Shown here: in pieces, positions 1-64,000 of the stretch
Numbering within the stretch: position 1 is the stretch's first letter
Layout: the number at the start of each line of letters is the position of its first letter
Assembly (NCBI GenBank): GCA_019695095.1
Contig: JAIBAQ010000002.1
Coordinates: forward strand, 40,995 to 104,994
Reading direction: 5' to 3'
Length of the DNA: 64,000 nucleotides
From: Candidatus Hydrogenedentota bacterium
GTDB lineage: Bacteria; Hydrogenedentota; Hydrogenedentia; Hydrogenedentales; SLHB01
Made by a program: the position numbers and the translations under genes
The notes under the pieces: model-generated
Told to the model about the DNA's origin: nothing
What the model saw: only the letters and a program-made list of their open reading frames with translations
Databases searched by the model: none

Positions 1-532
1 CCCTTACGGTTAGCAGGACACCCACAATGCTTCCGACAGTGGAAAGCGCGGCGACGCGTCCCGCGCCCGACCCCACGTGTTCCAGGTCGCGAACATAGAG
101 GCGAATGCATTGTGGCATAACGGTTCCAAGGGCGAGAATGGGCAAAAAGGTCGAGAAGCCAGCCCCCACCAAGGGTTCCCACCATTGGACCATCTCCTGC
201 TGCGGAACAATGTCCACGGCAACCTTGACCAATGCCTCCATGAAGACGGCAGAGAGGCCGGCCATGGCAAGCATGGCACCCAGTGGCGTCCACGAGCGAT
301 AGCGGTCTGCGAAGAAGCCGCCGAGTGAATAGCCAATGGCGAGACCTGCCAGACAGACGGATATTTCGGCTGCCCAAACATCCAGAGAACTTCCATAGAA
401 ACGCTGCAGGATGCGTACCGCGATGAATTCGTAGACCATTACGGCGCCGCCGGATACGAAGACGATACAGGAAAGCGCGACCGCGCCGGCACGGCTGCGC
501 ACGTTGGATTGAGGAGTGCTTGCGTTATTCAT
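1..532 (-). CDS. Membrane protein, N-terminal multi-TM domain resembling fused MFS/spermidine-synthase-like proteins (3' partial, runs off window start)
   Basis: Minus-strand ATG at 532-530. Translation MNNASTPQSNVRSRAGAVALSCIVFVSGGAVMVYEFIAVRILQRFYGSS...LAGLAIGYSLGGFF... has hydrophobic helices with the Y-E-x-x-x-x-R and G-Y/S-x-x-G patterns seen at the N-terminus of spermidine-synthase-like membrane proteins. The ORF is open to position 1 and absent from the supplied track only because it is truncated. Confidence 0.5.
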   Translation of the reverse strand, partial: MNNASTPQSNVRSRAGAVALSCIVFVSGGAVMVYEFIAVRILQRFYGSSLDVWAAEISVCLAGLAIGYSLGGFFADRYRSWTPLGAMLAMAGLSAVFMEALVKVAVDIVPQQEMVQWWEPLVGAGFSTFLPILALGTVMPQCIRLYVRDLEHVGSGAGRVAALSTVGSIVGVLLTVR

Positions 533-607
533 GCCGCGATTATAGCGTTTCGCCGCACGAATGTTCTCCGTGCCCGCGCGCGGTGACTACTGTGCGCGCA
601 AATCGAG

Positions 608-1039
608 TCAGGATTTTGAGTTCGCCTCCTTTTGAAGAGAGGCAAAAAGGTGCGTTGCTTCAGCAGACGAAAACTTGACGGTAACATGTCCTGTCGCTCG
701 CGGCAGGAAGTCCTCCGCATCAAATTCCATGCGGACCCTTTTCCCATCCACTTCAATTCGGAGACCTTTGTCGAGCGGGTTGTTCAGAGGGATCTCTACA
801 ATCGTCAAGAGCGAGAACGCGCTAAGTATGATTAACCGCTTGCGAGTGAAGACCACAGAGCCCGCACAGAGCTTCTTTTTCCAGTGGATCCAAATCCCCG
901 GCGCTCTGAATCGCTGAAACTTGATCGAGTACCAGATCCCCTCGTCGAGGTACACGACACCCTCAGACTCATAGTCCTTTCGCCTTTGCCGCGAGAGTCC
1001 TCCCAAGCCAAACAGTCTGTAAAACACCGTCTGTGCCAT
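608..1039 (-). CDS. Hypothetical protein (143 aa, start trimmed to internal Met to exclude repeat-derived codons)
   Basis: ORF 608..1219 begins inside repeat copy A, so its first 60 codons are repeat sequence. The internal Met (MAQTVFYRLF...) gives a GC3-rich reading frame. No recognisable family. Confidence 0.3.
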   Translation of the reverse strand: MAQTVFYRLFGLGGLSRQRRKDYESEGVVYLDEGIWYSIKFQRFRAPGIWIHWKKKLCAGSVVFTRKRLIILSAFSLLTIVEIPLNNPLDKGLRIEVDGKRVRMEFDAEDFLPRATGHVTVKFSSAEATHLFASLQKEANSKS

Positions 1040-1068
1040 GACTTCCTCCCTGTCGAAGCAGTCGTCTT

Positions 1069-1264
1069 CTAACCAGGATTTCTCACGAACACACATGAAC
1101 CTCTCCCGTAACCAGGATGCTTGCCGGACTTGCGGCGCAAACCTAAGCGGCTCTCCGAAAACAGAGTGTGTTCGCGAGAAATCCTCATGGCATGACCTCC
1201 AAGTCCTGCACGCGAGCAATTTGCACCGGCGCTCAATCGCGCCGGTGCAAATTGCGGATTAAGG
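1069..1264 (-). repeat. Copy A of ~195-bp palindromic MITE-like repeat (ends partly degenerate)
   Basis: About 90% identical to copies at 2295, 20034 and 45879. Contains the terminal perfect hairpin gcaatttgcaccggcgc-tcaatc-gcgccggtgcaaattgc at 1218-1257 and the internal long inverted repeat ggatttctcacgaacacac ... gtgtgttcgcgagaaatcc. Sits between a hypothetical gene and the SPFH gene. Confidence 0.85.
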
Positions 1265-1277
1265 GTAGACGGGATTA

Positions 1278-2279
1278 CTACTCCGGTTTTGGATTGCTGG
1301 TGTTCTCCAGGAGGTTCTTGATTCCACCCAACGAACCGAGAATGGCCGTGGCTTCGTAGGGCAGATACACGACTTTGTTGTCTTTGCCGGAAACCATCTC
1401 GCGCAAGGTCTCGATATATCGCATCGCAACGAGGTAGCCAGCCGGATCGCCTCCGCTGTCCTTGATGGCTGCCGTCACTTTTTGTAGCGCTTCGGCCTCG
1501 GCCTGAGCCACTTTGATGCGCGCTTCGGCTGCACCCTGCGCCTCCAGTACCAGCGCCTGCTGAGCGCCTTCTGCTTTCGTAATTTCCGCTTGCCTGATAC
1601 CCTCGGCTTCCAGGATCTTAGACTGCTTCGCTCCTTCGGCATCAAGGATGGCTGCGCGCCGATCGCGCTCCGCGCGCATCTGCTTTTCCATGGCCCCTTT
1701 CACGTCCGCCGGAGGGATGATGTCTTGAAGTTCAACGCGATTGATCTTTACGCCCCACTTGTCAGTGGCATCGTCGAGGATAGCCCGGAGCTTGCTGTTG
1801 ATGGTGTCCCGTGAGCTTAACGTCTCATCCAGATCCATCTCGCCGATGACGTTACGCAGCGTAGTCTGCGTCAGTTTTTCGATGGCGTTGGGAAGATTGG
1901 CCAGTTCATACACCGCTTTCACCGGGTCTGTAATCTGGAAATACAGCATCGCGTTGATTTCGATGACCACGTTATCCTTGGTGATGACGTTCTGCTTCGG
2001 GAAGTCGTAGAGGGTTTCCCTGAGATCGAGCCGCGCAATGGTCTCGCACCGGACTATGGGCTTCCCGTCGATGTCGATTCGCACGTATTTCCATTCGATG
2101 GAACGGGGCTTGTCGAAGAACGGCCAGATGATGTTCACGCCGGATTTCAAGGTCCGGTTGTACCGCCCCAGGCGTTCGATGACCATGGTTTCGGCTTGCT
2201 GAATGATCTTGAGGCCCTTTGCGGCGAACAGAATCACTGCGAATGCAACGACGATGAGAATTACGATCAACCCTTCCAT
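1278..2279 (-). CDS. SPFH/band-7 (stomatin/prohibitin-like) membrane protein
   Basis: N-terminal TM helix, then the SPFH core (IVERLGRY..., KDNV...I.A.LYFQI.DP), then a long coiled-coil A/E/Q-rich tail. Lies downstream of an NfeD gene, the classic pairing. Confidence 0.9.
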   Translation of the reverse strand: MEGLIVILIVVAFAVILFAAKGLKIIQQAETMVIERLGRYNRTLKSGVNIIWPFFDKPRSIEWKYVRIDIDGKPIVRCETIARLDLRETLYDFPKQNVITKDNVVIEINAMLYFQITDPVKAVYELANLPNAIEKLTQTTLRNVIGEMDLDETLSSRDTINSKLRAILDDATDKWGVKINRVELQDIIPPADVKGAMEKQMRAERDRRAAILDAEGAKQSKILEAEGIRQAEITKAEGAQQALVLEAQGAAEARIKVAQAEAEALQKVTAAIKDSGGDPAGYLVAMRYIETLREMVSGKDNKVVYLPYEATAILGSLGGIKNLLENTSNPKPE

Positions 2280-2294
2280 CTGCCTGATCCCTTT

Positions 2295-2488
2295 CTAGTC
2301 CGCAATTTGCACCGGCGCGATTGAGCGCCGGTGCAAATTGCGACCTTGCAAGACATTGAGGTTATGCCATGAGGATTTCTCGCGAGCACACTCTGTTCTC
2401 GGAGATTTGCTATGTTTTTCGCCGCAAGTCTCGCAAACACACTGTTTACGAGAGGGGTTCAAGTGTGTTCGTGAGAAATCCGGACTAA
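2295..2488 (+). repeat. Copy B of ~195-bp palindromic MITE-like repeat (inverted relative to A and C)
   Basis: CTAGTCCG terminal inverted repeat at the left end (2295) and its complement CGGACTAa at 2481-2488. Perfect 17-bp stem / 6-nt loop hairpin at 2302-2341. Inserted in the nfeD-SPFH intergenic spacer. The minus-strand TAG stop of nfeD (2485-2487) lies inside the element terminus. Confidence 0.9.
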
Positions 2489-2928
2489 CGGACTCGATCC
2501 ACTTCCACGGTGCAACCGGTAATCGCGCGCACGCAGACCCGCGCGCCCAGAGGTACCTCATCGGTGAACGGACTGACGGCCTTCCAATCTTCGCCGCCAA
2601 TCTTTACCCGACCCGTGTGCGCTGAGGACGAAATGGCTTCGACAACCACGCCCTCACGCCCCACCAACCCATCCACATTTGTCTGAGACGCATCGCCTTC
2701 TCTGTGCAGTAGCCGCACGCATATAGGGCGGACCGCGAAGAGCAGCACCGCCGAGGCCACGACAAAGCCCAGGAGTTGTCCCGCGAGCCCGACTCCTGAA
2801 ACAGAAAGGACCGCCGGAACGGCACACGCCACGCCGAACAGAGACACAAGGAATCCGGTGGTAAATATCTCGGTGATGAGCAACACCAGTCCCAAGATAA
2901 TCCAAAGATGCCACATGGCCAAGTGCAT
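2485..2928 (-). CDS. NfeD-family membrane protein (partner of SPFH protein)
   Basis: Two to three N-terminal TM helices and a C-terminal OB-fold-like segment (GRVKIGGEDWKA...), the NfeD architecture. Immediately upstream of and co-oriented with the SPFH gene. Confidence 0.8.
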   Translation of the reverse strand: MHLAMWHLWIILGLVLLITEIFTTGFLVSLFGVACAVPAVLSVSGVGLAGQLLGFVVASAVLLFAVRPICVRLLHREGDASQTNVDGLVGREGVVVEAISSSAHTGRVKIGGEDWKAVSPFTDEVPLGARVCVRAITGCTVEVDRVR

Positions 2929-3091
2929 GCTATGCCTCCCGGGAGTCTTCCCCCGCTAACGCTCTTCGTGAGCGACACCCCACTCCACGCAATATTAGCA
3001 CAGGGAATCCCGTTAGCCTCTACTATAAAAGATGCTCATGGTCTTCACTTCGTTTATACGGCCGGTTTGCCTTTGCCCGTGTCTCAAGCCG

Positions 3092-3097
3092 TATAAT
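3092..3097 (+). promoter_or_regulatory. Candidate -10 box (TATAAT) upstream of aspC
   Basis: Perfect TATAAT about 135 nt upstream of the aspC start codon. The candidate -35 (TTGCCT, 3067-3072) is at a sub-optimal 19-nt spacing. Confidence 0.3.
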
Positions 3098-3230
3098 CTC
3101 CCGATTCGCACGCAGCGGTGGCGCACTGCTCCTGCTTTCGAGCAGGTAAAGCGTGTGCATATCCCGTATAGTTCACAAGGCGTATTTCGCCTCGGGCAGG
3201 CAGTCAACCAAGGGAGCTTCGTAGAGGATT

Positions 3231-4436
3231 ATGCTGTTCAACACACTGGAAATGGCCCCCCCCGATCCCATTCTTGGACTTGCGGAAGCGTTCAAGAAGG
3301 ACACCAATCCCGGAAAGATCAACTTGGGTATCGGCGTGTACAAAGACGCGAAGGGGAACACGCCCGTATTCCAGTCCGTGAAACGCGCTGAAATGCGGAT
3401 TCTCACGGAAGAATCCACGAAGAATTACGTGAACCCGAACAGCGGCACCGCTGAGTACTGTGCGGCAGTGCAGAGTCTTCTTTTTGGGGCGGATAATCCG
3501 ATTATTAAGCAGAAGCGTGCTGCCAGCGCCCACACGCCGGGTGGGACAGGCGGTTTGCGGCTGGCGGCAGACGTCATCGCGGTAATGGCTCCGAAAGCTA
3601 CGGTCTGGCTCAGTGATCCCACGTGGCCCAACCACCCCAGTATCTTCCAGGCAGCGGGGCTGGCCGTGAAGAACTATCCCTACTACGACGCCAAGAACAA
3701 GTCCCTCGATTTTGATGCCATGCTTGCGGCGTTGAAGACCGTGCCCGAGGGCGACTTCGTCCTGCTTCACGGTTGTTGCCACAATCCCACGGGTCTCGAT
3801 CCCGATGCTGCCCAGTGGAAGGCAATCACGGACGTGGCGAAGGCCCAGAAGTGGATTCCGCTCATTGATTTCGCCTATCAGGGTCTGGCCGACGGCATTG
3901 ATGAGGACTGCTTAGGGGTGCGTGCAATGTGCGCAGCGCTTCCGGAAGCCCTCATCTGCTCGTCCTTTTCCAAGAACTTTGGACTTTACAACGAGCGAGT
4001 AGGTGCAATGACGCTGGTGGCAGACACTGCCGAAGCCGCCGAGAAGGCGCTTAGCCACGTGAAGCGCTGCATCCGCACCAACTACTCAAATCCGCCCGCC
4101 CACGGCTCAAGTATCGTCACAACGATTCTCAACGATCCCGATCTGCGCGCCGAATGGGAGGGAGAGGTAAAGGCCATGCGCGAACGTATTCATGGCATGC
4201 GCGTGCTTTTTGTCGATACCCTGAAGGCCAAAGGCGTCAAAGAGGACTTCTCATTCCTGATTCGGCAGAAGGGCATGTTCTCATTCTCCGGGCTTACCAA
4301 GGCGCACGTCGACAAGCTCAAGGAGAAATATGGCATTTACATCGTCGGGTCGGGCCGCATCAATGTCGCGGGAATGACTCCTGACAACATGGATCAACTC
4401 TGCACGGCCATCGCGGATGTGTTGGCAAACGCGTAA
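3231..4436 (+). CDS. aspC: Aspartate/aromatic amino acid aminotransferase (class I, AspC/TyrB type)
   Basis: Full-length similarity to AspC: GIGVYKDAKGNTPVFQSV, the PLP-lysine region SFSKNFGLYNERVG, and NYSNPPAHG. AGAGGA ribosome-binding site 6 nt upstream of the ATG. Confidence 0.9.
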   Translation: MLFNTLEMAPPDPILGLAEAFKKDTNPGKINLGIGVYKDAKGNTPVFQSVKRAEMRILTEESTKNYVNPNSGTAEYCAAVQSLLFGADNPIIKQKRAASAHTPGGTGGLRLAADVIAVMAPKATVWLSDPTWPNHPSIFQAAGLAVKNYPYYDAKNKSLDFDAMLAALKTVPEGDFVLLHGCCHNPTGLDPDAAQWKAITDVAKAQKWIPLIDFAYQGLADGIDEDCLGVRAMCAALPEALICSSFSKNFGLYNERVGAMTLVADTAEAAEKALSHVKRCIRTNYSNPPAHGSSIVTTILNDPDLRAEWEGEVKAMRERIHGMRVLFVDTLKAKGVKEDFSFLIRQKGMFSFSGLTKAHVDKLKEKYGIYIVGSGRINVAGMTPDNMDQLCTAIADVLANA

Positions 4437-4457
4437 GTAACTGAAGGTACTTTTCGA

Positions 4458-4496
4458 AGGGCGGTCTCATTGACGAGGCTGCCCTTTTCTTTTTGT
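4458..4496 (+). terminator. Rho-independent terminator after aspC
   Basis: Imperfect 11-bp stem agggcggtctc / gaggctgccct, followed by TTTTCTTTTTGTT. Confidence 0.6.
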
Positions 4497-5119
4497 TGGA
4501 TCCTATCAGGCAATCCTTCTACCTCAATTGCCCCGCAATCCTCGCGATGCTCATAACTTGCAGTGCCACAAATGGTTATCTGCACATTCACATGTTGGGT
4601 GTCGTGAGTCTACACGCGCGAATTGCCAAAAGATGGATGGACTCGAGCAAGAGTTGAAAGTTACGAAGAAGACTGATCAAGGGAAGAATGGGAAGGAATC
4701 GAATGGAACGAGATGCTATTTCGGTTGCACGTCGGGGCAGGCTCCACTTGCGAAGGTCATCTGTCTCCAAAAGGAGGAAACGCGTAGGAGGCACTTCAGG
4801 ATGGCAGATACGCTTCCCAGCACCGTCCTTCCTCAATTGTCCGAAGCAAGCGCGCTATGCGCGGAAAGACATTGCACCTGGCCCAACGGCGGGAATGGCG
4901 GCGCCGCGAACCAATGCCTTTCAACTTGCTCCGAGCGAGGAGTGGGCTTGTCAACGGGCCTGCCCCGACGGCAATAAACCCGAACGCAGCCTCTCTACAC
5001 TCGGAGGTCATCCTAGCATATCGAGGAGCGTTTGTCTCCCCTTTTTTTCCTCCAGGAATATGACCGCCTGACTGTCGGGAATATGAGATTAGGTGGAGTG
5101 TTTGATTATTCGTAACTCA

Positions 5120-5148
5120 TTGACAATATTCAGTTTAATTTGTATTAT
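5120..5148 (+). promoter_or_regulatory. Sigma70-type promoter TTGACA-17nt-TATTAT in an AT-rich patch; leaves a ~157-nt leader before the R2lox-like gene
   Basis: Perfect -35 TTGACA (5120-5125), 17-nt spacer, -10 TATTAT (5143-5148). Local AT-richness contrasts with the high-GC surroundings. Confidence 0.55.
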
Positions 5149-5305
5149 GCCCCTGGTCTGGTGATAGATTACCAAAGCGTAAAGCTGCGGAATTGAGTCA
5201 ATTCTCCACCGCTCGTAGCATCAAAGAAGTGCAAGGCAACCATGTCGAATTCGGACCGGTTGTACCGTTCTGAAAAGACATTCTGGCGTTCAAGGAGCTG
5301 GTGAC

Positions 5306-6205
5306 ATGTCGCATACTTCATTCACAACTACGACCCTCGGACTTCGCAGAGACATTCCTCCAATGACCCTCTATGAGAAGGCTAAGAGACTCGGTATTTG
5401 GAATCCCAGCGACATTGATTTCAGCCAGGACAAAGCCGACTGGCTCAAATTGTCGCGTGACGAGCAGTCATTGATTCTGCATCTGACCTCGATGTTTCAG
5501 GCAGGAGAAGAGGCGGTAACACTCGACTTATTGCCACTCATCTCGGTTATTGCCAAGGAAGGCCGGCTCGAAGAGGAAATATTCTTGACGACATTTCTAT
5601 TTGAAGAGGCCAAGCACACGGACTTTTTCCGGCGGTTCATTACGGAAGTCGTGGGACATGACACGGATTTGGGACGATTTCACGGTCCCTGCTATCACCA
5701 TCTCTTCTATGATGTGTTGCCTGCCACCATGCATGCGTTGTCGTGCGATCCTTCGCCGCGCGCACTGGCCAAGGCATCGGCAACCTACAACATGGTGATT
5801 GAAGGTATGCTGGCCGAAACTGGGTATCATGCCTACTTCACCGTCCTCGACAAGCACAACATCCTTCCGGGACAACGCAAGGGCATTTCCTTGCTCAAGC
5901 AGGATGAAGCGCGGCACATCGCTTACGGTATCTTTCTTTTATCGAGACTCATGGCCGAGGACGAGACGCTATGGGAGGTCGTGGAAGCGACCATGAACGA
6001 ACTGGTTGAACCCGCCTTGGGGATGATCTACGAGTCGCTCGGCTCGTACGACCCTATTCCATTCGGTCTAGAGATAAATCACTTTACCGACTACGCCATG
6101 AGCCAGTTCCAGAAGCGTCTTGAACGCGTCCAGCGTGCAAGGTCGATGTCCATAGAGGAAATCTACAGCGTTACGCATCACGCCATTGAGGAGAACGACG
6201 CGTAG
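5306..6205 (+). CDS. R2-like ligand-binding oxidase / ferritin-like di-metal carboxylate protein (RNR small-subunit fold)
   Basis: About 300 aa with the di-metal ligand motifs EEAKHTDFF, EGMLAETGY and DEARHIAYG of the RNR-R2/R2lox family. No nrdA/alpha subunit nearby, which favours R2lox over a true RNR beta subunit. AAGGAG ribosome-binding site. Confidence 0.7.
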   Translation: MSHTSFTTTTLGLRRDIPPMTLYEKAKRLGIWNPSDIDFSQDKADWLKLSRDEQSLILHLTSMFQAGEEAVTLDLLPLISVIAKEGRLEEEIFLTTFLFEEAKHTDFFRRFITEVVGHDTDLGRFHGPCYHHLFYDVLPATMHALSCDPSPRALAKASATYNMVIEGMLAETGYHAYFTVLDKHNILPGQRKGISLLKQDEARHIAYGIFLLSRLMAEDETLWEVVEATMNELVEPALGMIYESLGSYDPIPFGLEINHFTDYAMSQFQKRLERVQRARSMSIEEIYSVTHHAIEENDA

Positions 6206-6220
6206 CGGCCAGAAGCCAAA

Positions 6221-7087
6221 TCATGACCCGGCTGGACTAAGTGCTCGCAGGGCCGCGTCACGCATGGCGGAGTAGGGGGCGTCCACGCCTGTCCAGCGCT
6301 CGAACTGCAATACAGCCTGGTTGATGAGCATTTCTATCCCGACGATGATCTTGCACCCCACAGCTTCGGCATCTCGCAGCAGCAAGGTCTTGTGCGGGCG
6401 ATATACCATGTCGAAGACCACTTGGCAGTCCCGAAGCCATTCCCGGGGGATGGGGGAGGCGTCTTCGTGGGGGTGCATGCCGATGGGCGTGCCTTGAATG
6501 ACAACGTCATGCGTACGCATCGCTTCGGCGAGGTCGGTATCCAGGCCGCCAGCGGCAATGCTCTTTCCCGATGCGTCCCGAAGGTCAGAAACCAGGCGCG
6601 ATACACGCTCGGGCGTCCGGCCGAGTATAGTGACGTGGTCTGCGTGCGTAAGCTCGGCAATCGCGAACGCCACGGCACGCACGGCCCCTCCCGACCCAAC
6701 AAACAGCACTTTCTTTCCATTTAGGTCTACGCTGGCGTCGAGAAACGCCCGCAGCGTCCCCGGACCATCTGTTGTGGACCCAACCAAACGTCCGTTGTCG
6801 TTGGTGATCGTGTTCACGCTGCCCACATGTTGCGCCATGGGTTCCACTTCGTCGAGGTGGTGCATGACCGCAATTTTGTGTGGAATCGTCACGCTCATTC
6901 CGCGAAAGCTTGGAAGCGCACGCATACCTTCAACGCACCCGCCGACGTCTTCAACGCGAAATGCCAAGTAGACGTAATTGAGCCCCGCCGCCTCAAAGGC
7001 CGCATTGTGCATGTGTGGGGACAAGGAATGCGCCACCGGATTGCCAATAACCGCGCACAGCCGTGTCTCCGCATCAATCAATCGCAT
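6221..7087 (-). CDS. aroE: Shikimate dehydrogenase
   Basis: Motifs GNPVAHSLSP, the SVTIPHK catalytic lysine region, and a VGSGGAVRAV Rossmann loop. Confidence 0.9.
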   Translation of the reverse strand: MRLIDAETRLCAVIGNPVAHSLSPHMHNAAFEAAGLNYVYLAFRVEDVGGCVEGMRALPSFRGMSVTIPHKIAVMHHLDEVEPMAQHVGSVNTITNDNGRLVGSTTDGPGTLRAFLDASVDLNGKKVLFVGSGGAVRAVAFAIAELTHADHVTILGRTPERVSRLVSDLRDASGKSIAAGGLDTDLAEAMRTHDVVIQGTPIGMHPHEDASPIPREWLRDCQVVFDMVYRPHKTLLLRDAEAVGCKIIVGIEMLINQAVLQFERWTGVDAPYSAMRDAALRALSPAGS

Positions 7088-7139
7088 ACCGCTAATAACC
7101 CCGTTAGCTGTGGTTCAGAATTCGTAGTCTCGGACATCC

Positions 7140-7487
7140 TCACCCCGGGGGCCATGCCAGGTCGCGTCCACCAAGAATGTGCAGGTGCACGTGCCAAATG
7201 GTCTGACCGCCGCGCCTACCGCAATTGATGACATACCGGAATCCGTCTTTCGTCAGCCCTTCTTTCTCGGCAATCTCATTTGCTTTGAGTACCAGTTTTC
7301 CTAGAAGGACGGCGTCTTCGGGCTGCACATCCGTCACTTTCTCAATGTGCTTTCTCGGAACGATCAGGATGTGCGTTGGTGCACCTGGATTGATGTCCCG
7401 GAATGCGTAAAACTCATTGTCCGAGTAGACTTCCGTCGAAGGGATAGCCTTAGCCGCGATCTTGCAGAATAGGCAATCGATTTCCAT
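7140..7487 (-). CDS. HIT-family (histidine triad) nucleotide-binding protein
   Basis: MEIDCLFCKI...APTHILIVPRKH...WHVHLHILGG contains the HxHxH triad motif. The ORF start was trimmed to the Met that gives a ~115-aa HIT protein. Confidence 0.85.
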   Translation of the reverse strand: MEIDCLFCKIAAKAIPSTEVYSDNEFYAFRDINPGAPTHILIVPRKHIEKVTDVQPEDAVLLGKLVLKANEIAEKEGLTKDGFRYVINCGRRGGQTIWHVHLHILGGRDLAWPPG

Positions 7488-7530
7488 GAGCAGATACCTT
7501 TCTTCAATGCGTCCTGGCTGTGAGCGTACC

Positions 7531-8298
7531 TTACGGCTGCGGCGGCGTGCAATTGGACGCAGATTTGGATGCGGCGCTACGCGGCCCAAGACCGCCGAGC
7601 TCATAGAGCACCAGAGCGGCCGCAAGGAAAGCGGCCACTTCCGAACGATAGGTGGCCTCCCCCAGCGACATAGGCAACGCGCCTTTGGACAGGATGGCAT
7701 GGATTTCGTTGTCGGCGAAATCGCCTTCCGGTCCGACAAGTAACGTGACCTCTTTGACTCCCTGCGGGAGGATTAGGGGAGTCGCATCGCCTTGTTGTGT
7801 CGCGACATAGAGCAAACCGCGAGTAACAGAGAGTGCGGCCTCCAAGTCGTTGGACTCTTGAAATGCAGGCAGCCAAAGGCGGCCGCATTGTTTGCAGGCC
7901 TCAATCGCGATGCGTTCCCACTTGTCTGCCCGCATGGGACGCCGTTCCGAATGTCGCGCGGGGAAGAAGACGAATCGTGTGACACCCACTTCCGTGCAGC
8001 GCCGGATGAGTTCTTCCATGGCTTTCTGGTTGTTAAGCGTGGCCTGCAGCAGCGTTACTCGCGTTGCAGGCGGCTGCACCTCGCGATAATCCCGGATGTC
8101 GATGTGCACTTCATGACGCCCCAACGAGGCGACGATACCAAGCCATTCGTGCCCCTTGCCGTCGAACAAGGCTACTTCGTCACTCACACGCGCTCGTACA
8201 ACATGCAATGCATGATGAGCCTCGTCTCCCTCGAGCAGAGCAGACCCTTGGTCATGTGGAAGGCTGTCTCCAATATAGAATCGGTGCGTATGTGCCAT
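7531..8298 (-). CDS. rsmE: 16S rRNA (uracil1498-N3)-methyltransferase RsmE
   Basis: N-terminal PUA-like region HRFYIGD, and a C-terminal SPOUT domain with the LLVGPEGDF and LSLG motifs. About 255 aa from the internal Met. Confidence 0.8.
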   Translation of the reverse strand: MAHTHRFYIGDSLPHDQGSALLEGDEAHHALHVVRARVSDEVALFDGKGHEWLGIVASLGRHEVHIDIRDYREVQPPATRVTLLQATLNNQKAMEELIRRCTEVGVTRFVFFPARHSERRPMRADKWERIAIEACKQCGRLWLPAFQESNDLEAALSVTRGLLYVATQQGDATPLILPQGVKEVTLLVGPEGDFADNEIHAILSKGALPMSLGEATYRSEVAAFLAAALVLYELGGLGPRSAASKSASNCTPPQP

Positions 8299-8442
8299 AC
8301 GTGAAAGGATAGCAGTGAAAGATGGCGGAGAGAAAGCGACGAGTTCTCTCTGATTAGCACCGAGTCTGCTGAATCGAGCTTTTGTGGCTTTCGTCACTTG
8401 CGCCTATACTACGTTTCGCACAACGTGGAGGAGGGAGAATCT

Positions 8443-9285
8443 GTGAGCGACTACACCATTTCGACCGCGTCGCGCGAAGAAGTCGATATCGCGGTGGCCT
8501 TTGCAGCAGGCGAAGGGTGGAACCCGGGTAAGCACGATGCGGACTGTTTCCACGCGGCGGATCTCGAAGGGTTTCTCGTGGGACGCCTCGGAGGAGAGGT
8601 CATTGCTTCCGTCTCTGCCGTGAGGTACGGAAAGGATTTCGGGTTCCTGGGCTTCTATGTCGTGAAAGCGGAGTTCAGGGGGAGAGGATATGGACTGCCC
8701 CTTTTTGAGGCGGCTGTTCGACAATTGGAGAGTGTGAAGTCGGCCGGGCTGGACGGTGTTGTGGCGCAACAGCAGAACTACATGAAGTCAGGTTTTGTCT
8801 TGGCATATCGAAATATTCGTTTTCAAGGCGTCGGTGGGGGAGAAATGCCATCGGGGGTGACTCCTATTGCCGATATCGCCTTCGGGGTTGTGGAGCGATA
8901 TGACTCGGTATGCTTTGGAACCTATCGCACAGCTTTTCTGAGGGCATGGCTGTCTCAACCGGAAGGTATGGGTTACGGAATCCTCGGTTCGGACGGCGAG
9001 CTCATCGGATATGGCGTGCTCAGGCCGTGTCAGACGGGATACAAGATTGGACCGCTATTTGCGGACAGTGCCGACGCCGCAGACTGCCTGTATCGCGCAC
9101 TGGCTTCCAAGGTGCCTGGAGCCGCTGTGTATCTGGACGTGCCGGAAGCGAATGCCGAAGCTGCCGCGCTTGCGAAGCGCCACGGGCTAGCCCAATGCTT
9201 CGAGACTGCAAGGATGTATAAAGGAGAAACGCCCAACGTTCCCGTTGGGCGTGTGTTCGGCGTCACTACATTTGAGTTGGGGTGA
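8443..9285 (+). CDS. GNAT-family N-acetyltransferase (tandem GNAT / YitH-like architecture)
   Basis: Acetyl-CoA site RGRGYG. A second GNAT-like C-terminal half. GTG start preceded by a GGAGGGAGAA ribosome-binding site. Confidence 0.7.
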   Translation: MSDYTISTASREEVDIAVAFAAGEGWNPGKHDADCFHAADLEGFLVGRLGGEVIASVSAVRYGKDFGFLGFYVVKAEFRGRGYGLPLFEAAVRQLESVKSAGLDGVVAQQQNYMKSGFVLAYRNIRFQGVGGGEMPSGVTPIADIAFGVVERYDSVCFGTYRTAFLRAWLSQPEGMGYGILGSDGELIGYGVLRPCQTGYKIGPLFADSADAADCLYRALASKVPGAAVYLDVPEANAEAAALAKRHGLAQCFETARMYKGETPNVPVGRVFGVTTFELG

Positions 9286-9325
9286 AACTGCACACCACAA
9301 CGTGGCATGCCGCCACCGATTCGGA

Positions 9326-10027
9326 CTAGCTGGGTGACTGCTTAGGCGCTTCCGACGCTGAAGGAGCGTCAATACCCTTCAGAAGTTCTTCCTCGGGTAC
9401 TGAGTTGGGGATGTGTTCGCCGCCCTGCAACAATTGGCCGCCCTGCTTTGCGCCTTCTTGACGATCTTGTTTCCTGATGTTTTTCGGAGTCAGGTTCTTG
9501 TCTTTTGTGTTGAACGTAGCATTGGTCAGCTTGTAGTAGAACTTTTCCGGAAAGACGTCCGCCGACCCTTCATTGAGAACCAGCTCTCCGGTGATGAGAA
9601 CGGGCTCCTCCACTAGATTGACCTTATGGCCTTCCGCCATTCGGACGAGCATGACGTCGCGCATCGGAGGCGCTTCGCAGAAATAGCACTGAATCGGCAG
9701 CGGAAGCAGCATGAAGTATTCGGCGTCGCGGAACTGGTCAATCGGAGTCATAAAGCCGATCAGGTTGACTGTTGTGCCGTTCTTGGGCTTCAAATCCTCA
9801 GGAAACTTGGTGTCCTTGCCCAATTTTCCCTTTGTGAGCCGAAGCAACTCCCAGTCGAGGAGATTTCTCCCTTGCTGAATCTGCTTGGCTTCTTCCGCGC
9901 GGCGAATCCGGTCGAACTTCTCTTGCAGAGTTCCCAGGCGCATGTAAATGTTGATGCCCACCACACCGGCGAGGACGACTACGATCCCAAGAAGGGTCCC
10001 CAAATCTCGAATAACTCGGCGTCTCAA
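9326..10027 (-). CDS. DUF3299-like membrane-anchored protein associated with an ABC exporter
   Basis: N-terminal TM anchor. Conserved MLLPLPIQCYFCEAPP-type segment, recalled as typical of DUF3299. Lies downstream of the FtsX-permease and ATPase genes. TTG start with a GGAGG ribosome-binding site. Confidence 0.5.
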   Translation of the reverse strand: MRRRVIRDLGTLLGIVVVLAGVVGINIYMRLGTLQEKFDRIRRAEEAKQIQQGRNLLDWELLRLTKGKLGKDTKFPEDLKPKNGTTVNLIGFMTPIDQFRDAEYFMLLPLPIQCYFCEAPPMRDVMLVRMAEGHKVNLVEEPVLITGELVLNEGSADVFPEKFYYKLTNATFNTKDKNLTPKNIRKQDRQEGAKQGGQLLQGGEHIPNSVPEEELLKGIDAPSASEAPKQSPS

Positions 10028-10072
10028 GGATAGATACCTCCAAGATAAAAAGAATGCACCGTTATCAGTTTA

Positions 10073-11410
10073 TCATAATTCCGCGAGTCCTCGCGTAATA
10101 TCGGTTCGATAAGCTTGCCAAGCCGGAAGAATTCCGGCCAACATGCCCATAAGTAAAACAACCGAATAGGCCGTAATCATGTCAGGGCTGGGACGGAAGG
10201 CCGACACGGCGAATCCGATACGTTCGGTAAGGTACATGCCCAAGCCATAGGTGAGGCCCGTGCCGACTACCCAACCTGCGCCAATCCCCATAAGAGTAAC
10301 CCAAAATGCCTCAATGAGTACAGCCCCGAAGACTTCTCCGGACGATGCGCCCAAGGCGCGCATGATGGCCAGATCTCGCCGCCGCTGGACAATGGCGAGG
10401 TACAGGCCGATCAGGATGGAGATCGACGAGATCACCGCCACCAGATATCCAATAGCCAGAAGGACTTGGCGGGCCGTGCCCAGGAGTTGTTCATAGAGGC
10501 GTTGCACTTCGCGAATCGGGTCGGCGGCAACCACACCGGGGTTCTCCCGCATAATACGCGGGATGAACTGAAGGCGCTGGCCGGGACTGTCCAGGACAAT
10601 CAACACGGCCGTCGTTTCGTGATCGTGATGTTCTTCCCCCACATGCTGGCCTTCCGCGTACTCATCAGCAGGGGGGGCAGCTTCCTCTTCGTGGCCAGCT
10701 TCCGCGCCGTTCAGTCCGGTCGGCGTGGAACCCGTTAACGAGGATGTCCCGTACTCATGCTCGTGGGCATGCCAAATTGAATCCAACTGAGTAAACAGTA
10801 TGCGGTCGTTCGGAGTACCCGAAGGGACCAGTATTCCAACGACTGTGTATGGCGTATCCTTGTGGTGCTCAACGCCTTGAACTTCCATGAGCCCGTGCGT
10901 GCTCGCGAATGTGTCGCCCACTTTGAGTCCAAGTTCTTTGGCCACTGTGCTGCCAATAACGGCTTCGAACGGCTTTTCAAAATAGCGTCCTTCGGCGAGT
11001 TTATACGTGTTGCGCTCCTCTCCCGTGATCCGGTTCGTCCAGTCGAACTCCATCAACTCCCTGTTTGTGCCGACGATACGAAATCCTCTATAGGAGTCCC
11101 CCATTCCGATGGGAAATGCCGCGACGACTTCCTCGTCTTTCTTCACTTTCTCGTAGATGCTGTACGGGATATTGCCGGCGGGCTGGCCGATGAAATACAC
11201 CGAGCTCAGCACCAGTTGCTGTGTGCTGCCTACCGCGCCAATGGCCACGTCGAAAGCCTGGCCTTCCTCAACGAACCGGCGCTCTGTCTCGTCGCGCATG
11301 AGGAGTACGGACGTAATCAATCCTACGCCCAGAGCAACGGAGAGAATGGTCAGAAATGTGGTGAGTTTGCGGCTCCAAAGGTAATTCCAGGCGATGTGCC
11401 ACACGGTCAT
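10073..11410 (-). CDS. ABC transporter permease, FtsX-like (MacB/LolC-E type)
   Basis: TM1, a large periplasmic domain, then three C-terminal TM helices with the FtsX signature (RRRDLAIMRALGAS). Its start overlaps the stop of the upstream ATPase gene by 4 nt. Confidence 0.85.
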   Translation of the reverse strand: MTVWHIAWNYLWSRKLTTFLTILSVALGVGLITSVLLMRDETERRFVEEGQAFDVAIGAVGSTQQLVLSSVYFIGQPAGNIPYSIYEKVKKDEEVVAAFPIGMGDSYRGFRIVGTNRELMEFDWTNRITGEERNTYKLAEGRYFEKPFEAVIGSTVAKELGLKVGDTFASTHGLMEVQGVEHHKDTPYTVVGILVPSGTPNDRILFTQLDSIWHAHEHEYGTSSLTGSTPTGLNGAEAGHEEEAAPPADEYAEGQHVGEEHHDHETTAVLIVLDSPGQRLQFIPRIMRENPGVVAADPIREVQRLYEQLLGTARQVLLAIGYLVAVISSISILIGLYLAIVQRRRDLAIMRALGASSGEVFGAVLIEAFWVTLMGIGAGWVVGTGLTYGLGMYLTERIGFAVSAFRPSPDMITAYSVVLLMGMLAGILPAWQAYRTDITRGLAEL

Positions 11411-12069
11411 GATTCGACCTCCTTCACCAAGCCGGTGCAGTCGAACCGTTCAGGTAGACGGCTGGCAATTCCCTCGTCGTGAGTGACGAGAAGCAGGGTC
11501 AGCTTCTCTTCTGTGCACAGCTCCAACAGAAGGTCCATGATCGATTTTGCAGTCTTGGGATCGAGACTGCCTGTTGGTTCGTCAGCGACAACGAGCCGTT
11601 GCTTGTTGGCCAATGCCCGCGCGATGGCCACCCGTTGGCGCTCCCCGACGCTCATCGTCGCCGGACGGCTGTTCAAGCGGTTGCCCAAGCCGACGCGTTG
11701 GAGCAGTTCCTTGGCGTGCTTTCGCCATTCCGCCGAAGGGCGCGTGTCGCTGAAGCGCATCCCCAACATGACGTTCTGAAGTGCTGTGAAGGGTCCGAGG
11801 AGGTTGAAGGTCTGAAAGACGAACCCAAGTCGTTCGCCGCGGAACCGATCAAGCTTGCCTTCACTCAATGCGCTTATCTCGACGCCGTCTACTGTGACTT
11901 GTCCGGAATCGGGACGCAACAGCCCGCTGATTAGGTTGAGCATGGTGCTCTTACCACACCCGCTCGGCCCCCAAAGCGCCACCCGAGAACCTTCCGGCGC
12001 GTGAAATGACTCGCAAAAGAACTCTACGCCCGGACCCAATTTCCTCCGGACGTTCATCATTTTTACCAT
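11407..12069 (-). CDS. ABC transporter ATP-binding protein (LolD/MacB-type)
   Basis: Walker A GPSGCGKST, ABC signature MSVGERQRV, Walker B LVVADEPT, and an H-loop. Confidence 0.9.
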   Translation of the reverse strand: MVKMMNVRRKLGPGVEFFCESFHAPEGSRVALWGPSGCGKSTMLNLISGLLRPDSGQVTVDGVEISALSEGKLDRFRGERLGFVFQTFNLLGPFTALQNVMLGMRFSDTRPSAEWRKHAKELLQRVGLGNRLNSRPATMSVGERQRVAIARALANKQRLVVADEPTGSLDPKTAKSIMDLLLELCTEEKLTLLLVTHDEGIASRLPERFDCTGLVKEVES

Positions 12070-12217
12070 GGCCTATACTCCACCGTGCGGAACCAGCCTC
12101 AAAGCGTATGACCTTTGCGGGCGCGGTGTCAATGCGGTCCTCACTTGGAGGAAGAAGTGCGAGGGGGGAACCGGCAATCCGGACGATCCGAATCGCAATT
12201 ACTCAAGCTTTGTCTGA

Positions 12218-13417
12218 TCAGTGGACTCCGTCGCTGACTGCTGCCAACAAGGATTGCCAGGTCTCAAAATTCATGCCTCCGGTATTGAGGCCAAGACGCA
12301 CGACGACCGTGTTGGTATCGGGGTTCACGTAGACGTATTGACCTAAATGGCCGGCCATCATGAAGTGAGTTCGGTCGCGAAACGGTCTCCACCACTGGAA
12401 TTGGTATTCCCATGACGCTCCGTCAGACTCATCGATGCTCCGGGCGTGCTGAACCCAGTCGGCGCTCACAATACGTTGACCTTCCCATTCCCCGTCCATC
12501 AGGTAGAGCATGCCGAGTTTGGCGAAGTCGCGAGCGGTGGCAGCCAAACCGCACCACGTCTTTTCCACATCCCCATCGGTAATCCAGAGCGCGTCATGTT
12601 CCATGTGCACCGGTTTCCACACCCGGCGTTCAAGGTATGCCGAAATGTTCTCCGTCTTTAATGCGCGGCGGAGGACGGCCGCGAGGAGAATGTTGTCGCC
12701 ACTTTTGTAGATGAAACGCGTTCCTGGAGTCTCCGCAAGACGGAAATGCGAAACGCTATCCTGAATGCACGATTCGCAATAGTACAACCTGGAATGCAGT
12801 CCGAACGGGTTGTCGGCCTCCACGTAGTCAAGACCGCTGGTCATTTGTAGCAGATGTTTCAGAGTAACTTGCTCGAATCCGCGGCCGGCAAGTTCTGGGA
12901 CGTATTTGGTAACAGGGTCGTCGATAGAACCAATCAGTCCATCGTCGATAGCGCAACCGACTAAGATCGACACTACCGACTTCGACATGGAGAAGGCTAA
13001 CGAGATGGAGTCGCGAGAGTGCCCGGCAAAGTAGCGCTCAAGCACGATTTGCCCGTTGTGTACAACCAGGAACGCCAGGGAATTCGATCGTTCGAGCACA
13101 TCATCAAGGTCAGCGTCTTTCTTGTCTCCAAAAGACACGCGAGCGGGAACAGTGGCAACTTGGCTAGAAGTCGCGAATTGGAATGGCGCAGGGCCGCACT
13201 TGATGGTCTTGCTATTGAAGATGCGGTAGTCACGTACACCCGAAGGTCCGTGTCGGAACATTTGCGAGTATGTGGTGCAACTTACTGCAGAAAATGCCAC
13301 GAGTGCACCTGCAAGCAGACAGAACAAATCGCCGCGAATAGCGCGTACGTGAGGTTCCTCGGCCGTCTGGTTGGAGGGTGCTGCTCTCTCGGTCGAATCA
13401 TCTTCGGCAGAAGTCAT
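12218..13417 (-). CDS. Serine hydrolase of the beta-lactamase/transpeptidase-like superfamily
   Basis: SxxK active-site motif SMSKS inside a beta-lactamase fold, plus one N-terminal TM helix. Start set at the MTSAEDD Met; the upstream extension to 13558 does not look like coding sequence. Confidence 0.7.
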   Translation of the reverse strand: MTSAEDDSTERAAPSNQTAEEPHVRAIRGDLFCLLAGALVAFSAVSCTTYSQMFRHGPSGVRDYRIFNSKTIKCGPAPFQFATSSQVATVPARVSFGDKKDADLDDVLERSNSLAFLVVHNGQIVLERYFAGHSRDSISLAFSMSKSVVSILVGCAIDDGLIGSIDDPVTKYVPELAGRGFEQVTLKHLLQMTSGLDYVEADNPFGLHSRLYYCESCIQDSVSHFRLAETPGTRFIYKSGDNILLAAVLRRALKTENISAYLERRVWKPVHMEHDALWITDGDVEKTWCGLAATARDFAKLGMLYLMDGEWEGQRIVSADWVQHARSIDESDGASWEYQFQWWRPFRDRTHFMMAGHLGQYVYVNPDTNTVVVRLGLNTGGMNFETWQSLLAAVSDGVH

Positions 13418-13657
13418 TTGAAGACAGCCCCTTATGGAGTCGTGATATAAGCAGCCCGCCGTCGCTGAAGCCACGCATACGTATTCAATGGTAGCGTAAC
13501 GGAGACTAGCGCTCAACACGCTCGCCAGGGTGAAATCAGCCAGTAAAGGTGCCCTCATACACCCTGGGCGACAAGCGGTTTGAAGTTGGAGGGGGTTGTC
13601 TGCTAATCTATTTCCTCTTGAATCCCAGATTTCTATGCCATATGGAGATATTCTGAC

Positions 13658-13924
13658 ATGCCGAATACGAAGACGGCCAAAGCCCGCGACATCACAAATG
13701 AGCGCAACCGCGAGAAGAACGTTGCGGTGAAGTCGCGCATGAAGACGTTCGTCAAAGATGCGATGACTGCTATCGACGCTAAGGACAAGGATCGCGTTAG
13801 CAAGACGTTACCGGTCGCGTTGACGGAAATCGACAAAGCGGTTACGAAGGGCGTAATTCACGCGAACTCGGGTGCGCGCAAGAAGTCGACGCTTCAGCGC
13901 CGGGCCGCCGCGCTCAACAAGTAG
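13658..13924 (+). CDS. rpsT: 30S ribosomal protein S20
   Basis: An 88-aa, highly basic protein (MPNTKTAKARDITNERNREKN...KSRMKTFVK...) with the rpsT signature. Confidence 0.95.
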   Translation: MPNTKTAKARDITNERNREKNVAVKSRMKTFVKDAMTAIDAKDKDRVSKTLPVALTEIDKAVTKGVIHANSGARKKSTLQRRAAALNK

Positions 13925-13946
13925 TCCACAATCCGATCCAATAATC

Positions 13947-13982
13947 AGGCCCTCGCACCGGACTGGCGCGAGGGCCTTTCGT
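13947..13982. terminator. Bidirectional rho-independent terminator between rpsT and the convergent TlpA-like gene
   Basis: Perfect 10-bp stem aggccctcgc / gcgagggcct with a GC-rich loop, followed by TTTCGTGTG. Confidence 0.7.
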
Positions 13983-14003
13983 GTGACTTCCGATTGGGGG
14001 CAC

Positions 14004-15326
14004 CTACGCTTTGGGGGCGCCTTCCTTGGGCGCGGCGCCTTCGCCTTCTGTTGGGGCTTCAACGAGATTCTTGCCTGACAGAAGCGTATCCAGTTCTTTG
14101 CGCAGAGTCTGCTCAAGGTTGGGTATCAGTCCAACGTGCACCGACTGCACGCTGCCGTCTTTGCCGATGATAACCGTCTGCGGGATGCCGCTGACTCCAA
14201 ACAAATCGCCGACCGAGCCATCCTTGTCGAGAGCCACGGGACAGGCAAGCTCGGACTCGGTGAGGAAAGTCTTAATCGTGTCGGCATCTTCTCGCTGGTT
14301 CATCGCATAGAAGACTACTCCCTTGTCCTTGTATTCGTCGGTCACCTTGATAATCGTGGGCAGAGCTTTTTTGCACGGCCCGCACCACGTGGCCCAGAAG
14401 TCGAGGACGACCACCTTCTTGTCTTTGTGCGGCGCCAACTCGGCCTTTCCTCCGTCGATGAGATCCAAGGAGAACGCGGGGGCGGGTTTCCCGAGCAGCG
14501 GGCTTTCTTCTTGTTCTTCACGGCCCAGCATTGCCATGAGCGAATCGGCTTTTGCCGCGCCTTCGGGAGGTGTGAACGAGAACTTTTCGGCGGGGATGGG
14601 TTCGTTGACAGTCCAATTGGCGTATCGCACGTTGACACTCATCTTCATGTCTTTAACGGGCATGCGATCGCCGGCGGTTGCGAGGGCTTTCGCCATATCG
14701 GGCACGATCTTGATTAGAAGGGGTTTATCGCCCGTTTGCACATACATATCGATATCAATCTCTTCCTGGATCAACTTGATGTGGCTGCATTTGACCCCCT
14801 CGACGTCCTCTACCCCAACCAGAGTTGCCTCGTTGACCCCTTCCAGTATTGCGGCCGAGGGATCGTCCGACACGAGAGAGGCGGAGAGGATGGAGAACTG
14901 CCCCGAAAACATCGCGGCCTCCCCTGCGACTGCGTCGAATGCCGTTTCTGGCGCGTCTTCTTGGGTGTATTTCTTGAACATTGGCAGATACGTGTAGAGC
15001 GTCTTGCCGTCCGACACGATCGTGGCACCCATCATACCTTCTTTCAGGATGCGCGAGACCTTATTCGGGCGCTCGATGGCGACGGCGTAGTCGGAGTTCA
15101 TGGTTTGCTTCATGCCTTGAGCTTCCATCACCATTTCTGTCGTCTCATCCACGGTGAATGACTTCAGGCCTTTGTAGTATTCGCCCAAGGCATCGATTAC
15201 TTTCTTGGCTTCCGGGGCAATCTTCGAGCCTTGTTCCGCATTCTGAGCCAATGAGGCCGGACTGACAAACGCAAGGAGCGCGGCGATCACGAGCGGAACT
15301 GCGAAGCGAGCCTTCTGAATGGACAT
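14004..15326 (-). CDS. Secreted thiol:disulfide oxidoreductase, TlpA/ResA-like thioredoxin domain with N-terminal LolA-like/unknown domain
   Basis: Signal peptide. C-terminal thioredoxin fold with a WATWCGPCK active site and the VxxxGxPxTxxIxxDG motif. Confidence 0.75.
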   Translation of the reverse strand: MSIQKARFAVPLVIAALLAFVSPASLAQNAEQGSKIAPEAKKVIDALGEYYKGLKSFTVDETTEMVMEAQGMKQTMNSDYAVAIERPNKVSRILKEGMMGATIVSDGKTLYTYLPMFKKYTQEDAPETAFDAVAGEAAMFSGQFSILSASLVSDDPSAAILEGVNEATLVGVEDVEGVKCSHIKLIQEEIDIDMYVQTGDKPLLIKIVPDMAKALATAGDRMPVKDMKMSVNVRYANWTVNEPIPAEKFSFTPPEGAAKADSLMAMLGREEQEESPLLGKPAPAFSLDLIDGGKAELAPHKDKKVVVLDFWATWCGPCKKALPTIIKVTDEYKDKGVVFYAMNQREDADTIKTFLTESELACPVALDKDGSVGDLFGVSGIPQTVIIGKDGSVQSVHVGLIPNLEQTLRKELDTLLSGKNLVEAPTEGEGAAPKEGAPKA

Positions 15327-15381
15327 AAAGGGCGTTCTCCTACATCTTGTTGAGGTTGGCGCGGTCCCAAGAGCGTCATCA

Positions 15382-15427
15382 TAGTCCGCAATTCACACTG
15401 GCGCAACTGAGCACCGGCGTAATTTGC
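15382..15427. repeat. Solo, degenerate terminal-hairpin fragment of the MITE-like repeat
   Basis: tagtccgcaattcacactggcgcaactgagcaccggcgtaatttgc retains the TAGTCCGCAAT terminus and imperfect hairpin arms; the rest of the element is missing. Intergenic between the TlpA-like gene and pdaD. Confidence 0.6.
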
Positions 15428-15549
15428 TCTCGGGATAAGGCCCTGCAAATCCGGCATTTGCGATTGGTGAAGCCAGGCCGGAAAAAGAATAAGGCCTCAA
15501 CCTTTGCCCGATAGGGCACAGAATTGAGGCCTGGAATTCAGTCGTTGTG

Positions 15550-16152
15550 CTACACAACGAAAACGACAGCCGTGAGGACTGTTGTCCAAAGGCCATCCTT
15601 GTTCCCTTCAGCGGATTGGCAAATATTGCGCGTTTTGAAGATGTGACCGCTCGCTTTATAGATCTGTTTGCGTTCGTCCCAGGCAAGGTCCGGGTCAAAC
15701 TCGATACCGAGGGTAGTAGCCAGCATGGTCGCGGCGAGGTCTTCGGCGTAGTCGCCCGCGATGCTGCTCTTCTGGCCGTACGCGTGGTGCTCGCTGATGT
15801 ATCCGTATTGGTCTTCCTTTTGCGGTACGGCAAGTCCAACCGCGCTGGCAACCAACCGATTAGGTTCGCAAGTGTCGCAGCGGGACATCACGCAGAACAC
15901 GATCTGGCCGGGGGAAAGGTACTTGAGACCTTCTTTTTTCGTGACGATCTTGCAGTTTGGCGGAAAGATACTGGAGACGTATACAAGGTTGAATTTTTCG
16001 ATACCCGCATCGCGCAGGGCACTTTCAAACGAAGCCAGCTTCTCTTTGTGGATGCCCACGCCGCGGACGAAGAACGCACGTTTTGGGATCAAATCCTTGG
16101 CCATGCATTGACCGGAATCGGCCGAAAGTTGACGTGCCAGGGATTTGTCCAT
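15550..16152 (-). CDS. pdaD: Pyruvoyl-dependent arginine decarboxylase
   Basis: Conserved [10 protein letters not shown]...[11 protein letters not shown] region holding the serine precursor of the pyruvoyl group. Start moved to the Met preceded by a GGGAGGA ribosome-binding site. Confidence 0.75.
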
Positions 16153-16287
16153 CTCAATTCCTCCCGCATAGTGCATAGAGCTGTGATCAGAAATGACGAA
16201 AAACGTGAAATACGCCCAGAGCGCAATTGCGTAGTATAATCGGCGCTGGCGCTTGATGCAAATAGGGGCTCATCGCGGAGGCTTTTC

Positions 16288-17679
16288 ATGCACCTTGCTC
16301 TGAACTCTACCCCATTCAAAGGCACCCCCGAAGCTGTCACCGAGACTGGCACGTACTGTCCTGTCAGTTTTTGGCAGGAAACCATCAGCGTGACTCCACG
16401 GCCTTCCCTGCAAACCGACATCAATTGCGACGTCGCTATCGTCGGAGGGGGATTCACGGGCTTGGCGGTCGCGTGCGAACTCAAGAAGTCGGCTCCAATG
16501 CTGCGTGTGGCACTTCTGGAACGCTCGGTTGCGGGTCACGGTGCGAGCGGACGCAACGGCGGTTTTGCGATGCCGCTTATTGGTTGGGACCTCACCGACG
16601 CGGTTAGGCAGCTTGGAGAGCAGAAGGCGGCCGAAGCATACCGGCTGATGTACGAGGCGGTAAACCACTTCAAGAAGACGATACGACGGCACAATATCGC
16701 GTGCGACCTCGAAGAGACCGGATATTTGCTGTTGGCCACGTGTCCCGCTCGTTTGAAGCGTGTGAAGCACGAGGCTGATCTGGGCAAGCGACTTGGCTTC
16801 GATATCGAGTATTTGGAGGGCGCTGCGCTTCGCGCGCACATTGGGAGTAAGGCATTCATCGGTGGCGCATACGACCCGCACCCCGCGATTGTGAACCCGG
16901 CGAAGCTTGCGCGCGGACTGCTGGATGTCGCAGTCAATCTGGGTGTGCAGGTCTTTGAACAGACCCCACTGGTGGAATTGAATGACGGGGACCCTATCAC
17001 GTTGCGGACGCCCGCCGGGAGCATCAAGTCCAAGCAGGTTGTCCTGGCCTTGAACGGCTACGGTGGCGCGCTGGGATTCATGGAGTCGCGCATACAACCC
17101 GTTCACACCTATATCGTGCTTACGGAACCGTTAACGGAAAAAGACCTTGACGCAATTGGCTGGGCCGAGAAGCGCACAAGCCTGGAGACGGCGCGCAATT
17201 TCATCCATTACTTCCGGTTGACAGCGGACAATCGGATTCTGTTCGGTGGAGAAGACGCATCGCTGTTTTACAAGGGCGCTTACTATGATGTTCATTCACC
17301 AAGTTTTGCGCGGCTTGAGGCGCGGTTTCGAGCGTATTTCCCCGAACTGAATCACGTGAAGATTACACACCGTTGGGGTGGTGTGCTGGGCGTCACTCTC
17401 GACATGTTTCCGACCTTTGGCGTGGGAGGCGAGAAACACACCATCTACCATGCATGTGGATACTCCGGACACGGCGTCGCCCTCAGCAACTACGCAGGCG
17501 TCATCCTTGCGCCGCATATTCTGAATCGCGCCGGATTGGCAGACCCAGGCGCCGGAGTCGATAAGCCGTTCTTCTGGAATCGCCGCCCCATGGCCGTTCC
17601 AGGCGAACCGATCCGCTATCTCGGATTGCAGGCCTATCGAATGGCGCTACACACTCAGGATTGGTGGGAAGGGGCGTAA
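16288..17679 (+). CDS. FAD-dependent oxidoreductase (DadA/amino-oxidase-like family)
   Basis: N-terminal dinucleotide-binding motif DVAIVGGGFTGLAVA. Length ~460 aa and a C-terminal GYSGHGV motif typical of DAO-family flavoproteins. Confidence 0.8.
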   Translation: MHLALNSTPFKGTPEAVTETGTYCPVSFWQETISVTPRPSLQTDINCDVAIVGGGFTGLAVACELKKSAPMLRVALLERSVAGHGASGRNGGFAMPLIGWDLTDAVRQLGEQKAAEAYRLMYEAVNHFKKTIRRHNIACDLEETGYLLLATCPARLKRVKHEADLGKRLGFDIEYLEGAALRAHIGSKAFIGGAYDPHPAIVNPAKLARGLLDVAVNLGVQVFEQTPLVELNDGDPITLRTPAGSIKSKQVVLALNGYGGALGFMESRIQPVHTYIVLTEPLTEKDLDAIGWAEKRTSLETARNFIHYFRLTADNRILFGGEDASLFYKGAYYDVHSPSFARLEARFRAYFPELNHVKITHRWGGVLGVTLDMFPTFGVGGEKHTIYHACGYSGHGVALSNYAGVILAPHILNRAGLADPGAGVDKPFFWNRRPMAVPGEPIRYLGLQAYRMALHTQDWWEGA

Positions 17680-17721
17680 GCCGCACTTCGTTCAGTATCA
17701 ATCCACACAGCCCAATGGCGG

Positions 17722-19968
17722 CTATAGGTCTGCTGTTCCCGCCAACTTCACGATCTGATTGGAGCCGTCTTCAAAGACGACTCTGACGTCGCGCGGTGAA
17801 TTCGCAACATCGGTGATGCGATATCCACCGTCGCGTGGCTCCACGCGTACGCCATCGATACCGAATGCCTGGCCGCGCTTGCGGTCGATAAACACGTCGC
17901 CGTAGTGATCGCGAACGCGGTTTCGCGCTTCCGATGCAGCTCCGTTGCCCCAGGTGTAAATCGTGAACTCGCCGATGCCGAGTCCTTCCTTGTCGGTCTC
18001 GCCGCCGTGTCCGTAGTTCTCCATCATGAACCCGTAGTCCGCCGGGCCAAAGAAGGGCCAGACCTTTTCCCAGAGCGCTTTCTGTTGTGGATTCTCAGGG
18101 CAGTACATCATGACAAATGAGGAACGCAGTGCGGCTATGCCGCGCTCGAACAGGTGTGCCTCGCCCATTTCCCTGTAGTAGTCGAGGAACAGTTCGGCAA
18201 AGAGACTTTGCCGCGCATCGTTCCATTCGCCGTCGCAGTTCATGACGCCGAATCCACCCAATGCGGGAATGTGGATGAAGGGAGGTTGCCACGACTGTTG
18301 TGTCATGGAGAGTTCGTCCAACACGCGTCTGCCCCAATCGAGGTATCGAGCCTCTCCCGTGGCGCGGTAGGTGGCGAGCAACGCTTCTGCAGTCCAGAAC
18401 ATGGAGAAATTGCATTGCTTGTACATGCCGTTCCGCGCGATGCGCTTGCCGTAGTACGCTTCTTTGCCCCATCCGCAACACGACCAGTACGTCTCGAAGT
18501 CTTCCCAACGACCCGAGGGCACCACGTCGACCAGCAGCGCGTCCATGGCGCGAACAGCGGCATCGTGATACTTCTTTTCGCCGGTAATGGTCGCAAGTTC
18601 CAGCAGGAATGTAACGCTCATGCTGGTCTCGGGTGATTGCGCAAGCACGGGCGATGGGGCGAACGTCTTGGGTTCGAGCCATGCGGGGAAGAAGCCTTCT
18701 GAATCCTGAAGGGTAAGCAGTTTGTCTGCGTACGCGCTTGCGTATGCCAAGAGACGGGGATCGGCATCAAGCTCGCGATACCAGCGCAGCATGTGAAGAC
18801 AGGTCCAACTTGAATCGAGTACGTGGTACCAATCCGGTGTTACCCCGCGCTCCCAAGGCACTCGGTTCGAATTTGACCAATGACCGGTAGTCCAACCTCT
18901 CGTGCGTTGGATCTTCTTCCCACCGACTTCTTCCTCGTACATGTCGGCTGCGTATACGCCGGGGAATATGCCGTCCCTCTGCGGCGCTGCCAACGAAAAC
19001 TCCTTTGTAAGCATGGCCTTCTGCTCGAGTTCAGCGTTTTGCGTTCTCCGCGCATAGCGGAGCACGCCAGCGGCCGCTCGCAACGAAGCGAACCAGGCTT
19101 GATTCCAAATGGAGAGATTTTCGCGCCACGAAGGTTCGCCTTTGAAGTTGGGCGATTGCGTGACATTCACGATAAAGCACGGTGACCCAACCTTCCTTCC
19201 GTCGATTTCAAATTCCTGCCACACAGGATTGCGCCACGTGTCGAATGCCCACTTATAGGTGTGCTCTACGAAGCGATCCATCGGAACCGTGCTCGGCTCT
19301 CCTTTGGCCAGGAGCGGAGACCCATATCTATCCCATAGCATGCGGGAGACGCGGCCAAATGGATTTCGAGGCACATCATCGTCCATGTATGCCAGCGCCA
19401 AGAAGCCGAATTCGAGTTTGCCAGAGGGCAGCGTCATCCCTGCCTTTTTCTTGTAGAGAACATGCGTTGTCAGTTCCGTGAGAGACATGCCCAGTGTAAG
19501 TCTGGCTTTTGGCGCATCCACATCCATAAACCAAGGAGCCGACTCTATAGCACCGCACAATTCCAGATCGGGCACGATGACAAGTGTTGCTGCGCCTTGA
19601 GACGCTATCAGGGCAGGCGAGCGAAACACATGCTGGGCAATGCAATTCCCGTCTTCCGGGGCCAGATGCGGGGCCCACCAGAAATCGGGTTTGAAAGCAA
19701 GGTCAAAAGGAACCGCGACTTCATCCTGTTGTACGGACTCGTTCAGATTCCACGCGATCCGCACGCGCTTCCATCCGTCACCGGCGTCGGTGATTTCTAC
19801 GGAAGGTTGCGCGGTTTCAGCAATTGAAGGTGCTTTGAAGCGAGCAAGCTCGCTCTTCCCGAGCGCGATGATGCAGAAGTCGGCACTACGGCTGATGTCC
19901 ATTATGTCAGTCCTGTCGGAGGCGGCAAAGACAGAGATTGCCGCAAGTGTTAATTGAACGATTGGCAC
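17722..19968 (-). CDS. Large secreted protein of unknown family (Trp/Tyr-rich, possible six-hairpin glycosidase- or lyase-like fold)
   Basis: N-terminal signal peptide (MPIVQLTLAAISVFAASD). A 748-aa uninterrupted ORF with strong GC3 bias and many W/Y/G residues, typical of carbohydrate-active enzymes. No motif I can assign with confidence. Confidence 0.5.
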   Translation of the reverse strand: MPIVQLTLAAISVFAASDRTDIMDISRSADFCIIALGKSELARFKAPSIAETAQPSVEITDAGDGWKRVRIAWNLNESVQQDEVAVPFDLAFKPDFWWAPHLAPEDGNCIAQHVFRSPALIASQGAATLVIVPDLELCGAIESAPWFMDVDAPKARLTLGMSLTELTTHVLYKKKAGMTLPSGKLEFGFLALAYMDDDVPRNPFGRVSRMLWDRYGSPLLAKGEPSTVPMDRFVEHTYKWAFDTWRNPVWQEFEIDGRKVGSPCFIVNVTQSPNFKGEPSWRENLSIWNQAWFASLRAAAGVLRYARRTQNAELEQKAMLTKEFSLAAPQRDGIFPGVYAADMYEEEVGGKKIQRTRGWTTGHWSNSNRVPWERGVTPDWYHVLDSSWTCLHMLRWYRELDADPRLLAYASAYADKLLTLQDSEGFFPAWLEPKTFAPSPVLAQSPETSMSVTFLLELATITGEKKYHDAAVRAMDALLVDVVPSGRWEDFETYWSCCGWGKEAYYGKRIARNGMYKQCNFSMFWTAEALLATYRATGEARYLDWGRRVLDELSMTQQSWQPPFIHIPALGGFGVMNCDGEWNDARQSLFAELFLDYYREMGEAHLFERGIAALRSSFVMMYCPENPQQKALWEKVWPFFGPADYGFMMENYGHGGETDKEGLGIGEFTIYTWGNGAASEARNRVRDHYGDVFIDRKRGQAFGIDGVRVEPRDGGYRITDVANSPRDVRVVFEDGSNQIVKLAGTADL

Positions 19969-20033
19969 AGAGAATACTCCCCTTGGCCAACTGTTTACGT
20001 TAAATCGCCCGCGATTTGCAACGTTGCTGGCCT

Positions 20034-20226
20034 CTAGTCCGGATTTCTCACGAACACACTTGAGCCCCTATCGTAACCAGTGTGTTTGCGAGCTTGCGGC
20101 GAAAGACATAGCGTTTCTCCGAGAACAGAGTGTGTTCGCGAGAAATCCTCATGGTATAACCTCAAGGTCTTGCACGTTAGCAATTTGCGTCGGCGCTCAA
20201 TCGCGCCGGTGCAAATTGCGGACTAG
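20034..20226 (-). repeat. Copy C of ~195-bp palindromic MITE-like repeat
   Basis: CTAGTCCGG at the left end (20034) and CGGACTAG at the right end (20219-20226). Same internal inverted repeats; shares the GTC/GAC hairpin variant with copy D. Lies between the unknown secreted protein gene and the MtaA-like gene. Confidence 0.9.
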
Positions 20227-20248
20227 GTTGAATGGCGCGATAGTCGCC

Positions 20249-21475
20249 TCATCGTGTATGAATGGCGTCGAACATGGCAACGATATTGTCCGGAGGGACA
20301 TTGGCGAGTATGTTGTGTACCTGTTGGAATACGAACCCACCGTTCGGACGCAAGGCGCGGACTTGCTCAATTACGTGTTGACGCACTTCGTCCGGTGTCC
20401 CATTCGGCAGCACGCGTTGAGTGTCGCAGCCGCCGCCCCAAAAGGTGATGTCGTTGCCAAAATCGCGTTTGATTGTAACGGCGCTCATGCCTGCGCACGA
20501 GATTTGAACGGGATTGATGGCGTCAAGACCTGCATCGATGAGGTCGGGTAACAATTCGCGCACGCCGCCGCAGCAGTGCAGCATCACCTTCACGTCCGCA
20601 AGCTGCTTCGCGCGGCCCCACATGGCTTTGTGGCACGGCTTGAAGTACTCGCGATACATATCCGGCGAGATCTGCGGACCGCCCTGCGACCCCAGATCGT
20701 CTCCAAACAAAATGACGTCGATATACGGACCGACTGCACCCAGGAATCGCTCCAGATTTGCCAGATGAATCTCAAGTAATCGATCCAGAAAAGCGTGGAC
20801 TTTGTCCGGATCTTCCGCCAGCATCATGAGGAAACCATCGTTTCGCCAGAAGAACTGACCCATCTCCAGCGTGTTTCCGCCGAATAACCCAATGATCGCT
20901 TTGTCCGTCGATGCCCGGAGGCGCTTCGCTCCTTCAGCCAGCCGTTGCAGCCCATCCGGACCCGCCGTGAGAGGTCCCGGGGGTGACGCCACAGCGCACC
21001 ACATGCACTCGCTCATTGCGCCAGGAATATTGTCGATGTCTTCGTGCTCAAGGTAAGGATAGTGTGTCTGTTCAAAGTACAACGCGCCGTCGGGCATCTG
21101 GGCAATCACGCGTCCGCTCGTTGAGCGAATCACCCAACGGGCTCCGTCGCGCTCCGGCAAGGCCCACGCGGGCATCTGACACGGTGTGCCGTCCGGCAAT
21201 GTCCAGTCGGCCCAGTCCTTGTCATCCAGGGCAAATGCGCGGCCCAACTCAATGGTGTCAATGCCGAATCGGGTCAGCACGTCATCATCGACGATGGCGA
21301 GTTGCTGCACCGGGTCATAGACACGTATCGGCCGTTTCGGCAGACCAAGGTGATCGCGCAGTCGCGCATAGGCAATAGCCGCAATACCGCTTGAGCGGTG
21401 CCCAGAAAGATCGACAGCGACCCGATCCGGTTCGCGGTGATTCAACGATGCCAGTACTCGTTCGCGCGAATTCAT
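20249..21475 (-). CDS. URO-D superfamily protein of the MtaA/CmuA methylcobamide-methyltransferase type (annotated as uroporphyrinogen decarboxylase family)
   Basis: About 400 aa with the URO-D TIM-barrel fold and an N-terminal RERVLASLNHREPDRV. Zinc-ligand-like H-x-C motif VMLHCCGGV followed ~75 residues later by GGGC, as in MtaA. It is the last gene of the GH-like/symporter operon. Confidence 0.75.
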   Translation of the reverse strand: MNSRERVLASLNHREPDRVAVDLSGHRSSGIAAIAYARLRDHLGLPKRPIRVYDPVQQLAIVDDDVLTRFGIDTIELGRAFALDDKDWADWTLPDGTPCQMPAWALPERDGARWVIRSTSGRVIAQMPDGALYFEQTHYPYLEHEDIDNIPGAMSECMWCAVASPPGPLTAGPDGLQRLAEGAKRLRASTDKAIIGLFGGNTLEMGQFFWRNDGFLMMLAEDPDKVHAFLDRLLEIHLANLERFLGAVGPYIDVILFGDDLGSQGGPQISPDMYREYFKPCHKAMWGRAKQLADVKVMLHCCGGVRELLPDLIDAGLDAINPVQISCAGMSAVTIKRDFGNDITFWGGGCDTQRVLPNGTPDEVRQHVIEQVRALRPNGGFVFQQVHNILANVPPDNIVAMFDAIHTR

Positions 21476-21508
21476 GTGCGATTCCTCATGACCAGTCGAG
21501 AGTTGGCG

Positions 21509-23233
21509 TTATTCATGCTTGAGGTTTCGATACCAGACGAAATACAGGACGACGGTGAGTGCCGCTACAAGAAGTCCCGCGGCTAATGCTTCCGCAAAGC
21601 GATGCAGGACGATGTAAACGGGGCAAAAGTACATAGCGATGAGCCAGGGTATGCCGACAACGACGGTTGTGAGATCCCATTTGAGCGTGGACACTGAGGT
21701 CGTGTCTGCCTCGTGAGCGATTGGTCCCCAGAAACCCCAGGGGCGAACGTCTCGGTAGAAGCGGACTAGCGTTTCGCGATCGGTGGGTTGTGTTAAGAGT
21801 GTTGTGACCACTGCAATTACGAGGACTGTCAGCGCAATTGCGGGAAACGTCATGTAGAGCGGGAGGGCGGAAGCAGCGGGCGTTAAGGCCTGTATGAGGG
21901 ATAGCACCATTCCCGAAAGTGTGCCGACGGCGTAGCCCCAGCCGTTCATGCGCCACCAATACCACCGCAACACATTCGGCAACAGGACCCCGGCGCCCAA
22001 TGTCCCCATGATCCACGTAAACATTTGGTTGATGGAACTGGCCGCGAACCCAACGCACACGCCCAACACAATGAGTAATGCCGAGGAGACATAGCTCGCG
22101 ACAATCAACTGGCGCTGGGAGGCGGCGGGATTGAGGTACTTGTGATAAATGTCCTTTACGATGTAGCTCGCGCCGCCGTTGACGGTCGAGTTAAACGTCG
22201 CGAGGAATCCTGAGAGTAGTGCCGCAAGCACCACGCCACGCACACCTACCGGCAGCATGTTCTGAATGACTGTCGGAAGGACTTTCTCGGGATCGCCTTG
22301 CTCGGCGAGACCCACGATGCCCATCGCGGCGAGTGCCATGGCCATCGGCCAGCGTACGGTGTGAATAGCGCCCCACAATGCACCGAGTTTTGCCGCTTCG
22401 CGCGGATTCTTTGCCGCGAGGAATCTCTGGAAGTCGTAAAGTTGCTCGGGGCCCGAAAGCGATAAAAGGAGTCCCTTTACGACCCATATCATGAGGAGTG
22501 CGCCGAACAACTGGTATTCGGTGCCGTTCAATGAGTCGAAACTCCATCGCGGAATGATGCTGCCCCAATCCGCGCTGACCTTGGCCTGCAGCATTTCCGG
22601 CGAGACATGGGTGAAGCCGAGCCAGGCGATGAGCAGCGCGCCGCACGTGAGTACGATCGTCTGGAATATCTCCACGATGACGACCCCGTGAAATCCGCCC
22701 ATGACGACATAGATACCCGTGATTCCAAGAATAAGTGCCGCGCATGCGTGTTCGTTAAGTCCCAGGAAAACCGCCCCGAACTTGCCCATGCCTGTTGCGC
22801 CGTACGCGAGAAACGCGGTGATCGTAAGTACGGCGTAGAGCGTGTAGGATGCGCGGGCAACTTCGCCCGCTTTGCCCGATCCGAAGCGCGTTTCCATCCA
22901 TTCCGCGCCGGTCATGACGCCAGAGCGGCGAATCCACTTGCCCATATAGGCCATGTAGAAGACGGGAATGATGAAGCCCCAGATCCACTGGACCCAGAAC
23001 CCCTTGAGTCCCATAACGACAAACAGGCTGACGATCCACATCGTGCCGGTAATGTCGAAATAAGAGGAACTGCCCGACATGGCCAGCGCCCACCACGGCA
23101 GTTGGCGTTCGCCAAGGAAATAGCTGCCAATGTTGCGCGCCGCACGCCGTTTCACCATGGTGCCGAGCGCGACCACAACGACAAGGTAGATTATGACAAT
23201 GATGCTATCGACGGTTCCGAGGCGAATTGACAT
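21509..23233 (-). CDS. Sodium:solute symporter (SSS family) transporter
   Basis: A 574-aa polytopic membrane protein with about 13-14 helices and SSS-family conserved segments (GERQLPWWALAMSG..., GGxxGV). Confidence 0.9.
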   Translation of the reverse strand: MSIRLGTVDSIIVIIYLVVVVALGTMVKRRAARNIGSYFLGERQLPWWALAMSGSSSYFDITGTMWIVSLFVVMGLKGFWVQWIWGFIIPVFYMAYMGKWIRRSGVMTGAEWMETRFGSGKAGEVARASYTLYAVLTITAFLAYGATGMGKFGAVFLGLNEHACAALILGITGIYVVMGGFHGVVIVEIFQTIVLTCGALLIAWLGFTHVSPEMLQAKVSADWGSIIPRWSFDSLNGTEYQLFGALLMIWVVKGLLLSLSGPEQLYDFQRFLAAKNPREAAKLGALWGAIHTVRWPMAMALAAMGIVGLAEQGDPEKVLPTVIQNMLPVGVRGVVLAALLSGFLATFNSTVNGGASYIVKDIYHKYLNPAASQRQLIVASYVSSALLIVLGVCVGFAASSINQMFTWIMGTLGAGVLLPNVLRWYWWRMNGWGYAVGTLSGMVLSLIQALTPAASALPLYMTFPAIALTVLVIAVVTTLLTQPTDRETLVRFYRDVRPWGFWGPIAHEADTTSVSTLKWDLTTVVVGIPWLIAMYFCPVYIVLHRFAEALAAGLLVAALTVVLYFVWYRNLKHE

Positions 23234-23302
23234 GGTTGCATTACCCCCGCGACAGCATACCCCGAGAGAGGGGGCGGGTGAAAGTGCCTTGGAGTCCTCG
23301 AA

Positions 23303-25393
23303 CTACCAATACACGTTGCCCGGGCGAGTCGGCTCGTTCGATCTGGCAATCGCGGCTTGGACTAATTCTATGCGCTTCTTCTTCGATTTCTCTGATTTGG
23401 CCTGTTCAAGGATTGCCTTAATCCCGGGAATATCGCGCAGCGGGATATCGAGCTTGAAGTAGCCGGAATTCCGGTCGCCATGAAGTCTCTCTGTCTCGTT
23501 TCCTAGCTTGCCTGCCTGCTCGCGCAAGGCTTTCATTTCGGGAGTCTCAGCGGCCTCCGACAGGACTTGAAGCGCCTGCTCAATGGCCTTGCCGATCTTG
23601 CCGGACGTGAGCGAAGTCTCAAGTGTTTCCCGTGCACGCTGTTCCTTGTCGAGTTCGATGCGCAATTTGTACTGCAGATATTGGTCCAGGAGTGCCTTCT
23701 GCATGTGGAGGCGCCAACGGTAATCGCGCTCCATGCGCCATGCGGGAATCTTCTCGCCTGCTTCCGTTACGAGATCCAGGTAAGTCTTGATGCCCTGATT
23801 TTCCGCAAGCGGAGCTTCGAGATTTTTCTCCAGTTGCAGAAGCGCTTGAACCATGAGCGGCGCGGCGTCCTCACCGAAGTACAGCACGCAATACTCGTTC
23901 ATCACGTCGTCGAGCGAGCGGTTCGGATTCCACAACAGCCGCGCCCACATGTACTGGTGAAATTCATCATGATTCCCTTCCGAGTATATGATGTCTCCTT
24001 CGGAGAACGGCATGATCGATTGGAAGATGCGATACATGGCAACTGGCCGGGCATGGAACGTACGCCGCCCATACGCCTTCACGATATTGGGTTCGGGATT
24101 TTCGACCTCGTACTGTGAACGTATCCAGTGCGTGATATCCGAGTAATGGACGATCCGTTGATCGCCGGGGAGTTGGTTCAGAATCTCGGAAAGGTAGCGG
24201 TTTACGGGACCCTGCCCCGGATATTCGAACAAGTCGTCTCGCATTTCCTTGTCGCGAAAATAGGGCGACATCGCATTGCTTCCGGGACCGTATGCGATTC
24301 CGTAGCACCACGTGCGAGGCGTTTCTCTGAGAAACGAGAAAATGGCGCGGTCGCCGGCATTGTCGAGGCCTTGGTTGGCAACCATGACAATGCTGTTCGG
24401 ATGCAGCGCCTTCCACTTCGTGGCCAGCTCTTCGCACAGATGCATAAACGTATTGCCCCACGGCGTGCATCGTTCGCAGGTGCAGCCACCGGGATCGCCC
24501 GCGAAGAAGCGCAGCACGTCGTGATCGGCACGCCCCGCGAAATCCGTTTCCCACTGCTTCATGAGCGCATCGTGCGCTTCGGGAACGGATGGGCATACCC
24601 AGTCCTTGCCCTCCCACATTTCGCGTCCACCCGCTTTCCATTCCGGCGGGAACTCAGAGCGCAATTGGTTTGGTCGTACGCCCGTCTCCGTCATGAAACC
24701 GAATGATTTGAGAAACCGGTAATAGGGGCAGTCCTCATTCGGAGAATAAAACAGGTTCGCTCCGGCCATGGCATATTCGAGTCCAACGGCATGGAATTCG
24801 TCATCGGTCCAGACGCGCGCTTTGGCGACGCGCAGCATGGCTCCACCTTGATTGGGCGAGAAACCGCGGAAGCGATATGCAGGTGCGGTGCTGACGTTGA
24901 GACTGGGCAGAGTCACGTGATCGGCTTCGTAGTGGAAACGTCGAACGATCTCGCCCACCGCGTACAAGACGGCACGATCATCGACGCCTACCGCCACAAT
25001 CGCATGGCGGCCACTCTCTTGAATGGTTCTGACGGCGAATCCCTCCGGAAACAGTGTGCTTCCTCGCCCCGGCAGAGTGACTGCGTGTGTTGTGCACAGG
25101 TCGTGAAGCCGTCCTTGCGGACGAGATTTGCCGAGAAAGATCTGCAAATCTGCACCCGAGACGGGTTCTTTCGCGATGTCGATGGTTATATTGCTGACCG
25201 AAAGCAGACGAGTTTTGAGCACATCCGCATCTTGGGTTTCCAAGGGTGTTGCGTCGGGTTCAAGCACGATTGCAAGACGGTTAATTGGGACTGGACCCGA
25301 GTCCACTGCGTGAGCTTCGCCGGAGGCGAGTAGTGCCGTGGCGCACAGCGCGCTCAGGCAACAAGTCAACCGAACCAATCGCACTATATTCAT
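23303..25393 (-). CDS. Secreted glycoside-hydrolase-like protein (TIM-barrel; possibly GH20-related/DUF4838-type)
   Basis: Start trimmed to the Met that begins a signal peptide (MNIVRLVRLTCCLSALCATALLASGEAHA). Cys cluster GDPGGCTCERC and Trp-rich catalytic-domain-like segments. Family assignment is uncertain. Confidence 0.5.
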   Translation of the reverse strand: MNIVRLVRLTCCLSALCATALLASGEAHAVDSGPVPINRLAIVLEPDATPLETQDADVLKTRLLSVSNITIDIAKEPVSGADLQIFLGKSRPQGRLHDLCTTHAVTLPGRGSTLFPEGFAVRTIQESGRHAIVAVGVDDRAVLYAVGEIVRRFHYEADHVTLPSLNVSTAPAYRFRGFSPNQGGAMLRVAKARVWTDDEFHAVGLEYAMAGANLFYSPNEDCPYYRFLKSFGFMTETGVRPNQLRSEFPPEWKAGGREMWEGKDWVCPSVPEAHDALMKQWETDFAGRADHDVLRFFAGDPGGCTCERCTPWGNTFMHLCEELATKWKALHPNSIVMVANQGLDNAGDRAIFSFLRETPRTWCYGIAYGPGSNAMSPYFRDKEMRDDLFEYPGQGPVNRYLSEILNQLPGDQRIVHYSDITHWIRSQYEVENPEPNIVKAYGRRTFHARPVAMYRIFQSIMPFSEGDIIYSEGNHDEFHQYMWARLLWNPNRSLDDVMNEYCVLYFGEDAAPLMVQALLQLEKNLEAPLAENQGIKTYLDLVTEAGEKIPAWRMERDYRWRLHMQKALLDQYLQYKLRIELDKEQRARETLETSLTSGKIGKAIEQALQVLSEAAETPEMKALREQAGKLGNETERLHGDRNSGYFKLDIPLRDIPGIKAILEQAKSEKSKKKRIELVQAAIARSNEPTRPGNVYW

Positions 25394-25455
25394 CAGACCT
25401 TCCTCAATGGGTTGAACTCTCTTCTCAACAGCATCAACGATGAGACGGATGGAGG

Positions 25456-27009
25456 CTATTTCACGCGGATTATTCGCCGGTCGATAAATTCCTGGCCGAA
25501 CATGTCGGTTGTGCGGACGTGAACCGTGTGTGTTCCGGGTGCAAGTGTGCCTGCCAGCTTGCCTTTCCACATGTGGTCGGTGACTGATGGCGGGTCCATC
25601 TTCCAGCCAAGCACGGTATCTAGCTTTTTGCCGAGCACTTCTTGATCCAGGTACGGTCCCAATTCGGACATGCGCTTACAGTCGGGGTCTTCCGTGGGCG
25701 ATTGTTCAAGCGGTATCCATTCTCCGCGGTCGATTCGCATGTCCACGCGGGAGCGGCTGGAGCCGGCAAACACGTTTACCAGGACATCTGTATTGGGCAC
25801 ATCGGCCGCTTGGATTTCAGACGGCAAGTAGATGTTCATCTGATAATCGGCGGGACGACGCGACGCCTTGAAGCGAATGCTGTACTCGGCCCCGTTGAAG
25901 GTAAGTACCGAATAGCCGTTGGGGGCTCCGTCATTCATTGTGGCATGCGGAATGCCGCGTTCGTCGAAGGCGCCGCACCACCAGGAACCGCAGACCGTTG
26001 CGTTGACGAAGAGGTGCAACGGGTTTGCACCCGGCCATCCACCGGCTTTGTCCACAAATCGATGAAACTGGGTGTGCGTGTGGGCCGCGATGGCAAGGAC
26101 CTTGGGTCGCCCCGAAAAGAGCGAAAAGAAGTCGTCCCTGTTTTCACAGCGCAAGAAGGGGATGTGCATGAGGAGCACGACCAATCGATCGTTGGAGACT
26201 CTTTCTAGGTAGGCCTTCACAAACGATAGCTGATCGTCCGTGAACCGGCAGACCGATTTGCCATCGGGTTTGAAAAAGACGTCATTCAGGTTGATGAAAG
26301 AAACCTCGCCGTATTCGAAGGCGTACGTGCTCGGACCATAAACGAGCTCATATGTGTCGTCTGCATATTCGTTGGCTGTCGCGTCGCGATTGTAGTCGTG
26401 ATTGCCGAAGGTGTTGTACCACGGAATCCCGATTTGTCCGATGCTCTGATTAATTGTCGTGAACAGGCCCGGGTCGTCAGCGACGATGTCGCCAAGCGAA
26501 ATACCAAAAGCCGCAGATGTCCCGGCACACTCTTCGACCACGTCGTGGGTCACAAAGTCGACTTCCTTTGTGCCGCGCGCCTGAGGGTCGCCAAACAACA
26601 GCACGTCGAACATTGCGGGTTCGTCTTGTTTGAAGACAGCGAAGTTGATGGATGGGGGTAACGGTCCTGTTGGGGGGACGCCCGCCACCTGCTTGACTGG
26701 TGAGCCTTTCGGTTTGTGGTGATAGAAATACTGGGGTATTTGGTCTGAGTTAACTTGGACGCCCCATCCAGCAGGTTTGATGACGAAGAGCGTGCAGTCG
26801 TCGTCTGAAGGAAGAGACCACTTGCCCGATTCATCTGTGACGACCAAATCGCGTCCGTTAGAGACGCACACGTCCGGCACACCCGGTTCGCCGTTGTCGA
26901 GGATGGAATTGCTGTTTAGATCGTTGTACACCATGCCGCGGGCTTCTGCCTGGCCGTGAGCGGCGGCCGTACACGCGAGTGCAACGCCAAGGACTAGTAA
27001 TCGCCGCAT
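25456..27009 (-). CDS. Secreted calcineurin-like metallophosphoesterase with N-terminal SdrD-B/Cna-B-like domain
   Basis: Signal peptide MRRLLVLGVALACTAAAHG. GDPQ and GNHD (NTFGNHDYN) metallophosphatase motifs. Start trimmed from the track ORF. Confidence 0.7.
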   Translation of the reverse strand: MRRLLVLGVALACTAAAHGQAEARGMVYNDLNSNSILDNGEPGVPDVCVSNGRDLVVTDESGKWSLPSDDDCTLFVIKPAGWGVQVNSDQIPQYFYHHKPKGSPVKQVAGVPPTGPLPPSINFAVFKQDEPAMFDVLLFGDPQARGTKEVDFVTHDVVEECAGTSAAFGISLGDIVADDPGLFTTINQSIGQIGIPWYNTFGNHDYNRDATANEYADDTYELVYGPSTYAFEYGEVSFINLNDVFFKPDGKSVCRFTDDQLSFVKAYLERVSNDRLVVLLMHIPFLRCENRDDFFSLFSGRPKVLAIAAHTHTQFHRFVDKAGGWPGANPLHLFVNATVCGSWWCGAFDERGIPHATMNDGAPNGYSVLTFNGAEYSIRFKASRRPADYQMNIYLPSEIQAADVPNTDVLVNVFAGSSRSRVDMRIDRGEWIPLEQSPTEDPDCKRMSELGPYLDQEVLGKKLDTVLGWKMDPPSVTDHMWKGKLAGTLAPGTHTVHVRTTDMFGQEFIDRRIIRVK

Positions 27010-27179
27010 GAGTATGACTCCTAATTGGATATTCGTAACAGAGTCCACTCTACCTGTCGCGCGGGTGCGGGGGCAAAACAGGCGCGGCTTGAACGCCGCG
27101 GACGAAACCTTCAGCATGGGCCTGCACGGCACGGGTTCTCCTCCAATCGTATGTATTCAAGGAAAGGACGGGGTAGGGG

Positions 27180-29798
27180 ATGAGTATGGCATCGTTGGTT
27201 GTTGCGTGGGTGTTTGTGTCTGCACAGACTCCCGGGGAAGCGCCATCATCGGTACAATTGACGGCCAAATTCTCCCGCGCTGGATTTGAACAGCCGGAGG
27301 CAATCTTGTGGCCCGCGTATTTCTGGCTATGGAACGCTCCCCTTGAGCCAGAACGGCTTCGCGAGCAGCTTCACGACATGGCCTCACACGACGCGCGCAG
27401 CGTGTGCGTCTTGCCGATGCCGCACGGATTCCGTCCTGATTCAACAAACAACAGTCTGGACCCCGACTATCTCACCGATGCGTATCTAGCGCGTGTCCGC
27501 GAGATGGCGCAGGAAGCGGCAAAACTGAAGATGGCGTGGTGGCTTTACGACGAGGGCGGGTGGCCATCCGGGCAGGCGCTTGGGAAGGTCGTTGAGGGTC
27601 ATCCCGAGCTGACTCGCCGCTCGGTGACGCGCGAACGCGTAGATGCTTCTGCACCTTATACGGTTCCCGCCGACGCCCTCTGCCTCGTCGTGGAACAGCC
27701 GGAGGCGCGCGTTGTTCAGCCAGGGGCGACTTGGTCGCCATCCAGTTCTGAGGATGTCGCCTATGTTTATCGCGTTGTTCCGGGAGGCGGCGTAGACTTG
27801 CTCAATCCGAGCGCAACGCAACGCTTCCTCGAAATCACGCACGAGGCCTACGCACGGGTCGTGTCCGAGTACTTCGGCACGACGATTCCGTTCACGTTTA
27901 CGGACGAACCAGGTGCTGGAATGCCGCGCCCGCCCGATTCGATCCCCTGGGTTGAAGGGCTCGACACGTTGTATGCAGGACGCGGTGGACGTTCCCTTCT
28001 TGAGGATTTGCCGAATTTGTTCACATCACCCGCGCCAGATATGCCGGTAGAGGTGATGCAGGCGCGTGTCGCACTCTACGACGCGCTTTCAATGCAGTTT
28101 AAGGATGCCTACTTTGGGAGACTCCAGGAATGGTGCCGCGCTCATGACTTGGCCTCCGCAGGGCATTTGGGAGGAGAAGACGAGACATTTGGCGTCGTGA
28201 AGCACAGCTTTGGTCATTTGTTGCGTCCGTTACGGACGATGGACGTGCCGGGTGTTGACCTCATCTGGCGGCAAGTCTTTCCTGGGCGCGAGAATCAGTC
28301 CAACTTCCCGGTGGCGGCTGCAAGCGCGGCGCATCAGAACGGGACACGGTTCGCTTTCACGGAGTCTTTCTGCGTGTACGGCAATGGGCTTACTCCCGCG
28401 CAGATGAAATGGCTCATCGACTATCAGTATCTGCGGGGTGTGAATCTTCTTGTGATGGGCTGTTATCCGCTGAGTACGGAAGACCACCACATGACCGGTG
28501 AGCGTCCTCACTTTGGTTCAATGAATCCGCTATGGGATCACCTTCCGGGGTTCCATGCCTATGTCGCGCGCTTGGGGTATGCGCTATCCGTTGGACGTCC
28601 GGCGGTACGAACGTCCTTGTACTACCCCGTGCGCGATCTGTGGGCGTATGGCCTTGACGCGAAGGCCGCCGCGGAAACGTATGAAACGCTGGGTGCCGAA
28701 CTTCTTGCGCGGCAGTGTCCCTATGATCTAATTGATGACGACATGCTTGGGAAGGCGCAGGTGACGGACGGGGTACTAGTTGCCGGGGCAATGCGCTACA
28801 ACACAATTGTGTGCGGTGACGTGCGTTGGATGGCTCCCGAGTCACTTGCGCGGCTTGTGCAGCTTTCGCAAGCCGGTGGCAACGTTCTGTGCGTGAATCA
28901 TGCGCCAGGAATCCGCGGAGACGGTGGCGAGGACGTTACATCGTTAGTTGTCGGAACGGTTGGCGAAATTGCGGGACGCGTAACGTCCGCAGTTGCGATG
29001 ACACCTGCAGCGCGTGGACTGAGAGTTGCCGAGCGCGAAACCGAGAATGGCCGGATTCTCGTTCTCTTCAACGAAGGCACGTCTGCCTATGAAGGACAAT
29101 GCACGGTGGGTTCGGCCCACGCGACGGAATTGAACTTGGAGCGTGGCACGACTGAGCGAATTCCGGTATCGGGCGGAACGATTTCGCTTCAGATGGAACC
29201 CGGCGATACGAAGGCTTTTCTGCTGGCGGAAGATTCGCTTGAAGGTGCTGGTCCCCAACGTTCAGCGCAGCAGACCATCACTATTGATGATTCGTCCATT
29301 CGCGCAGTCGCGAGCAAGCAGACTGTCGTGGGAGAGCACAACTTCGAATACGTGAAGCGAAGCCTTGCCGCCGTGCCGTTCGCGAATTCGGCAATGTGGA
29401 AACCCTGGTTATCCGAAGATTTCTCCGGAGAGGTAGACTACGAATTTGTATTCAATGTCCCAGCAGAATGGTCGAGCAGTCCTATCCTTCTGGAAACCGG
29501 CGCGATTGAGTATGCTGCAACGGTTTTTGTGGATGGCAAGGCTGCCGGATACTTGCTATGGCCGCCGTGGCGCGTGACACTGCCCGCATGCGAACCGGGC
29601 GAGCATACAATTACCATACGTGTCGCAAACACGCTGGCGAATGAACTGACCTCTGAACGGGTTGCGCAACTCTGGGCAACGAAAAAGGGGCCGGGTTGGC
29701 CCAGCCCCTATCATGTACGCGCTTTGGAGTTCGAGAAGGAGTCGCGCGGTGGGGGAATTCGCGGTCCCATTCGGTTATCGCAATTTACCCAGTCTTAG
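27180..29798 (+). CDS. Putative glycoside hydrolase (GH106-like alpha-L-rhamnosidase-type architecture with C-terminal galactose-binding-like domain)
   Basis: An 872-aa protein with a short N-terminal signal. Conserved PAYFWLWN-type N-terminal segment and a C-terminal beta-sandwich similar to the GH2 sugar-binding domain. The family call is from memory of motif patterns only. Confidence 0.45.
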   Translation: MSMASLVVAWVFVSAQTPGEAPSSVQLTAKFSRAGFEQPEAILWPAYFWLWNAPLEPERLREQLHDMASHDARSVCVLPMPHGFRPDSTNNSLDPDYLTDAYLARVREMAQEAAKLKMAWWLYDEGGWPSGQALGKVVEGHPELTRRSVTRERVDASAPYTVPADALCLVVEQPEARVVQPGATWSPSSSEDVAYVYRVVPGGGVDLLNPSATQRFLEITHEAYARVVSEYFGTTIPFTFTDEPGAGMPRPPDSIPWVEGLDTLYAGRGGRSLLEDLPNLFTSPAPDMPVEVMQARVALYDALSMQFKDAYFGRLQEWCRAHDLASAGHLGGEDETFGVVKHSFGHLLRPLRTMDVPGVDLIWRQVFPGRENQSNFPVAAASAAHQNGTRFAFTESFCVYGNGLTPAQMKWLIDYQYLRGVNLLVMGCYPLSTEDHHMTGERPHFGSMNPLWDHLPGFHAYVARLGYALSVGRPAVRTSLYYPVRDLWAYGLDAKAAAETYETLGAELLARQCPYDLIDDDMLGKAQVTDGVLVAGAMRYNTIVCGDVRWMAPESLARLVQLSQAGGNVLCVNHAPGIRGDGGEDVTSLVVGTVGEIAGRVTSAVAMTPAARGLRVAERETENGRILVLFNEGTSAYEGQCTVGSAHATELNLERGTTERIPVSGGTISLQMEPGDTKAFLLAEDSLEGAGPQRSAQQTITIDDSSIRAVASKQTVVGEHNFEYVKRSLAAVPFANSAMWKPWLSEDFSGEVDYEFVFNVPAEWSSSPILLETGAIEYAATVFVDGKAAGYLLWPPWRVTLPACEPGEHTITIRVANTLANELTSERVAQLWATKKGPGWPSPYHVRALEFEKESRGGGIRGPIRLSQFTQS

Positions 29799-29815
29799 CG
29801 CAGGTATCGGGAAGT

Positions 29816-30508
29816 CTATTCCTTCTTCAACACTTTGATGCGCAGGTCTTTGAACTGAATCTTCATCGGCGGGCCGGGGTGCATCTGCACGGCGATGATG
29901 CCTTTGTGGCAGGACCACTTGGCGTCGCGGTCATCGACTTCGCACATGAGCTGACCGTTGATGCGCAGTTCGATCTTGCTGCCGATTGCACTGACCTCAT
30001 AGTCATTCCAGTCGTTCTGCTTTACGACTTTCTGCAACTCTTTGGGTGAAGCGAATTGTTCTTCCTTTTTGGTTCCATCCTCGGCAATAACGGATTTGAA
30101 ACCACGCATTACCACGCCCAGGCGATCGTGCTGGAACAGGCATCCTGTCCACTGCGGGCCATTCTCGATGTCCGCTTGGTATCCCCACGTGTCGTAATCG
30201 GGACGTCGCTCGCTGCGGAATTGCAGGCCTGAATTGCCTCCTTCGCCGATGATCCGGTACTTGAACCGCATGACGAAATCGGCGGGTTCGGCGTCCTTCC
30301 AAACAAGATAGTGATGTTTAACGCAAGGCTTATCCTGCGTGCTCTCTGACGTGATGGCTCCGTCCTCGACCCACCATCCGCCGGGCTTGCCCTCCCACCC
30401 CGTCAGGTCCTTTCCATTGAACATGGACACAAAACCGTCTTCGTCGGCCGCATGAGCCCAAGGAAGCACGGCAAAGAAAAATAAAGAAAACGCCAAAACT
30501 CTCTTCAC
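29816..30508 (-). CDS. DUF1080-family 3-keto-disaccharide hydrolase (concanavalin-like beta-sandwich)
   Basis: Signal peptide, then the hallmark FNGKDLTGWEG...W.V.DG start and the overall ~230-aa size of DUF1080. Adjacent to a TAT-Gfo/Idh/MocA dehydrogenase, as is usual for this family. Confidence 0.85.
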   Translation of the reverse strand: MKRVLAFSLFFFAVLPWAHAADEDGFVSMFNGKDLTGWEGKPGGWWVEDGAITSESTQDKPCVKHHYLVWKDAEPADFVMRFKYRIIGEGGNSGLQFRSERRPDYDTWGYQADIENGPQWTGCLFQHDRLGVVMRGFKSVIAEDGTKKEEQFASPKELQKVVKQNDWNDYEVSAIGSKIELRINGQLMCEVDDRDAKWSCHKGIIAVQMHPGPPMKIQFKDLRIKVLKKE

Positions 30509-30535
30509 GATTCTTCCCTCATTTCATGCTCGGAG

Positions 30536-31894
30536 TTAGCTTGGGAGCTTGTAACCTTTGCGCCGTGGACGCGACAACAGCTTATTGCCCTCGTCGCAGT
30601 TCGTGAACTTCTCCTTGTCGGGATTCCAATTGAGAGTCTCGCCTACCCGGCCTACTTCCCGTGCGATGTTCACGAGATAGCATACCGTTGAGCTGCGGTG
30701 CCCGATTTCAATGTCCGCATTGCACTTCTGACGTGTCTTGATGCATTCGAGCCAATTCTCGATGTGGGGCTGGGTCTCCAGCACCTGGAGGGGAGCCGGC
30801 CTGTCGGGCGAATTGACCAGGTCGGCTGGCGCTGCGAGGATCTTGTCGCGATTAATGTCGATACTTCCATTTTCGCCCGTGAATATTGCGCCGAGTCCTG
30901 GCCCGAAATCCGAGTCCAGGCAGAGATCCAGTACGGCCCCGTTGGCGTATTTCATGGTGATTCGCGCGCGTGGTCCCACCAGTCCCTTGGCCATGTTGTA
31001 ATAGCCGACGCCCGTTTCTTCTTCCGAAGTTGCACGTTCGTACAAGCCGCAGGGTTTGTCGGTGACGGGCTCTTCCAGACGCACTTCGATGGGTCCAGTT
31101 TCGTCCGTGCCCAAGCCGCGTTGGATTTGGTCATAGCTGTGAGCGCCCCAACCCGTTACGCCAAAGCAAAGACCGCCGCCATCGTAGTCCCACCAGCGCG
31201 CCCAATCGTGATGCAGCGACGAATGGTACGGGCGCATGACTGCTTGGTTGGTCCAGATGTCCCACCATTTATCATCGCCCCCGGCGGGCATTTCTTCGCC
31301 GGGCTTGTCTTCCCAACGCAACGGGCTCATGAAGTTTGGCGCTTTGACGACAATCGACTTGCCGAGCGCTCCGTTCTTAACCAGATCGCTCGCCCAATTG
31401 TTGAGAGGCATTGAGCGCTGCTGTGTCCCCACTTGAGTCACGCGCTTGTGTTTGCGAGCGACTTTCACCATCTCGCGGCCTTCGGCGATGGTCAAGCACA
31501 TCGGTTTTTCGATGTAGACGTCCATGCCCATTGCCATCGCGTGACATGCAACCCATGCCCTGGCGTGCGTCGTGGTTTCCACCATGACGCCATCAAGCTT
31601 TTCTTTCTCGATCATCTTGCGAAAATCGGTATAGCCTGTGGCTTTCGTTTCTTTGCTTAGGTTTTCGACGGCCGAATCGACTCGTGGCTTGTAGCAGTCG
31701 CAAACGGCGGCGATGCGCATCTGCGGGATCTTCAAACACGTCGCGGCGATATCGCGGCAACGACCTCCCAGGCCGATAAGCCCAATGTTGATGGTCTCGT
31801 TTGCTGAAGGGCCCTCAAGGCCCAGTGCCCTTGCTGAAATGATCATTGGAGCCGACGCTGCGGCAACTTTGAGGAACCCCCTGCGACTCAGCAT
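30536..31894 (-). CDS. Gfo/Idh/MocA-family oxidoreductase with twin-arginine signal (glycoside 3-dehydrogenase-like)
   Basis: TAT motif SRRGFLKVAAA. Rossmann GLIGLGGRC. Gfo/Idh/MocA C-terminal alpha/beta domain. Confidence 0.85.
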   Translation of the reverse strand: MLSRRGFLKVAAASAPMIISARALGLEGPSANETINIGLIGLGGRCRDIAATCLKIPQMRIAAVCDCYKPRVDSAVENLSKETKATGYTDFRKMIEKEKLDGVMVETTTHARAWVACHAMAMGMDVYIEKPMCLTIAEGREMVKVARKHKRVTQVGTQQRSMPLNNWASDLVKNGALGKSIVVKAPNFMSPLRWEDKPGEEMPAGGDDKWWDIWTNQAVMRPYHSSLHHDWARWWDYDGGGLCFGVTGWGAHSYDQIQRGLGTDETGPIEVRLEEPVTDKPCGLYERATSEEETGVGYYNMAKGLVGPRARITMKYANGAVLDLCLDSDFGPGLGAIFTGENGSIDINRDKILAAPADLVNSPDRPAPLQVLETQPHIENWLECIKTRQKCNADIEIGHRSSTVCYLVNIAREVGRVGETLNWNPDKEKFTNCDEGNKLLSRPRRKGYKLPS

Positions 31895-32025
31895 GTCCTG
31901 TAGTCCTTCCTGTCGGCTTTCGCCTCACCGTGTTTACCCGTTACCACCTCACAGCAGCCTAGCACTCGAGCGACACCGCTTCAACCGCTTCGACCGGACT
32001 TCGGAAGTTCAAATGTCCGGTAGTT

Positions 32026-33222
32026 CTAGACAGATTGCAGGGTCCGTATGCTTTCGATCAGGTAGTCCAAAGCTGCGCGTGTCTGACGCGGATTGATGGG
32101 CAGCGTCACGAGGCGGTCCATGACGGCTTCGGCCACGGGAAATTGTCCGCGGCTGAACCCGCGCTTCTGGAATGCCGTCGACAGGTGTAGCGGAATGTAA
32201 TGAGTCCCGACCTTGACGCCGCGTTCCTGCAGCATACGATAAACGAAGTCTTCCTTGTTGATGCCGTAGGTCCCTGCGTCGATTTCAACCGGGAAAAGGT
32301 GAAACACATGCTTGCATCCCGGTGAAACCGTCGGCAGTTTGATCCCTTTGACGTCCTTCAATCCCTCACTGAGATAGGCTGCATTTTTCGCGCGGCGTGC
32401 GTTTAGGTCATCAAGTTTGCGCAGTTGAACACGTCCCACGGCGGCCTGCATATCCGTCATGCGGAAGTTGTAACCGGTGTCGTCGAAATCCTGGAACCAG
32501 AACCGCTTGCCCATTGGGAATTTGGTCTCGTCCAGTGAACAATACTTGGTGCTTTTCCCGTAGACGCGCGTGCAATGCGAGCGGTACAACGCGATGCGCT
32601 CAAAAACCTCTGGGTCGTTGGTGGTGATCATTCCGCCTTCACCCAGCGTAGACAAGTTCTTCTGCTCATGAAAGCTGAAGCAGCCCGTCGCTCCCATGCT
32701 CCCGGTCTTGCGGCCTTTGTACTCCGCGCCCACCGCATGGCACGCGTCTTCAACAATCGCGAAGCCGTGCTGGCGCGAAAGCTCCAGGATTGCGTCCATA
32801 TCGCAGGATTGACCGTAGAGATGAACCGGCAGCACGGCGCGTGTATTTGACGTGAGCTTCTCTTTGAGTTTCGTGGGATCCATGTTGTAGGTGACAGGAT
32901 CGATATCGACAAAATCCACTTCCGCGCCAAGCGTCGCGCCTACGGCGGCGGTCGCAATCCATGTCAGCGGCGTTGTAAGGACGCGTTCTCCCGGTTTGAT
33001 TCCAATCCCAATCAGCGAAAGGAAGAGCGCTGCCGTGCCATTTGACACGGCTCGAGCGTGACTTGTGCCGCAGTACTCGGCGAACTCCTTCTCGAACGCG
33101 ATGCATTCGTCGCCGCTGGTGGGCGCGTTCTTCCGCAACACATCAAGCATGGCCTGTTCTTCTTCGGGGCCATACTCGCTGCCGAACTTGATTTCGAGAT
33201 CGAACTTGATAGGGGTAGCCAT
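32026..33222 (-). CDS. DegT/DnrJ/EryC1/StrS-family PLP-dependent (keto-)sugar aminotransferase
   Basis: Aspartate-aminotransferase fold type I with the DACHAVGA and FSFHEQKNLSTLGEGGM (PLP-lysine) motifs. No signal peptide, so cytoplasmic. Confidence 0.85.
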   Translation of the reverse strand: MATPIKFDLEIKFGSEYGPEEEQAMLDVLRKNAPTSGDECIAFEKEFAEYCGTSHARAVSNGTAALFLSLIGIGIKPGERVLTTPLTWIATAAVGATLGAEVDFVDIDPVTYNMDPTKLKEKLTSNTRAVLPVHLYGQSCDMDAILELSRQHGFAIVEDACHAVGAEYKGRKTGSMGATGCFSFHEQKNLSTLGEGGMITTNDPEVFERIALYRSHCTRVYGKSTKYCSLDETKFPMGKRFWFQDFDDTGYNFRMTDMQAAVGRVQLRKLDDLNARRAKNAAYLSEGLKDVKGIKLPTVSPGCKHVFHLFPVEIDAGTYGINKEDFVYRMLQERGVKVGTHYIPLHLSTAFQKRGFSRGQFPVAEAVMDRLVTLPINPRQTRAALDYLIESIRTLQSV

Positions 33223-33248
33223 TGCTTATCCTCGCTTGCTGGGGGTTG

Positions 33249-34085
33249 CTATGCTTTGACGTAGAGCACGTCGTTGGCCAATTTCTTGAGCCATTTTCGT
33301 TCGCTTGCGCGAACGCCAGTGTCTGTAATGATGCGGTCGAATTGTTTCACAGCCGCATAGCGGCAGAAAGACCGACGGCCAATTTTGCTGTGGTCTACGA
33401 CGAGTATTCGCTGCGTGCCTGCCTGCATGACACCTTCGCACACGCTGGCAAGATCCAGGGCAATCGTGAAGACGCCATCCGGCGTGACGCCGTCAGCGCC
33501 TACAATAGCGTAGTCTACGTGAAAACGAGTCAAGTTCTCCGCGGTGAGCCACCCCGTCAAGTCCGGGCTGCCCCTGCGCGCCGTGCCACCCAGCAGCACC
33601 GTTTCCAGCTCGTCGTGTGCGTAGAGAACCGACGCAATAGCCAACGAACTCGTGAGGACGGTAAGGCCTGGAATTCCCGCGATGGCTTTTGCCACTTCCA
33701 GCGTTGTTGTTCCGCTATCGAGGGCCACCGACGAGCCCGGTTCAATCATTGCCGCCACCGCGCGGGCAATTGCGCGCTTCTCAGGGGCATTGGTGTTGCC
33801 ACGTTCCTGGAAGGCAAACTCGACGATACCGGGCTTCGATAGGATGGCGCCCCCGTGCGTGCGCGTGATGCTGCCCACTTGTTCGAGTTGCTGAAGGTCG
33901 CGACGGATGGAAGCGAGACTCACCGAAAACTTCTCGGCAAGCTCTTGAGCCGTGACCTCGCCTTTACCGTTGAGGTGTCCGACGATTTGGCCGTGACGTA
34001 CATTCGCTGCGCGACTACTCTTGCCCACGGAGATTTGTTCCTCTCTTTCTTTGGGCTTGACGTGGCTCGATTCGGGTATTATCAT
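33249..34085 (-). CDS. DeoR/GlpR-family transcriptional regulator
   Basis: N-terminal HTH (VTAQELAEKFSVSLASIRRDLQQLE) and a C-terminal DeoR sugar-phosphate-binding domain. The true start may lie ~20 codons downstream of the track start. Confidence 0.8.
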   Translation of the reverse strand: MIIPESSHVKPKEREEQISVGKSSRAANVRHGQIVGHLNGKGEVTAQELAEKFSVSLASIRRDLQQLEQVGSITRTHGGAILSKPGIVEFAFQERGNTNAPEKRAIARAVAAMIEPGSSVALDSGTTTLEVAKAIAGIPGLTVLTSSLAIASVLYAHDELETVLLGGTARRGSPDLTGWLTAENLTRFHVDYAIVGADGVTPDGVFTIALDLASVCEGVMQAGTQRILVVDHSKIGRRSFCRYAAVKQFDRIITDTGVRASERKWLKKLANDVLYVKA

Positions 34086-34160
34086 AGTGCGCAGAAACGA
34101 GCAAAAACAATCATAAAACGCGCAAGTTGTCCTGCTCTACTCAAGAAAGGAAAAACCGGT

Positions 34161-35003
34161 ATGAACCGGAAGAACGTAGCCTGGGCATTGCCCTTGTCGA
34201 TGCTGCTGGCAGTCTTGACCATGCTTTCCTCGGTGGCCGCCGCGGCACCCGAGTCGGTGCTTCCTCCGCCAAAGAATGGGCATGTGTATGTCGTTGCCCA
34301 CCGTGGAGCCCATCAGGGGATTCCTGAAAACACCCTTCCCGCGTACCAGAAGGCCATCGATCTTGGCGCTGACTTCGTGGAGATCGACGTACGCACCACC
34401 AAAGACGGTAAGTTTGTCAGTGTTCACAACGGCAAGGTGGACGATTACACCCAGGGTGCCGTGAAGGGCAATGTCTCGGATATGACCTTGGAGGAGCTTC
34501 GCGCGCTGGACATCGGGAGCCGTGTCGGTCCCGAATGGAAGGACACGAAGATACCCACGTTTGAAGAGATCCTTGACCTATGCAAAGGAAAAATCGGCAT
34601 CTATCTCGATCTCAAGGCGGCCGAGGTTGCGCCCCTCATCAAAGAGATCAAGGCCCGAGGCATGGAACGCAGTGTGATTTGGTATGCGGGGCCGAGTAAG
34701 TTGAAAGAGGTAGTCAAGCTCTGTCCCGAGTGTATCCCCATGCCCGACCCCTATGAGATGAAGAACCTTCCTAAATTGCTCGAGCAGGATAAGCCGCGAC
34801 TTGTGGCGTCTTCTTGGGACTTCTACTCGAAGGAGTTTGCAGAGAAGTGCCACGCGGCGGGTGCGTTAGTGATCGTTGACGACGATGGCCCCCAGTGCTG
34901 GGGGCCTGCCTTGGACTGGGGCACCGACGGAATTCAAACTGACGAGCCCGAACAGTTGATTGCGTACATAAAGCAGCGCGAAAGCGCCAAAAGCACTAAA
35001 TAG
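34161..35003 (+). CDS. Secreted glycerophosphodiester phosphodiesterase (GDPD family)
   Basis: Start trimmed to a Met with an AAAGGA ribosome-binding site and a signal peptide. GDPD motifs HRGAHQGIPENTLPAY and EIDVRTTKDG. Divergent from the DeoR regulator. Confidence 0.8.
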   Translation: MNRKNVAWALPLSMLLAVLTMLSSVAAAAPESVLPPPKNGHVYVVAHRGAHQGIPENTLPAYQKAIDLGADFVEIDVRTTKDGKFVSVHNGKVDDYTQGAVKGNVSDMTLEELRALDIGSRVGPEWKDTKIPTFEEILDLCKGKIGIYLDLKAAEVAPLIKEIKARGMERSVIWYAGPSKLKEVVKLCPECIPMPDPYEMKNLPKLLEQDKPRLVASSWDFYSKEFAEKCHAAGALVIVDDDGPQCWGPALDWGTDGIQTDEPEQLIAYIKQRESAKSTK

Positions 35004-35025
35004 GGTGTCCCCCCCCTGACTCAGG

Positions 35026-35073
35026 CATGACGGCGGCATCGCCCGTAGTTCGCCGTCATGCCATCATTTTTTT
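35026..35073. terminator. Bidirectional rho-independent terminator between the GDPD gene and the convergent GH/LamG gene
   Basis: Perfect 10-bp stem catgacggcg / cgccgtcatg, followed by CCATCATTTTTTT. Confidence 0.65.
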
Positions 35074-35100
35074 CCAGAGCCATTAGGGAACCTAATCGAT

Positions 35101-37257
35101 TCACTTCTTGAACTGAAGGAAATGGGTTCTGACTTCATCCTGGCTTAGCGCGCGATCATAGAGTCTGACTTCGTCAAGAAGACCCTCAAAATGGGACTGG
35201 TGCCCCACCGCGAAGTTGCCAAGAACTAGAGGGAACGCGTTTGGATGAACTGGTCCGGGCCGCTCCATCACGCCTTCCTCCTCACCATCGACGTAGATGC
35301 GCAACATCTGGCCGTCAAACGTACCAGCCAAGTGTACCCAGCGACCCGTCGGCAACGGCTCTTTTGCGGTCAAATGATGGCTCCAGTCCGTAAGTGGCAC
35401 CTCGAAGCACGGCTTTCCGTCCAAAACGCCCAAACGATATCCGGTCGAAGTCCCACCGCCAAACACTCGATTCACGCACCACGTGTTTTGCTGGCCCGCG
35501 ACGTCGGTTTTCACCCAGCATTCCACAGTCAACGCAGTCTTGGGCGAGAGGCGTGGGTCGTTGGGAACTTCAACACTTCCGCCCTCGCAAACCAAGGCGT
35601 TGCCGTCGATTCCCTGCGTGCGGCGCGCATTCTGTAATTTTCCGCCCAGACAGTGTCCCGAGTAGTCCATGGCGATCGGCGACTCCAGATCTTCGTCGAA
35701 TGCCCACCATCCGATCAGGCCCGGCTCCTGAGTGTCACCCTTGATTACGTGTTTTGCGAGTTGGCCCTTAAGCGCTTGCTCGCGTGCTACATGCTCCTTG
35801 TAGGCGGTGTCGTAGGGACCCATGCCGATGTCTTCGGGAAGAAGGTCCACATGCGGCGGCGGCATCGTCGCGAATACTTCCCGTACGGCATCGAGATAGC
35901 CGAAGCCATATTCGCGATACGGCGCCAGGTAATGGCCTTCGCTCCATTCGTTCCAGTTGTCCAACAGCAGCATCTTGCTGCCCAGCTCCGTTGCGGGAAA
36001 CGTCGCAATGATGTCTTTGGCCTTCCCGAGTAGCGTCTTGAAATCATCGGGAGGAATCTTCCAAATTGTGCCTTCGTCGTGCCAGCCGCTCCATGCCTGA
36101 GACACCGTGACGACTTGTGGAATGATGCCTATTTGCTGGGTCTTTGTAATGTAATCGACTTGTGCCTCGATTGCTTTTGCAGGGGTCGGGTTATCCGGTA
36201 CGTACCACACGTAGGCAAACGTGTAATCGAGTCCGATGCGCCTCATCAGCTTCAGGTGTTCCGCATCAAGACCCCGGTATTCGCCCAGAATGTACAAACC
36301 GTCGAATCCTGCGTCTTTGCAGGCCTGCCTCATCAAATCGAACGCTTTCACAACATTCTCTTCGCTTCCCAGGTCGTCGATGAGGAATTCAGGACGATAG
36401 ATGAAGAGCAGCGGCTTATTGTCAATCTTGAGATAGTTGGATCGCTTGAAATAGTTCTCGATCCAGAAGGGGAGCAGGTTTCCCATGAGGTCCTTCTCGT
36501 CCGAAACTCCGGCACGCCCCCGTGATTGGTTCTCCCACATGATTGTGAAGTTCATGATGTCGCCGAACTTCGATTTGAACAATGCGTCATGAATAGCGCT
36601 GCTGAAGTTCATCTCTATGGGACCACCTTGGCTGGCGCGATACCAGCAGTAGATGAAGAAGTTCACTCCGTGCTCCACGGCCCACTTTGTTTCCCAATCG
36701 GCAACCTCCGGATTCTCTTGAGAATAGAAACCGAGAGCAGGTGTGCGTTCCGGGTGTTTGAGCACTTGCGCCCACATGTTGGGCTTGTCGGCTTCCCAGA
36801 GCGGGCAATTGTGCGCACCGACCAGAATCTCAGTTTTAACGGGCACGGGATCGGGGATGTACGGAAGCTTCTGCACTTCCACGGGGGGGAGCACATTCAG
36901 CGTAAGTGTTGCCGTTGGTCCGCCTGCATTGCCCGCTCGGACCGCTGCCGCAAGTGCGAACGTCCCCGGCACATCGAATTCCACGCTCCAAGTCACTTCA
37001 CGCTTGCTTCGCGCGTCCAGCGTTAGCGACTGTGCAGAAGGCGCGTCCTTTAAATGCACTCCCTCCTGCAGTACCAGTGATACCTCGGCTGAGACCGGGG
37101 TGTCTCCTGTGTTTTCAACCACGAGGCTAACGCCAACTACTCGTTGCGCCCTGAAGATGGGTCTGTCCGGTTCAAAGCGGCTTATGGATATATCGGCCCA
37201 CGATGAACAGACGCAGACAATAAAGACAAGCCAGGCAATCCCATGACAACTACGCAT
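35101..37257 (-). CDS. Secreted glycoside-hydrolase-like protein with C-terminal LamG (concanavalin A-like) domain
   Basis: Signal peptide. Central TIM-barrel-like region. C-terminal ~180 aa with a LamG/laminin-G-like pattern (GNALVCEGG...LTVECWVK...RWVHLAGTFDG...LRIYVDG...DEVRLYDRALS). Confidence 0.5.
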   Translation of the reverse strand: MRSCHGIAWLVFIVCVCSSWADISISRFEPDRPIFRAQRVVGVSLVVENTGDTPVSAEVSLVLQEGVHLKDAPSAQSLTLDARSKREVTWSVEFDVPGTFALAAAVRAGNAGGPTATLTLNVLPPVEVQKLPYIPDPVPVKTEILVGAHNCPLWEADKPNMWAQVLKHPERTPALGFYSQENPEVADWETKWAVEHGVNFFIYCWYRASQGGPIEMNFSSAIHDALFKSKFGDIMNFTIMWENQSRGRAGVSDEKDLMGNLLPFWIENYFKRSNYLKIDNKPLLFIYRPEFLIDDLGSEENVVKAFDLMRQACKDAGFDGLYILGEYRGLDAEHLKLMRRIGLDYTFAYVWYVPDNPTPAKAIEAQVDYITKTQQIGIIPQVVTVSQAWSGWHDEGTIWKIPPDDFKTLLGKAKDIIATFPATELGSKMLLLDNWNEWSEGHYLAPYREYGFGYLDAVREVFATMPPPHVDLLPEDIGMGPYDTAYKEHVAREQALKGQLAKHVIKGDTQEPGLIGWWAFDEDLESPIAMDYSGHCLGGKLQNARRTQGIDGNALVCEGGSVEVPNDPRLSPKTALTVECWVKTDVAGQQNTWCVNRVFGGGTSTGYRLGVLDGKPCFEVPLTDWSHHLTAKEPLPTGRWVHLAGTFDGQMLRIYVDGEEEGVMERPGPVHPNAFPLVLGNFAVGHQSHFEGLLDEVRLYDRALSQDEVRTHFLQFKK

Positions 37258-37343
37258 ATGCCCCCCTGAAGCTTCTGGCCGTTACGGATGATGAACGAAT
37301 CCTACCAGTGAAGCGGGAGTTCTTGGAAGCAGGAAGTCTGGGA

Positions 37344-38348
37344 TTACTGGTTCTGCAGGACGTCAAGCATGGCAGCGACATTTTCGGGTCGCGCGTCGCC
37401 AGGCACCGCGTGCGCTGGTGAGGCGAACAAACCGCCGTTTTCACCAACGCGCTCCAGAAGCTGTCGGACGTGAGTCCGAACCTCATGGGGTGTAGCGTAG
37501 GGCAGGATTTGCTGTGTGCTTATACCACCGTGAAAGCAAAGCCGATCGCCGTAGCGTGCTTTTGCGTCGAAGACGTCAATGACCTCCGGTTGAAACGGAT
37601 TGAATACGTCGATGCCTGCGTCGATCAGGTCGGGGAACAATTCGTCCACCTTTCCACATGAATGGATGAATACGAATTTCCCGTGCTTCTTTACATGCGA
37701 GTACATGCATCGAGCTCGGGGAAGGATGAATTTCCGCCAGAGATCGCGGCCCATCAAGAGGCCGCGTTGACTCCCCCAGTCGTCGCCGAAATACATCGCA
37801 TCGATAGCGTATTTGCAGGCACGGTCGATCACGGCAAGATTGAACTCCAGTATGCGGTCAAGCAATGCGTGAACGAACTCGGGTTGAGCTACCATTCCCA
37901 TCAAGACGTTTTCCATGCCTGCCAAGGTCCAAGCGCGCTCGAAGAGCGAGAAACCTAGGTTCGCAATGATGAAGCGATCGTCTTGTTGCTCTTTTGACTT
38001 GGGAAAGCCCTCGTAGCGCGTTGAGTCATTGGGGTCGGGCAATTCGAACGAGTGGACGTTCTCCGGAGTGACCAGGCTGTTGCATACAACACCGATATCC
38101 TTGTCGACAGACCGGTCCCACAGCACTCCAAAAGGATCGCGCCAGACATTCGGCGCCGTCTCCGTCCATGCATTTGCCGGGTTTGTGTCCAGCAGGGTGA
38201 GGCAATTGCCCAGCGCCGTCTCGAAATCCGAGTGGCCGAAGTATCCAACCATCACCGCGCGCGCCTTCTGTGTAAACTCCACGTTGTACGGCACGAAATC
38301 GGGCTGCTCGTGGCGAAGCGTCGCCAGCACACGCTCACGGTTCGTCAT
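37344..38348 (-). CDS. URO-D superfamily protein of MtaA/CmuA methyltransferase type (paralog of 20249..21475)
   Basis: Same N-terminal RERVLATLRHEQPDFV. H-x-C motif FIHSCGKV, DLIDAGIDVFNP, and a downstream CFHGG. About 335 aa. Confidence 0.75.
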   Translation of the reverse strand: MTNRERVLATLRHEQPDFVPYNVEFTQKARAVMVGYFGHSDFETALGNCLTLLDTNPANAWTETAPNVWRDPFGVLWDRSVDKDIGVVCNSLVTPENVHSFELPDPNDSTRYEGFPKSKEQQDDRFIIANLGFSLFERAWTLAGMENVLMGMVAQPEFVHALLDRILEFNLAVIDRACKYAIDAMYFGDDWGSQRGLLMGRDLWRKFILPRARCMYSHVKKHGKFVFIHSCGKVDELFPDLIDAGIDVFNPFQPEVIDVFDAKARYGDRLCFHGGISTQQILPYATPHEVRTHVRQLLERVGENGGLFASPAHAVPGDARPENVAAMLDVLQNQ

Positions 38349-38381
38349 GGTTCACACACCAGCCGGGATACCTCATTCCGA

Positions 38382-40517
38382 TCAAAAGGTCAATTCCTTC
38401 TCCGACTCGACGTTCTTCAGGAGATCCTCTTTCTTGAACCATGTCGGCTTGAATGTGCGTTCGGCATACAATTTCTGAGCCTGATCTACGTGATGGGGGG
38501 AGGCCGGGTCTGCGCTCTGACCCCAATTCAGAATGCTGTATGACTCGATGCCGTCGCGATGAAGGAGCGTGAGCAGAATTGTGTGCGAGCCGCCTACACC
38601 GACGAACTTCCCGGATCCCTTAGGCTCCTCACGGCAATCCACATCCATGACAGTCTCCGTGCGGTCCATCTGTCCACCACCGCCAAACTCTGCGCCGGGA
38701 CAGGCAAAGTACTTGCCGTTGCGTCCAATGAGATTGATGTCGCCCCACGTGATATCCAATGTGCCGTAGACCTTCTTCATTTCAGCCACAGCGTCATCAA
38801 GCTTGTCGAGCAAGAGACTCTGATTCTCAGTGCTCAGGGGCTTGCCCTGAGCTATGTCTGGCATGGGAAGGCTTTGCTCGCACTTTAAGCGCCAATAGCG
38901 CATATAGGGTCCGGCCTTGCTGTCTCTCGTGAAGAAACCATCCCAACCGAGAATCACCGAGACGGCGCGTGCAAAATCCGGGTTCGACTTATGCAGGTCT
39001 TTATGGGCGTCCAAGGCCTCGCGTAGCGCCTTCTGCCAGGGTTTTGCAGAGATATCGTAGACATCGAGCGCATACTTCATCGCTTCATCTTTGGTTACGG
39101 AAGAATCCGCGTCGATCAGTTCCACCAGTCTTGCTCCGCGAGGAGTCTGATAGTCCCACGTCACGTTGTACAGGTACGGCTTGTACTTGTCCGGAGTCAT
39201 CGGAGATTCCTTCATCATGTTCTCCGGGCTGATATTGCAGTTGACGAAGTAACCTTGAGGCGGGTTTTCCATTTGTACGAGCTCGTCTATCTTGTGAATG
39301 CCCTTCCATCGTGTGGCTTCCGTGCCGCCCGGCACCGGGACAGACCAGTTATACCCTTCCGGACGCACGGGCGTATTGCCGTTTCGAAGATACCGGATGT
39401 TGCCTTCCGTGTCAGCGAAGGACACGTTTACCTCTACCAACTGGAGCATGGACAAAGCCTGGTAGAACTCGCTGCAATTCTTGGCGGAGACCATCTGCAG
39501 GAGTTGCTCAAGGACCCGGCTCTCGCCGAAGTAGGGTGATGCTCCGCAGTACGCGATCCCTTTTGCCGTGTCAGGTTCTGCAATCACCGGGCCGTAAAGC
39601 GAATAGACCATGGGCTTCTGCAGAGTGGGATTGTCCTTTATTGCGATGGAGGTCATCTTGACATCGAACTCGCGCCACTCTCCGTTGTACTGGTATTGAA
39701 GCGGGTTCTGCGGATTCAGCTTCACCATGTACACGTCGGCTGTGTCGGGTCCGCCGACGCAGTATGCCCAAGCCACGTGTCCCGAATGCCCCACGGCTGG
39801 CAGCGGGGTTCCCACCATCCAGAAGCCGCACAGATCGACATTCCCGGCATGCATGCGCCCTTCGTAAAAGAGCTCCATCCCTTCCCATGTAAGGTGCGGG
39901 TCGGCCAGAAAGATCGGGCAGCCTTCCGCCGAGCGGGACGGTCCGATGGCGAAGGCATTTGAGCCAAATGAGGGCGCCTTATCCTTTCGGCTGAGTTCTC
40001 GCATGACCGTCTCCAGCGGCCAATTCAACATCATGGCCCGCTGGATGGCCGCGCATTGCCAACCGTGCAACTCCACAGCAAATGGAGGCTTCTTGTCGGG
40101 GTACTCGGACACATACGCTTCGACGCCCCGCATGAAGTTGTCTCCCAGCTCGGTTATGTAAGATGGGGCGGTTGTCCAGTACTTCTTGCACAGTTCGTCG
40201 TTGCCCACAAGGCGCATGATGTAGTCGCGTTCGGCGAATTGAGGGCCAAACACTTCGGATAGCGTACCGGTCGCGATTCGCACGTTCTTGTAGATATCCT
40301 CAAGCCGATCCTCGGCCTGGGCATATCCCATCGCGTAAGCGGCTTCCGCCAGCGTTTCTGCGTAAACGTGTGGGGTGCCCCACGTATCACGAAAGAGAGT
40401 TGCCTTGTGGGCATCGTTTGCGCCGGCACTCGCCAACAGCGAACCCGCAAGACAGGCCCATATTGTGAAGTTGAGAGCACGGATCGCCTCTCTCTTCGAA
40501 TCACGCGTTGCTATCAC
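38382..40517 (-). CDS. Penicillin amidase / acyl-homoserine-lactone acylase family protein (peptidase S45, Ntn-hydrolase)
   Basis: Signal peptide. Autoproteolytic site ...GS/NAFAIGPSRSAEG with the N-terminal nucleophile Ser. Length 711 aa, fitting an alpha-spacer-beta organisation. Confidence 0.85.
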   Translation of the reverse strand: MIATRDSKREAIRALNFTIWACLAGSLLASAGANDAHKATLFRDTWGTPHVYAETLAEAAYAMGYAQAEDRLEDIYKNVRIATGTLSEVFGPQFAERDYIMRLVGNDELCKKYWTTAPSYITELGDNFMRGVEAYVSEYPDKKPPFAVELHGWQCAAIQRAMMLNWPLETVMRELSRKDKAPSFGSNAFAIGPSRSAEGCPIFLADPHLTWEGMELFYEGRMHAGNVDLCGFWMVGTPLPAVGHSGHVAWAYCVGGPDTADVYMVKLNPQNPLQYQYNGEWREFDVKMTSIAIKDNPTLQKPMVYSLYGPVIAEPDTAKGIAYCGASPYFGESRVLEQLLQMVSAKNCSEFYQALSMLQLVEVNVSFADTEGNIRYLRNGNTPVRPEGYNWSVPVPGGTEATRWKGIHKIDELVQMENPPQGYFVNCNISPENMMKESPMTPDKYKPYLYNVTWDYQTPRGARLVELIDADSSVTKDEAMKYALDVYDISAKPWQKALREALDAHKDLHKSNPDFARAVSVILGWDGFFTRDSKAGPYMRYWRLKCEQSLPMPDIAQGKPLSTENQSLLLDKLDDAVAEMKKVYGTLDITWGDINLIGRNGKYFACPGAEFGGGGQMDRTETVMDVDCREEPKGSGKFVGVGGSHTILLTLLHRDGIESYSILNWGQSADPASPHHVDQAQKLYAERTFKPTWFKKEDLLKNVESEKELTF

Positions 40518-40574
40518 GATACCCCCTCATGTCACGCGCCTCCCGGCGCAATTTCGAAGCTTGTGGTGAGTCAT

Positions 40575-41651
40575 CTACTTCGATCGCGTATCGAAAGGCG
40601 GCACAATCGCGCGCACCGAAGCACGCTCCAGCAATTCAGGAGTGACCCATTCCGTAATTAGGTCCATTGGACCCCGATTTTCGATTACTCTAACCAGCAA
40701 CTTCGCCGTCATTTCTCCCATCACGTGAGGGAGCGTGTCCACCGTCGTCAGCGGAGGGCCCAGCAGTTCCGCGAAATCGATGCCATCGAATCCGACCACG
40801 CTCAAGTCGCCCGGAATGTCGAGGGAGAGTTCGTGAGCGGCCCGATACGTACCCATTGCCACCATGTCATTAAAGCACACGAGTGCAGTGGGTCTGGTGA
40901 CGGGGTTCTTCAAGAGGTTGAGTGCGGCGCGGTATCCCGCTGCGGCCGTTTCTCCGGCGTCTGCGAACACTGCCTCGGACACAGGGATGTCATGTTCGAT
41001 CAACGCTTCAACAAACCCCAATTGCCTTTCTTTATCCGTTACAGAGAACGTGGGGCCGGCCAAGTACGCCAAGCGGCGGTGCCCCTTGGAGATTACGTAC
41101 TCTGCGGAAAGCTTCATCGCGGCCCGATTGTCCACTTGAATGCTGTGCGACTCGGTCCCCACCAGTTTGCCTTGCGCTACCAAGGGAACCCCTTCCTCAA
41201 TGATGCGGCGCGCATACACCCCGCCGGGTCCTTCCGCCCCGCGCAGGACGATGTAACCCGCCGGGCGGTAGGCGTACAAATTCTGGAGGGTTTCGGGGTC
41301 GTCTTGGTCCTCAGGGCGAACGCTCCGGAAAAGAATGTGATAGCCATGCGCTTCCAAGGTCGCATTGATGCCTCGGAACATCATCATGTGGAACGGACTG
41401 CCCATATTGGAGGCGAGGACGGCAATCATGCGCGACAATCGCCCCACAAAGGCCCGCGCAATGTTCCCCGAAGCGTAATTGCCCTGGCGTAAGCACTCGA
41501 GGACTTTGCGCCTCGTCTGCTCGCGCACATTGGGTTTCCCATTCAGAACTGCGGACACCGTTGAGCGAGATACTCCGCACAGCCGGGCAATCTCGGCGGT
41601 GGTGGTGGCGCGCTTCGTCTTGTTTGCTGTCTCTGTTTTCATGACATCCAC
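40575..41651 (-). CDS. LacI-family transcriptional regulator
   Basis: HTH TTAEIARLCGVSRSTVSAVLNG, then a periplasmic-binding-protein-like sugar-binding core. Confidence 0.9.
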   Translation of the reverse strand: MDVMKTETANKTKRATTTAEIARLCGVSRSTVSAVLNGKPNVREQTRRKVLECLRQGNYASGNIARAFVGRLSRMIAVLASNMGSPFHMMMFRGINATLEAHGYHILFRSVRPEDQDDPETLQNLYAYRPAGYIVLRGAEGPGGVYARRIIEEGVPLVAQGKLVGTESHSIQVDNRAAMKLSAEYVISKGHRRLAYLAGPTFSVTDKERQLGFVEALIEHDIPVSEAVFADAGETAAAGYRAALNLLKNPVTRPTALVCFNDMVAMGTYRAAHELSLDIPGDLSVVGFDGIDFAELLGPPLTTVDTLPHVMGEMTAKLLVRVIENRGPMDLITEWVTPELLERASVRAIVPPFDTRSK

Positions 41652-41720
41652 GTTGTGCCGCGTACCTTCATCTCCATTATTGCACGCTTTGAGCTAAAAA
41701 TCAACAAATGATAATTATTG

Positions 41721-41737
41721 AATTGCTATTAGCAATT
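41721..41737. promoter_or_regulatory. 17-bp palindrome AATTGCTATTAGCAATT, candidate operator ~70 bp upstream of the LacI gene
   Basis: Perfect 8-bp arms around a single central base. Lies in the AT-rich region shared by the LacI gene and the divergent DUF1559 gene. Confidence 0.3.
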
Positions 41738-42348
41738 GTAATAGTCAAATTGTCGTTTAGTGCTTGCCGATATAGAGATTACGTATAGTTGTTAGAGGAG
41801 CTGACTTACCAGATTCCATTCGACGAAAGTCGATGCTTTCTTCTTTAACGGGTCGATGAGGAGTCGGTCAGAAATCACTCTCAAGTTCTTCAAATTCAAC
41901 TATATTTAACGTAAGTCACTATTTATAAGTATTTTATGTGACTGAGCTGCGATGGCATCCTGGTTTGACCCGACCGGCAACACTCGTTGAGACTCAGCGC
42001 GCATCGAAGTTCTTTGGGCGGCAATCACAGCGCACGGACCATGGCAGTCGCTCAGCCAGTCTAAGCAGAATTCGCACACGTTGTCACTTTGCACTGGTAT
42101 ATTCCATTCCAAGGCTCTATTGTGGCGTATCAGGTGCCTTAACACGGATTGGAGTGGGTCAATTCAGTTTAAGGCATTTATTTTGAAATATTTATGTCAA
42201 GGCATAATGCTTGATATAGAGCATTAGTCTTTCTCTTTTTATCAGTATATGGAGGCATGCGCTTTTGTCATTGTGAAGGATTTGTTTACAAATTAGTCAT
42301 TTGTCGATATACATAATTTATTCTAAGTAGACGAAAAGAAAATTTGTC

Positions 42349-42377
42349 TTGACACCGTCGACTTCTTCAGCTAGAAT
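42349..42377 (+). promoter_or_regulatory. Sigma70-type promoter TTGACA-17nt-TAGAAT driving the DUF1559 pseudopilin-like gene
   Basis: Perfect -35 (42349-42354), 17-nt spacer, -10 TAGAAT (42372-42377). Predicted ~105-nt leader ending in an AAAGGAG ribosome-binding site before the ATG at 42489. Confidence 0.55.
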
Positions 42378-42488
42378 CTCAACATGGGCCGCAGACGTGA
42401 TAAGGCCTGAGTCAGGGGCAGTACTTGGCGCGGTTCCTATTCGTACGGGCGATAGGGGCGGTCAGGAAATAACAAAGGAGTTATAGCG

Positions 42489-43451
42489 ATGAGGAAGAGG
42501 GGTTTTACTCTAATCGAACTGCTTGTCGTAATCGCCATCATCGGCATACTTGCCGCCATTCTCTTGCCGGCACTGGCCCGTGCCCGTGAGGCGGCCCGGC
42601 GCGCGAGTTGCGCAAACAACCTCAAGCAGTGGGGACTGGTCTACAAGATGTACTCGGGCGAATCCAAAGGCGAAAAGTTCCCGCCCATGCAGGTCGGATC
42701 ATGGTTCGATGCAACCGGTTCTTACGCGGTCGATCCTTCAACGGGGCCAATCCTGTTTGACTTGAGCTTTGGTCCCTGCGTTCCGAGCATCTATCCGGAA
42801 TACTTGACCGACCCCAACGTCATGTTCTGTCCGTCTGATGCATCGACCCCGATGTACATCGATCTGCAGAAAGATCCCGATGGCACCCTGTCTGGCGCAC
42901 CCAATGCTAATTGCACGGGCTATATGTCATGGAATGGCAGCGCGTGCATGCGCGGCATCGACGCCAGCTACCTGTATCTTGGGTGGATGCTCGACAAGGC
43001 AGATGGCGACGACCAGCTCTCTGGTACGGGGACATCTTTGCAGGGCGATGCATTTGTGGCTGCCCTTGTTCCTGCCGCAACCCCCGAGATCACTGCGCTT
43101 GTGGCGTCCGGTGCGGAAGGTTTTGCCGCCAGCATGGCCAATGACCTTGAAGTCGGCGCCGGACTGGGCAACGGTGCATCGGATACGCTCTATCACCTGC
43201 GTGAAGGTATTGAGCGCTTTATGATCAGCGATATCAACAATGCGGCCGCTTCCGCCGTGGCGCAAAGTGAAATCTGGGTTATGTGCGACGGGGTCTCCAC
43301 CACGGCGTCTGCCTACAGCCATGTTCCCGGCGGTGGCAATGTCCTGTTTATGGATGGGCACGTGTCGTTCTCGAAGTACGATGTAGGCGGCAAAGCCCCG
43401 ATCAATGGACCAATGGCCAGGACAGTGGGCTCGCTTGCGAGCGACTTCTAG
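42489..43451 (+). CDS. Prepilin-type N-terminal cleavage/methylation domain protein with C-terminal DUF1559 (H-X9-DG) domain
   Basis: [29 protein letters not shown] is a type IV pilin/pseudopilin leader with Gly-Phe cleavage and Glu+5. C-terminal [12 protein letters not shown] gives the H-x9-DG signature. Confidence 0.9.
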
Positions 43452-43557
43452 TCGAACTCCCGCACGGCAGTCAATTTAATCCGGTTGGTTTTGGAGCGAG
43501 GGGCGCGGAAGCTGGAATGGCGCAACCGCGAGAGTGACTTGCACCAACCACATGTAT

Positions 43558-43581
43558 GGCGCCCGCCTTCGGGCGGGCGCC
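43558..43581 (+). other. Stable GC hairpin with UUCG tetraloop ~105 nt downstream of the DUF1559 gene (no U-tract)
   Basis: ggcgcccgcc-ttcg-ggcgggcgcc, a perfect 10-bp stem. Could be an intrinsic-terminator-like or RNA-stability element. Confidence 0.35.
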
Positions 43582-43818
43582 TCCGGCATCACTCAAGAGG
43601 TCCATTCCCATCCCGAGTATCGGGTTAGCTGGCAACGTGGCGATGGATCTAAGACGATGAAGGGGACATCGGGGGTGTCCGTTCCGCCAGCTATCTTGGC
43701 TAATACGTTGGACCTTCATCGCGATTACGGCTGCAAGGACCGCCGAGAGTAAGTCGCAGACCATCCCATTGCACGGTAGAGTTTTGCGCCCAGGGCGCAT
43801 TATGGAAAGGCAACACGA

Positions 43819-45882
43819 ATGGGTCGATTCAGACCACCCTATCTGGGCGCCGCATATTATCCCGAGACGTGGCCCCGCGAGCAGTTGGACGAGGACATCA
43901 AGCTTATGCGCGATGCGGGCATGAATGTCATGCGCATTGCAGAGTTTGCGTGGAGCAGCATGGAGCCTGCAGAAGGGCGGCTGGAACTTGGCTGGCTTCG
44001 CCGTGTCGTGGACAAGCTGGCAGAGGCCGGAATCGCGACCATTATGTGCACCCCCTCGTGTACACCGCCCGCATGGCTTACCGAGAAGTACCCGGAGGTC
44101 CTCGTGGTAAGCCATGCGGGAGTCCGAGCGCGGCACGGCTCGCGCCGCCATGTTTGTCCCAATAGCCCGATCTATCGCGGCCACTGCGAACGCATCGTGA
44201 CCCGGCTCGCCGAAATGTTTGGTCAAGACGAAAACGTCATCGGCTGGCAAATCGACAACGAAGTGGACCTTTGGAAAGGCGAGGGGTGCTTCTGCGATCT
44301 GTGCGTACGACTGTTTCGTGAGAGGCTCCGCAAAAAGTTCGGGAGCATTGATGCCCTCAACGAATCCTGGGGAACGCATCTCTGGAGTATGACGTACCAA
44401 TCGTTCGAACAGATCCCGGCTCCCGAGCCCAGCATCCACGATCACCCGTCCTTGTCGACGGCCTGGACCTTGTTCCAAAGCGACAGTATGGTGGACTACG
44501 TCCTTCATCAGGCGTCAATCCTGCATGAGCACGTTTCGCAGCCAGTCGGCACCGATATGATGCCCATCTTGTCGGTGAGTTACGAGAAACTGCACCGGCA
44601 TCTCGACATTGTTCAATACAATCACTACGACTCCATGGAAACCCTATGGAAGCAGGTCTTCTGGATGGATTATGTCCGCCCCTTCAAGACGGCTCCGTTC
44701 TGGAACACCGAAACGGCCACCTGTTGGAATGGCGGTGTCACTGCCAACGGCTATAAGGATCCCGGGTTCTGCCGCGTCAATTCCTGGCTTCCTATTGCGC
44801 TGGGAGCGGAGGCCAACTTGTATTGGTTGTGGCGGGCTCACTGGAGCGGCCAGGAACTCATGCACGGCTCCGTCGTGTCGAGCCACGGCAGGCCGTTGCA
44901 TATCATGGGAGAGGTGAAGGAAGTCGCAAAGGGTTTTGAGGCGGCTGGAGACTTCCTTTCACAGACAGTCCCCGCTCCTACAGGACTCGCCGTGCACGTT
45001 TCGACCGTAGCGTGGGCTCAGTTCCGCCACCAACCCATGGCAAACGGCTTTGACTATCTTGATTGTCTCTTGAATCGAGTATGCAGGCCGTTGATGGACG
45101 TGCATCTGCGTGTGGACTTTATCGATCCGGCGGATTCTCTAACAGACTATAGGGTTGTGTATTCACCCTTCCTGCCTGCTTTGGATGAGTCTCGACTTCG
45201 AGAGCGTCTGTGGACTTGGATAGAAGCAGGCGGAACATGGGTGGTGGGCCCGCTGTCCGATACGCGCACTCTCGAAGCCACAAAACCTGCCGGCGCCCCG
45301 TTCGCCTCCCTGGAAGAGTGGGCTGACATCTACTGTGCGTACGAGGTTCCCGGCGACCCTCGCGATTTCGCCTTCCGTTGGAACGACGGAACGGCGTCAC
45401 ACGGCAGTTTGTGGTATTCGGGTTTTGAGACCGAAAAGGCAAAGGTGTTGGCGTCTTACCTCGACGGTCCGCTGAAGGGCATGGCCGCGATCACTGAGAC
45501 TCGAGTTGGCATTGGGCGCATTATCGTGCTCGGCACACTTCTGAACTCCCAGGATATGAGGGCCTTGATGCTTCGGGTGTGCGGCGAGGCTGAGATCGTT
45601 CCCGCGGCCGATGCATCCCCCAATGTCCTCGTCGTCCCGCGCGTAGGAGAGGGCGGGTCGGGAACAATTGTAATGGAGATTGAGAACCGGACTGGGTATC
45701 TGCAACTGCACCAGCCGTGCAAAGATATCCTGACTGCGCGGAATTACGATGGGCGTGTCGAAATAGAGCCCTATCAAGTCTTGGTGCTTCAGACAGAGCG
45801 CAGCATTGTAAGCGATGACGGCGCATTGGCCGGTCACGTCTCCGATAGGGGACCGCTCGGATCGTTTGAGGAGGCTCCCTAG
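43819..45882 (+). CDS. Beta-galactosidase, glycoside hydrolase family 42
   Basis: GH42 A-domain with the catalytic-acid context GWQIDNE and the Zn-binding Cys cluster CFCDLC, then trimerisation and beta-sandwich domains. Its TAG stop codon (45880-45882) lies within the CTAG terminus of repeat copy D. Confidence 0.9.
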   Translation: MGRFRPPYLGAAYYPETWPREQLDEDIKLMRDAGMNVMRIAEFAWSSMEPAEGRLELGWLRRVVDKLAEAGIATIMCTPSCTPPAWLTEKYPEVLVVSHAGVRARHGSRRHVCPNSPIYRGHCERIVTRLAEMFGQDENVIGWQIDNEVDLWKGEGCFCDLCVRLFRERLRKKFGSIDALNESWGTHLWSMTYQSFEQIPAPEPSIHDHPSLSTAWTLFQSDSMVDYVLHQASILHEHVSQPVGTDMMPILSVSYEKLHRHLDIVQYNHYDSMETLWKQVFWMDYVRPFKTAPFWNTETATCWNGGVTANGYKDPGFCRVNSWLPIALGAEANLYWLWRAHWSGQELMHGSVVSSHGRPLHIMGEVKEVAKGFEAAGDFLSQTVPAPTGLAVHVSTVAWAQFRHQPMANGFDYLDCLLNRVCRPLMDVHLRVDFIDPADSLTDYRVVYSPFLPALDESRLRERLWTWIEAGGTWVVGPLSDTRTLEATKPAGAPFASLEEWADIYCAYEVPGDPRDFAFRWNDGTASHGSLWYSGFETEKAKVLASYLDGPLKGMAAITETRVGIGRIIVLGTLLNSQDMRALMLRVCGEAEIVPAADASPNVLVVPRVGEGGSGTIVMEIENRTGYLQLHQPCKDILTARNYDGRVEIEPYQVLVLQTERSIVSDDGALAGHVSDRGPLGSFEEAP

Positions 45883-46072
45883 TCCGCAATTTGCACCGGC
45901 GCGATTGAGCGCCGACGCAAATTGCTCACGTGCAAGACGTTGAGGTTATGCCATGAGGATTTCTCGCGAACACACTCTGCTTTCGGAGAACCGCTTTGTT
46001 TTTCGCCGCAAGTCTCGAAAGCACAATGGTTACGAGATAGGTTCAAGTGTGTACGTGAGAAATCCGGGCTAG
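45879..46072 (+). repeat. Copy D of ~195-bp palindromic MITE-like repeat
   Basis: Flanked by CTAG at both ends (45879-45882 and 46069-46072). Terminal hairpin carries the C/D variant gcgccgacgc. Lies between the GH42 gene and the sugar ABC importer operon. Confidence 0.9.
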
Positions 46073-46305
46073 CTCCGTCGTCAGAGATAATAGAGATGCA
46101 AAGTCGTGTGTGCCCCCCGGATTGTGCGAGGATGATTCTGCATCCGGCTTCAGCGCTTGCAGGGCCGTTCGGAATCGCTCTTTTGATGGACAAGCAAGAA
46201 TGGGGCTCAGGGGCAGCCATATCGACTTCGTGTGAATGAGGCCCCAGCCGAACGTGTCGGTTCGTGGCCAGAAAAGTACGCGACTTCACGAGAGGGGTGC
46301 GGCAC

Positions 46306-47172
46306 ATGAAAAAGGCGTTCGTTGGATACGCCTTTATCAGTCCGTGGTTGTTCGGTTTTGTGGCGCTGACTGCCGTTCCGTTCGTAGTCAGCATCTACTT
46401 GAGCTTCACACGGTACGACATTGTCTCGCCGCCCGTTTGGATCGGACTGGCCAACTACAGACGGCTCTTCACGGAAGATCCTGTCTTCTGGATCGCCTTG
46501 GGCGTTACGTTCAAGTTCGCCTTGATTTCCGTCCCTCTGGGTATCGTTACGGGTATCGCAATCGCTCTGTTGCTCAATCTCAAGCTTCGCGGAATGAGTG
46601 TCTATCGAACAGCCTTCTATGTCCCTTCCATAGTGCCTATTGTTGCGACCTCCGTCATCTTCATGTGGATACTCAATCCTCAGATTGGCCTTGTGAACGG
46701 CCTTCTTGCGCGCGTAGGCATCCAAGGACCCGCATGGCTGCAAGACGCGAACTGGGCTCTCTGGGCCCTTATTCTGATGTCTCTTTGGGCGGTTGGCGGA
46801 AGTATGGTCATCTATCTCGCCGGCCTAAAGGACATCCCCGTGGCGCTCTATGAGGCGGCCATAATCGATGGCGCGAATGCCTGGCAACGCACGCGTCACG
46901 TTACACTGCCCATGCTGACCCCCGTCATCTTTTTCAATCTCATCATGGGGGTAATCGGCTCGTTTCAGTATTTCACGCAGGCTTGGATAATGACTGCCGG
47001 AGGTCCCAACGACAGCACGCACTTCTACGCGCTTTACCTCTTCATACGCGCGTGGCGTTACCTCGACATGGGCTATGCCAGCGCCATGGCTTGGATACTC
47101 TTTGCCGTCATCATGACCCTCACGGTTGCTATCTTCCGAACGCACAGGCGGTGGGTACACTATGGAAGCTGA
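46306..47172 (+). CDS. Carbohydrate ABC transporter permease (MalF/UgpA-like)
   Basis: Six TM helices and an EAA-loop region (EAAIIDGANAWQRTRHVTLP). Start at the Met with a GAGAGGGG ribosome-binding site. Confidence 0.85.
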   Translation: MKKAFVGYAFISPWLFGFVALTAVPFVVSIYLSFTRYDIVSPPVWIGLANYRRLFTEDPVFWIALGVTFKFALISVPLGIVTGIAIALLLNLKLRGMSVYRTAFYVPSIVPIVATSVIFMWILNPQIGLVNGLLARVGIQGPAWLQDANWALWALILMSLWAVGGSMVIYLAGLKDIPVALYEAAIIDGANAWQRTRHVTLPMLTPVIFFNLIMGVIGSFQYFTQAWIMTAGGPNDSTHFYALYLFIRAWRYLDMGYASAMAWILFAVIMTLTVAIFRTHRRWVHYGS

Positions 47173-48553
47173 TTCCGTAAGAGCCCGCCGCGAGTACAAG
47201 CAAGGTTCCGCTGCCATTGCTTGGTGCTTGGGAGTGCTTCTTGTCGTTGGGATGATGTTACTGCTGGCCGTGCCACGTCCGTCCGAAAGAAAGCACCCGG
47301 AGCGGATTCCCGTGCACTTCTGGCACATGTGGACTTCGGAGTGGAAGACTGTCGCGGACAAGATCGTCGACCGATACAACGATAGCCAAGACCGTTATGA
47401 AGTCATTCCTCTTTCCATTCCGGCGAACACGGCGGACTCGAAATTCCTGATGTCCGTCGCGGGAGGTGTTCCACCTGATGTCATGATTCAGTGGAATCCC
47501 GTTATTCCAAAATGGGCGGAAAGCAAAGCCGTGCTTCCATTGAACGAGCTCATGTCGCCCGAAGAATGGGAGGCATTCCAGAAATCCGTATACCCTGTTG
47601 TGCTCAAGATCGGTATGTACAAGGGCAAATTCTACGGCGCCGCCACAGGGCTTGACGTCTATGCCTGTTACTTCCGAAAGGACTTCGCGCGCGAAGCCGG
47701 ACTCGATGTCGAGCGCGTTCCAAGGAACCTGAAGGAACTGTCTGCCTGGGGCGACTCAATGACGAAGCGCGGCCCGGATGGGTCGCTGAAGCGAATTGGA
47801 CTTCTCAACCCAATTCGTCCGGCGAGCCTTTCAATGTACGCGCCAGGGTTTGGCGGGGGATTCTACGACTGGAAGCGTAACGTTTTGACCATCAACACAT
47901 CGCCAAATGTGCAAGCGTTGAAATTCCTCAGTGGAGAGCGTAAGAAGCTGGGCTTCGACAATGTGATTGGCTTCGAGTCTAGCTTCACCAGTGAAATCAG
48001 CACGGCTGCGTGGCCGTTCATCAGCGGCGCATATGGAATCACGCTGGATGGGCAATGGCGTGTGGAGCAGATTGCCCGATACGCACCTGAAATGGAGTAC
48101 GGCACCTTTCCCATTCCGCCACCGGAAGGAGGAAACGAACTCGCAAGTTGGGCGAATGCGAATTTCTTCGTCATTCCCACAGGGGCAAAGCAGGTGGATG
48201 GCGCGTGGGACTTCATCAAGTTCTGGTCCGGCATAGAAAACCCGAAGCGCGCCGCGGAGTTTTACACGTGGGGGGGATGGTTGCCGCCCCTGCCCGCAAT
48301 CGGAGATGCGCCCGCCTATCGCGAATACGTGCGTCAGCACCCTCAGTTTCAGACGTTTCTCGACATACTCCCCAGTGATCACTTGGAGCCATTGCCGCCG
48401 GTCTCTTACCAGGCCTACTTCTGGGATCGGCTGTCGATTGCTGACGAAGCCGCTGAACGTGGGCTGTTGTCGCCTGAAATCGCGTTGGCCCAACTCGAAC
48501 GGGAAATAAAGCATGAAGTCGCGATGAGACGCGAGTCGGGATACGACGACTAG
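47162..48553 (+). CDS. ABC transporter extracellular solute-binding protein (family 1, sugar-binding), membrane-anchored
   Basis: N-terminal TM anchor AIAWCLGVLLVVGMMLLLAV, then an SBP fold of ~430 aa. Overlaps the upstream permease stop by 11 nt. The start is uncertain; an alternative is 47126. Confidence 0.7.
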   Translation: MEADSVRARREYKQGSAAIAWCLGVLLVVGMMLLLAVPRPSERKHPERIPVHFWHMWTSEWKTVADKIVDRYNDSQDRYEVIPLSIPANTADSKFLMSVAGGVPPDVMIQWNPVIPKWAESKAVLPLNELMSPEEWEAFQKSVYPVVLKIGMYKGKFYGAATGLDVYACYFRKDFAREAGLDVERVPRNLKELSAWGDSMTKRGPDGSLKRIGLLNPIRPASLSMYAPGFGGGFYDWKRNVLTINTSPNVQALKFLSGERKKLGFDNVIGFESSFTSEISTAAWPFISGAYGITLDGQWRVEQIARYAPEMEYGTFPIPPPEGGNELASWANANFFVIPTGAKQVDGAWDFIKFWSGIENPKRAAEFYTWGGWLPPLPAIGDAPAYREYVRQHPQFQTFLDILPSDHLEPLPPVSYQAYFWDRLSIADEAAERGLLSPEIALAQLEREIKHEVAMRRESGYDD

Positions 48554-48554
48554 T

Positions 48555-49463
48555 ATGCAGAACATCGGACGCCAAATAGGACTTGCGTCAACTGAACACT
48601 CCGCACTGGTTCACCGAGTCGGACCAGCGCGTCGTATCTTGGTTCACGGCGTGTTGATCACCCTTTGCATTCCTTTTGTCTTACCCCTGGTTTGGATGCT
48701 TTCCACTTCGCTTAAAGATGACAAGCAAGTCTACGGATCATCGAACCAACAGGCTGTTGTGTCGATTGCGAGTCTAGTACCCAATCCGGTGAAGTGGAGC
48801 AATTACTACGACGCGGTCCACACGGTTCCCTTGGGTACCTATCTTAAGAATACGCTCATCCTATGCGCGTGCGTGGTTGCAGGTACTGTGGCATCGAGCG
48901 CCGTGGTAGCCTACGGCTTTGCCCGCCTGCGGTTTCCCGGCCGAAATCTTCTGTTTATGTTGATGATTGGGACCATGGCCTTGCCAAGCCAAGTTACCAT
49001 GATTCCGGTCTTTGCGCTTTTCCGCTCGCTTGGTTGGTACGGGACATACCTGCCGCTCGTCGTACCATCTCTATTCGGATCTGCCTTCTACATTTTCCTA
49101 ATGCGCCAGTTCTTCCAGACCATTCCCGAAGAGCTATCCGAGGCCGCTCGAATCGACGGGGCGGGGGAGTGGCGTGTCTTTTGGCAAATCATGTTGCCGC
49201 TGGCAAAACCCGCTATGGCCACGTGCGCGCTCTTTCAATTCCTCGGAACATGGAACGACTACTTCGGGCCGCTTCTCTATATAAATGACCCCTCGAGATA
49301 CACGCTCGCTTATGGCCTGGAGCAGTTCATGTCCAGCTACGGCGGCGAGTGGACCCAACTCATGGCGGCAGCGACGATTTTTACGCTCCCGATCGTTATC
49401 CTATTCTTTCTGACGCAGCGAACCTTCATTCAGGGCATCGCGACCACAGGGGGGAAATCCTGA
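48555..49463 (+). CDS. Carbohydrate ABC transporter permease (MalG/UgpE-like)
   Basis: Six TM helices and an EAA motif (EAARIDGAGEWRVFWQIMLPLAKP). Confidence 0.85.
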   Translation: MQNIGRQIGLASTEHSALVHRVGPARRILVHGVLITLCIPFVLPLVWMLSTSLKDDKQVYGSSNQQAVVSIASLVPNPVKWSNYYDAVHTVPLGTYLKNTLILCACVVAGTVASSAVVAYGFARLRFPGRNLLFMLMIGTMALPSQVTMIPVFALFRSLGWYGTYLPLVVPSLFGSAFYIFLMRQFFQTIPEELSEAARIDGAGEWRVFWQIMLPLAKPAMATCALFQFLGTWNDYFGPLLYINDPSRYTLAYGLEQFMSSYGGEWTQLMAAATIFTLPIVILFFLTQRTFIQGIATTGGKS

Positions 49464-49576
49464 TGCGAGCCTTACGCTGCAAGCCAGAGGCAATCGGATA
49501 CACAGATGCGGCCGCTGCCCGGACTATGGCGGCAGTAACGCCCTGGGAAACGCGCATCGGGGAGGATCACGAAGTC

Positions 49577-51133
49577 ATGAGTGCAGTGCCATCGGAATCG
49601 AAAGTGAGAAGGAGTATTTCGGGGGTCCGTGGGACAGAGGAAACACTGACCGGGGATGAGGTAGAGAGGTACGCAAGCGCGTACGGTACTTATCTTCGCG
49701 ATGTTTCCGACACGAACACGATTGTAGTTGGCCGCGATACGCGTCCTACCTCAAAGGCGTATCTCGAACGCGTCATCGATGCGCTCCTTGCCGGAGGTTG
49801 GGACGTCATCGACCTTGGCGTGGTTCCGACTCCGACTGTTCAGTTGGCGATTCACCGGCTCGACGTTGCAGGCGGCGCAATGGTCACCGCATCGCACAAT
49901 CCCATTGCGTACAACGGCGTGAAGTTCCTGCAGAACGTGGAAGGACACGGCATGTTCTTGCGCGAAGACCAAATCAAGCAGGTTTTCGCCATCCACGATG
50001 AGGGTCGCTTCGACTCGCGGCGCCGCGGCGAATGCCGCCCTGTTGCCGACATGGCCTCCGAGTTCAGCGACCCGCCGTATACCTCTGAATACCTATCGCG
50101 TTCACGCAGCGTCTTGCATGTGGACAATGCGGTCATTCTGGATTACCACCTGCATCGCGTGATCACCGCTATGGGAAAAGACCTCGATACCATACGCGCG
50201 CGCAGTTTTCGCGTTGCCATGGATGGCTGCGGCGGCGCGGGGATTCCAATCGATTACGTGCTTCTCGACTATCTCTACGCGCACGTGTTGCCGGTCAACG
50301 ACAAGCCGGGAGTCTTCTCGCGCGGCATCGAACCCACACCCGCAAATCTCGAAGATTTATGCAGGCTGATGTCCGGCGAGAGTTCACCCTTCGACGTGGG
50401 ATTTGTCACCGACTGCGACAACGATCGCTGTGTGTTGGTAGCGCGTGACCCGGATACCGGCGTCTATGTACCCTTGGAAGAAGACTATACATTCGCCATC
50501 GCGGTTGATCAGGTTCTCGGAACCCTTTCCGAAGGGCGAACAGTCGTCACGAACTGGTCTACATCGCAAATGGTGAAAGATATCTGTTCGGCGCACCATG
50601 CCAACTTGCGCCGTGTTCCCACTGGCGAGGTGTATACCGCCAGCGACGCGAAGCACTTCCACGCCGCGATAGCGGGCGAAGGGAGCTGCGCCGGCGTGAT
50701 CGACCCCCGAGTCGGCATGGGGCGCGACGTTCTTGTGGCGATTTGGCATGTCCTTGCTGCCCTCGCCCACAAGAAAGATGACCTGATGACGATCACGCGG
50801 GGATATCCTCATCACGCAAAAACGAATTGCGACCAAGCCACAAACCTCTCGCCTGACGGCATGCGCAAGATTGTTGAGCGCCTGCAAGTCTTCTATGCGG
50901 GAAAGCCGGACTTGGCGTTCATGAGCCGAGAGGACGGCCTGATCGTCGCCTTCAAAGATCACTCGCGCCTTCAGATTCGCTCATCAAACACCGAGCCTCT
51001 GCTGCGAGTGAGAACCTCTTCGCCGGATTCCGGCAAGTCTGCCGCACTTGCGGAAGAAGCACTGAAGCATATTGAGAAATTTGCGGACCAATTGAACAAA
51101 GAAAAAGAGAGCCAATCAGTATCGGGCGGATAG
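49577..51133 (+). CDS. Phosphoglucomutase/phosphomannomutase-family (alpha-D-phosphohexomutase) protein
   Basis: GVRGT near the N-terminus, a phosphoserine loop TASHNP, and a metal-binding DxDxDR-like motif TDCDNDR. Start chosen at the Met with a GGGGAGGA ribosome-binding site; an alternative ATG at 49463 overlaps the permease stop. Confidence 0.75.
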   Translation: MSAVPSESKVRRSISGVRGTEETLTGDEVERYASAYGTYLRDVSDTNTIVVGRDTRPTSKAYLERVIDALLAGGWDVIDLGVVPTPTVQLAIHRLDVAGGAMVTASHNPIAYNGVKFLQNVEGHGMFLREDQIKQVFAIHDEGRFDSRRRGECRPVADMASEFSDPPYTSEYLSRSRSVLHVDNAVILDYHLHRVITAMGKDLDTIRARSFRVAMDGCGGAGIPIDYVLLDYLYAHVLPVNDKPGVFSRGIEPTPANLEDLCRLMSGESSPFDVGFVTDCDNDRCVLVARDPDTGVYVPLEEDYTFAIAVDQVLGTLSEGRTVVTNWSTSQMVKDICSAHHANLRRVPTGEVYTASDAKHFHAAIAGEGSCAGVIDPRVGMGRDVLVAIWHVLAALAHKKDDLMTITRGYPHHAKTNCDQATNLSPDGMRKIVERLQVFYAGKPDLAFMSREDGLIVAFKDHSRLQIRSSNTEPLLRVRTSSPDSGKSAALAEEALKHIEKFADQLNKEKESQSVSGG

Positions 51134-51171
51134 CGGTTCAGCAATCCAAAACGATTCAGGAGTCTTGAGGA

Positions 51172-52680
51172 ATGCGACTAGGTCTAAGACGGTTAACGTA
51201 CGTGCTGATAGTAGCGAGTATTCTGACCCTATCCGTGGGACTCGCGCAGGAAACTTCGACCAGCGGAATTCTTGCCGATCTCTCGCGCCTCAAGAACTTC
51301 ACTGTGGGCCGCGAATCGAGCGTTGATCCCACCGGCGGCAATGCGGACGGCCGGCACGACTGGCCGCTGAAGCCTGGAGAGACGCGGACTCTTGCGGACC
51401 TAAAAGGCGCGGGTGCAATTGTCCACATCTGGATCACAATTGCGTCCAAGGACGAGCAATACCTGAAGAATCTCGTACTGCGCATGTACTGGGACGGCGA
51501 AGAGAATCCCTCGGTAGAAGCGCCCATCGGGGACTTTTTCGGCCTGGGCATGGGCCGCTACTACCAGTACTCGTGCTTGCCGATTCAAATCGGAGTTGAC
51601 CGCGGACTGAACTGTTTTTGGCGCATGCCATTCGGCAATGGGGCGAGGGTAACGGTGACCAACGATGGCCCACTTCCGGCTATCGCTTTCTACTACTACA
51701 TCGATTACCAAAAGTACGAGAAACTGCCGGATGACGAGTTGCGCTTTCACGCGCAGTATCGTCAGGAGTATCCCTGCGCGCCGGGAGCCAACTATGTCTT
51801 CCTGGAGGCCAAAGGCCGCGGACACTATGTGGGATGCAACCTCTCGCTTCAGGACCGCGCAGGAGGGTGGTGGGGCGAAGGCGACGACATGATCTTCGTT
51901 GACGACGACTCAAAGCCGGTCCTTCTAGGAACAGGTTCTGAGGATTACTTCTGCGGCGGGTGGGCGTACGGCGAATCGCAGACCCAGACATTCAGCAATC
52001 TCTATTTTGGCGCTCCCCTGATCGAGGGCGGTCATAACCAAAACGCTGTCTGGAACGTCTACCGATATCACCTCGAAGATCCAATTCCCTTCACGAAGAG
52101 CATCAAAGTGACGATGGAGCACGGCCACGCCAACAATCGAAAAGACGATTTCTCGTCTGTTGCGTATTGGTATCAAACGGAACCGCATGTGCCGTTTCCG
52201 CCCATGGCGAAGGCTGGTGAGCGGCTTCCAGCCAAGGCAACCGTATTTGTCGAGCCCTGGGTAATTGAGGCAGAGGCACTCGCTCCGTTGTTCGGAAATC
52301 CCGCTGTTGTGGCCGAATCCACGGCGAACTTCGGGAATCTGTGGAGTGACGGTGCTCACTTGAAGGTCAATGCGACCGAGCCGTCCACCTTCAAGGCAGT
52401 GCTACCTGTGTCTCCAAGCGATGCCGGAGCCTACGCAATGGAGGTCTGGTATACCGCAGGTCCGGACTATGGCCGTTGCGAATTGTGGGTCAACGGCAAG
52501 AAGGCTTGTGAGTGGGACGGCTACAACGCAAGCGTGACCACGCGAAAGAAGTTGGAGAGCCTCGGTTCGTTGGTGCTTGAAAAGGCCAATAACACAATTG
52601 AGTTGCGCATTGTCGGCAAGAACGATGCGTCAAAAGGGTATCTCATGGGGTACGACTGCTACCGAGTCTCTCCAAAGTAG
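51172..52680 (+). CDS. DUF2961 / glycoside hydrolase family 172 protein (secreted)
   Basis: Signal peptide. Hallmark GEGDDMIFVDDD...GTGSEDYF motif and beta-jelly-roll pattern, which I recall as typical of DUF2961/GH172 (alpha-D-arabinofuranosidase / difructose-dianhydride enzymes). Confidence 0.8.
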   Translation: MRLGLRRLTYVLIVASILTLSVGLAQETSTSGILADLSRLKNFTVGRESSVDPTGGNADGRHDWPLKPGETRTLADLKGAGAIVHIWITIASKDEQYLKNLVLRMYWDGEENPSVEAPIGDFFGLGMGRYYQYSCLPIQIGVDRGLNCFWRMPFGNGARVTVTNDGPLPAIAFYYYIDYQKYEKLPDDELRFHAQYRQEYPCAPGANYVFLEAKGRGHYVGCNLSLQDRAGGWWGEGDDMIFVDDDSKPVLLGTGSEDYFCGGWAYGESQTQTFSNLYFGAPLIEGGHNQNAVWNVYRYHLEDPIPFTKSIKVTMEHGHANNRKDDFSSVAYWYQTEPHVPFPPMAKAGERLPAKATVFVEPWVIEAEALAPLFGNPAVVAESTANFGNLWSDGAHLKVNATEPSTFKAVLPVSPSDAGAYAMEVWYTAGPDYGRCELWVNGKKACEWDGYNASVTTRKKLESLGSLVLEKANNTIELRIVGKNDASKGYLMGYDCYRVSPK

Positions 52681-52746
52681 AACGAGAGCATTGGATACGG
52701 CAGTCGCGTGAATAGTAACAACAGGCAGCGGGGAGGGAGTACGGAG

Positions 52747-53526
52747 ATGACAACAAGCAATAAGCTAGGGTGGAGGCTTGCCGCGCAAGCATGGTCTTTT
52801 CATCACTTCACCCTTTTTGAAGCAATCGACAAGACGGCGGCTCTTGGTCTGAAGTACATTGAAGCGTATCCGGGGCAAGCATTGAGCCCGGTAGAACCGG
52901 AGACAGTCTTTGACCCCAACCTTGACGCAGCCGGTCTGGAGAAGACCAAAGCTAAGCTTCGGTCGGCCGGTATTTCGCTCGTCAATTTCGGTGTGGTGAA
53001 TCTGCCGAACAACGAAATGGAGTCACGCAAAGTCTTTGAGTTTGCCAAAGAGATGGGCATCGAGACTATTGTCTCTGAGCCCCCTCTGGATGCGTTCGAT
53101 TTGTTGGACAGACTCTGCGCGGACTACGCCATCAATGTGGCCATTCACAATCATCCCGCTCCCTCTCCGTATTGGAATCCAGATACTGTACTCGCTGCCT
53201 GCAAAGGAAGAAGCGCTCGCATTGGTGCGTGCGCCGATACGGGGCACTGGGTCCGCTCCGGAATCGATCCGTTGGAAGCGATGCGCAAGCTCGAAGGCCG
53301 AATCATCAGTTTCCACAGCAAAGACGTGGACGTACATTCGCCCGAAGCCCAGGATGTCCCATGGGGAACCGGTATCGGAGACATGAAGGGGCAATTGGAG
53401 GAGATCCGGCGTCAAGGTATTAAGCCTGTCATCTCTATCGAATACGAGCTGCCCACGAATGCCGATCCGCAGTGCGACATGGCAAAGTGTATTGCATACT
53501 ATGAATCGGTGTGCGGCACGCTATAA
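52747..53526 (+). CDS. Sugar phosphate isomerase/epimerase (xylose-isomerase-like TIM barrel)
   Basis: Xylose-isomerase-like TIM barrel. Metal-ligand pattern E...D...H...E (AIHNHP, DTGHW, IEYE). Start at the Met with a GGGAGGGAG ribosome-binding site. Confidence 0.8.
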   Translation: MTTSNKLGWRLAAQAWSFHHFTLFEAIDKTAALGLKYIEAYPGQALSPVEPETVFDPNLDAAGLEKTKAKLRSAGISLVNFGVVNLPNNEMESRKVFEFAKEMGIETIVSEPPLDAFDLLDRLCADYAINVAIHNHPAPSPYWNPDTVLAACKGRSARIGACADTGHWVRSGIDPLEAMRKLEGRIISFHSKDVDVHSPEAQDVPWGTGIGDMKGQLEEIRRQGIKPVISIEYELPTNADPQCDMAKCIAYYESVCGTL

Positions 53527-53586
53527 CGATGTGTTTATCTAGCAAGACGCACGAGAGAATTGTGTAACCACTATAGGAGATCCGCG

Positions 53587-54702
53587 ATGACCTTGAATAC
53601 GAGACGGCCGGTGAGAATTGGGATTATTGGCGTAGGACAAATCGGGAAGGTGCATCTGGACAACTACGCGAAGGTCCCGGGCGCGGAAGTCGTCGCGGCA
53701 TTTGACATAGATGGAACTGAACTGGAGCGAGTAGCCGAGCAATACAAGATTCCGCACACTCACGAGTCGTTCAAGGACCTGTTGCAGCGAGACGACATCG
53801 AGGCCGTTGATGTCTGTCTTCACAATAATCTGCACGCTCCGATCACGATTGCGGCGCTGGAAGCCGGGAAGCATGTCTACTGCGAGAAGCCTATGGCGGG
53901 CACCTACGTCGACGCCAAATCCATGATGGACGCCGCTCGTCGATGCGACCGGAAACTGAGCATTCAGTTGGGACTTCTGTTCAAGAGCGAGACGAAAGTC
54001 GCCAAACACCTAATCCGAAACGGTCATTTGGGCAGACTCTATCATGCGCGCTCGTGCGGCTACCGCCGGCGCGGACGGCCTTACGTGGACGGATACGGCA
54101 CCGAGAGTTTCGTGAAGATGGAAACAGCCGGCGGCGGAGCGCTCTTCGATATGGGTGTCTACCACATCTCGCAGATGCTGTATCTGCTGGATTCGCCGCA
54201 GGTTTTTCGCGTGAGTGGAGAGCTGTATCAGGAAACCGAAATCGATCCCGTGCGCGCGGCAAAAAGCGGATACAACGTGGAAGAACTGGGGCTTGGCTTG
54301 GTGCGTTTCGAGGGCGGAGTCACTCTCGACATCATTGAATCGTGGGCCATTCACCTGAATGCCTTCGAAGGTAGTTCGATTGTCGGCAGCAAGGGCGGTA
54401 TCCGGCTGGATCCGTTCAGCTTTCACACGACCCTGAGCGACGTTGTTATCGATTCTACGTTCTCCCTCGAAGAAGATGAGTTCCGTTGGCACGCATTGCA
54501 CGAAACAGAAGATGCGTACGACTCACCCCAGCATCATTGGGTCTCCGCGTTACAGGGGCGCGTTCCATTGTTGCCCACGGCGGAAATAGCGCTTCAAACC
54601 ATGCAGATTAGCGAGGGGATCCGTCTGTCTCACGAATTGGGTCGCGAAGTCACGGCAGACGAAATCGAAGCCTTGTCCAAGTCGACGGCGCTTAAGGTGT
54701 AA
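53587..54702 (+). CDS. Gfo/Idh/MocA-family NAD(P)-dependent oxidoreductase (cytoplasmic)
   Basis: Rossmann motif RIGIIGVGQIGK, EKP motif YCEKPMA. Start at the Met with an AGGAGA ribosome-binding site. Confidence 0.85.
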   Translation: MTLNTRRPVRIGIIGVGQIGKVHLDNYAKVPGAEVVAAFDIDGTELERVAEQYKIPHTHESFKDLLQRDDIEAVDVCLHNNLHAPITIAALEAGKHVYCEKPMAGTYVDAKSMMDAARRCDRKLSIQLGLLFKSETKVAKHLIRNGHLGRLYHARSCGYRRRGRPYVDGYGTESFVKMETAGGGALFDMGVYHISQMLYLLDSPQVFRVSGELYQETEIDPVRAAKSGYNVEELGLGLVRFEGGVTLDIIESWAIHLNAFEGSSIVGSKGGIRLDPFSFHTTLSDVVIDSTFSLEEDEFRWHALHETEDAYDSPQHHWVSALQGRVPLLPTAEIALQTMQISEGIRLSHELGREVTADEIEALSKSTALKV

Positions 54703-54717
54703 GAGGGAACGGCCATC

Positions 54718-56358
54718 ATGAGAGCGTGTCTTTATGCGGTCACTCTGACCGTGGTGTTTTGGGCGCATGGAGTCGCACTTGCGGCACCTCCTCCGATTCA
54801 AACTGAATTCGTGCCCATGAGCGATGGCGTGAAACTCGCCACTGACGTCCATTTGCCCGACTCCGCGGGCGGACCATGGCCGGTAATTCTTGCGCGAAGT
54901 ACCTACGGTAGAGTCGGGGGTCCGGTTGATGCGCTGCTCCAGCTCGGTATCGCCGTTGTCGCGCAAGACGTTCGTGGAATGGGCGCCAGTGAAGGGGAAA
55001 AGTACGTCTTCAACGCCGACGGCTGGCGGCCGGGATTGACTGACGGCGCAGAAACGGTTGCTTGGATTCTTGCCCAACCCTGGTGCAACGGCAAGATTGG
55101 AACTTGGGGCGGCTCCGCCCTTGGAATCACACAGATGTTGCTCGCCCCCACGACACGCGGAGTCGCCGCGCAGTTCATCGAAGTTGCTCCGTCCAATCTG
55201 TATGAGGACATGTTCTACCAGGGCGGTGTCTTCAGGAAATGTCTCCTGGAAGGGTGGCTGCCACAGATCGGCCAGCCCCATCTCCTCGATGTCTACAAGA
55301 GTCATCCTCGATACGACTGCTTCTGGTGGTACTACGATGCGGAATTGCGTGCTCCCGATATGACGGCCCCTGCCATGTTTGTCGGTGGCTGGTACGACAT
55401 CTTCAATCAGGGAACGATAGATGCATTCGTGTCGCGCGAATCAAATGGAGGCGAAGGGGCTAAGGGACAGAACTATCTAATCATGAAGTGGTCCGCGCAT
55501 CTGGAGACTCAAACTCCTGACTATAAGTTGCAAGACGACCGCTGGTCATTCGATGTCAATCGATTCATGGCGGCGTTCTACGCCGCCCACTTGCTCGGGC
55601 AGCCGGATGCGCTCAAGGAGTACGCCAAAGTCAATTACTACGTAATGGGCGCCGACACGCCCGGCGCGCCTGGGAACGAATGGCGCACTGCAAGCACGTG
55701 GCCGCCGTTCGATGCCGAACCTGCACGCTTCTATCTGCGTCCAGATGGCGCCCTCAACACCGAGGCATCTTCTGAAACAAAGAAGGGATCGCGATCGTTC
55801 AGCTTTGATCCAAAGAATCCCGTACCTACCCACGGCGGCGCTAACCTGACCATTCCAGCCGGCCCCATGGATCAACGCGCTAACCATGCCAATCGCCAAG
55901 ACGTCCTGGCATTTTCGACAGAGCCGTTGACGAAACCCATGGAGATCACTGGGCGCGTCTCAGTTCGTCTGTTTGTGTCCACCGATGCGCCTGATACGGA
56001 TTTTACTGCCATGTTGTTGGACGTGTATCCGTCCGGAGACGACCGCGAAGTCCTCATGCTCGACGGTATCCGCCGGGTAAAGACGCGCTTTGGATTCAAC
56101 CAGGTTGCGCCCCCGCTTGAGGGGGAGGCTGAAATCGTCGAGATCATCATTGACCTGCAAAGCACAAGCTGGATATTCGACAAGGGGCATCGCATCGGCT
56201 TGCATGTCTCGAGCAGCAACTTCCCTCGTTTTGAAGTCAATCCCAATACAGGCGCCGACTTTCCCACGCCTGGCGGCGAGATGCGCGTCGCGCACAATAC
56301 CGTTCACATGGACAAAGCGCATCCCAGTGCTCTGATTCTTCCGGTTCGATCTGAATAG
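54718..56358 (+). CDS. CocE/NonD-family alpha/beta hydrolase (S15 X-Pro dipeptidyl-peptidase-like)
   Basis: Signal peptide. The sequence ILARSTYGRV...GGSALG places the nucleophile Ser in a GxSxxG-like context, with a C-terminal beta-sandwich typical of CocE/NonD. Confidence 0.8.
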   Translation: MRACLYAVTLTVVFWAHGVALAAPPPIQTEFVPMSDGVKLATDVHLPDSAGGPWPVILARSTYGRVGGPVDALLQLGIAVVAQDVRGMGASEGEKYVFNADGWRPGLTDGAETVAWILAQPWCNGKIGTWGGSALGITQMLLAPTTRGVAAQFIEVAPSNLYEDMFYQGGVFRKCLLEGWLPQIGQPHLLDVYKSHPRYDCFWWYYDAELRAPDMTAPAMFVGGWYDIFNQGTIDAFVSRESNGGEGAKGQNYLIMKWSAHLETQTPDYKLQDDRWSFDVNRFMAAFYAAHLLGQPDALKEYAKVNYYVMGADTPGAPGNEWRTASTWPPFDAEPARFYLRPDGALNTEASSETKKGSRSFSFDPKNPVPTHGGANLTIPAGPMDQRANHANRQDVLAFSTEPLTKPMEITGRVSVRLFVSTDAPDTDFTAMLLDVYPSGDDREVLMLDGIRRVKTRFGFNQVAPPLEGEAEIVEIIIDLQSTSWIFDKGHRIGLHVSSSNFPRFEVNPNTGADFPTPGGEMRVAHNTVHMDKAHPSALILPVRSE

Positions 56359-56383
56359 ACTTGAGAAACAGTGGAGCGGCGAA

Positions 56384-59300
56384 ATGAATGACGACATGAT
56401 GCACGGGCCTGATGCCGATCCTTTGGCTGGCGTTGCCGGGACACCTCCAGGCACTAATGACGGGCGCACTTGCGGTTGCGGTCCAGCAGGTTGCTGCGGC
56501 TCCTCTTCGACGCCGCTGGATCGTCGCGAATTCCTGAAGATGGCTGGAGTCGGGTTCGTGTCAACGCGTATCGGCGGTCGTCTGAGTCAACTCATGGCAG
56601 GGCCGTTTGCCGTTGAGGATACCGTCTCGGGACACCTGATCCCGGCAGACAAGAAACTCTCCAAAAAGTGGATTCGCAGCCTGTACGCGCGAGGGCGAAA
56701 AGAGACGTATTTCGGAAAATCGTTAGACAACATCGGCATGCCGTGTGGGGGCATCGGCACGGGGCAGATGTACCTGTGTGGTGATGGAACGCTCGGATGT
56801 TGGCAAATCTTCAACGATGCCTATTCGAATTGGGTGGAAGGGACATTTGCCACCTACGAACACCGCGGCGTAGAGAAGCCGGTCGATTGCGGCTTCTCAA
56901 TCGCCGTCGATAGTGGCAACGGACATATCGCCGTGAAGTCGCTGGATCGAAACGGCTTCGAGAAGGTGACCTTCAGCGGCGAGTATCCCATAGGTCGCGT
57001 TCGTTACGAAAGCCGCGAGTTTCCAGTGACTGTCGAATCGGAGGCGTTTAGTCCATTCATACCGCTGAATGCGGTGGATTCAGGAATTCCCGCAACCGTC
57101 TTTCACATAACCGTCGAGAACAATTCGAAAGCTCCGCTGACTGTGAGGGCCGTGGGGCAGTTGGAGAATGCCGTATGCTCGGCGTTTGCTCGCCGATATG
57201 AGGTTCATCGGAAGACGGAGTACACCTTCAAGTCGGATCGCGCACTCTGTCTGCATTCCGCGCTTTCTCCAGAGATTGCAGACGTTGACGCAGCGAACAG
57301 AGATCCCATTATCTTCGAGACATTCGAAGGGCAAGACTACGGCTCATGGCAGTCATCGGGCACGGCTTTCAAGGTGAAGAGTGCCCCAGACGCCAAAGAA
57401 AAGCCCACACCTGCAAAGAGCTTCGAAGGACTCGGGCTTGCCGATTCGCGCGTGGGCGGCGACGAAGCCCAAGGTACGTTGACGTCTCCCGTTTTCACCA
57501 TCCAGCGGCGATTCATCAACTTCTTGATTGGCGGCGGCACGTGGCCAGACAAAACCTGCGTGAATCTCATGGTAGACGGTAACGTTGTACGCTCGGCCAT
57601 GGGTAGGCACAACGAAGAACTCGCGTGGCATACCTGGCGTGTGGACGAATGGCAAGGCAAAGGGGCGTGCCTGGTGATTGTCGACAAAGTGAGTGAGGGG
57701 TGGGGGATAGGCGTCTCTCACATTTACCTCGACCAAATTGAGTTCTCTGATTCGCCTCGCGTCGATGTGCGAGGGAACATTCTGGATGCCCCGGACTACG
57801 GCACACTGGCGCTGGCCTGCACCGAACCGGGGACATTTGAAGATGCCTTGCTTGGCGCCGCGCCTGCGAGTGCACCCAAAGAAGTCGTCGTAGAACTCAC
57901 TGCTGAGTACCCTTCGAGCGAAAAACGCCTTGGCATTCTCTCGACTAAGCCCACGGGAATCGTTCCCGGCGGTAAACATACCTTCACGTTTGTTGTGAGC
58001 TGGCATTTTCCCAATCAGATCAACGGAGACCGATTCGTTGTCACGCCATGGGATTCGGGTCCCATCAATCGTGGACATTACTACGCTGAAAAATTCGGCG
58101 ATGCCGGCGATGTGGCGAACTATATCATCGCAAATCATGAGCGGCTCACAAATGACACCCGCCTGTGGCGCGATATTTATTACGACAGCACGCTTCCGTA
58201 TTGGCTGCTCGATAGACTGCACTCCACAGCTTCTTACCTCGCAACGGGTACGTGTCAATGGTGGAAGAACGGACGGTTCTGGGCGTATGAGGGTGTCGCC
58301 TGTTGTATCGGGACCTGCGCACATGTCTGGAACTACGCCCACTCGCACGCCCGTCTCTTCCCTGAACTCGCGCGAAACGTGCGTGAAATGCAGGATTTCG
58401 CGCCTCGCTCCGAGGGAGGAGGTTTCGATCCCGAAACAGGCCTAGTAGGCTTCCGCGGCGATGCCAAGTACGCGGCAGACGGTCAGTGCGGGACCATTCT
58501 CAAGGCCTACCGCGAACACCTTATGTCATCCGACACAACGTTCCTTTCACGCAATTGGGCTTCAATCAAGAAGGCACTGGAATACAGCATCAGCCGCGAT
58601 GCCAATTCGGATGGGATGATAGAGGACGTCCAGCCCAACACCTATGATATTGATTATTACGGCGCAAACACGTTTGTCGGTTCGCTGTATCTCGCCGCGC
58701 TTCGGGCTGGTGAGGAAATGGCCAAAGAAATGGGAGACCCTGAGTTCGCCGCGCGTCTCCGCGCCATTTTTGAAAAGGGCTCGCGTCTTTCCGTCGAACG
58801 TCTGTGGAACGGCGAGTACTTCATTCAAGACGTAAATCTCCAGGAACACGCAAAGCATCAGTACAAGGACGGTTGTCTCAGCGACCAACTATTCGGGCAA
58901 GGGTGGGCGCATCAATTAGGACTCGGATACATCTATCCTCGTGAAAATGTCATCAAAACCCTCGAATCGATTTGGAAGTACAATTGGGCGCCTGACGTTG
59001 GCCCGTATAACGAGGCCCACAAGCCACAGCGTTGGTTCATCACGCCCGGCCAAGCTGGTCTCATTACCTGCACGTGGCCCAAAGGCGACTACCTCACCGA
59101 AGGCACCCTGTATCGAGAGGAAGTCTGGACGGGTATCGAATATCAGGTCGCGGGGCACATGATTTGGGAAGGCCATGTCACCGAGGGACTGGCTCTGTGC
59201 AGAGCCGTCCACGACCGTTATCATCCCGATTTGTTCAATCCCTATAACGAAGTCGAATGTGGCGATCATTATGCCCGTGCCATGGCGAGCTGGGGCGTAT

Positions 59301-59653
59301 ACCTGGCGCTGGCGGGATATTACTACCACGGACCCAAGGGTCGGCTTGGTTTTGCGCCACGAATCTCACCGAGCGACTTTAAGGCCGCGTTCACAACAGC
59401 CGAAGCCTGGATCACATACTCGCAGAAAAGGGATGCCTGGCGTCAGACAAGCGTGGTGAGTGTGCGCAAGGGATCGCTGAGACTGAATACGCTTACCTTG
59501 GCCGCGAAGAGAAGCCCAATGACCTGCAAAGTCTCGGTGAACGGCAAGCGGATCGACTGCAAGATCGATGTGCGCGGGAATGACGTAGACATCGCATTTT
59601 CAGAGTTCCTCAATCTTGCGGCGAATGATTTGCTGGAGGTAGCACTTTCATGA
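56384..59653 (+). CDS. GH116-like glycosidase (GBA2-type N-terminal beta-sandwich + six-hairpin catalytic domain) with TAT signal and inserted beta-sandwich module
   Basis: TAT motif DRREFLKMAG. GBA2_N-like NIGMPCGGIGTGQMYLCGDG. C-terminal (alpha/alpha)6-like region (DYYGANTFVGSLYLAALRAG...). Length 1089 aa. Confidence 0.6.
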   Translation: MNDDMMHGPDADPLAGVAGTPPGTNDGRTCGCGPAGCCGSSSTPLDRREFLKMAGVGFVSTRIGGRLSQLMAGPFAVEDTVSGHLIPADKKLSKKWIRSLYARGRKETYFGKSLDNIGMPCGGIGTGQMYLCGDGTLGCWQIFNDAYSNWVEGTFATYEHRGVEKPVDCGFSIAVDSGNGHIAVKSLDRNGFEKVTFSGEYPIGRVRYESREFPVTVESEAFSPFIPLNAVDSGIPATVFHITVENNSKAPLTVRAVGQLENAVCSAFARRYEVHRKTEYTFKSDRALCLHSALSPEIADVDAANRDPIIFETFEGQDYGSWQSSGTAFKVKSAPDAKEKPTPAKSFEGLGLADSRVGGDEAQGTLTSPVFTIQRRFINFLIGGGTWPDKTCVNLMVDGNVVRSAMGRHNEELAWHTWRVDEWQGKGACLVIVDKVSEGWGIGVSHIYLDQIEFSDSPRVDVRGNILDAPDYGTLALACTEPGTFEDALLGAAPASAPKEVVVELTAEYPSSEKRLGILSTKPTGIVPGGKHTFTFVVSWHFPNQINGDRFVVTPWDSGPINRGHYYAEKFGDAGDVANYIIANHERLTNDTRLWRDIYYDSTLPYWLLDRLHSTASYLATGTCQWWKNGRFWAYEGVACCIGTCAHVWNYAHSHARLFPELARNVREMQDFAPRSEGGGFDPETGLVGFRGDAKYAADGQCGTILKAYREHLMSSDTTFLSRNWASIKKALEYSISRDANSDGMIEDVQPNTYDIDYYGANTFVGSLYLAALRAGEEMAKEMGDPEFAARLRAIFEKGSRLSVERLWNGEYFIQDVNLQEHAKHQYKDGCLSDQLFGQGWAHQLGLGYIYPRENVIKTLESIWKYNWAPDVGPYNEAHKPQRWFITPGQAGLITCTWPKGDYLTEGTLYREEVWTGIEYQVAGHMIWEGHVTEGLALCRAVHDRYHPDLFNPYNEVECGDHYARAMASWGVYLALAGYYYHGPKGRLGFAPRISPSDFKAAFTTAEAWITYSQKRDAWRQTSVVSVRKGSLRLNTLTLAAKRSPMTCKVSVNGKRIDCKIDVRGNDVDIAFSEFLNLAANDLLEVALS

Positions 59654-59802
59654 CTGGATTGCGCGTGCTGAGTAGTGGGGACGCATCCCCGCATCGATAA
59701 CGCCCCCCAAACATCCTGGGACCGTGTCTCGGGGTGTATCGTGCAAGGTAGGGGCTCGACGGCTCAATGCCGCCGGGCCCCTGCCGACTTTCTTGGAATG
59801 CG

Positions 59803-61881
59803 CTACTTCTTTCGGATGGCCAGGAAGTCGAGGCCAATGGGTTTACCTGCCTCAACCGGAGTCAGCACCAATTCGTGTTCACCCTCTTTCAACTGGGTCA
59901 CGATTCCTGACACCAATTGCGATATTACGTGGTAAGGCGCAATCAGACTCACTGAATCTTTGCCATTGAACACAACGGGCGTGCCGTCAATCGCTGCTCG
60001 GAAAGCGCCGCCGTCGGGACGGTACATGCACGCCAGATTCAAGACATAGTCGCCCTTCTCAGGAATCGACAATGTCAGGCGCAGCGTTTCGTCCGTTTTC
60101 TGCGGAGTCCACACAAGCGCCTTACCGCCCTGCCATTGTCCGCTTTGGACAAACGTAGTGTTCGTCGGGCCCTTTGCGATATCTTCACACGCCTTGAACT
60201 CCCATCGAACCGCCCCAAAATGCGGCAACGGTTCCCACGTCGGAGGCAATGCAGGTCTACGCACGTCTTCATTGGTGATCGTTACATGGTCGTCCATGAA
60301 TCCAGGACGTGCATAGAGGTAGCTTAATCGCGCATAGGAGAATCCTTCCGTGCGCTCGTGGCTGAACAACTCCATGTAGAAAGCGATGCCGCTTCTGAAA
60401 GGCAGCGGATCCATGATGTGCCACCGGTAATTGACGACGAATCCGCGGTTAGCGGGACCGTCATTTCGGGGCTGGCCACAGTAGGGGTAAGTAAACAGAT
60501 CAAAAGCGGACCACGCATAGTTGAAGTAGTCTTCGGACCCGGTTCCAAACGTGGACGGTCGCACATCTCCATCCACAAATATCTTCTCGTCGCCTTCTCC
60601 CCACCAGTTGCCCCAAGACGTCGGCACACAATTGGGATTGAGCAACATGACGGCCGTTCCGACATACATGCCTTGGCCGCGCGCAATCACAAACGGCAAG
60701 TCCTGCGCGCCCATTGTATCGTTGCCCGATGCGACGAGATCATGATTCACGCGCCAACGAGCCCGAAAATGCATCGACGATGCGTCGTCCCACGTGTAAT
60801 TGTCGGGTAGAACGGAGCCCGAAATCGTCACTTCCTGGTCTCCGCGGTTCTCAAAGATGATCTGCGCGGATTGCTTGAAGGGCATGACATAGCGGCATGT
60901 CATTGTTCCGTCTGGTTCGACCGTGAAGGGAACGGAAGTATAGGGATTGATGCCCGGAGCCGCCCCAAAGAAATCGCCTATTGGCGACTGCACTTGTCCC
61001 CACGGCGCTTTGTCGAAGACAATGTGCATGATCGTCTGACGCAGCGCCAGATCGACATCCGATGCCGTGAGCTTCAGTGTTAACCGCTCAATAAGTCCAG
61101 GCCCTTCCAGCTTCAACGATTCGACTGTCCCTTTGGCCTGCAATTTTGCCTCGATCGGCGCCGCCTCCTTCTTCGACCGATACTCGAAGTTCTTAGCAGG
61201 GTCCGTCAAGACCGCAATCGCCCGGCGGATAGAATCTGCATTCGTCTTCACGTCGTCCGCGGAGAATGTCTTCACCTCCGCACCTTCGTCGTACTTGCGG
61301 ATTTGAATCTCGTAGAAGTGTGTGTCCTTTGGATTGCCTATCCACACAACGCGGCACAGTTTTGCGAACGGAATCGGCGCATATGCCGCGTTTCTCTGGT
61401 AGAACGGACCTGTCAACTGTTCCCGTGTCAATCCAGAACCAGGCAGGAATGGGTCATACGGATGAAGGAAGAATTCCTCGGCATTCCCTTCGTAGAATGG
61501 CTTGTCGAGGTTATCGAGATAGACACGAACCGTACCGGCAATCTTTGCGGTCCACAAACGCACTACCGCGCCGGGTCCGTCAACGTGGCACATCAGGTAT
61601 TCGCCTGGCTTGCTGCCTTGCGCTGGAGTCAATACGGTCTCGAAGTTCGGAATCTTCTCGTTGCCGAATCCATCGTCATTCCCAAACCACTTTTCTCCGC
61701 CCGGTACGGTGCTCTGGTGATCGTACGACGAGAATTGCACGGTCCTATACGACGGAGACGGAAACTGAGATAGACGGCGCATGTCCGCCATTTCATCAAC
61801 AAGGCTGCCCGTAGTGATAGGCGCTCCCAACGCGGAACTCGCGATGGTCAGGCATACGACAAGAATTCCTGCGAGTCTCAT
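59803..61881 (-). CDS. DUF2961 / glycoside hydrolase family 172 protein (second, larger paralog; secreted)
   Basis: Signal peptide. WGEGDEKIFVDGD...GTGSEDYFNYAW motif. It is 692 aa against 502 aa for the first paralog, the extra length being N-terminal. Confidence 0.8.
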   Translation of the reverse strand: MRLAGILVVCLTIASSALGAPITTGSLVDEMADMRRLSQFPSPSYRTVQFSSYDHQSTVPGGEKWFGNDDGFGNEKIPNFETVLTPAQGSKPGEYLMCHVDGPGAVVRLWTAKIAGTVRVYLDNLDKPFYEGNAEEFFLHPYDPFLPGSGLTREQLTGPFYQRNAAYAPIPFAKLCRVVWIGNPKDTHFYEIQIRKYDEGAEVKTFSADDVKTNADSIRRAIAVLTDPAKNFEYRSKKEAAPIEAKLQAKGTVESLKLEGPGLIERLTLKLTASDVDLALRQTIMHIVFDKAPWGQVQSPIGDFFGAAPGINPYTSVPFTVEPDGTMTCRYVMPFKQSAQIIFENRGDQEVTISGSVLPDNYTWDDASSMHFRARWRVNHDLVASGNDTMGAQDLPFVIARGQGMYVGTAVMLLNPNCVPTSWGNWWGEGDEKIFVDGDVRPSTFGTGSEDYFNYAWSAFDLFTYPYCGQPRNDGPANRGFVVNYRWHIMDPLPFRSGIAFYMELFSHERTEGFSYARLSYLYARPGFMDDHVTITNEDVRRPALPPTWEPLPHFGAVRWEFKACEDIAKGPTNTTFVQSGQWQGGKALVWTPQKTDETLRLTLSIPEKGDYVLNLACMYRPDGGAFRAAIDGTPVVFNGKDSVSLIAPYHVISQLVSGIVTQLKEGEHELVLTPVEAGKPIGLDFLAIRKK

Positions 61882-61996
61882 GATTTGCTCCTCGTTCCAG
61901 TAGTGTTTTTCCAGCGAAGGCTAACCGCTATTCCGTCGCCGTGCCCAAGCTTCGAGGCTGTGATCGTTGGCACCACACGCGCCCGCCGTCAATACG

Positions 61997-62920
61997 TCAC
62001 TTACCCGAAGCGTTCTTTCGCGGCAGGAAGAGCGAGACCTCTCGGTGCATACAGTACATCCGGTACCGTTGCCCGTCATTCACCAAGATCCCGCTGGAGT
62101 TGTCGACACCGATTATTGGATTGCCTGGATACTTCTGCCAGTGAATGAGATCCTTGGATGCCGCAACGTTCATAGTCCACTTGTCGGGTCCATTCGCCGG
62201 CGCAGTCGCATGGTAATACGCGTAGTAGCAATCATCGTACTTCACGATCTGATTGAGAGCGATCATCTTCGTGTCATACGGTTCGGGACCCCGCTTAATC
62301 ACCGGTTCATCCTGAATGTTCTTCCACGTCTTCAAGTCTTTCGAGGTCGCTACCCAGATTGCCTCGTCGTCTCGCTCGTAGAACAAGTACCACACTTCGT
62401 TTTCGAACAGGACGCACGGTGTCCCAAACGGTCCGGGTTTCAATGGGGAACCGTCTGCATATCGAATGTCGAGCGTACCTCGATCGGTCCACTGGACACG
62501 GTCTGTTGATGTGAGCAAATGGGCGTGGTCATTAGTCCCTTCCGCGAACATGTAGTACGTGTCGCCCTGCTTCACCACGATCATGTCTTCTACCCATGTC
62601 CGATCGTAAATTGGTGCATCAGAATACCGCTTCCACGTATACCCGTCCGTCGATGTGGCAAGACCCAGCTTCATGACAGGTGCTTTTCCTGGCACGTACC
62701 CCGTGTACCACATGGTGTAGGTGTCGCCTTCTTTCATGATCCACCCTCGTTCCCGGATGGCCTCATCCCAATGCCCTGGACCGCTGCCTTCAAAGAGCGG
62801 GTTATGTCCGTAGGGCACGAAGTCCACCAACTCAGAGGGGAATGGCAACGGAGGCTCGGCTGCTGCCATGAAAAGTGACACTGCTACACTTAGAGACAAG
62901 AGCATTCGTTGAACCTCCAC
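61997..62920 (-). CDS. Secreted five-bladed beta-propeller glycosidase/phosphorylase-like protein (GH43/GH130/GH117-type fold)
   Basis: Signal peptide. Repeated W/Y-rich blade signatures (TMWYTGY, YYMFAEG, WYLFYERDD, YYAYYHAT) typical of the 5-bladed propeller CAZyme clan. Specific family not resolved. Confidence 0.5.
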   Translation of the reverse strand: MEVQRMLLSLSVAVSLFMAAAEPPLPFPSELVDFVPYGHNPLFEGSGPGHWDEAIRERGWIMKEGDTYTMWYTGYVPGKAPVMKLGLATSTDGYTWKRYSDAPIYDRTWVEDMIVVKQGDTYYMFAEGTNDHAHLLTSTDRVQWTDRGTLDIRYADGSPLKPGPFGTPCVLFENEVWYLFYERDDEAIWVATSKDLKTWKNIQDEPVIKRGPEPYDTKMIALNQIVKYDDCYYAYYHATAPANGPDKWTMNVAASKDLIHWQKYPGNPIIGVDNSSGILVNDGQRYRMYCMHREVSLFLPRKNASGK

Positions 62921-62983
62921 GGAATTCGCGTGCTACTCCCGCGCAGTGGCTCCGGACCCACTGCTCTTCATCACCCTGGACGA

Positions 62984-64000
62984 CTACAATTGACGGACAG
63001 ACGCGCGTTCCAGAAGTCTCGGTGCGACCCATTGCGTTACTATGCCGCGTCCCGTCTGGTTGGTGATCGCTTTCACCAGCAAATCGGCCGCTTGTTCGCC
63101 TAGAACCTCCGGGTGGATGTCTACCGTCGTGAGTGGAGGACCTAAGAGTTCGGCGAAATCGATTCCGTCGAATCCCACAACACTGAGGTTGTCCGGTATT
63201 TCCAAAGACAATTCATGCGCGGCCCGGTATACGCCCATTGCGACCATGTCATTGAAACAAAGTAGCGCGGTCGGCCGGGTTGCCGGGTTCTTCAAGACCT
63301 CCAGAGCACCTTGATAACCCGCGACGGCTGTTTCCCCCGTGTCGATGATAACTGCGTCCGAGACGGCGATGTCATGTTCGATGAGGCTCTCAACAAAACC
63401 GAGTTTGCGCTCTTTCGCTCCCAACGAAAACGTCGGACCCGCGAGGTGCCCCAGTTTTCGATGGCCCTTTTCGATGACATAGTCTGTGGCCATCTTCATG
63501 CCAAGGCGGTTGTCAAAATTGACTGAATGTGTCTCTATTCCTTCCAACTTGCCTTGTGCCACGATAGGCACCCGCTCATTGACAATCTCCTGCGCGTGGA
63601 TGCCGCCTCGCCCCTCGGCCCCCTTTAGGACGATGTACCCCGCAGGCCGGTATGCATGCAGGCTGGCCAGCGTTTCCGGGTCGTCCTGGTCCTCCGGCCG
63701 CACGTTGTGAAACAAAATGTGGTAGCCATGCGCTTCCAGGACGGAGTTCATCCCCCGAAACGTCATCATGTGGAAGGGACTACCCAGATTGGAGGCCAGC
63801 ACGGCCACCATCCTCGACAATTCGCCCACAAGCGTCCGGGCAATCATTCCCGATTCGTAGTTGCCTTTCCGAATGCACTCCAGGACCTTTCGTCTCGTGC
63901 TTTCTCTGACGTTTGTCTTGCCATTCAGAACTGCCGAGACTGTAGAACGTGACAGACCTGTCAGGCGGGCAATCTCGCTCGTGGTTATGGGACGTCTGGA
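62984..64000 (-). CDS. LacI-family transcriptional regulator (paralog of 40575..41651; 5' end runs off the window)
   Basis: About 70% identity to the first LacI across the sugar-binding core. The minus-strand translation of 63848-64000 gives the HTH TSEIARLTGLSRSTVSAVLNGKTNVRE, almost identical to the paralog's recognition helix. Confidence 0.85.
   Translation of the reverse strand, partial: SRRPITTSEIARLTGLSRSTVSAVLNGKTNVRESTRRKVLECIRKGNYESGMIARTLVGELSRMVAVLASNLGSPFHMMTFRGMNSVLEAHGYHILFHNVRPEDQDDPETLASLHAYRPAGYIVLKGAEGRGGIHAQEIVNERVPIVAQGKLEGIETHSVNFDNRLGMKMATDYVIEKGHRKLGHLAGPTFSLGAKERKLGFVESLIEHDIAVSDAVIIDTGETAVAGYQGALEVLKNPATRPTALLCFNDMVAMGVYRAAHELSLEIPDNLSVVGFDGIDFAELLGPPLTTVDIHPEVLGEQAADLLVKAITNQTGRGIVTQWVAPRLLERASVRQL

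What the first reader, a model, noticed from the sequence alone, without database searches (positions are those of the whole stretch)
1069..46072. Novel ~195-bp highly palindromic MITE-like repeat family (4 full copies + 1 solo hairpin in 64 kb)
Four ~90%-identical copies sit at 1069-1264, 2295-2488, 20034-20226 and 45879-46072, two in each orientation. Each has 8-9 bp terminal inverted repeats CTAGTCCG(G/C)...CGGACTAG. One end carries a perfect 17-bp-stem/6-nt-loop hairpin (gcaatttgcaccggcgc-gattga-gcgccggtgcaaattgc). A second ~19-bp internal inverted repeat (ggatttctcgcgaacacac ... gtgtgttcgtgagaaatcc) means almost the whole element can fold into one long rod. No transposase is present in the window, so these are non-autonomous. 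The CTAG ends suggest mobilisation by an IS630/Tc1-like or IS5-like transposase encoded elsewhere. All copies are intergenic between co-oriented genes, as for REP/BIME or MITE elements that act as terminators or mRNA stabilisers.
Basis: seen in the sequence. Interest (0 to 1): 0.75.

Follow-up and report, generated by a model that had tools for sequence, protein, structure and literature searches.

The report
New small mobile repeat (MITE) family
Four copies and one decayed fragment of a 193-194-bp self-complementary, non-coding repeat sit between genes of an uncultured Hydrogenedentes bacterium; close relatives lack it at the same sites, so it is an ordinary but undescribed miniature transposon (MITE).

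Summary
Four copies lie at 1069-1262, 2295-2488, 20034-20226 and 45879-46072, two per strand, and are 83-92% identical. A decayed right-end fragment lies at 15381-15433. Each copy has CTAGTCCG/CGGACTAG ends, a 17-bp hairpin at one end and a 19-bp internal inverted repeat. RNA folding gives about -86 kcal/mol (z about -7) on either strand.

The source is a Candidatus Hydrogenedentes MAG. In relatives whose flanking proteins are 84-94% identical, three of the four sites are empty, and two spacers match exactly once the element and one CTAG are removed. Every copy is flanked by TA within YTAR. In two copies the flanking TAG is the stop codon of the upstream gene.

No ORF is conserved, and the window holds no transposase, recombinase or RAYT. 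Rfam, genome, metagenome, viral, plasmid, phage and protein searches found no relative of the element.

The best reading is a lineage-specific MITE moved in trans by a DDE transposase. That enzyme could be IS630-like (TA duplicated inside CTAG) or IS5/IS701-like (4-bp YTAR duplication); I could not decide between them. There is no evidence for terminator or RNA-gene function. One point is unexplained: the stems vary much less than the rest (5/82 against 33/98 columns). This is a new member of a known kind, of modest interest.

The parts
1069..1262 (+). Copy c1 (194 nt), forward orientation on the + strand, flanked by CTAA...TTAA. It is the most diverged copy (83-87% to the others). It lies 15 nt downstream of the SPFH stop codon (1278-1280) and upstream of the hypothetical gene 608-1039.
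2295..2488 (-). Copy c2 (194 nt), forward orientation on the - strand, flanked by TTAG...CTAG. It is inserted in the NfeD-SPFH spacer. The NfeD stop codon TAG (2485-2487) is the terminal TAG, and the SPFH start follows 15 nt after the other end.
20034..20226 (+). Copy c3 (193 nt, 1-nt internal deletion), flanked by CTAG...CTAG with a perfect 8-bp terminal inverted repeat. It lies 22 nt downstream of the stop of the URO-D-family gene 20249-21475 and upstream of the GH-like gene 17722-19902.
45879..46072 (-). Copy c4 (194 nt), forward orientation on the - strand, flanked by CTAG...CTAG. The GH42 beta-galactosidase stop codon TAG (45880-45882) is the terminal TAG. An ABC permease gene follows at 46264.
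15381..15433 (-). Decayed, truncated right end ('solo hairpin'): ATAGTCC, then a degenerate 17-bp-stem hairpin at 15388-15427, then about 6 nt of linker. It lies between the PvlArgDC gene (stop at 15550) and the DUF2092-thioredoxin gene (start at 15326).
20034..20041 (+). Reference copy c3: left terminal inverted repeat CTAGTCCG. The outer TA, TAG or CTAG may be the target-site duplication.
20041..20059 (+). Reference copy c3: 5' arm of the long stem, GGATTTCTCACGAACACAC. It contains the first copy of the 15-nt motif TCTCRCRARCACACT.
20130..20148 (+). Reference copy c3: 3' arm of the long stem, GTGTGTTCGCGAGAAATCC (motif in reverse orientation). A third, less conserved motif copy lies at about 20080-20094.
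20180..20219 (+). Reference copy c3: subterminal hairpin with a 17-bp stem and 6-nt loop (GCAATTTGCRYCGGCGC-TCAATC-GCGCCGGTGCAAATTGC). With the long-stem arms, it is one of the two least variable parts of the element (2 of 40 variable columns here, 3 of 42 in the arms).
20219..20226 (+). Reference copy c3: right terminal inverted repeat CGGACTAG.

Best explanation
[quoted passage not shown] They are 193-194-bp non-coding derivatives of an insertion sequence that lies outside the window.

Inferred mechanism:
1. A DDE transposase supplied in trans binds the imperfect terminal inverted repeats (CTAGTCCGSAWTT..CAC, 14/19 matching). It may also bind the subterminal hairpin and the 15-nt repeats.
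2. It cuts the element out and inserts it at YTAR sites (CTAG, TTAG, YTAA), duplicating TA or the whole tetranucleotide.
3. CTAG is the rarest 4-bp palindrome in this DNA, and TAG/TAA stop codons supply YTAR sites. Copies therefore land at or just after stop codons, and the duplication regenerates the stop, so the upstream gene stays intact.
4. Once inserted, the element is a passenger. It is co-transcribed with its neighbours and folds strongly on either strand.

Shown here: the repeat family, its ends, its fold, the lack of a conserved ORF, empty orthologous sites, and the absence of a transposase from the window. Inferred: the transposase class, trans-mobilisation, and passenger status.
For: 1. 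Four copies plus one relic, two per strand, with nhmmer E <= 5e-66.
2. Terminal inverted repeats of 8 bp, perfect in c3. TA flanks all four copies, and the tetranucleotides are CTAG/CTAG twice, TTAG/CTAG and CTAA/TTAA.
3. Empty sites in relatives.
   - NfeD-SPFH spacer: 15 nt in L008 and 20 nt in L009, against 15 nt in the window once c2 and one TAG are removed.
   - SPFH-hypothetical spacer: 33 nt in L009, with no c1.
   - URO-D to GH spacer: 35 nt from the stop to the conserved ACGTTGCA in L014, and exactly 35 nt in the window once c3 and one CTAG are removed. L015 is also empty.
4. 45 kb of DNA from those relatives holds no copy.
5. No coding capacity. c3 has a frameshifting 1-nt deletion, and the translated frames hit nothing among 5.8 billion proteins.
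6. Both strands fold equally well. The G.U/A.C asymmetries point in opposite directions in the two stems, which fits a DNA palindrome rather than a strand-specific RNA.
7. CTAG occurs only 35 times in 64 kb.
8. A documented precedent exists for a bacterial MITE that duplicates CTAG or YTAA: MITEPsy1, assigned to the IS5 family (PMC3189936).
9. Short-read contigs of the same organism (L001, L010, L016) end inside copies, as expected for a multicopy repeat.
Against: - No autonomous partner with the same ends was found. The rest of the genome could not be searched, so the genome-wide copy number is unknown.
- A target-site duplication cannot be separated formally from the palindromic CTAG of the terminal inverted repeat. 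The 2-bp and 4-bp models need the same number of extra mutations.
- The empty sites are in other species or strains (84-94% protein identity), not polymorphisms within the population, so recent mobility is not shown.
- Variation is not uniform. The long-stem arms and hairpin have 5 variable columns of 82, against 33 of 98 elsewhere (Fisher p = 6e-6), while the extreme termini are the most variable part. Simple neutral decay after insertion does not predict this.
Confidence: 0.75

Rival explanations
1. A MITE that the host has co-opted. The conserved stems would act in the mRNA as 3'-end protective hairpins, terminators or RNase III sites. It adds to the MITE origin rather than replacing it.
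For: - The stems and hairpin vary much less than the interior and linker (5/82 against 33/98 columns, p = 6e-6).
- All four full copies lie 0-22 nt after the stop codon of an upstream co-oriented gene.
- c2 sits inside the NfeD-SPFH operon, so it must be transcribed.
- Folding z is about -7.
Against: - No T-run follows the hairpin on either strand, and no terminator-like or promoter-like site is shared by the copies.
- The copies are in both orientations relative to transcription (3 reverse, 1 forward).
- Mutations in stems are mostly uncompensated: 9 unpaired cells plus one gapped cell against 2 compensated, and covariation is matched by 69 of 500 shuffles.
- Relatives manage without the element at the same sites.
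- The position after stop codons is explained by the YTAR target.
Confidence: 0.12
2. A REP/REPIN-like palindromic element spread by a RAYT (a Y1 HUH transposase related to IS200/IS605). The subterminal hairpin would be the recognised REP unit.
For: - A near-perfect 17-bp hairpin is preceded by a conserved TAG-containing motif (CTAGTCC). From memory, this loosely recalls the GTAG plus palindrome of REPs.
- A solo hairpin exists.
- The copies are strictly intergenic.
Against: - The unit is 193-194 nt with a single hairpin of this type. It is not a 20-40-nt REP, nor an inverted REP doublet.
- The solo hairpin is a truncated, decayed end, not a conserved unit.
- The ends form an inverted repeat flanked by YTAR on both sides, which RAYT/IS200-type elements do not produce (established knowledge).
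- No Y1 transposase is in the window.
- Only 5 occurrences in 64 kb, with none clustered.
Confidence: 0.06
3. A multicopy structured non-coding RNA gene or cis-regulatory RNA that spread by duplication or recombination, not by transposition.
For: - A very stable branched fold, with 96% of cells paired across the copies.
- Two G.U pairs replace A-U and C-G in the hairpin of c3 and c4 on the forward strand.
- The stems are conserved.
Against: - No Rfam match even at E <= 10.
- No promoter or terminator is shared.
- The opposite strand folds equally well, and there the long-stem mismatch is the G.U pair, so the strand signal conflicts.
- Covariation is not significant.
- The element is absent from relatives at the orthologous sites and throughout 45 kb of their DNA.
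- The precise YTAR-bounded insertions are those of a transposon.
Confidence: 0.04
4. A palindrome-associated miniature derivative of an IS200/IS605-type element (PATE-like). It would move as single-stranded DNA through recognition of its hairpin.
For: A strong subterminal hairpin and extensive single-strand folding with no strand preference.
Against: - The left and right ends do not carry similar hairpins.
- The element has true terminal inverted repeats and symmetric YTAR flanks. IS200/IS605 elements have neither inverted ends nor duplications, and insert next to a fixed tetra- or pentanucleotide on one side only (established knowledge).
- No TnpA/TnpB gene is in the window.
- No omega/reRNA-type Rfam hit.
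Confidence: 0.03

Closest known systems
MITEPsy1 of Pseudomonas syringae (IS5-family-derived MITE; PMC3189936)
   Same: Small, non-coding and bounded by terminal inverted repeats. It inserts at CTAG or YTAA and duplicates that tetranucleotide. These are the flanks seen here: CTAG twice, TTAG/CTAG and CTAA/TTAA.
   Different: It is 100 nt with 18-nt repeats beginning GGAAGGT, similar to the ends of ISPsy2. There is no sequence similarity to the present element, which is twice as long and has a one-sided 17-bp hairpin and a 19-bp internal stem. No parent insertion sequence is known here.
IS630/Tc1-mariner-derived bacterial MITEs, such as the Neisseria Correia element and pneumococcal RUP (from memory, not tested here)
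   Same: 100-200 bp, non-coding, with terminal inverted repeats and a TA duplication. IS630 itself prefers CTAG and duplicates the central TA. They are intergenic or co-transcribed and fold into long stem-loops in mRNA.
   Different: There is no sequence similarity, and Correia has 26-bp repeats and a single rod-like fold. Here the perfect repeat is only 8 bp and the fold is branched. Whether TA alone is duplicated cannot be decided from four copies.
REP/BIME/REPIN elements and their RAYT transposases
   Same: Intergenic palindromic repeats between co-oriented genes that can affect mRNA ends. Solo and composite forms exist.
   Different: REP units are 20-40 nt, usually very numerous and clustered. 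They lack terminal inverted repeats and flanking duplications. The present unit is 193-194 nt, with inverted ends and YTAR flanks.
ERIC/IRU and similar enterobacterial imperfect palindromes of about 127 bp (from memory)
   Same: Imperfect palindromes in transcribed intergenic regions, in both orientations, with a patchy distribution among relatives.
   Different: There is no sequence relation, they occur in a different phylum, and their mobility mechanism is itself unknown.

Membership tests
MITE (miniature inverted-repeat transposable element) | Small size (tens to a few hundred bp) and several similar copies | tested here: met
   193-194 nt. Four copies plus one relic in 64 kb, 83-92% identical. 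The genome-wide count could not be tested.
MITE (miniature inverted-repeat transposable element) | Terminal inverted repeats | tested here: met
   CTAGTCCG/CGGACTAG matches 8/8 in c3, 7/8 in c2 and c4, and 5/8 in c1. Extended similarity is 14/19.
MITE (miniature inverted-repeat transposable element) | Target-site duplication | tested here: inconclusive
   TA flanks 4/4 copies, TAR matches 4/4 in one register, and YTAR matches 2/4 exactly and 2/4 with one mismatch. Because CTAG is its own reverse complement, the duplication cannot be separated from the inverted repeat. Spacer lengths at the empty sites agree with a duplication of 2-4 bp.
MITE (miniature inverted-repeat transposable element) | No coding capacity | tested here: met
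   The open frames are broken by the 1-nt deletion in c3. Translations of four frames have no homologue in 5.8 billion proteins.
MITE (miniature inverted-repeat transposable element) | Presence/absence at orthologous sites (evidence of insertion) | tested here: met
   The c1, c2 and c3 sites are empty in relatives L008, L009, L014 and L015. The c4 site was not tested.
MITE (miniature inverted-repeat transposable element) | An autonomous insertion sequence with matching ends in the same or a related genome | not testable with these tools
   Only 64 kb of the genome is held. No transposase is among 49 ORFs. ISfinder is not available.
IS630/Tc1-mariner-derived MITE | Duplication of TA only, often within CTAG, with ends matching an IS630-family element | tested here: inconclusive
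   TA within YTAR is seen in 4/4 copies, which is compatible. A 4-bp duplication is equally parsimonious: each model needs 2 extra mutations. No partner element is known.
IS5-group (or IS701) derived MITE | 4-bp YTAR duplication, with ends matching an IS5/IS701-family element | tested here: inconclusive
   The flanks are all YTAR. Two copies are exact duplications and two differ at position 1. The ends (TCCGGATTT...) do not resemble the GGAAGGT-type ends given for ISPsy2/MITEPsy1. No partner element is known.
REP/REPIN (RAYT-mobilised) | A 20-40-nt palindromic unit (or inverted doublet) with a conserved 5' tetranucleotide, no terminal inverted repeat or duplication, and an associated RAYT gene | tested here: not met
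   The unit is 193-194 nt with inverted ends and YTAR flanks. The solo hairpin is a decayed truncation. No Y1 transposase is in the window. RAYT genes elsewhere in the genome could not be tested.
Any Rfam RNA family | Covariance-model match | tested here: not met
   There are no matches at gathering scores across the window, and none at E <= 10 on c3 with its flanks.

The most novel reading that the evidence does not exclude
The element may be more than a passenger. Its two nearly invariant stems (the 19-bp long stem and the 17-bp hairpin) would be under purifying selection after insertion, because they act in the host. They might be RNA processing or stability signals placed right after stop codons, or binding sites for a protein that recognises the thrice-repeated 15-nt motif. 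The inverted pair c1/c2 bracketing the SPFH gene could form a duplex of about 190 bp in the operon mRNA, which would set SPFH expression apart from NfeD. A second, independent possibility is that the mobilising enzyme belongs to an undescribed transposase group that needs a one-sided subterminal hairpin.
Probability: 0.12. Interest if true: 0.55.

Novelty: new member of a known kind. Interest (0 to 1): 0.3.

Why it matters
The finding adds a mobile-element family to a candidate phylum (Hydrogenedentota) known only from metagenomes. It also has practical use. The repeat breaks short-read assemblies of this organism, because contigs end inside it. Gene callers also produce spurious ORFs across it. 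Its presence or absence can serve as a strain or lineage marker. The link between a YTAR target and stop codons shows neatly how a transposon can land next to genes without damaging them. Beyond that it does not change current understanding of bacterial MITEs.

Tried and rejected
1. Exact-pattern scans with invariant element segments returned only chance matches in coding sequence, with no hairpin context.
   - 185,579 species-representative genomes, 20-mer.
   - JGI metagenome contigs, 19-mer.
   - IMG/VR viral contigs, 17-mer.
2. blastn in 'distant' mode against plasmids and phages found no match.
3. I looked for copies elsewhere through spurious ORFs. A profile of four concatenated reading frames of all four copies was searched against 5.8 billion proteins and scored no hit.
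4. Rfam found nothing, either at gathering scores on the whole window or at E <= 10 on c3.
5. Literature search for Hydrogenedentes plus MITE returned no papers.
6. I tried to extend the genome beyond the window through exact-protein look-ups. This gave only short SRR1027651 contigs that end in the repeat (L001, L010, L016), and three look-ups found nothing on record.
7. Small-peptide gene idea: a 40-aa ORF, MRISREHTLF..., preceded by GAGG. Rejected because c3 is frameshifted and no protein homologue exists.
8. Strand-specific RNA idea, from the G.U pairs in the c3/c4 hairpin. Rejected because the conserved long-stem mismatch is G.U on the opposite strand, and covariation is not significant.
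9. Composite-transposon idea (c1 and c2 moving the SPFH gene). Rejected because relatives have SPFH at the same locus, in the same operon, without the repeats.

Full report
**Observation**

The four copies are real.
- In a common orientation (CTAGTCCGGATTTCTCACG...GCAAATTGCGGACTAG) they lie at 1069-1262 (+), 2295-2488 (-), 20034-20226 (+) and 45879-46072 (-).
- A profile built from them recovers each copy at E = 5e-66 to 5e-70. Apart from self-matches of the palindromes, it finds only one further site, 15382-15433, at E = 4.5e-8.
- Pairwise identity is 83-92%, and c1 is the outlier.

**Anatomy**

- The terminal inverted repeat is 8 bp, CTAGTCCG/CGGACTAG. It is perfect in c3, and extended similarity is 14 of 19.
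- A 19-bp arm, GGATTTCTCACGAACACAC, pairs with GTGTGTTCGCGAGAAATCC about 70 nt downstream. All copies share one mismatch there: A.C on one strand, G.T on the other.
- A 31-nt linker follows, containing a small hairpin.
- A subterminal hairpin with a 17-bp stem and 6-nt loop comes next. It is perfect in c1 and c2, and has two adjacent G.T/A.C mismatches in c3 and c4.
- A 15-nt motif, TCTCRCRARCACACT, occurs three times per element, once forward and twice reversed. This is read directly from the sequence.
- The fold is branched, not one rod. For c3 the energy is -86.8 kcal/mol (z = -7.6) on one strand and -85.0 (z = -7.1) on the other.
- The solo hairpin pairs at only 12-13 of 17 positions. It keeps the TAGTCC end and a few nucleotides of linker, so it is a truncated, decayed right end.

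**Source and context**

- The SPFH protein encoded between c1 and c2 is identical to MBX7254828.1 from a Candidatus Hydrogenedentes MAG, on a 108-kb contig.
- The same organism occurs in run SRR1027651. There the short-read contigs L001, L010 and L016 all stop inside copies of the repeat.
- Pfam scans of 49 ORFs found housekeeping genes and many carbohydrate-utilisation genes. They found no transposase, recombinase or Y1/RAYT protein.
- All copies lie between co-oriented genes:
  - c2 is inside the NfeD-SPFH operon.
  - c1 is 15 nt after the SPFH stop.
  - c3 is 22 nt after the stop of a URO-D-family gene.
  - c4 is directly after a GH42 gene.
- For c2 and c4, the TAG of the terminal (C/T)TAG is the stop codon of the upstream gene.
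- CTAG is the rarest 4-bp palindrome in the window: 35 sites, 5 of them element ends.

**Evidence that the copies are insertions**

- Relatives whose SPFH is 94% identical have the same NfeD-SPFH-hypothetical gene order (L008 from SRR14117728; L009 from GCA_041859475.1).
  - Their NfeD-SPFH spacers are 15 and 20 nt.
  - The SPFH-to-next-gene spacer in L009 is 33 nt. No repeat is present.
- After removing c2 and one TAG, the window reads ...GTCCGT TAG AAAGGGATCAGGCAG ATG. This is a 15-nt spacer, the same length as in L008.
- Relatives whose GH-like protein is 84% identical (L014, L015) lack c3. The distance from the URO-D stop to the conserved ACGTTGCA block is 35 nt in L014. In the window it is also 35 nt once c3 and one CTAG are removed.
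- The 45 kb of DNA held from these relatives contains no copy at all.
- The family therefore expanded in this lineage after it split from those relatives.

**Search for relatives of the element**

- Exact-pattern scans of 185,579 species genomes, JGI metagenomes and IMG/VR gave only chance hits in coding sequence.
- Plasmid and phage blastn gave nothing.
- Rfam gave nothing, even at E <= 10.
- A profile of four translated frames found no spurious ORF among 5.8 billion proteins.
- A literature search for Hydrogenedentes plus MITE was empty.
- ISfinder and Dfam could not be queried.

**Interpretation**

These features define a MITE: small size, inverted ends, YTAR/TA flanks, no conserved ORF, both orientations, empty orthologous sites and no transposase nearby.

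The parent family is open.
- IS630 is known (from memory) to insert in CTAG and duplicate TA.
- IS5-group elements duplicate YTAR. A documented IS5-type MITE, MITEPsy1, duplicates CTAG or YTAA (PMC3189936). From memory, IS701 elements also duplicate YTAR.
- With four copies, the two models need the same number of extra mutations. The palindromic CTAG also prevents separating the duplication from the inverted repeat.

The YTAR target explains why copies sit on or just after stop codons, and why the upstream ORFs are untouched.

**Tests of a functional RNA or terminator role**

- The copies share no sigma-70-like promoter or intrinsic-terminator pattern, and no T-run follows the hairpin.
- Pairing is high: 96% of cells, against 26-50% when partners are slid. 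That is built into a palindrome.
- Only two pairs show compensatory change, both in c1. Nine cells are unpaired and one more is gapped, and the covariation score is reached by 69 of 500 shuffles.
- The G.U/A.C asymmetries favour opposite strands in the two stems.
- Copies are transcribed in both orientations relative to their neighbours.
- None of this supports a strand-specific RNA. With only four sequences, the test is weak.

**Unexplained**

Substitutions are unevenly spread. The long-stem arms and hairpin have 5 variable columns of 82. The interior and linker have 33 of 98 (Fisher p = 6e-6). The extreme termini have 6 of 14, mostly because of c1.

Possible causes are:
- selection on transposition competence among source copies;
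- higher mutability of unpaired DNA;
- conversion between the arms;
- a host-level function.

This is the main reason to keep a 10-15% chance that the element does something after insertion.

**Verdict**

This is a genuine, well-delimited and apparently undescribed MITE family, restricted as far as can be seen to one Hydrogenedentes lineage. It is a new member of a known kind. Confidence in the MITE reading is 0.75, and interest is 0.3.

Noticed in passing
window 1069-2488: c1 and c2 are in inverted orientation and bracket the single SPFH gene (1278-2279) inside the NfeD-SPFH-hypothetical operon. A read-through mRNA would carry two mutually complementary segments of about 190 nt (85% complementary) around the SPFH ORF. 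Relatives have the same operon without either repeat.
   Followed up: partly
L001, L010, L016 (Logan contigs of SRR1027651): Short-read contigs of the same organism end inside copies of the repeat. L001 ends within the hairpin at both ends, while L010 and L016 end about 30 and 70 nt into the long-stem end. The element breaks assemblies. In the window it also produces mechanical ORFs that run through it, for example 2295-2600, 20024-20551 and 45879-46394.
   Followed up: yes
window 41652-42488: An 838-bp AT-rich divergent intergenic region lies between a LacI-family regulator (40575-41651, -) and a DUF1559/N-terminal-methylation protein (42489-43451, +). It contains the palindrome AATTGCTATTAGCAATT near 41719-41737, a possible operator.
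   Followed up: no
window 4437-5305: An 870-bp stretch between the aminotransferase and ribonucleotide-reductase small-subunit genes holds only ORFs without a Pfam match (4528-4977, 4688-5071). No gene is called there in the Logan contig L010, and there is no Rfam hit.
   Followed up: no
window 20249-21475 and 37344-38348: Two URO-D-family (uroporphyrinogen-decarboxylase-like) genes are embedded among glycoside-hydrolase-like genes. The region is otherwise dominated by carbohydrate use: GH42, GH116, GH106-like, two DUF2961, DUF4838, 3-keto-disaccharide hydrolase, two GFO/IDH/MocA oxidoreductases, an ABC sugar transporter, two LacI regulators and a DeoR regulator. The pairing of URO-D with the GH-like gene is conserved in relatives L014 and L015.
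   Followed up: partly
L009 3915-4441: The relative GCA_041859475.1 carries a RelB/YafQ-ParE toxin-antitoxin pair and two small unknown ORFs between the aminotransferase and NfeD genes. These are absent from the window and from L008. It is another indel in this otherwise syntenic region.
   Followed up: no
window 62984-63847: This LacI-family ORF lacks the N-terminal HTH domain in its longest possible reading frame: Peripla_BP domains only, 287 aa. It may be a truncated or degenerate regulator.
   Followed up: no

Follow-up and report, generated by a model that had tools for sequence, protein, structure and literature searches.

The nfeD gene and the GH42 beta-galactosidase gene of this Hydrogenedentes contig both end in a TAG stop codon that adjoins a short hairpin-forming repeat. 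Most probably, with a likelihood of roughly four in five, this repeat is a non-autonomous, MITE-like transposon that targets TA within YTAR sites and that landed in TAG stops already present at both gene ends. To judge from orthologs without the element, neither NfeD nor GH42 was changed by a single residue. Stop codons and repeat overlap for a reason: the insertion target was the stop codon's own TA. A preliminary description of this DNA had placed both stops at the end of the repeat, and here the ORF ends and a four-copy alignment agree with it. It had also proposed that the insertion rewrote the last codons of both proteins, a proposal which the orthologs refute. The window denotes the whole stretch of 64,000 nucleotides that was analyzed.

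Within the 64-kb window we found four full copies and one 53-nt relic of the repeat, i.e., a density of about one copy per 16 kb. The bodies of the full copies measure 187-188 bp, share 84-92% mutual identity, occur in both orientations and are intergenic in all four cases. A base-for-base alignment reveals that the homology between copies ends precisely at a flanking TA, on both sides of every full copy. The copies and their flanks are as follows.

Copy A: body 2298-2485, 188 bp, plus strand, between nfeD and the SPFH gene; nhmmer E-value 3.9e-68; body ends GTCCGCAATTTGC...GAGAAATCCGGAC.
Left flanking TA of copy A: 2296-2297, within the CTAG at 2295-2298.
Right flanking TA of copy A: 2486-2487, forming the TA of the nfeD TAG stop.
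Copy B: body 45882-46069, 188 bp, plus strand, directly 3' of the GH42 gene and sense to it; nhmmer E-value 1.5e-68.
Left flanking TA of copy B: 45880-45881, the TA of the GH42 TAG stop, within the CTAG at 45879-45882.
Right flanking TA of copy B: 46070-46071, within the CTAG at 46069-46072.
Copy C: body 1072-1259, 188 bp, minus strand; flanking TAs at 1070-1071 and 1260-1261.
Copy D: body 20037-20223, 187 bp, minus strand; flanking TAs at 20035-20036 and 20224-20225.
Upstream neighbor of copy D: 20249-21475, a URO-D-like gene with a TGA stop.
Copy E: 15382-15434, 53 nt, plus strand, a partial, diverged relic; nhmmer E-value 1.4e-7.

Copy E retains only the left-end hairpin module with a TA before it, while the remainder is missing or unrecognizable. 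The relic is upstream of a DUF2092/thioredoxin-like gene (14004-15326), 55 nt from its start. For the four full copies, the distance from the first base of the stop of the upstream co-directional gene to the proximal TA is 0, 0, 17 and 24 nt (copies A, B, C and D; sites 2486, 45880, 1260 and 20224). In copy C, where the proximal TA (1260-1261) follows the first base of the SPFH stop with 16 nt between, the distal TA is found 30 nt upstream of the ATG of the next gene (1039); in copy D, the 24 nt are counted from the TGA of its neighbor to the TA at 20224-20225. Not a single full copy (0/4) lies in a divergent promoter region. Relative to the genes, one copy is antisense and three are sense, the antisense one being copy A, which runs against the would-be nfeD-SPFH operon transcript.

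The nfeD-SPFH junction is composed of three native features.

nfeD: 2485-2928, minus strand, 147 aa, Pfam NfeD (PF01957), protein ending in ...VEVDRVR.
SPFH/Band 7 gene: 1278-2279, minus strand, 333 aa, PF01145 (E-value 6e-40), the downstream partner of nfeD.
Native spacer: 2280-2294, minus strand, 15 nt, AAAGGGATCAGGCAG, with a Shine-Dalgarno-like AAGGGA, abutting the SPFH ATG (2279-2277).

The 3' end of nfeD reads GTC CGT TAG, with the stop at 2487-2485. For comparison we used three relative loci, L001, L002 and L003, whose NfeD proteins share between 74 and 79% identity with that of the window (79, 77 and 74%). None of them carries the element, and their junctions can be set directly beside the window sequence from which the body and one TA were removed.

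L001: GTC TAT TAA GAAAGGGAACTGGCG ATG, 15-nt spacer, no element.
L002: CGG ATT TAG ... ATG, 20-nt spacer, no element.
L003: ATT TAC TAA ... ATG, 17-nt spacer, no element.
Window without body and one TA: GTC CGT TAG AAAGGGATCAGGCAG ATG, 15-nt spacer, AAGGGA kept.

The NfeD proteins encoded without the element end in VEVDQVY (147 aa), VEVDRIY (147 aa) and VEVDRI (146 aa), and the protein of the window has 147 aa. In two of the three relatives the stop is located at codon 148, as in the window, and in the third it comes one codon earlier. Since element-free orthologs stop at this position and the C-termini are homologous, the position of the nfeD stop predates the insertion. The final residues VDRVR had been regarded as partly encoded by the element. 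Their codons (2502-2488) lie outside the homology shared by the four copies and align with VDQVY, VDRIY and VDRI of the relatives, so that this reading fell away.

With 205 nt (2484-2280), 190 of which come from the element, the spacer of the window is far longer than that of the relatives, which measures 15-20 nt in all three. The assumption that the two genes are normally tightly coupled is borne out by these spacers. The further statement that the element occupies the whole spacer holds for the 190 nt only; the 15 nt before the SPFH ATG (2294-2280) are native. The neighborhood of nfeD carries a different insertion in another lineage: in L002 (GCA_041859475.1), a RelB/ParE-YafQ toxin-antitoxin pair and two small ORFs (2249-2775) are placed between an aminotransferase gene and nfeD, and they are absent from the window and from L001. 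Different insertions have thus been taken up in different lineages, and the region evidently accepts them.

The second junction concerns a single gene.

GH42 beta-galactosidase gene: 43819-45882, plus strand, 687 aa, PF02449 and PF08532, protein ending in ...GSFEEAP.

Its 3' end reads GCT CCC TAG, with the stop at 45880-45882. The two closest orthologs (80-81% identity), encoded at the loci L014 and L015, both have 687 aa and lack the element. In L015, the gene ends with ACG ATC TAA and represents a clean empty site: about 18 nt past the stop, the homology with the post-element flank of the window resumes (ATGCAAGATCGTGTGTGCC versus ATGCAAAGTCGTGTGTGCC). In L014, the stop TGA and the start of the following gene share bases (ATGA). 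Thus, one codon position is occupied by three stops in three lineages, namely TAG in the window, TAA in L015 and TGA in L014. The gene overlapping the stop in L014 encodes a polysaccharide deacetylase (2323-3078), whereas in the window (45883-46305) and in L015 GH42 leads straight to an ABC permease. The spacer between GH42 and the permease, counted without the element, is about 233 nt long in the window versus 173 nt in L015.

What the insertion contributed to the two stops can be read from the bases on either side of the element. A CTAG is present at 45879-45882, at the end of GH42, and at 2295-2298, the far end of copy A, where the left TA belongs to a second TAG on the gene strand that represents the duplicated target. 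The preliminary description had located both stops inside a palindromic CTAG, which is correct for GH42; at the end of nfeD, the tetranucleotide 2485-2488 is CTAA, i.e., TTAG on the gene strand. Under a 2-bp duplication of TA, only the G of each TAG would derive from the element, and under a 4-bp duplication of YTAR none of its bases would. Beyond the far end of the element, the displaced base is in both cases a G (position 2295, read on the gene strand, and position 46072); both genes therefore ended in TAG even before the insertion.

These observations bear directly on the mechanism put forward in the preliminary description, i.e., an element terminus that supplies a new stop and C-termini of NfeD and GH42 that are partly element-encoded. 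The TAGs do abut the element, a 2-bp duplication would make their third base the element's first, and the last residue of NfeD is R (CGT) in the window versus Y in two orthologs. Against this stand the stop codon position shared with element-free orthologs (two of three for NfeD at 147 aa, two of two for GH42 at 687 aa), the location of the VDRVR codons (2488-2502) outside the homology and the displaced G at both sites. We consider a newly supplied stop very improbable. The refuting observation named in the preliminary description, element-free orthologs with an unchanged stop position, was made for both genes. The empty sites that had been called for exist at nfeD-SPFH (L001-L003) and at GH42 (L015), each with a single stop codon at the insertion position; a native TAG is found in L002 only, the others being TAA.

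In the orientation of the element, the four-base flanks are CTAG/CTAA for copy A, CTAG/CTAG for copy B, TTAA/TTAG for copy C and CTAG/CTAG for copy D. TA occurs at both ends of all four copies, as does YTA, and all eight flanks match YTAR. The YTAR is identical at both ends in two of the four copies, while copies A and C show a mismatch between ends at the fourth base. That the preferred sites are TA or CTAG-type sequences at gene ends, as supposed earlier, fits the flanks of all four copies and the orthologous empty sites. In copy C the first flank base co-varies between both ends (T...T), and this match slightly favors a duplication of more than 2 bp. With only four full copies, duplication lengths of 2, 3 or 4 bp all fit the flanks, and any target logo would be provisional.

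As the flank motif is of the same kind everywhere, a duplicated target and a similar motif on the element's own end look alike. This leaves some room for a mover that makes no duplication, such as an IS200/IS605-type derivative or a Y1-moved REP/REPIN-like unit, inserting 3' of YTAR and bringing its own CTAG at the far end. Hairpins that are subterminal, in place of strong terminal inverted repeats, would suit such a mover, and every empty site is equally compatible with it. We nevertheless rate it as improbable. Copy C carries TTA at both ends, which a duplication explains without an extra mutation. Moreover, the window encodes no Y1/RAYT transposase, the repeat has no GTAG-type REP head, and it is found in both orientations relative to genes. 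A REP/REPIN system with its RAYT was rejected in particular, as the head of the hairpin module is CTAGTCC and not GTAG, no Y1 protein is encoded in the window and the unit is 188 bp long with TA flanks, in place of a palindrome of 20-40 nt. Integron attC sites were rejected as well: both orientations occur, the window proteins include no integrase domain and the flanking genes are syntenic core genes.

Near the nfeD stop we observed a further resemblance. The flank at 2481-2494 repeats the terminal hexamer of the element on the gene strand (AGTCCG-TT-AGTCCG), and the last codons of two orthologs (GAC CGG ATT T; L002 3428-3441, L003 1238-1251) contain CCGGATTT, the same 8-mer as in the end of the element (GTCCGGATTTCTC). 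It may be a coincidence or a hint of insertion beside sequences resembling the element ends; the flanks of the other three copies show no such repeat of the hexamer.

The MITE-like reading draws its evidence of mobility from relatives in which the sites are empty. Besides sites A and B, site C is empty in L002 and L001, which makes three of the four dispersed full copies missing from relatives. When built from all four, a profile found no copy in 43.7 kb of the relatives' loci. The flanks of the window are collinear with the orthologous loci, and the flanking genes belong to the syntenic core of the relatives. The putative mobility is judged by comparing genomes with and without a copy, whose proteins share only about 80% identity.

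Copies outside this genome were not detected by 20-mers in GTDB species representatives, JGI metagenome contigs and viral contigs, by blastn in plasmids or by a peptide search. The element 20-mer TCCGCAATTTGCACCGGCGC gave five matches in unrelated phyla among the GTDB representatives, which we attribute to chance because they cover only 20-26 nt of one hairpin arm with no element around, and another five among the JGI contigs, likewise discarded as chance. A 20-mer of the second module had no match in viral contigs, and blastn of the element had none in plasmids. Neither the window proteins nor the plasmid search provided an autonomous parent element, and our literature search on repeats of Hydrogenedentes returned nothing. 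The repeat is a previously undescribed, lineage-specific MITE-like element that is otherwise ordinary.

NfeD and GH42 of the window show 100% identity to proteins encoded on a 108-kb contig of a Candidatus Hydrogenedentes MAG. The source of the sequence is thus a MAG contig, and repeats are a frequent cause of mis-joins; a collapsed or mis-joined repeat could in principle have created the junctions. In an independent Logan assembly (run SRR1027651), the same gene-element junctions flank the SPFH gene on either side and follow nfeD. Because these independent contigs carry them, and with flanks collinear to the orthologous loci, a mis-join in the MAG can be ruled out for practical purposes. The Logan contigs L016 (1081 bp) and L017 (8781 bp) end inside element copies, which is typical of a multi-copy repeat; the breaks fall within the hairpin (copies A and C) and, coming from nfeD, 26 nt inside copy A.

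The body of the element is arranged as GTCCGCAATTTGCACCGGCGC-GATTGA-GCGCCGGTGCAAATTGC, followed by a linker and a unit of about 110 bp. This unit is bounded by a nearly perfect 19-20-bp inverted repeat (GGATTTCTCGCGAACACAC ... GTGTGTTCGTGAGAAATCC), after which GGAC follows. The first module is a 17-bp hairpin that is perfect in copies A and C and that has two uncompensated mismatches common to copies B and D. The element ends are TCCGCAATTT and TCCGGATTTC. Compared by eye, the ends TAGTCCGCAATTTGCAC and TAGTCCGGATTTCTCAC agree in about 14 of 20 bases, with only TAGTCCG and ATTT clearly in common, so that the terminal inverted repeat is weak. Stronger inverted repeats lie within the body, the most pronounced being the perfect 17-bp hairpin and the pair of about 20 bp around the 110-bp unit. 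As RNA or single-stranded DNA, the element is predicted to form two hairpins, with its ends pairing to close the structure, at energies of -93 and -95 kcal/mol (z = -5.6 and -6.8 versus shuffled sequence).

A MITE is expected to be about 100-400 bp long and to encode no transposase, and a body of 187-188 bp without a transposase domain fits this description. A scan of 45 window proteins detected no transposase domain; four of them match no Pfam family. One frame of the element, in reverse orientation, is open from end to end in three of four copies (2295-2487, 45879-46072 and 1069-1264), stops at the terminal TAG and is frameshifted in copy D. An alignment of its peptide, ...DFSRTH...REKSSWH.L.VL...NL.RRSIAPVQIAD, was used to search a collection of 5.8 billion proteins for ORFs miscalled over further copies and gave no candidate. 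The open frame is probably due to chance, since no protein of the collection shares even short words with it.

The predicted structure also invites a functional reading, in which operon junctions retain the repeat for a regulatory function of its RNA or DNA (an mRNA-stabilizing or processing hairpin, or an attenuator that balances upstream against downstream gene products) and its position at the stop is selected. Its high predicted stability would suit such a role, and so would the short distances to the stops. Against non-coding TA or YTAR sites, this proximity has a P-value of 0.002-0.004, for a threshold chosen post hoc; with CTAG sites as the null, significance is lost (P 0.09-0.16). One passage of PMC2229807, citing Mazzone et al. 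2001 and De Gregorio et al. 2002, 2003, describes Correia repeats, i.e., Neisseria MITEs, as forming RNA secondary structures. The mixed orientation of the copies relative to genes, one antisense and three sense, speaks against a role in the transcript, and a scan of 900-3300 yielded neither a sigma-70-like promoter nor a U-tract terminator tied to the 17-bp hairpin. The stem mismatches of copies B and D are uncompensated, and covariation across the four copies is about zero (covariation term +0.19). Relatives lack the element at the same junctions. Altogether, selection for a regulatory module appears quite unlikely to us. A resident riboswitch or sRNA was rejected: the Rfam 15 covariance models, applied at the gathering score to both strands of the whole window, gave no match, and relatives are without the element at the same junctions. 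Neisseria repeats are reportedly co-transcribed with their neighbors and cleaved by RNase III. Elsewhere in the window, a classical terminator-like hairpin with a T-run (AGGCCTCAATTCTGTGCCCTATCGGGCAAAGGTTGAGGCCT TATTCTTTTT) is located at 15490-15545 on the minus strand, just downstream of a gene for a pyruvoyl-dependent arginine decarboxylase (15550-16176). This example shows that canonical intrinsic terminators, unlike the hairpins of the element, are in use in this genome.

Two insertions out of four in stop codons do not call for selection on the stop, once the availability of targets is taken into account. At 56% G+C, the window contains 1794 TA dinucleotides versus 3091 expected, and CTAG is depleted about seven-fold (35 observed versus 243 expected). 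According to rough gene calls, TAG is the commonest stop (22 of 48). TAG as the most used stop is unusual for bacteria. From the depletion of CTAG and the frequency of TAG stops it follows that tolerated targets cluster on or just after stops. For a chance test, we collapsed the elements to empty sites and computed the probability that at least two of four copies fall on a stop; its values are to be read with n = 4 copies and approximate gene calls.

All TA dinucleotides as null: P = 0.002.
TA outside coding sequence as null: P = 0.08.
YTAR outside coding sequence as null: P = 0.14.
CTAG outside coding sequence as null: P = 0.6.

With the target preference allowed for, two of four copies on stops are unremarkable (P about 0.1-0.6). 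No more than target preference and the elimination of insertions that disrupt genes is needed to account for the stop-codon pattern.

From these data, a course of events can be proposed for the MITE-like element. It would insert at a TA within YTAR or CTAG-type targets, whereby the target would be duplicated, at least the TA and possibly four bases. In nfeD and in GH42, the element would have struck the TA of an existing TAG stop. TAG would be regenerated at the same codon position because both element ends begin with G (5'-G...C-3') or because the whole YTAG was duplicated. The surviving insertions would be those that do not disrupt genes, and hence they would be enriched on or just after stops. 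Mobilization may have occurred in trans by a DDE transposase of the IS630/Tc1-mariner or IS5 type, with staggered cuts at TA. The copies, their flanks, the empty sites and the conserved stops are direct observations; the insertions are presumably neutral, and any effect of the element on expression is hypothetical.

Known systems provide partial precedents. According to a statement in PMC2170065, citing Tenzen and Ohtsubo 1991, IS630 inserts at the TA in 5'-CTAG-3' and duplicates the TA; RUP of Streptococcus pneumoniae has TA as its target and is tied to IS630-Spn1 (PMC2229807). Our element resembles both in the TA at each end and the CTAG-like targets, and in being small, intergenic and multi-copy. 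It differs by the absence of sequence similarity, no IS with matching ends having turned up, by its weak terminal inverted repeats and by a duplication that may exceed TA. In the IS5 group, target-site duplications are 4 bp long with the sequence 5'-YTAR-3' (PMC5009759). Here, the likeness lies in the flanks, which are all YTAR (CTAG, CTAA, TTAG, TTAA), and in the co-varying first base of copy C, whereas the putative duplicates disagree in their fourth base in two of four copies. The closest precedent for the location comes from Coxiella burnetii, in which QMITE1 and QMITE2 overlap gene 3' ends by 1-3 bp without significant change of protein size, e.g., 2 bp in ubiB, 3 bp in a glutamate transporter gene and 1 bp in kdgK (PMC5896051). 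Along with the Correia/nemis repeats, the QMITEs share with our element the TA ends, the hairpin formation and a length of about 100-400 bp, and the QMITEs share its location at gene 3' ends. They have neither host phylum nor sequence in common with it. No IHF site and no promoter-like motif turned up in the element, which is built of two hairpin modules in place of one stem formed from both ends.

At the nfeD-SPFH junction, growth from about 15 to 205 nt of highly structured sequence is the one real local consequence of the insertion. The SPFH gene retained its putative native ribosome-binding site. An operon transcript would contain both hairpins, and co-transcription of nfeD and the SPFH gene across the element is likely, as no canonical terminator is present. 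Altered processing, a change of RNA stability or lost translational coupling would be possible results at this junction.

A more far-reaching idea is that of a family that is 'stop-codon safe': with a G following the TA at both ends, landing in TAG or TAA would regenerate TAG in either orientation, and the hairpins might retune the ratio of NfeD to SPFH protein. We hold this to be unlikely. If it were true, stop-safe ends would let the element colonize the operon junctions of a compact genome, and its hairpins could stabilize polycistronic RNA, direct its processing or hamper translational coupling.

For annotation, the record is corrected in that both proteins are intact and their C-termini are not to be annotated as element-derived. 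The MITE-like reading, moreover, documents an undescribed repeat in the poorly studied phylum Hydrogenedentes, where it fragments short-read assemblies. Insertions are steered onto stop codons by a preference for TA/CTAG combined with the depletion of CTAG and the frequent use of TAG as a stop. Should the hairpins influence expression, the nfeD-SPFH junction would be a natural test of how tight the coupling of this gene pair must be.

Follow-up and report, generated by a model that had tools for sequence, protein, structure and literature searches.

Genes and features of the locus

The locus belongs to a Candidatus Hydrogenedentes MAG (Hydrogenedentales) and is surrounded by many glycoside hydrolase genes in the window, meaning the whole 64-kb stretch of DNA that was analyzed. 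Four minus-strand open reading frames called in a first-pass annotation were confirmed by an open reading frame check, and its domain and compartment assignments agreed with Pfam matches and signal features. These encode a DeoR-family regulator, a DegT/DnrJ/EryC1 aminotransferase, a Gfo/Idh/MocA oxidoreductase, and a DUF1080 protein (here DeoR, DegT, Gfo, and DUF1080), as follows.

34161..35003, plus strand: secreted GDPD-family phosphodiesterase (Sec signal, single domain; Pfam GDPD, 101 bits), divergent from DeoR
34081..34110, minus strand: promoter-like element, putatively for DeoR-DegT (TTGTTT-N18-TATGAT), within the block TGATTGTTTTTGCTCGTTTCTGCGCACTATGATAA
33249..34028, minus strand: DeoR-family regulator (HTH_DeoR and DeoRC sugar-phosphate sensor domain; 259 amino acids from GTG 34028, or 278 from the alternative ATG 34085)
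32026..33222, minus strand: cytoplasmic DegT/DnrJ/EryC1 PLP aminotransferase (DegT_DnrJ_EryC1, 375 bits; lysine motif SFHEQK188), of a family kept across many phyla
31956..31984, minus strand: candidate internal promoter in the DegT-Gfo gap (TTGAAG-N14-TGC-TAGGCT, extended −10 type)
30536..31894, minus strand: predicted TAT-exported Gfo/Idh/MocA oxidoreductase (N-terminal Rossmann domain and C2 domain), putative periplasmic glycoside 3-dehydrogenase
29816..30508, minus strand: Sec-exported DUF1080/3-keto-disaccharide hydrolase-family protein (Pfam 3keto-disac_hyd/DUF1080, 122 bits), putative 3-keto-glycoside lyase/hydratase
29686..29709, minus strand: tentative terminator-like hairpin (10-bp stem, 8 GC pairs, T-run), 107 bp past the DUF1080 stop codon
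27180..29798, plus strand: convergent GH106-like (alpha-L-rhamnosidase family) gene, context only, syntenic only in the related loci L007 and L008
52708..54702, plus strand: xylose-isomerase-like TIM-barrel protein and cytoplasmic Gfo/Idh/MocA, 20 kb off, family-level match only, context

Intergenic gaps measure 26 bp (DeoR-DegT), 131 bp (DegT-Gfo), and 27 bp (Gfo-DUF1080); no terminator was found between the four genes, and the locus itself holds no transporter. The hairpin falls within the convergent GH106-like open reading frame and is not present in L007 or L008, which are two close Hydrogenedentales relatives (DegT 88 to 89% identical to that of the window). The GDPD start was corrected to ATG 34161. 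For DeoR, GTG 34028, with the Shine-Dalgarno sequence GAGAGGA, is likelier than the start chosen in the first-pass annotation (ATG 34085), which falls within the conserved promoter-like −10 box. Sequence comparison found the block around this box kept in the window, L007, and L008, with diverged intergenic flanks.

The Gfo/Idh/MocA and DUF1080 pair

Gfo (GFO_IDH_MocA N and C2 domains) begins with MLSRRGFLK, an exact S-R-R-x-F-L-K motif kept in all members of its cluster. Its signal has an ARA cleavage motif and an h-region milder than those of the two Sec-type signals, in DUF1080 and GDPD (cleavage motifs AHA/AD and AAA/AP, respectively), and Pfam TAT_signal scored 19.5 bits (E = 9e-4), slightly below the gathering score of 22.7. 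These features agree with the TAT export first proposed; the N-termini of DeoR and DegT are not hydrophobic.

A TAT-signal Gfo/Idh/MocA protein beside a signal-peptide DUF1080 protein, both periplasmic, is a characterized oxidative glycoside-cleavage pair, represented by BT2157/BT2158 (Bacteroides thetaiotaomicron) and AL2/AL3 (Alistipes) (PMC8121099; bioRxiv 10.1101/2024.03.25.586180), and the assignment of the window's two genes to this type held up. Judged by sequence, Gfo is related to characterized enzymes at a distance only, with 72 bits against 8tdf/8tdh (N-terminal half only) and 117 bits against the BT_2158 family (cut-off, 750); DUF1080 reached at most 48 bits against any solved structure. 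The window pair is thus remote from BT2157/BT2158 and AL2/AL3, its activity is putative, and it follows DeoR-DegT, with no SusR-type regulator. The 64 kb contain two Gfo genes and one DUF1080 gene. The second Gfo and the TIM-barrel protein (52708..54702), neither with a signal peptide, correspond in type to the remaining two components of the BT2156-BT2159 pathway and are candidate partners of the periplasmic pair.

A reverse survey covered 84 Gfo-orthologue loci (58 to 75% identity), widespread in other contexts. Neither DegT nor DeoR was found beside the Gfo orthologue in any of the 84. DUF1080 lay directly downstream in 6 of 69 loci; these six lack DegT, and their DUF1080 orthologues are 60 to 78% identical.

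The usual neighborhood of DegT

A forward survey yielded 83 nonredundant DegT-orthologue loci (69 to 89% identity) from at least eight phyla, and directly upstream of DegT, on the same strand, 69 of them carry an RmlD-like short-chain dehydrogenase/reductase (SDR; 161 bits to RmlD). Outside the window, only L007 and L008 have orthologous Gfo and DUF1080 after DegT, a synteny that is uninformative because the three are close relatives sharing a whole 10-kb block. Other components are an OPA-family MFS transporter (n = 34; PgtP/GlpT/UhpC-like by family assignment), GDPD homologues within 10 kb (15/83), a GalK-like kinase (n = 12), DeoR orthologues (n = 6) and, in some lineages, a PMM/PGM/GlmM-like mutase. 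OPA and GalK occur together in no DegT locus, FucP is found with GalK in 9/9, and the cluster analysis placed the OPA antiporter in 10 of 12 GDPD loci and FucP or GalK in none. The cassette has two input routes with zero overlap. One is an organophosphate:Pi antiporter, often accompanied by GDPD and sometimes by DeoR, and the other is a FucP-type permease with a GalK-like anomeric kinase.

The kinase, which follows DegT in 12 loci, has a galactokinase signature and, at about 45% full-length identity and 358 bits, matches PDB 9ulx/9uly, "AbGHMP" (Acidobacteria bacterium GHMP kinase), for which no paper was found and whose relatives are named L-arabinokinase by JGI. AbGHMP itself lies after GH127 and a GalT-like transferase, with neither SDR nor DegT; the window has no kinase of this type.

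The first-pass annotation had placed GDPD and DeoR under one control region with DegT, and both are found again next to DegT orthologues of other phyla. In L006 and L050, MFS-SDR-DegT is preceded by a divergent DeoR orthologue, 59 to 64% identical to that of the window. In Escherichia coli, glpTQ provides an organophosphate:Pi antiporter together with a secreted GDPD phosphodiesterase, and GlpR is a DeoR-family repressor responding to a phosphorylated effector. An equivalent trio surrounds DegT in L006, L050, L045, and others, although there it is coupled to SDR and DegT, the antiporter is missing from the window, and the GlpT, GlpQ, and GlpR equivalog cut-offs are all unmet. The best family scores of the window's DeoR (AgaR, 170 bits; GlpR, 164 bits) are both below the respective cut-offs.

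Interpretation of the locus

The first-pass annotation suggested that the DeoR-controlled genes may be a route for making or catabolizing 3-amino sugars. As a single pathway, periplasmic Gfo would oxidize a glycoside at C3, DUF1080 would free the 3-keto sugar, and DegT would convert it after import into a 3-amino sugar, the reverse being catabolism of 3-amino glycosides. We regard this as unlikely. All four genes run in one direction at short spacing, and the lack of a terminator between DegT and Gfo makes co-transcription likely. In Prolixibacteraceae (four to five loci), operons combine the same DegT orthologue with a Gfo that is cytoplasmic and a DUF1080 that has a signal peptide, neither of them orthologous to the window's pair, and cytoplasmic Gfo genes adjoin the cassette in L050 and L053; because of these cases, some functional link of DegT with Gfo/keto-sugar chemistry is possible. 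In 13 of the 83 loci, a member of the Gfo family is encoded no more than 4 kb away, and the closest solved relatives of DegT include the C3-aminotransferases DesV (220 bits) and QdtB (203 bits). Against a single pathway, the orthologous trio is confined to one shallow clade, DegT occurs in 0 of 84 Gfo loci, and its near-universal partner is the SDR (of a 4-ketoreductase family) rather than Gfo. DegT is cytoplasmic, Gfo and DUF1080 are predicted to be periplasmic, and no transporter at the locus connects them; moreover, the known route reduces the 3-keto sugar by a cytoplasmic Gfo, for which 53560-54702 encodes a candidate.

Two further parts of that annotation fared no better. Transcriptional fusion of the genes is not established: terminators are lacking, yet the 131-bp gap holds a promoter-like element, found at the window, L007, and L008 loci alone, whose hexamers and TG are kept and whose spacer varies, and Gfo and DUF1080 probably have their own promoter there (Rfam gave no match in this gap; RNA fold z-score, 0.01). 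The proposed likeness to NtdA of the kanosamine pathway is low, with 124 bits and a rank of about 42 among 55 PDB matches, versus about 200 to 220 bits for the solved structures of perosamine synthase (Per), DesV, and ArnB. What stands of the earlier interpretation is the gene identities, the cleavage pair, and the link of GDPD and DeoR with DegT; the integrated pathway and the NtdA likeness do not.

A reading of DegT as an ordinary NDP-sugar aminotransferase that serves biosynthesis of a cell-surface glycan, with coincidental neighbors, is also quite improbable. Its sequence neighbors are NDP-sugar aminotransferases (top family scores PseC, ArnB, WecE, LegC, and perosamine synthase), automatic naming gives "perosamine synthetase" and "dTDP-4-amino-4,6-dideoxygalactose transaminase," and DegT and its usual SDR partner, itself a typical NDP-sugar enzyme, both have their nearest relatives in NDP-sugar C4 aminotransferase/4-ketoreductase pairs (PseC, ArnB, Per, and WecE with RmlD-type). 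However, DegT misses every curated equivalog cut-off (PseC, 323 bits versus 423.5; ArnB, 244 versus 631). Its recurrent neighbors are transporters, an anomeric kinase, GDPD, DeoR, a mutase, and glycoside hydrolases, with no nucleotidyltransferase, 4,6-dehydratase, glycosyltransferase, or flippase among them and no sugar-1-P nucleotidyltransferase motif among 1,074 neighboring ORFs; an anomeric kinase or sugar-phosphate antiporter is present instead. The extreme conservation across phyla (70 to 89% identity in at least eight) is likewise unlike that of variable surface-glycan genes.

Non-orthologous displacement, with Gfo taking over from a lost SDR as redox partner of DegT on the same keto/amino sugar, would fit the SDR-less window, L007, and L008, where Gfo directly follows DegT, and the capacity of both families to make or reduce keto-sugars, but is highly improbable given that the conserved TAT signal would place Gfo in the periplasm and DegT is cytoplasmic, that Gfo orthologues in 84/84 other loci do without DegT, which argues against retooling of Gfo, and that seven other SDR-less DegT loci (L009, L034, L043, L046, L071, L083, and L085) have no adjacent substitute oxidoreductase.

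We favor, with moderate confidence, a lineage-specific juxtaposition of two independently conserved carbohydrate-utilization modules in a glycan-foraging island of this Hydrogenedentales genome. The first module (divergent GDPD; DeoR-DegT) would be a trimmed copy of the multi-phylum cassette, whose core is a transporter, the RmlD-like SDR, and then DegT; only GDPD, DeoR, and DegT are retained in the window lineage, and the antiporter and SDR are absent from its locus. Gene context suggests that the substrate would be supplied to the cytoplasm as a phosphate by one of two routes, with secreted GDPD feeding a GlpT/UhpT-type organophosphate:Pi antiporter or with a FucP-type permease feeding a GalK/arabinokinase-like anomeric kinase. 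Without any nucleotide carrier, DegT and SDR would then interconvert amino-sugar phosphate, keto-sugar phosphate, and ordinary sugar phosphate, most likely in the catabolic direction (the amine transaminated off, then the ketone reduced). DeoR would sense a sugar phosphate, and in some lineages the phosphomutase would pass the product to glycolysis.

The Bacillus kanosamine enzymes NtdC/NtdA (KabC/KabA), a dehydrogenase and a DegT-fold aminotransferase, act on a sugar phosphate and not on a nucleotide sugar. We infer the same logic for the SDR-DegT cassette, although its redox partner is an RmlD-like SDR rather than Gfo/Idh/MocA, it stands in a setting of uptake and catabolism, not of antibiotic biosynthesis, and it has no NtdB-type phosphatase. 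In the window lineage, DegT retains the PLP lysine motif and, of the 165 near-invariant positions of the family, 160, the same as in control clades; since constraint is unchanged, it probably catalyzes the same reaction, with the reductase encoded elsewhere.

The second module (TAT-exported Gfo, Sec-exported DUF1080) would carry out periplasmic oxidize-then-eliminate glycoside cleavage. It probably has its own promoter, to which read-through from DeoR-DegT may add, and we therefore propose co-regulation of the two modules without shared intermediates. The more interesting lead is the uncharacterized multi-phylum cassette that is the usual home of DegT.

Two modules, each of a known kind, have been fused at this locus, and the fusion is confined to a single lineage. 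Where the first-pass annotation had proposed a kanosamine-like pathway, we found a local joining of a putative periplasmic glycoside-cleavage pair, of a known type, with the remnant of another module; the underlying observation was confirmed, and its interpretation as one integrated amino-sugar operon was supported in part only.

Gene organization and transcription

Proteins identical to DegT and Gfo are recorded for a Candidatus Hydrogenedentes MAG. Pfam returned the expected domains for all four minus-strand genes and the divergent gene, as follows.

Genes of the locus, with Pfam domains
33249-34085 (probable start, 34028), minus strand: DeoR regulator (HTH_DeoR and DeoRC)
32026-33222, minus strand: DegT aminotransferase (DegT_DnrJ_EryC1, PF01041)
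30536-31894, minus strand: Gfo/Idh/MocA oxidoreductase, here Gfo (GFO_IDH_MocA and C2 domain)
29816-30508, minus strand: DUF1080 protein (3keto-disac_hyd, PF06439)
34161-35003, divergent from DeoR: GDPD phosphodiesterase gene (GDPD domain)

The most probable start codon of DeoR is GTG 34028 (259 aa), a start also set by the gene caller and favored because ATG 34085 falls inside a conserved TATGAT box; the GDPD start was placed at 34161. DegT matched PF01041 with 374.9 bits, covering positions 5-360 of the 360 in the profile, and DUF1080 matched PF06439 over its full length (25-225; 122.4 bits; cut-off, 26.8).

The compartments that had been proposed hold. Gfo begins with MLSRRGFLK, including the twin-arginine motif SRRGFLK, followed by an ARA cleavage site (Pfam TAT_signal, 19.5 bits; E = 9e-4), and its signal h-region is milder than those of the two Sec-type signals, on DUF1080 (cleavage site AHA/AD) and GDPD. 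The twin-arginine motif is kept in every member of the Gfo cluster (cluster 9), and export with bound cofactor is predicted from it. No export signal was found at the N termini of DegT and DeoR.

Intergenic gaps measure 26 bp (DeoR-DegT), 131 bp (DegT-Gfo), and 27 bp (Gfo-DUF1080), and no terminator-like sites were found between the four minus-strand genes. The window was aligned with two close Hydrogenedentales relatives (L007 and L008 in our numbering of DegT and Gfo neighborhoods, in which the window is L001). Across the three, the DegT-Gfo gap conserves TTGAAG and TGC-TAGGCT around a variable 14-nt spacer, the pattern expected for an extended -10 promoter, and appears promoter-like; a similar block, TTGTTT-N18-TATGAT, stands ahead of DeoR. 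The possibility that the 131-bp gap encodes a riboswitch or attenuator was rejected, as no Rfam family matched and the predicted fold did not surpass that of shuffled sequence (z = 0.01). A shared DeoR operator was also discarded: a repeat search over 31880-34200 gave short chance-level repeats only, none of them present in both control regions (DeoR promoter and DegT-Gfo gap). Nor does the gap motif travel with Gfo, since GTGCTAGGCTGCT is restricted to three loci (the window, L007, and L008) and is absent upstream of the Gfo gene of L089, a locus with DUF1080 directly downstream.

A minus-strand hairpin 3' of DUF1080 (29709-29686; perfect 10-bp GC-rich stem and T-run) may act as a terminator for DUF1080 transcription from within the gene on the other strand. 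As an intrinsic terminator proving a four-gene operon it was downgraded, because it overlaps coding sequence (KKGPGWPSP) of a convergent GH106-like open reading frame (ORF) and is missing in L007 and L008. The four genes are best read as a tight DeoR-DegT pair followed by a tight Gfo-DUF1080 pair, with transcriptional read-through from the first into the second possible.

The Gfo-DUF1080 pair

In the characterized system, a TAT-signal Gfo/Idh/MocA protein (BT2158/AL3) performs periplasmic C3 oxidation of glycosides with a tightly bound cofactor, the DUF1080 protein BT2157/AL2 is a 3-keto-alpha-glucoside 1,2-lyase and hydratase, and the pathway is finished by a lyase with a TIM barrel together with a Gfo reductase of the cytoplasm (PMC8121099; bioRxiv 10.1101/2024.03.25.586180). 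The window pair resembles BT2158/AL3 and BT2157/AL2 in architecture and compartments but is remote in sequence. Gfo reached 117.5 bits against the BT_2158 family (NF058561; cut-off, 750), over residues 3-242 only, and its best PDB matches (8tdf/8tdh) gave 72 bits in the N-terminal half; DUF1080 scored at most 48 bits against solved structures. The window pair is therefore at most a putative member of this family, and it is plausible that it works like the BT2158/BT2157 type, with a putative C3 oxidation.

Gfo orthologues are plentiful (58-75% identity). Among four loci inspected, three held a solitary Gfo and one a Gfo-DUF1080 pair adjoining GH36- and GH42-like genes. A reverse test added 80 loci from a metagenome scan to these four, and neither DegT (0/84) nor DeoR (0/84) was found at any Gfo-orthologue locus. 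Flanking sequence sufficed to look for DUF1080 next to Gfo in 69 loci: six (L089, L091, L108, L118, L128, and L170) carry an orthologue (60-78% identity) directly downstream, and 63 do not. DUF1080 occurs anywhere in the locus in 13. Since Gfo loci exist without DegT and Gfo-DUF1080 pairs recur among them, the pair is a genuine small module independent of DegT, which belongs to a different one.

Candidate partners for the periplasmic pair, without DegT, lie elsewhere in the window: a gene for a xylose-isomerase-like TIM-barrel protein and one for a cytoplasmic Gfo (52708-54702), the BT2156- and BT2159-type components that such a pair would require, within an ABC-transporter/PGM/DUF2961/GH116 operon. 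The surrounding plus-strand cluster (43819-59653) carries GH42, an ABC sugar transporter, PGM, DUF2961, an S15 peptidase, and GH116. The 40 kb around the locus forms a glycan-foraging island, with an SSF symporter, LacI regulators, glycoside hydrolase genes (GH42, GH116, and a GH106-like one), two URO-D/MtaA-like genes, one DUF4838 and two DUF2961 genes, a calcineurin-like phosphoesterase, a protein with WbsX-like and LamG parts, and a penicillin-amidase-family gene. The URO-D/MtaA-CmuA-like (methyltransferase-type) genes, which may be sugar O-demethylases, recur (window 20249-21475 and 37344-38348; L034:8081-9175; L090:4295-5386) and adjoin both DegT and Gfo orthologues. The penicillin-amidase (Ntn-hydrolase) gene (38382-40517) could encode an N-deacylase for acylated amino sugars; a homologue from the same cluster lies near DegT in L051.

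DegT and the SDR-DegT cassette

DegT was placed by HMM and PDB score rankings. Close kinship with the kanosamine enzyme NtdA was not borne out: in the PDB ranking NtdA is distant at 124 bits, versus 221 for perosamine synthase (Per), 220 for DesV, and 203 each for ArnB and QdtB. DegT fell below every NCBIfam equivalog cut-off tested for PseC (322.6 bits; cut-off, 423.5), ArnB (244; 631), LegC (200; 420), WecE (184; 435), DesI (159; 650), and RfbH, and below that of PRK11706 (220; 375). Its best NCBIfam matches are all C4 enzymes (PseC, 323; ArnB, 244; WecE, 184-220), and the PDB ranking mixes C4 (Per and ArnB) with C3 (DesV and QdtB) enzymes. An assignment to C3 or C4 from scores was accordingly abandoned, the two classes (PseC, Per, and ArnB; DesV and QdtB) scoring about equally. 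The motif SFHEQK188, whose K188 we take to be the catalytic lysine of the family, is unchanged in 20/20 orthologues. Functional drift in the window lineage was rejected: among 165 positions with at least 95% conservation elsewhere, DegT retains 160, its five changes are conservative, and control clades show 0-6 changes. Judged by this conservation, its function is predicted to be unchanged.

DegT relatives number thousands, the best 120 clusters being 74-100% identical (Hydrogenedentes, Verrucomicrobiota, Phycisphaerae, and others). A GTDB scan with one genome per species gave 212 relatives, and the best 80 of these 212 loci (69-89% identity) come from Hydrogenedentota, Verrucomicrobiota, Planctomycetota, Bacteroidota, KSB1, Sumerlaeota, and Calditrichota, with one cultured carrier, Dyadobacter frigoris AR-3-8 (Bacteroidota; L067). 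Neighbors at 83 nonredundant DegT loci were counted with tblastn searches and by clustering 1,100 surrounding ORFs all against all. An RmlD-like SDR (~300 aa) lies directly upstream of DegT on the same strand in 69 of the 83. An organophosphate:Pi-antiporter-type (OPA) MFS protein (PgtP/GlpT/UhpC-like) occurs in 34, GDPD homologues in 15, a PGM/PMM/GlmM-like mutase in 9, and DeoR orthologues in 6; in 12 loci, DegT is immediately followed by a GalK-like GHMP kinase. The window DeoR is 59-64% identical to those of the DegT loci L006 and L050, and its GDPD is 59-60% identical to those of L045 and L063. We found no description of an SDR-DegT cassette in the library searched, and no curated family model covers it.

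The window, L007, and L008 are among the few DegT loci that have neither SDR nor MFS, and no RmlD-like SDR was found in the entire 64-kb window or in L007 and L008. The two relatives are Hydrogenedentales whose DegT is 88-89% identical to that of the window, with a 10-kb syntenic block in common.

Two inputs accompany the cassette. The OPA antiporter (33 clustered loci) and the GalK-like kinase (12 loci) never overlap; a FucP/GluP-type permease accompanies the kinase in 9/9 loci, and of 12 loci with GDPD, 10 also have the antiporter and none has the permease or kinase. Both inputs would deliver a phosphorylated compound to the cytoplasm, and DeoR-type sensors usually bind sugar phosphates. The cassette kinase matches PDB 9ulx 'AbGHMP' with 358 bits (~45% identity), relatives of which are named L-arabinokinase by JGI; these names, the match, and the GH127/GalT-like cluster of AbGHMP point to an arabino/galacto-type anomeric kinase, which would yield a sugar-1-phosphate. 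AbGHMP (PDB 9ulx/9uly) comes from an Acidobacteria MAG (GCA_018269055.1; L171:4427-9473), where a GH127 (beta-L-arabinofuranosidase), a GalT-like uridylyltransferase, and the GHMP kinase suggest a Leloir-like L-arabinose route. This cluster holds neither SDR nor DegT and was set aside as a key to the SDR-DegT pathway; no paper was found in the library for 'AbGHMP' or for PDB 7b0d.

DegT orthologues elsewhere adjoin GH127, GH95, GH51-like, GH28, GH2, BNR_2, and FG-GAP proteins, consistent with a role in complex-glycan breakdown. No sugar-1-phosphate nucleotidyltransferase motif was detected among 1074 neighboring ORFs, and the recurrent neighbor clusters include no glycosyltransferase, dehydratase, or flippase. 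In Prolixibacteraceae (L074:6068-19714; also L073, L077, L081, and L086), the cassette is embedded in an 11-gene codirectional operon running FucP-type MFS, PGM-like mutase, RmlD-like SDR, DegT, GalK-like kinase, cytoplasmic Gfo/Idh/MocA, signal-peptide DUF1080, PIG-L (BshB1-like) deacetylase, NagB-like protein, and GH2, which looks like a full and undescribed amino-sugar utilization system.

Proteins without Pfam matches also stand beside SDR-DegT: a ~245-aa cluster in three Hydrogenedentota loci (L036:3998-4735, L047, and L057), a 239-aa protein (L006:9213-9932), and a 413-aa cluster shared by the Verrucomicrobiota loci L002 (4404-5645), L020, and L042. Eight contigs labeled Bathyarchaeia, Bifidobacteriaceae, or Nitrospiraceae/Nitrospirales (L015, L025, L059, L022, L035, L044, L051, and L062) carry cassettes 72-80% identical to Hydrogenedentota/Verrucomicrobiota ones; these labels look like mis-binning or mislabeled coassembly MAGs, not true hosts.

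Interpretation

As a tentative joint reading, the SDR-DegT cassette, of which the window keeps DegT, DeoR, and GDPD, could be a hitherto undescribed, multiphylum catabolic route for a C4- or C3-aminated sugar phosphate, in which nucleotide-sugar-type enzymes act on sugar-1-phosphates without a nucleotide carrier. The input would be either phosphodiester glycans (secreted GDPD and Pi antiporter) or free sugar (permease and arabino/galacto-type anomeric kinase), and candidate substrates would be 4-amino-4-deoxy sugars such as L-Ara4N-1-phosphate from lipid A. On the same tentative footing, Hydrogenedentales would have wired this route to a periplasmic oxidative glycoside-cleavage pair acting on the same polymer. 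DegT would convert an amino-sugar phosphate to a keto-sugar phosphate, the SDR would carry this to a sugar phosphate, and the mutase would pass the product onward to central metabolism. We infer that the SDR-DegT sequence is nucleotide independent, and it is probably catabolic; the RmlD-like partner weakly favors C4 chemistry for DegT.

That DegT, Gfo, and DUF1080 instead act together in one pathway under DeoR, as first proposed, we consider improbable. Prolixibacteraceae operons do join an orthologous DegT with nonorthologous Gfo and DUF1080, the cassette in L050 and L053 has cytoplasmic Gfo genes as immediate neighbors, and a Gfo-family gene from one of three subfamilies lies within 4 kb of DegT in 13/83 loci. 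However, these genomes commonly carry Gfo genes (the 64-kb window has two), so their proximity to DegT may be chance, and the orthologous trio is essentially not syntenic elsewhere, a circumstance that the first-pass annotation had itself listed as counting against its proposal: of the 83 loci, just three (the window, L007, and L008) have the Gfo and DUF1080 orthologues after DegT. It is also unlikely that Gfo substitutes for a lost SDR beside DegT, because the window Gfo is exported and unchanged from orthologues without DegT, and other SDR-less DegT loci have no oxidoreductase there but GH127, FG-GAP, URO-D-like, and GH20/67-like neighbors.

The main lead is the SDR-DegT cassette, highly conserved (DegT 69-89% identical across phyla), uncharacterized, served by two mutually exclusive phosphorylated-substrate routes, and more interesting than the operon originally flagged; since a cultured carrier exists in D. 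frigoris AR-3-8, the hypothesis is testable. To our knowledge, NagB-type chemistry covers C2 amines only; if the cassette serves to deaminate C3- or C4-amino sugars for catabolism, it would fill a gap. If so, major environmental glycan degraders would be reusing nucleotide-sugar enzyme folds on plain sugar phosphates.

Follow-up and report, generated by a model that had tools for sequence, protein, structure and literature searches.

To our knowledge, every characterized member of the URO-D superfamily other than HemE transfers an alkyl group by way of a metal-activated heteroatom. HemE itself binds its substrate through an N-terminal motif of the RQAGRY type (Arg37 and Arg41 in the human enzyme) and has a conserved C-terminal 'GHG' histidine (human His339). 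The methyltransferases MtaA, MtbA and CmuA (TIGR01463; PDB 4ay7) share the URO-D fold, and the MT I enzymes of acetogens (MtvB, OdmB, VdmB and CdmB; 9rui) belong to the same superfamily. The methyl donor of the latter is a small substrate, zinc being present in some of these enzymes and absent in others, and the characterized URO-D-type methyltransferases are normally encoded in a cluster with a corrinoid protein and a second methyltransferase (PMC13222342).

The window analysed here is a stretch of 64,000 nucleotides. NCBI entries 100% identical to the two URO-D proteins that it encodes place it in a Candidatus Hydrogenedentes MAG, and not in Planctomycetota or Verrucomicrobiota as a sequence-only reading had assumed. 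On its minus strand, positions 37344-38348 encode a protein of 334 residues (~37 kDa) with a Pfam URO-D match (PF01208, E = 2.6e-27) that covers residues 86-332 only. No signal peptide was found in it by sequence inspection, and it is predicted to be cytoplasmic. Among the NCBIfam models, mtaA_cmuA ranks above hemE, with both far below their cut-offs: TIGR01463 (MtaA/CmuA) gave 71.3 bits against 235.4, the MtaA equivalog model 49 against 400, and TIGR01464 (hemE) 23.5 bits against 302.95. The description 'MtaA-like' given earlier is therefore apt as a resemblance (71 bits, the top NCBIfam model) but not as membership, for which the cut-off of 235 is missed.

The AF2 model (pLDDT 95.7, pTM 0.92) shows the URO-D (beta/alpha)8 fold, a distorted TIM barrel. 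Its top Foldseek match in the PDB is Methanosarcina mazei MtaA (4ay7/4ay8; TM 0.73, E = 7e-13 for 4ay7), followed by HemE structures (3cyv, 1uro; TM ~0.72), and MetE and BHMT are also among the fold matches. In the profile alignment, His229 and Cys231 fall on the 'HICG' segment of MtaA and His313 falls on the Cys of its 'PGCG' segment. The three residues (His229-x-Cys231...His313) thus occupy the zinc-ligand positions of MtaA as a His-Cys-His triad in the orthogroup of the 334-aa protein, with the His-x-Cys pair at the same strand end. The N-termini also resemble each other ('VPYNVEFTQKA' and 'VPVCSVTQTG' in MtaA), sharing a 'P....TQ' segment. In contrast, the identity to MtaA is 16-17%, the third ligand position holds His, a residue able to ligate zinc, instead of Cys, and an inserted beta-hairpin lid, ~80 residues long, occupies residues 40-120. 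Asp190 and His229 are invariant among 115 diverse relatives; position 231 is Cys in 81% and Asp in 18% of them, whereas only 57% of this wider family have His at position 313. Asp190, His229 and Cys231 are placed at the C-terminal face of the barrel in the model, and its mouth is lined by conserved Gln194, Gln253, Gln279, Asn250, Asn323, Trp140, Trp191, Glu137 and Asp71. The top sequence-profile match in the PDB is CdmB (E = 2e-5, over the C-terminal 73 residues).

Homologs of the 334-aa protein are named 'uroporphyrinogen decarboxylase family protein' in databases, and this name, the Pfam match and the alignment of His313 with the His of HemE 'NLGHGI' would fit a true uroporphyrinogen or related tetrapyrrole decarboxylase. 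The strand-end Asp of 'FDxWG' is likewise shared with HemE. We nevertheless give this function almost no credence, because the protein scores 23.5 bits in the hemE model, whose cut-off is 303, and the N-terminal 85 residues lie off the URO-D profile. Both the Pfam and the HemE alignments begin only at residues 86-95, and the RQAGRY-type arginine motif is absent from residues 1-60. The protein has His-x-Cys, which sets it apart from HemE, and no haem-biosynthesis gene was found near the URO-D gene in any of the loci examined. Judged by its profile scores and aligned residues, it is a member of an uncharacterized URO-D subfamily nearer to MtaA/CmuA than to HemE.

This family is large. Its relatives comprise 10,157 representatives at 50% clustering (E <= 0.001), or 900 at the stricter E <= 1e-30, from Planctomycetota, Armatimonadota, Gemmatimonadota, Poribacteria and others, and the identity among orthologs of the 334-aa protein exceeds 60% across phyla. 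Long representatives (P0237, P0157, P0228, P0261, P0269 and P0233) consist of URO-D domains alone. The single exception among the long ones is a fragment whose N-terminus is SSF and which probably stems from an erroneous gene call. Genomes carry multiple URO-D paralogs, which stand in tandem in 7 loci.

The window holds one further copy and no third. As the sequence-only reading had proposed, a 408-aa URO-D paralog is encoded on the minus strand at 20249-21475 (Pfam E = 4.6e-21), with 34% identity to the 334-aa protein over the C-terminal 236 residues. The His-x-Cys...His triad recurs in it, and its N-terminal insertion is larger. Its gene lies 33 bp downstream of that for a sodium:solute symporter (SSF; 21509-23233, minus strand; Pfam E = 1.8e-34). 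The identity within the 408-aa orthogroup is >70% across phyla, and a distant genome (L098) again has this ortholog with an SSF symporter, 45% identical, and a metallophosphatase as neighbours.

We examined the gene neighbourhoods of the 334-aa protein in 85 ortholog loci (~7 kb per side, genes taken by a homology-supported pick) and, at the species level, in 80 GTDB species-representative loci bearing the ortholog. Sugar-catabolism genes occur within four genes of the URO-D ortholog in 33 of the 85 loci, a raw count without a null expectation. The types counted were LacI/DeoR, FGGY, MR_MLE, Zn-ADH, AP_endonuc_2, sulfatase and DegT clusters; PfkB kinases and Amidohydro_2 are further recurrent neighbours. 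With the symporter beside the 408-aa paralog, this agrees with the earlier proposal that such proteins recur near sugar genes. The neighbour families are heterogeneous, none being present in more than ~10% of the loci, and housekeeping genes (SRP54, GreA, AlaRS, PolA) stand beside many orthologs.

Unlike MtaA, MtbA and CmuA, the URO-D protein has no corrinoid protein, second methyltransferase or activase nearby in the 85 loci. The acetogen MT I genes lie in MTI-CP-MTII clusters in anaerobes, whereas the present family spans many phyla and lacks such a cluster. A regex search for the corrinoid-protein motif DxHxxG...SxL...GG, which atypical corrinoid proteins would escape, found no protein in the 85 loci (~7 kb per side) or in any frame of the window. 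The only conserved partner of the orthologs is a DUF1638 gene, directly downstream in nine loci of one phylum, Planctomycetota; the window contains no DUF1638 homolog. Genetic evidence links DUF1638 to methyl transfer that depends on cobalamin: in P. inhibens it is needed together with the split B12-dependent methionine synthase, and in R. pomeroyi its induction accompanies that of a corrinoid methyltransferase system (PMC5764234, PMC12478193).

These neighbourhoods bear on two other functions. One is a corrinoid-independent, metal-dependent enzyme of cytoplasmic monosaccharide catabolism whose reaction on a sugar derivative, such as isomerization, decarboxylation or hydrolysis, would be new for the URO-D fold. 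The motif searches of the loci and the window, which found no corrinoid partner, are consistent with it, as are the recurrent FGGY and PfkB kinases, MR_MLE, Zn-ADH, AP_endonuc_2, Amidohydro_2, sulfatase and LacI/DeoR neighbours, the conserved Gln, Asn, Trp, Glu and Asp residues at the barrel mouth and the pairing of the 408-aa paralog with the symporter. We consider it rather unlikely, since such a chemistry has no precedent in the superfamily, the His-x-Cys pair lies exactly on the zinc ligands of MtaA, the DUF1638 adjacency points to cobalamin and no neighbour family exceeds ~10% of the loci. The other is a housekeeping thiol methyltransferase, MtaA/MetE-like and acting on homocysteine or a similar thiol, whose location in a glycan cluster would be incidental. 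The identity of >60% across phyla, the housekeeping neighbours and the conserved Planctomycetota cluster with DUF1638 would suit such an enzyme, and the URO-D/MetE clan, with MetE and BHMT among the fold matches, performs zinc-thiolate alkylation. Against it stand the several paralogs per genome with their tandem copies, and the His-rich triad, which differs from the Cys-rich sites that activate thiols. The Rfam scan found a SAM riboswitch in one locus (L089), which counts in its favour, but this lies on a divergent neighbour and leaves the URO-D gene itself outside its control. Across 30 ortholog loci and the window, the scan detected no riboswitch ahead of the URO-D gene. The same scan gave a tRNA in L001. 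Overall, a thiol methyltransferase of this kind has little probability.

In the window, the 334-aa gene is the third of four genes on the minus strand, whose reading frames, strands and short gaps are as the sequence-only reading gave them, and Pfam matches support the family assigned to each. A LacI-family regulator gene (40575-41651) heads the block, followed by genes for an S45 Ntn acylase (38382-40517), the URO-D protein and a WbsX/LamG protein of 718 residues (35101-37257), with gaps of 57, 33 and 86 bp. A consensus scan detected no terminator-like site in these three gaps and, by the scan only, one hairpin with a T-run 3' of the WbsX/LamG gene (34974-34989, minus strand). A promoter-like TTGATT-17-AATAAT block with a TG extension (41676-41704, minus strand) precedes the LacI gene and is conserved in a relative with 78% identity (L012). 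Because the genes lie on the same strand with tight spacing and a LacI gene at the head, co-transcription in the Hydrogenedentes genome is plausible, and the URO-D gene is probably transcribed from the LacI promoter together with the acylase and WbsX/LamG genes. A perfect 8+1+8 palindrome, AATTGCTATTAGCAATT, lies further upstream (41721-41737, no strand assigned) and is a candidate operator. It defines no regulon, because it occurs once in the window, is absent from all loci and is not conserved in L012.

The LacI regulator has LacI HTH and Peripla_BP_1/3 domains in Pfam and resembles RbsR, PurR and GalR in NCBIfam, with every model under its cut-off. The acylase (711 residues) matches Penicil_amidase (PF01804, E = 2e-116) over residues 39-699, which places it in family S45, and sequence inspection shows an N-terminal signal peptide. 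Its PDB matches (4e57/3s8r, E ~1e-49) have beta chains that begin at query residue 186, and Ser186 in 'GSNAF' aligns with beta-chain residue 1 of the solved acylases. The closest solved relatives are glutaryl-7-ACA/cephalosporin acylases and a D-succinylase, and not AHL acylases, to which the protein had been likened. It shares with them the full-length match, a Ser nucleophile at the start of the beta chain and a secreted precursor, and is accordingly predicted to be a secreted S45 Ntn acylase of the glutaryl/cephalosporin-acylase type. In contrast to these relatives, it would be under LacI control and is set amid glycoside hydrolase genes, and in other loci it has an ADP-ribosylglycohydrolase-family gene as conserved partner. 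The WbsX/LamG protein also has a signal peptide by sequence inspection. It combines a Glyco_tran_WbsX domain (E = 3.8e-21), a GH99-related TIM barrel as judged from a Pfam co-hit in L099, with a C-terminal Laminin_G_3 domain (E = 9e-31); solved relatives, an arabinanase CBM-like module and an S-layer domain, exist for the LamG part only.

The order acylase-URO-D-WbsX/LamG was found outside the Hydrogenedentes window only in L012 (78%) and in L094/L014 (76%). L012 retains the gene order and L094 retains it with two inserted genes, and in both the entire region is collinear, unrelated genes included. Among the 80 species-representative loci, one has an acylase, WbsX or LamG homolog within 7 kb of the URO-D ortholog. 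None of the five loci that extend past the gene of an acylase ortholog (56-66% identity) has URO-D or WbsX downstream; these orthologs retain LacI and are then followed by the ADP-ribosylglycohydrolase-family gene. The LacI-acylase adjacency is kept in L012 and L100-L102. By these comparisons, the side-by-side placement of the acylase, URO-D and WbsX/LamG genes is most likely recent and confined to a lineage within Hydrogenedentales. What is conserved is the LacI-acylase pair, followed elsewhere by the ADP-ribosylglycohydrolase-family gene, and the URO-D gene appears as an independent module in many unrelated contexts. Separately, the URO-D ortholog in L009 has a paralogous acylase at a distance of 6 kb, and a different URO-D subfamily lies near a WbsX/GH99-like gene in L099.

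The sequence-only reading had seen in the block an operon for the breakdown of an N-acylated and/or O-methylated glycan or glycolipid, and had made the conservation of the four-gene synteny part of its test. In such a pathway the acylase would deacylate, the WbsX/LamG enzyme cut and the URO-D protein demethylate. The single strand, the gaps of 33-86 bp, the LacI gene at the head and the lack of a terminator-like site between the genes speak for such a unit, as do the order kept in L012 and, with insertions, L094 and the two looser associations in L009 and L099. The synteny is, however, absent from 79 of the 80 species-representative loci and from the acylase-ortholog loci, and the conserved cases reflect whole-region collinearity of close relatives. 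Because the acylase and WbsX/LamG proteins carry signal peptides, which the URO-D protein lacks, they would not work in one compartment, which argues against the shared breakdown. No result points to an N-acylated or O-methylated glycan as substrate, the acylase resembling the glutaryl/succinyl-amide type, and the motif search found no corrinoid protein for a demethylase. What stands of the operon is its co-directional layout, whereas its order is kept only in close relatives; a dedicated pathway of this kind is improbable.

We hold with good confidence that the locus contains a real gene of an orphan subfamily whose synteny is not conserved. Our whole reading, that of an orphan URO-D enzyme which is metal-dependent, would probably transfer an alkyl group and sits in a lineage-restricted gene arrangement, is tentative, at somewhat below even confidence. 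In this enzyme, the His-Cys-His triad would bind zinc or a similar metal and so activate a heteroatom of the substrate for transfer of an alkyl group, most likely methyl. Alkyl transfer is inferred from the chemistry of all characterized superfamily members other than HemE. The substrate may be a small molecule already imported to the cytoplasm, plausibly a modified monosaccharide, and a corrinoid carrier, if there is one, would be encoded elsewhere in the genome. The methyl- or alkyl-transfer mechanism of the 334-aa protein is by itself possible but somewhat doubtful. Several observations count against our reading: a pocket rich in Gln, Asn, Trp and Asp would equally fit a sugar-binding enzyme with another chemistry, the 85 loci contain no corrinoid motif, the MtaA/CmuA cut-off is missed at 16-17% identity to MtaA, the third ligand is His in just over half of the wider family, DUF1638, whose link to cobalamin is genetic, is adjacent in one phylum, and housekeeping genes adjoin many orthologs.

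A more specific possibility, to which we assign a small chance, is that the 334-aa and 408-aa orthogroups are oxygen-independent, metal-dependent sugar demethylases or dealkylases that transfer the methyl group of O- or S-methylated monosaccharides onto a cobalamin carrier, DUF1638 having an accessory role. Our literature search found no report that connects URO-D family proteins with polysaccharide utilization or with glycoside hydrolases, and nothing on corrinoid-dependent demethylation of methylated polysaccharides. The only sugar demethylase found was a cytochrome P450 that demethylates 6-O-methyl-galactose (PMC6292453). If the possibility is true, the URO-D proteins would be the counterpart of this P450, and it would explain thousands of such genes in glycan degraders (Hydrogenedentota, Planctomycetota, Kiritimatiellota, Armatimonadota and Anaerolineae) that have no classical MTI-CP-MTII cluster.

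The four-gene 'operon' is a local arrangement of one lineage and no discovery as such, and for work on the acylase the LacI-acylase pair with the ADP-ribosylglycohydrolase-family gene is the better target. The URO-D family is worth recording, with ~10,000 clusters at 50% identity and 60-70% identity across phyla. It is a subfamily concentrated in environmental glycan degraders, with no solved structure among its members, in which the metal site of MtaA would be kept but altered. Should modified sugars be its substrates, it would close a gap in the oxygenase-free handling of monosaccharides that are methylated or capped in some other way; should it instead be a housekeeping enzyme linked to cobalamin, its pairing with DUF1638 would give a handle on a second family.

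The four minus-strand open reading frames that were proposed to form an operon are all present and closely spaced. They encode a LacI regulator (40575-41651), a full-length penicillin-amidase (S45) Ntn hydrolase (38382-40517; Pfam E 2e-116), a 334-aa URO-D-family protein (37344-38348; E 2.6e-27, residues 86-332 only) and a protein with a WbsX-type and a Laminin_G_3 domain (35101-37257; E 3.8e-21 and 9e-31), and are separated by 57, 33 and 86 bp; Pfam upheld all four family calls. No terminator-like site was found within the three gaps, and one lies directly after the last gene. Glycan genes are also abundant elsewhere in the window (GH42, GH106-like, two GH172, GH116 and GH43-like enzymes, GFO/IDH oxidoreductases, a 3-keto-disaccharide hydrolase, an AP_endonuc_2 protein and an ABC sugar transporter), so any gene there has a high baseline chance of a sugar-gene neighbor. 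A perfect 8+1+8 palindrome, AATTGCTATTAGCAATT (41721-41737), lies ~70 nt upstream of the LacI start and overlaps promoter-like hexamers. It occurs once in the window and is not conserved in L012, a homologous locus whose URO-D protein is 78% identical; the adjoining TTGATT...ATAATG block (41676-41704) is conserved there. Two listed overlaps concern other genes of the window. The GDPD frame (33855-35003, plus strand) shares ~230 bp with the DeoR frame (33249-34085, minus strand), but its start is probably near 34160 because the Pfam match begins at residue 149 and the ortholog in locus L094 has 279 aa. The DUF4838 and metallophosphatase frames (23303-25570 and 25456-27132, minus strand) share 115 bp, where the downstream GTG start was probably called too early.

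The sequence-only reading suggested that the block breaks down an N-acylated and/or O-methylated glycan or glycolipid. The co-directional, LacI-headed arrangement and the sugar-type neighbors support this partly, but the synteny is lineage-restricted: the four-gene order is kept in close collinear relatives only and is essentially absent outside one order. L012 has the order GH42 / DUF1559 / LacI - acylase - URO-D - WbsX. In L094 (76% identity), two ADP-ribosylglycohydrolase-family genes sit between the acylase and URO-D genes (L094:1-3247), followed by WbsX/LamG, GDPD, DeoR, DegT, GFO, 3-keto-hydrolase and GH106. Collinearity of both loci with the window extends to unrelated genes and therefore reflects shared ancestry, not selection for a four-gene unit. 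In L009 (72%), the URO-D gene comes after LacI and GH43-like genes whose window orthologs are 20 kb off, beside GH172, and the nearby acylase is a paralog with only 28% identity. We compared this LacI - GH43-like (307 aa) - GH172 stretch of the window (59803-63847, minus strand) with L009:1-9005, where the GH43-like ortholog (57%) lies immediately before the URO-D gene, and the paralogous acylase comes just ahead of the GH172 ortholog (60%). One gene set is reshuffled among LacI-headed units in Hydrogenedentes. The URO-D gene stands alone amid unrelated genes in L095 (69%), comes after a GH123-like gene in a 68% relative, and has different contexts again in Kiritimatiellota and one other phylum. 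Among 80 species-representative loci, an acylase, WbsX or LamG homolog occurred within 7 kb only in a close relative. These comparisons show that the URO-D gene is independent of the acylase and the WbsX/LamG protein, and a dedicated four-gene pathway is unlikely.

Acylase orthologs with 56-66% identity retain GH42, DUF1559 and LacI upstream, and the next gene downstream, whose start codon overlaps the acylase stop codon, belongs to the ADP-ribosylglycohydrolase family (PF03747; L100:5959-9443, L101 and L102); none of them has a URO-D gene after the acylase. LacI, acylase and ADP-ribosylglycohydrolase look like a conserved unit, and the URO-D gene happens to sit behind the LacI-acylase pair in this Hydrogenedentota lineage. 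The label of penicillin/AHL acylase holds at the S45 level, but among solved structures the enzyme is nearest to glutaryl-7-ACA/cephalosporin acylases (full-length match, E ~1e-49) and D-succinylase, with a weaker, partial match to PvdQ-type AHL acylases. In the alignment, Ser186 coincides with the first residue of the beta-chains of the solved acylases. These relatives suggest that the enzyme may prefer dicarboxylic acyl amides over fatty N-acyl groups. No solved relative was found for the catalytic part of the WbsX/LamG protein; its secretion favors a hydrolase over a Leloir glycosyltransferase. Both this protein and the acylase carry a signal peptide; the 334-aa protein has none and is cytoplasmic.

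The AlphaFold2 model of the 334-aa protein (mean pLDDT 95.7, pTM 0.92) is a (beta/alpha)8 barrel with a beta-hairpin-rich insertion at residues ~40-120. The top Foldseek match in the PDB is Methanosarcina mazei MtaA (4ay7/4ay8; TM 0.73, 16-17% identity), followed by HemE structures (TM ~0.72) and then MetE and BHMT. By sequence, solved relatives reach only E ~1e-5 to 1e-7, the best being HemE (3cyv), the chloromethane methyltransferase CdmB (9rui) and MtaA. The designation "MtaA-like" is apt in that NCBIfam mtaA_cmuA outscores hemE (71 versus 23.5 bits), but both scores are far below the cut-offs (235 and 303, respectively). The protein is outside both curated families, yet on the methyltransferase side.

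In profile alignments, His229 and Cys231 fall on the zinc-ligand positions of the MtaA HICG motif, and His313 on the Cys of PGCG, the third ligand position. HemE has neither His nor Cys at the first two positions, whereas the third corresponds to its conserved His. The N-terminal sequence is similar to that of MtaA and has no HemE arginine motif; a true HemE, despite the similar fold score, is highly improbable. Across 115 diverse relatives (29-54% identity), Asp190, His229 and Gly232 never vary, Cys (81%) or Asp (18%) occupies position 231, and 57% have His at position 313. The complete His-Cys-His triad occurs in 46%, including both window paralogs. The conserved residues are located at the catalytic face of the barrel. 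The Cys/Asp swap at an otherwise invariant site would fit a metal ligand at position 231.

Clustering of 529 genes from 85 ortholog loci revealed a sole strongly conserved arrangement, PGM/PMM - DUF1805 - AP_endonuc_2 - Ada-Zn-ribbon protein - URO-D - DUF1638 - metallophosphatase - MntP, in nine Planctomycetota genomes from Phycisphaerae to Pirellulales (L027, L028, L029, L030, L033, L035, L037, L041 and L050; e.g. L035:3488-10316). In Phaeobacter inhibens, a split B12-dependent methionine synthase and DUF1638 are needed together; DUF1638 also co-occurs with a RamA-like corrinoid activase and is co-induced in Ruegeria with a corrinoid methyltransferase system (PMC5764234, PMC12478193). This adjacency is the only cobalamin-directed clue. 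Characterized URO-D-type methyltransferase genes normally cluster with their own corrinoid protein (PMC13222342), but a motif search found no canonical B12-binding protein in the 85 loci, the Planctomycetota cluster included, or in the window. A new, corrinoid-independent chemistry on a sugar is accordingly conceivable, if doubtful. Outside the Planctomycetota cluster, 73 immediate same-strand neighbors fall into 108 Pfam families, the commonest being sulfatase (4/73). They include the housekeeping genes SRP54, GreA, AlaRS and PolA; a housekeeping thiol methyltransferase is nevertheless improbable. The claim that such genes recur near sugar genes agrees with the families found within four genes, which together cover 33 of the 85 loci as a raw count with no null expectation: sulfatase and AP_endonuc_2 (7 each), LacI and MR_MLE (5 each), Zn-ADH and FGGY kinase (4 each), and DeoR and DegT (3 each). 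They mostly represent cytoplasmic sugar-processing functions. Extra URO-D paralogs lie within four genes at seven loci. In an Anaerolineales genome, a SAM riboswitch (L089:6685-6817, minus strand; 84 bits) drives a 382-aa gene without a Pfam match, then a PfkB kinase; the riboswitch gene is divergent from the URO-D ortholog.

As proposed, the window holds two MtaA-like paralogs and no third URO-D copy. The 408-aa paralog (20249-21475, minus strand) shares 34% identity with the 334-aa protein over the C-terminal 236 residues. Proteins 100% identical to both belong to a Candidatus Hydrogenedentes MAG, in place of the Planctomycetota/Verrucomicrobiota affiliation previously assumed. A scan of 1.84 billion representatives, counted at 50% clustering, gave 10,157 at E <= 0.001 and 900 at E <= 1e-30. 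The best 120 matches to the 334-aa protein have 60-78% identity. Counting named members together with ortholog loci of at least 45% identity, its orthogroup spans Hydrogenedentota, Planctomycetota, Kiritimatiellota, Verrucomicrobiota, Armatimonadota, Chloroflexota, Spirochaetota, Omnitrophota, Poribacteria, Gemmatimonadota and some Bacillota. The 408-aa orthogroup exceeds 70% identity across Hydrogenedentota, KSB1, Planctomycetota and a Bathyarchaeia bin. Its neighborhood is better conserved than that of the 334-aa gene: L098, from a distant genome (74% identity), keeps an SSF symporter (45%) and a MetallophosN/C phosphatase (46%) adjacent (window 20249-27132, L098:3404-12815). L099 (Candidatus Anammoximicrobium) again has GH106 and a WbsX/GH99-like gene near its 408-aa-type gene. 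In this single case, a DUF6513/Pterin_bind/DUF4346 gene (L099:8401-9771, minus strand) also adjoins the 408-aa-type gene convergently; a second methyltransferase would be expected to have such a pterin-binding domain. Our literature search found no paper tying these proteins to glycan use.

The 334-aa gene is best seen as encoding an orphan MtaA-like, probably metal-dependent enzyme of a huge uncharacterized subfamily. Alkyl (methyl) transfer is the chemistry of all characterized non-HemE members (MtaA, MtbA, CmuA, MtvB, OdmB and CdmB), and we tentatively propose that a His-Cys-His(-Asp) metal site may support it here. The substrate would be a small imported molecule, plausibly a modified monosaccharide, and the corrinoid carrier would be encoded elsewhere, perhaps serviced by DUF1638. 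That the 334-aa and 408-aa orthogroups are sugar dealkylases is a long shot.
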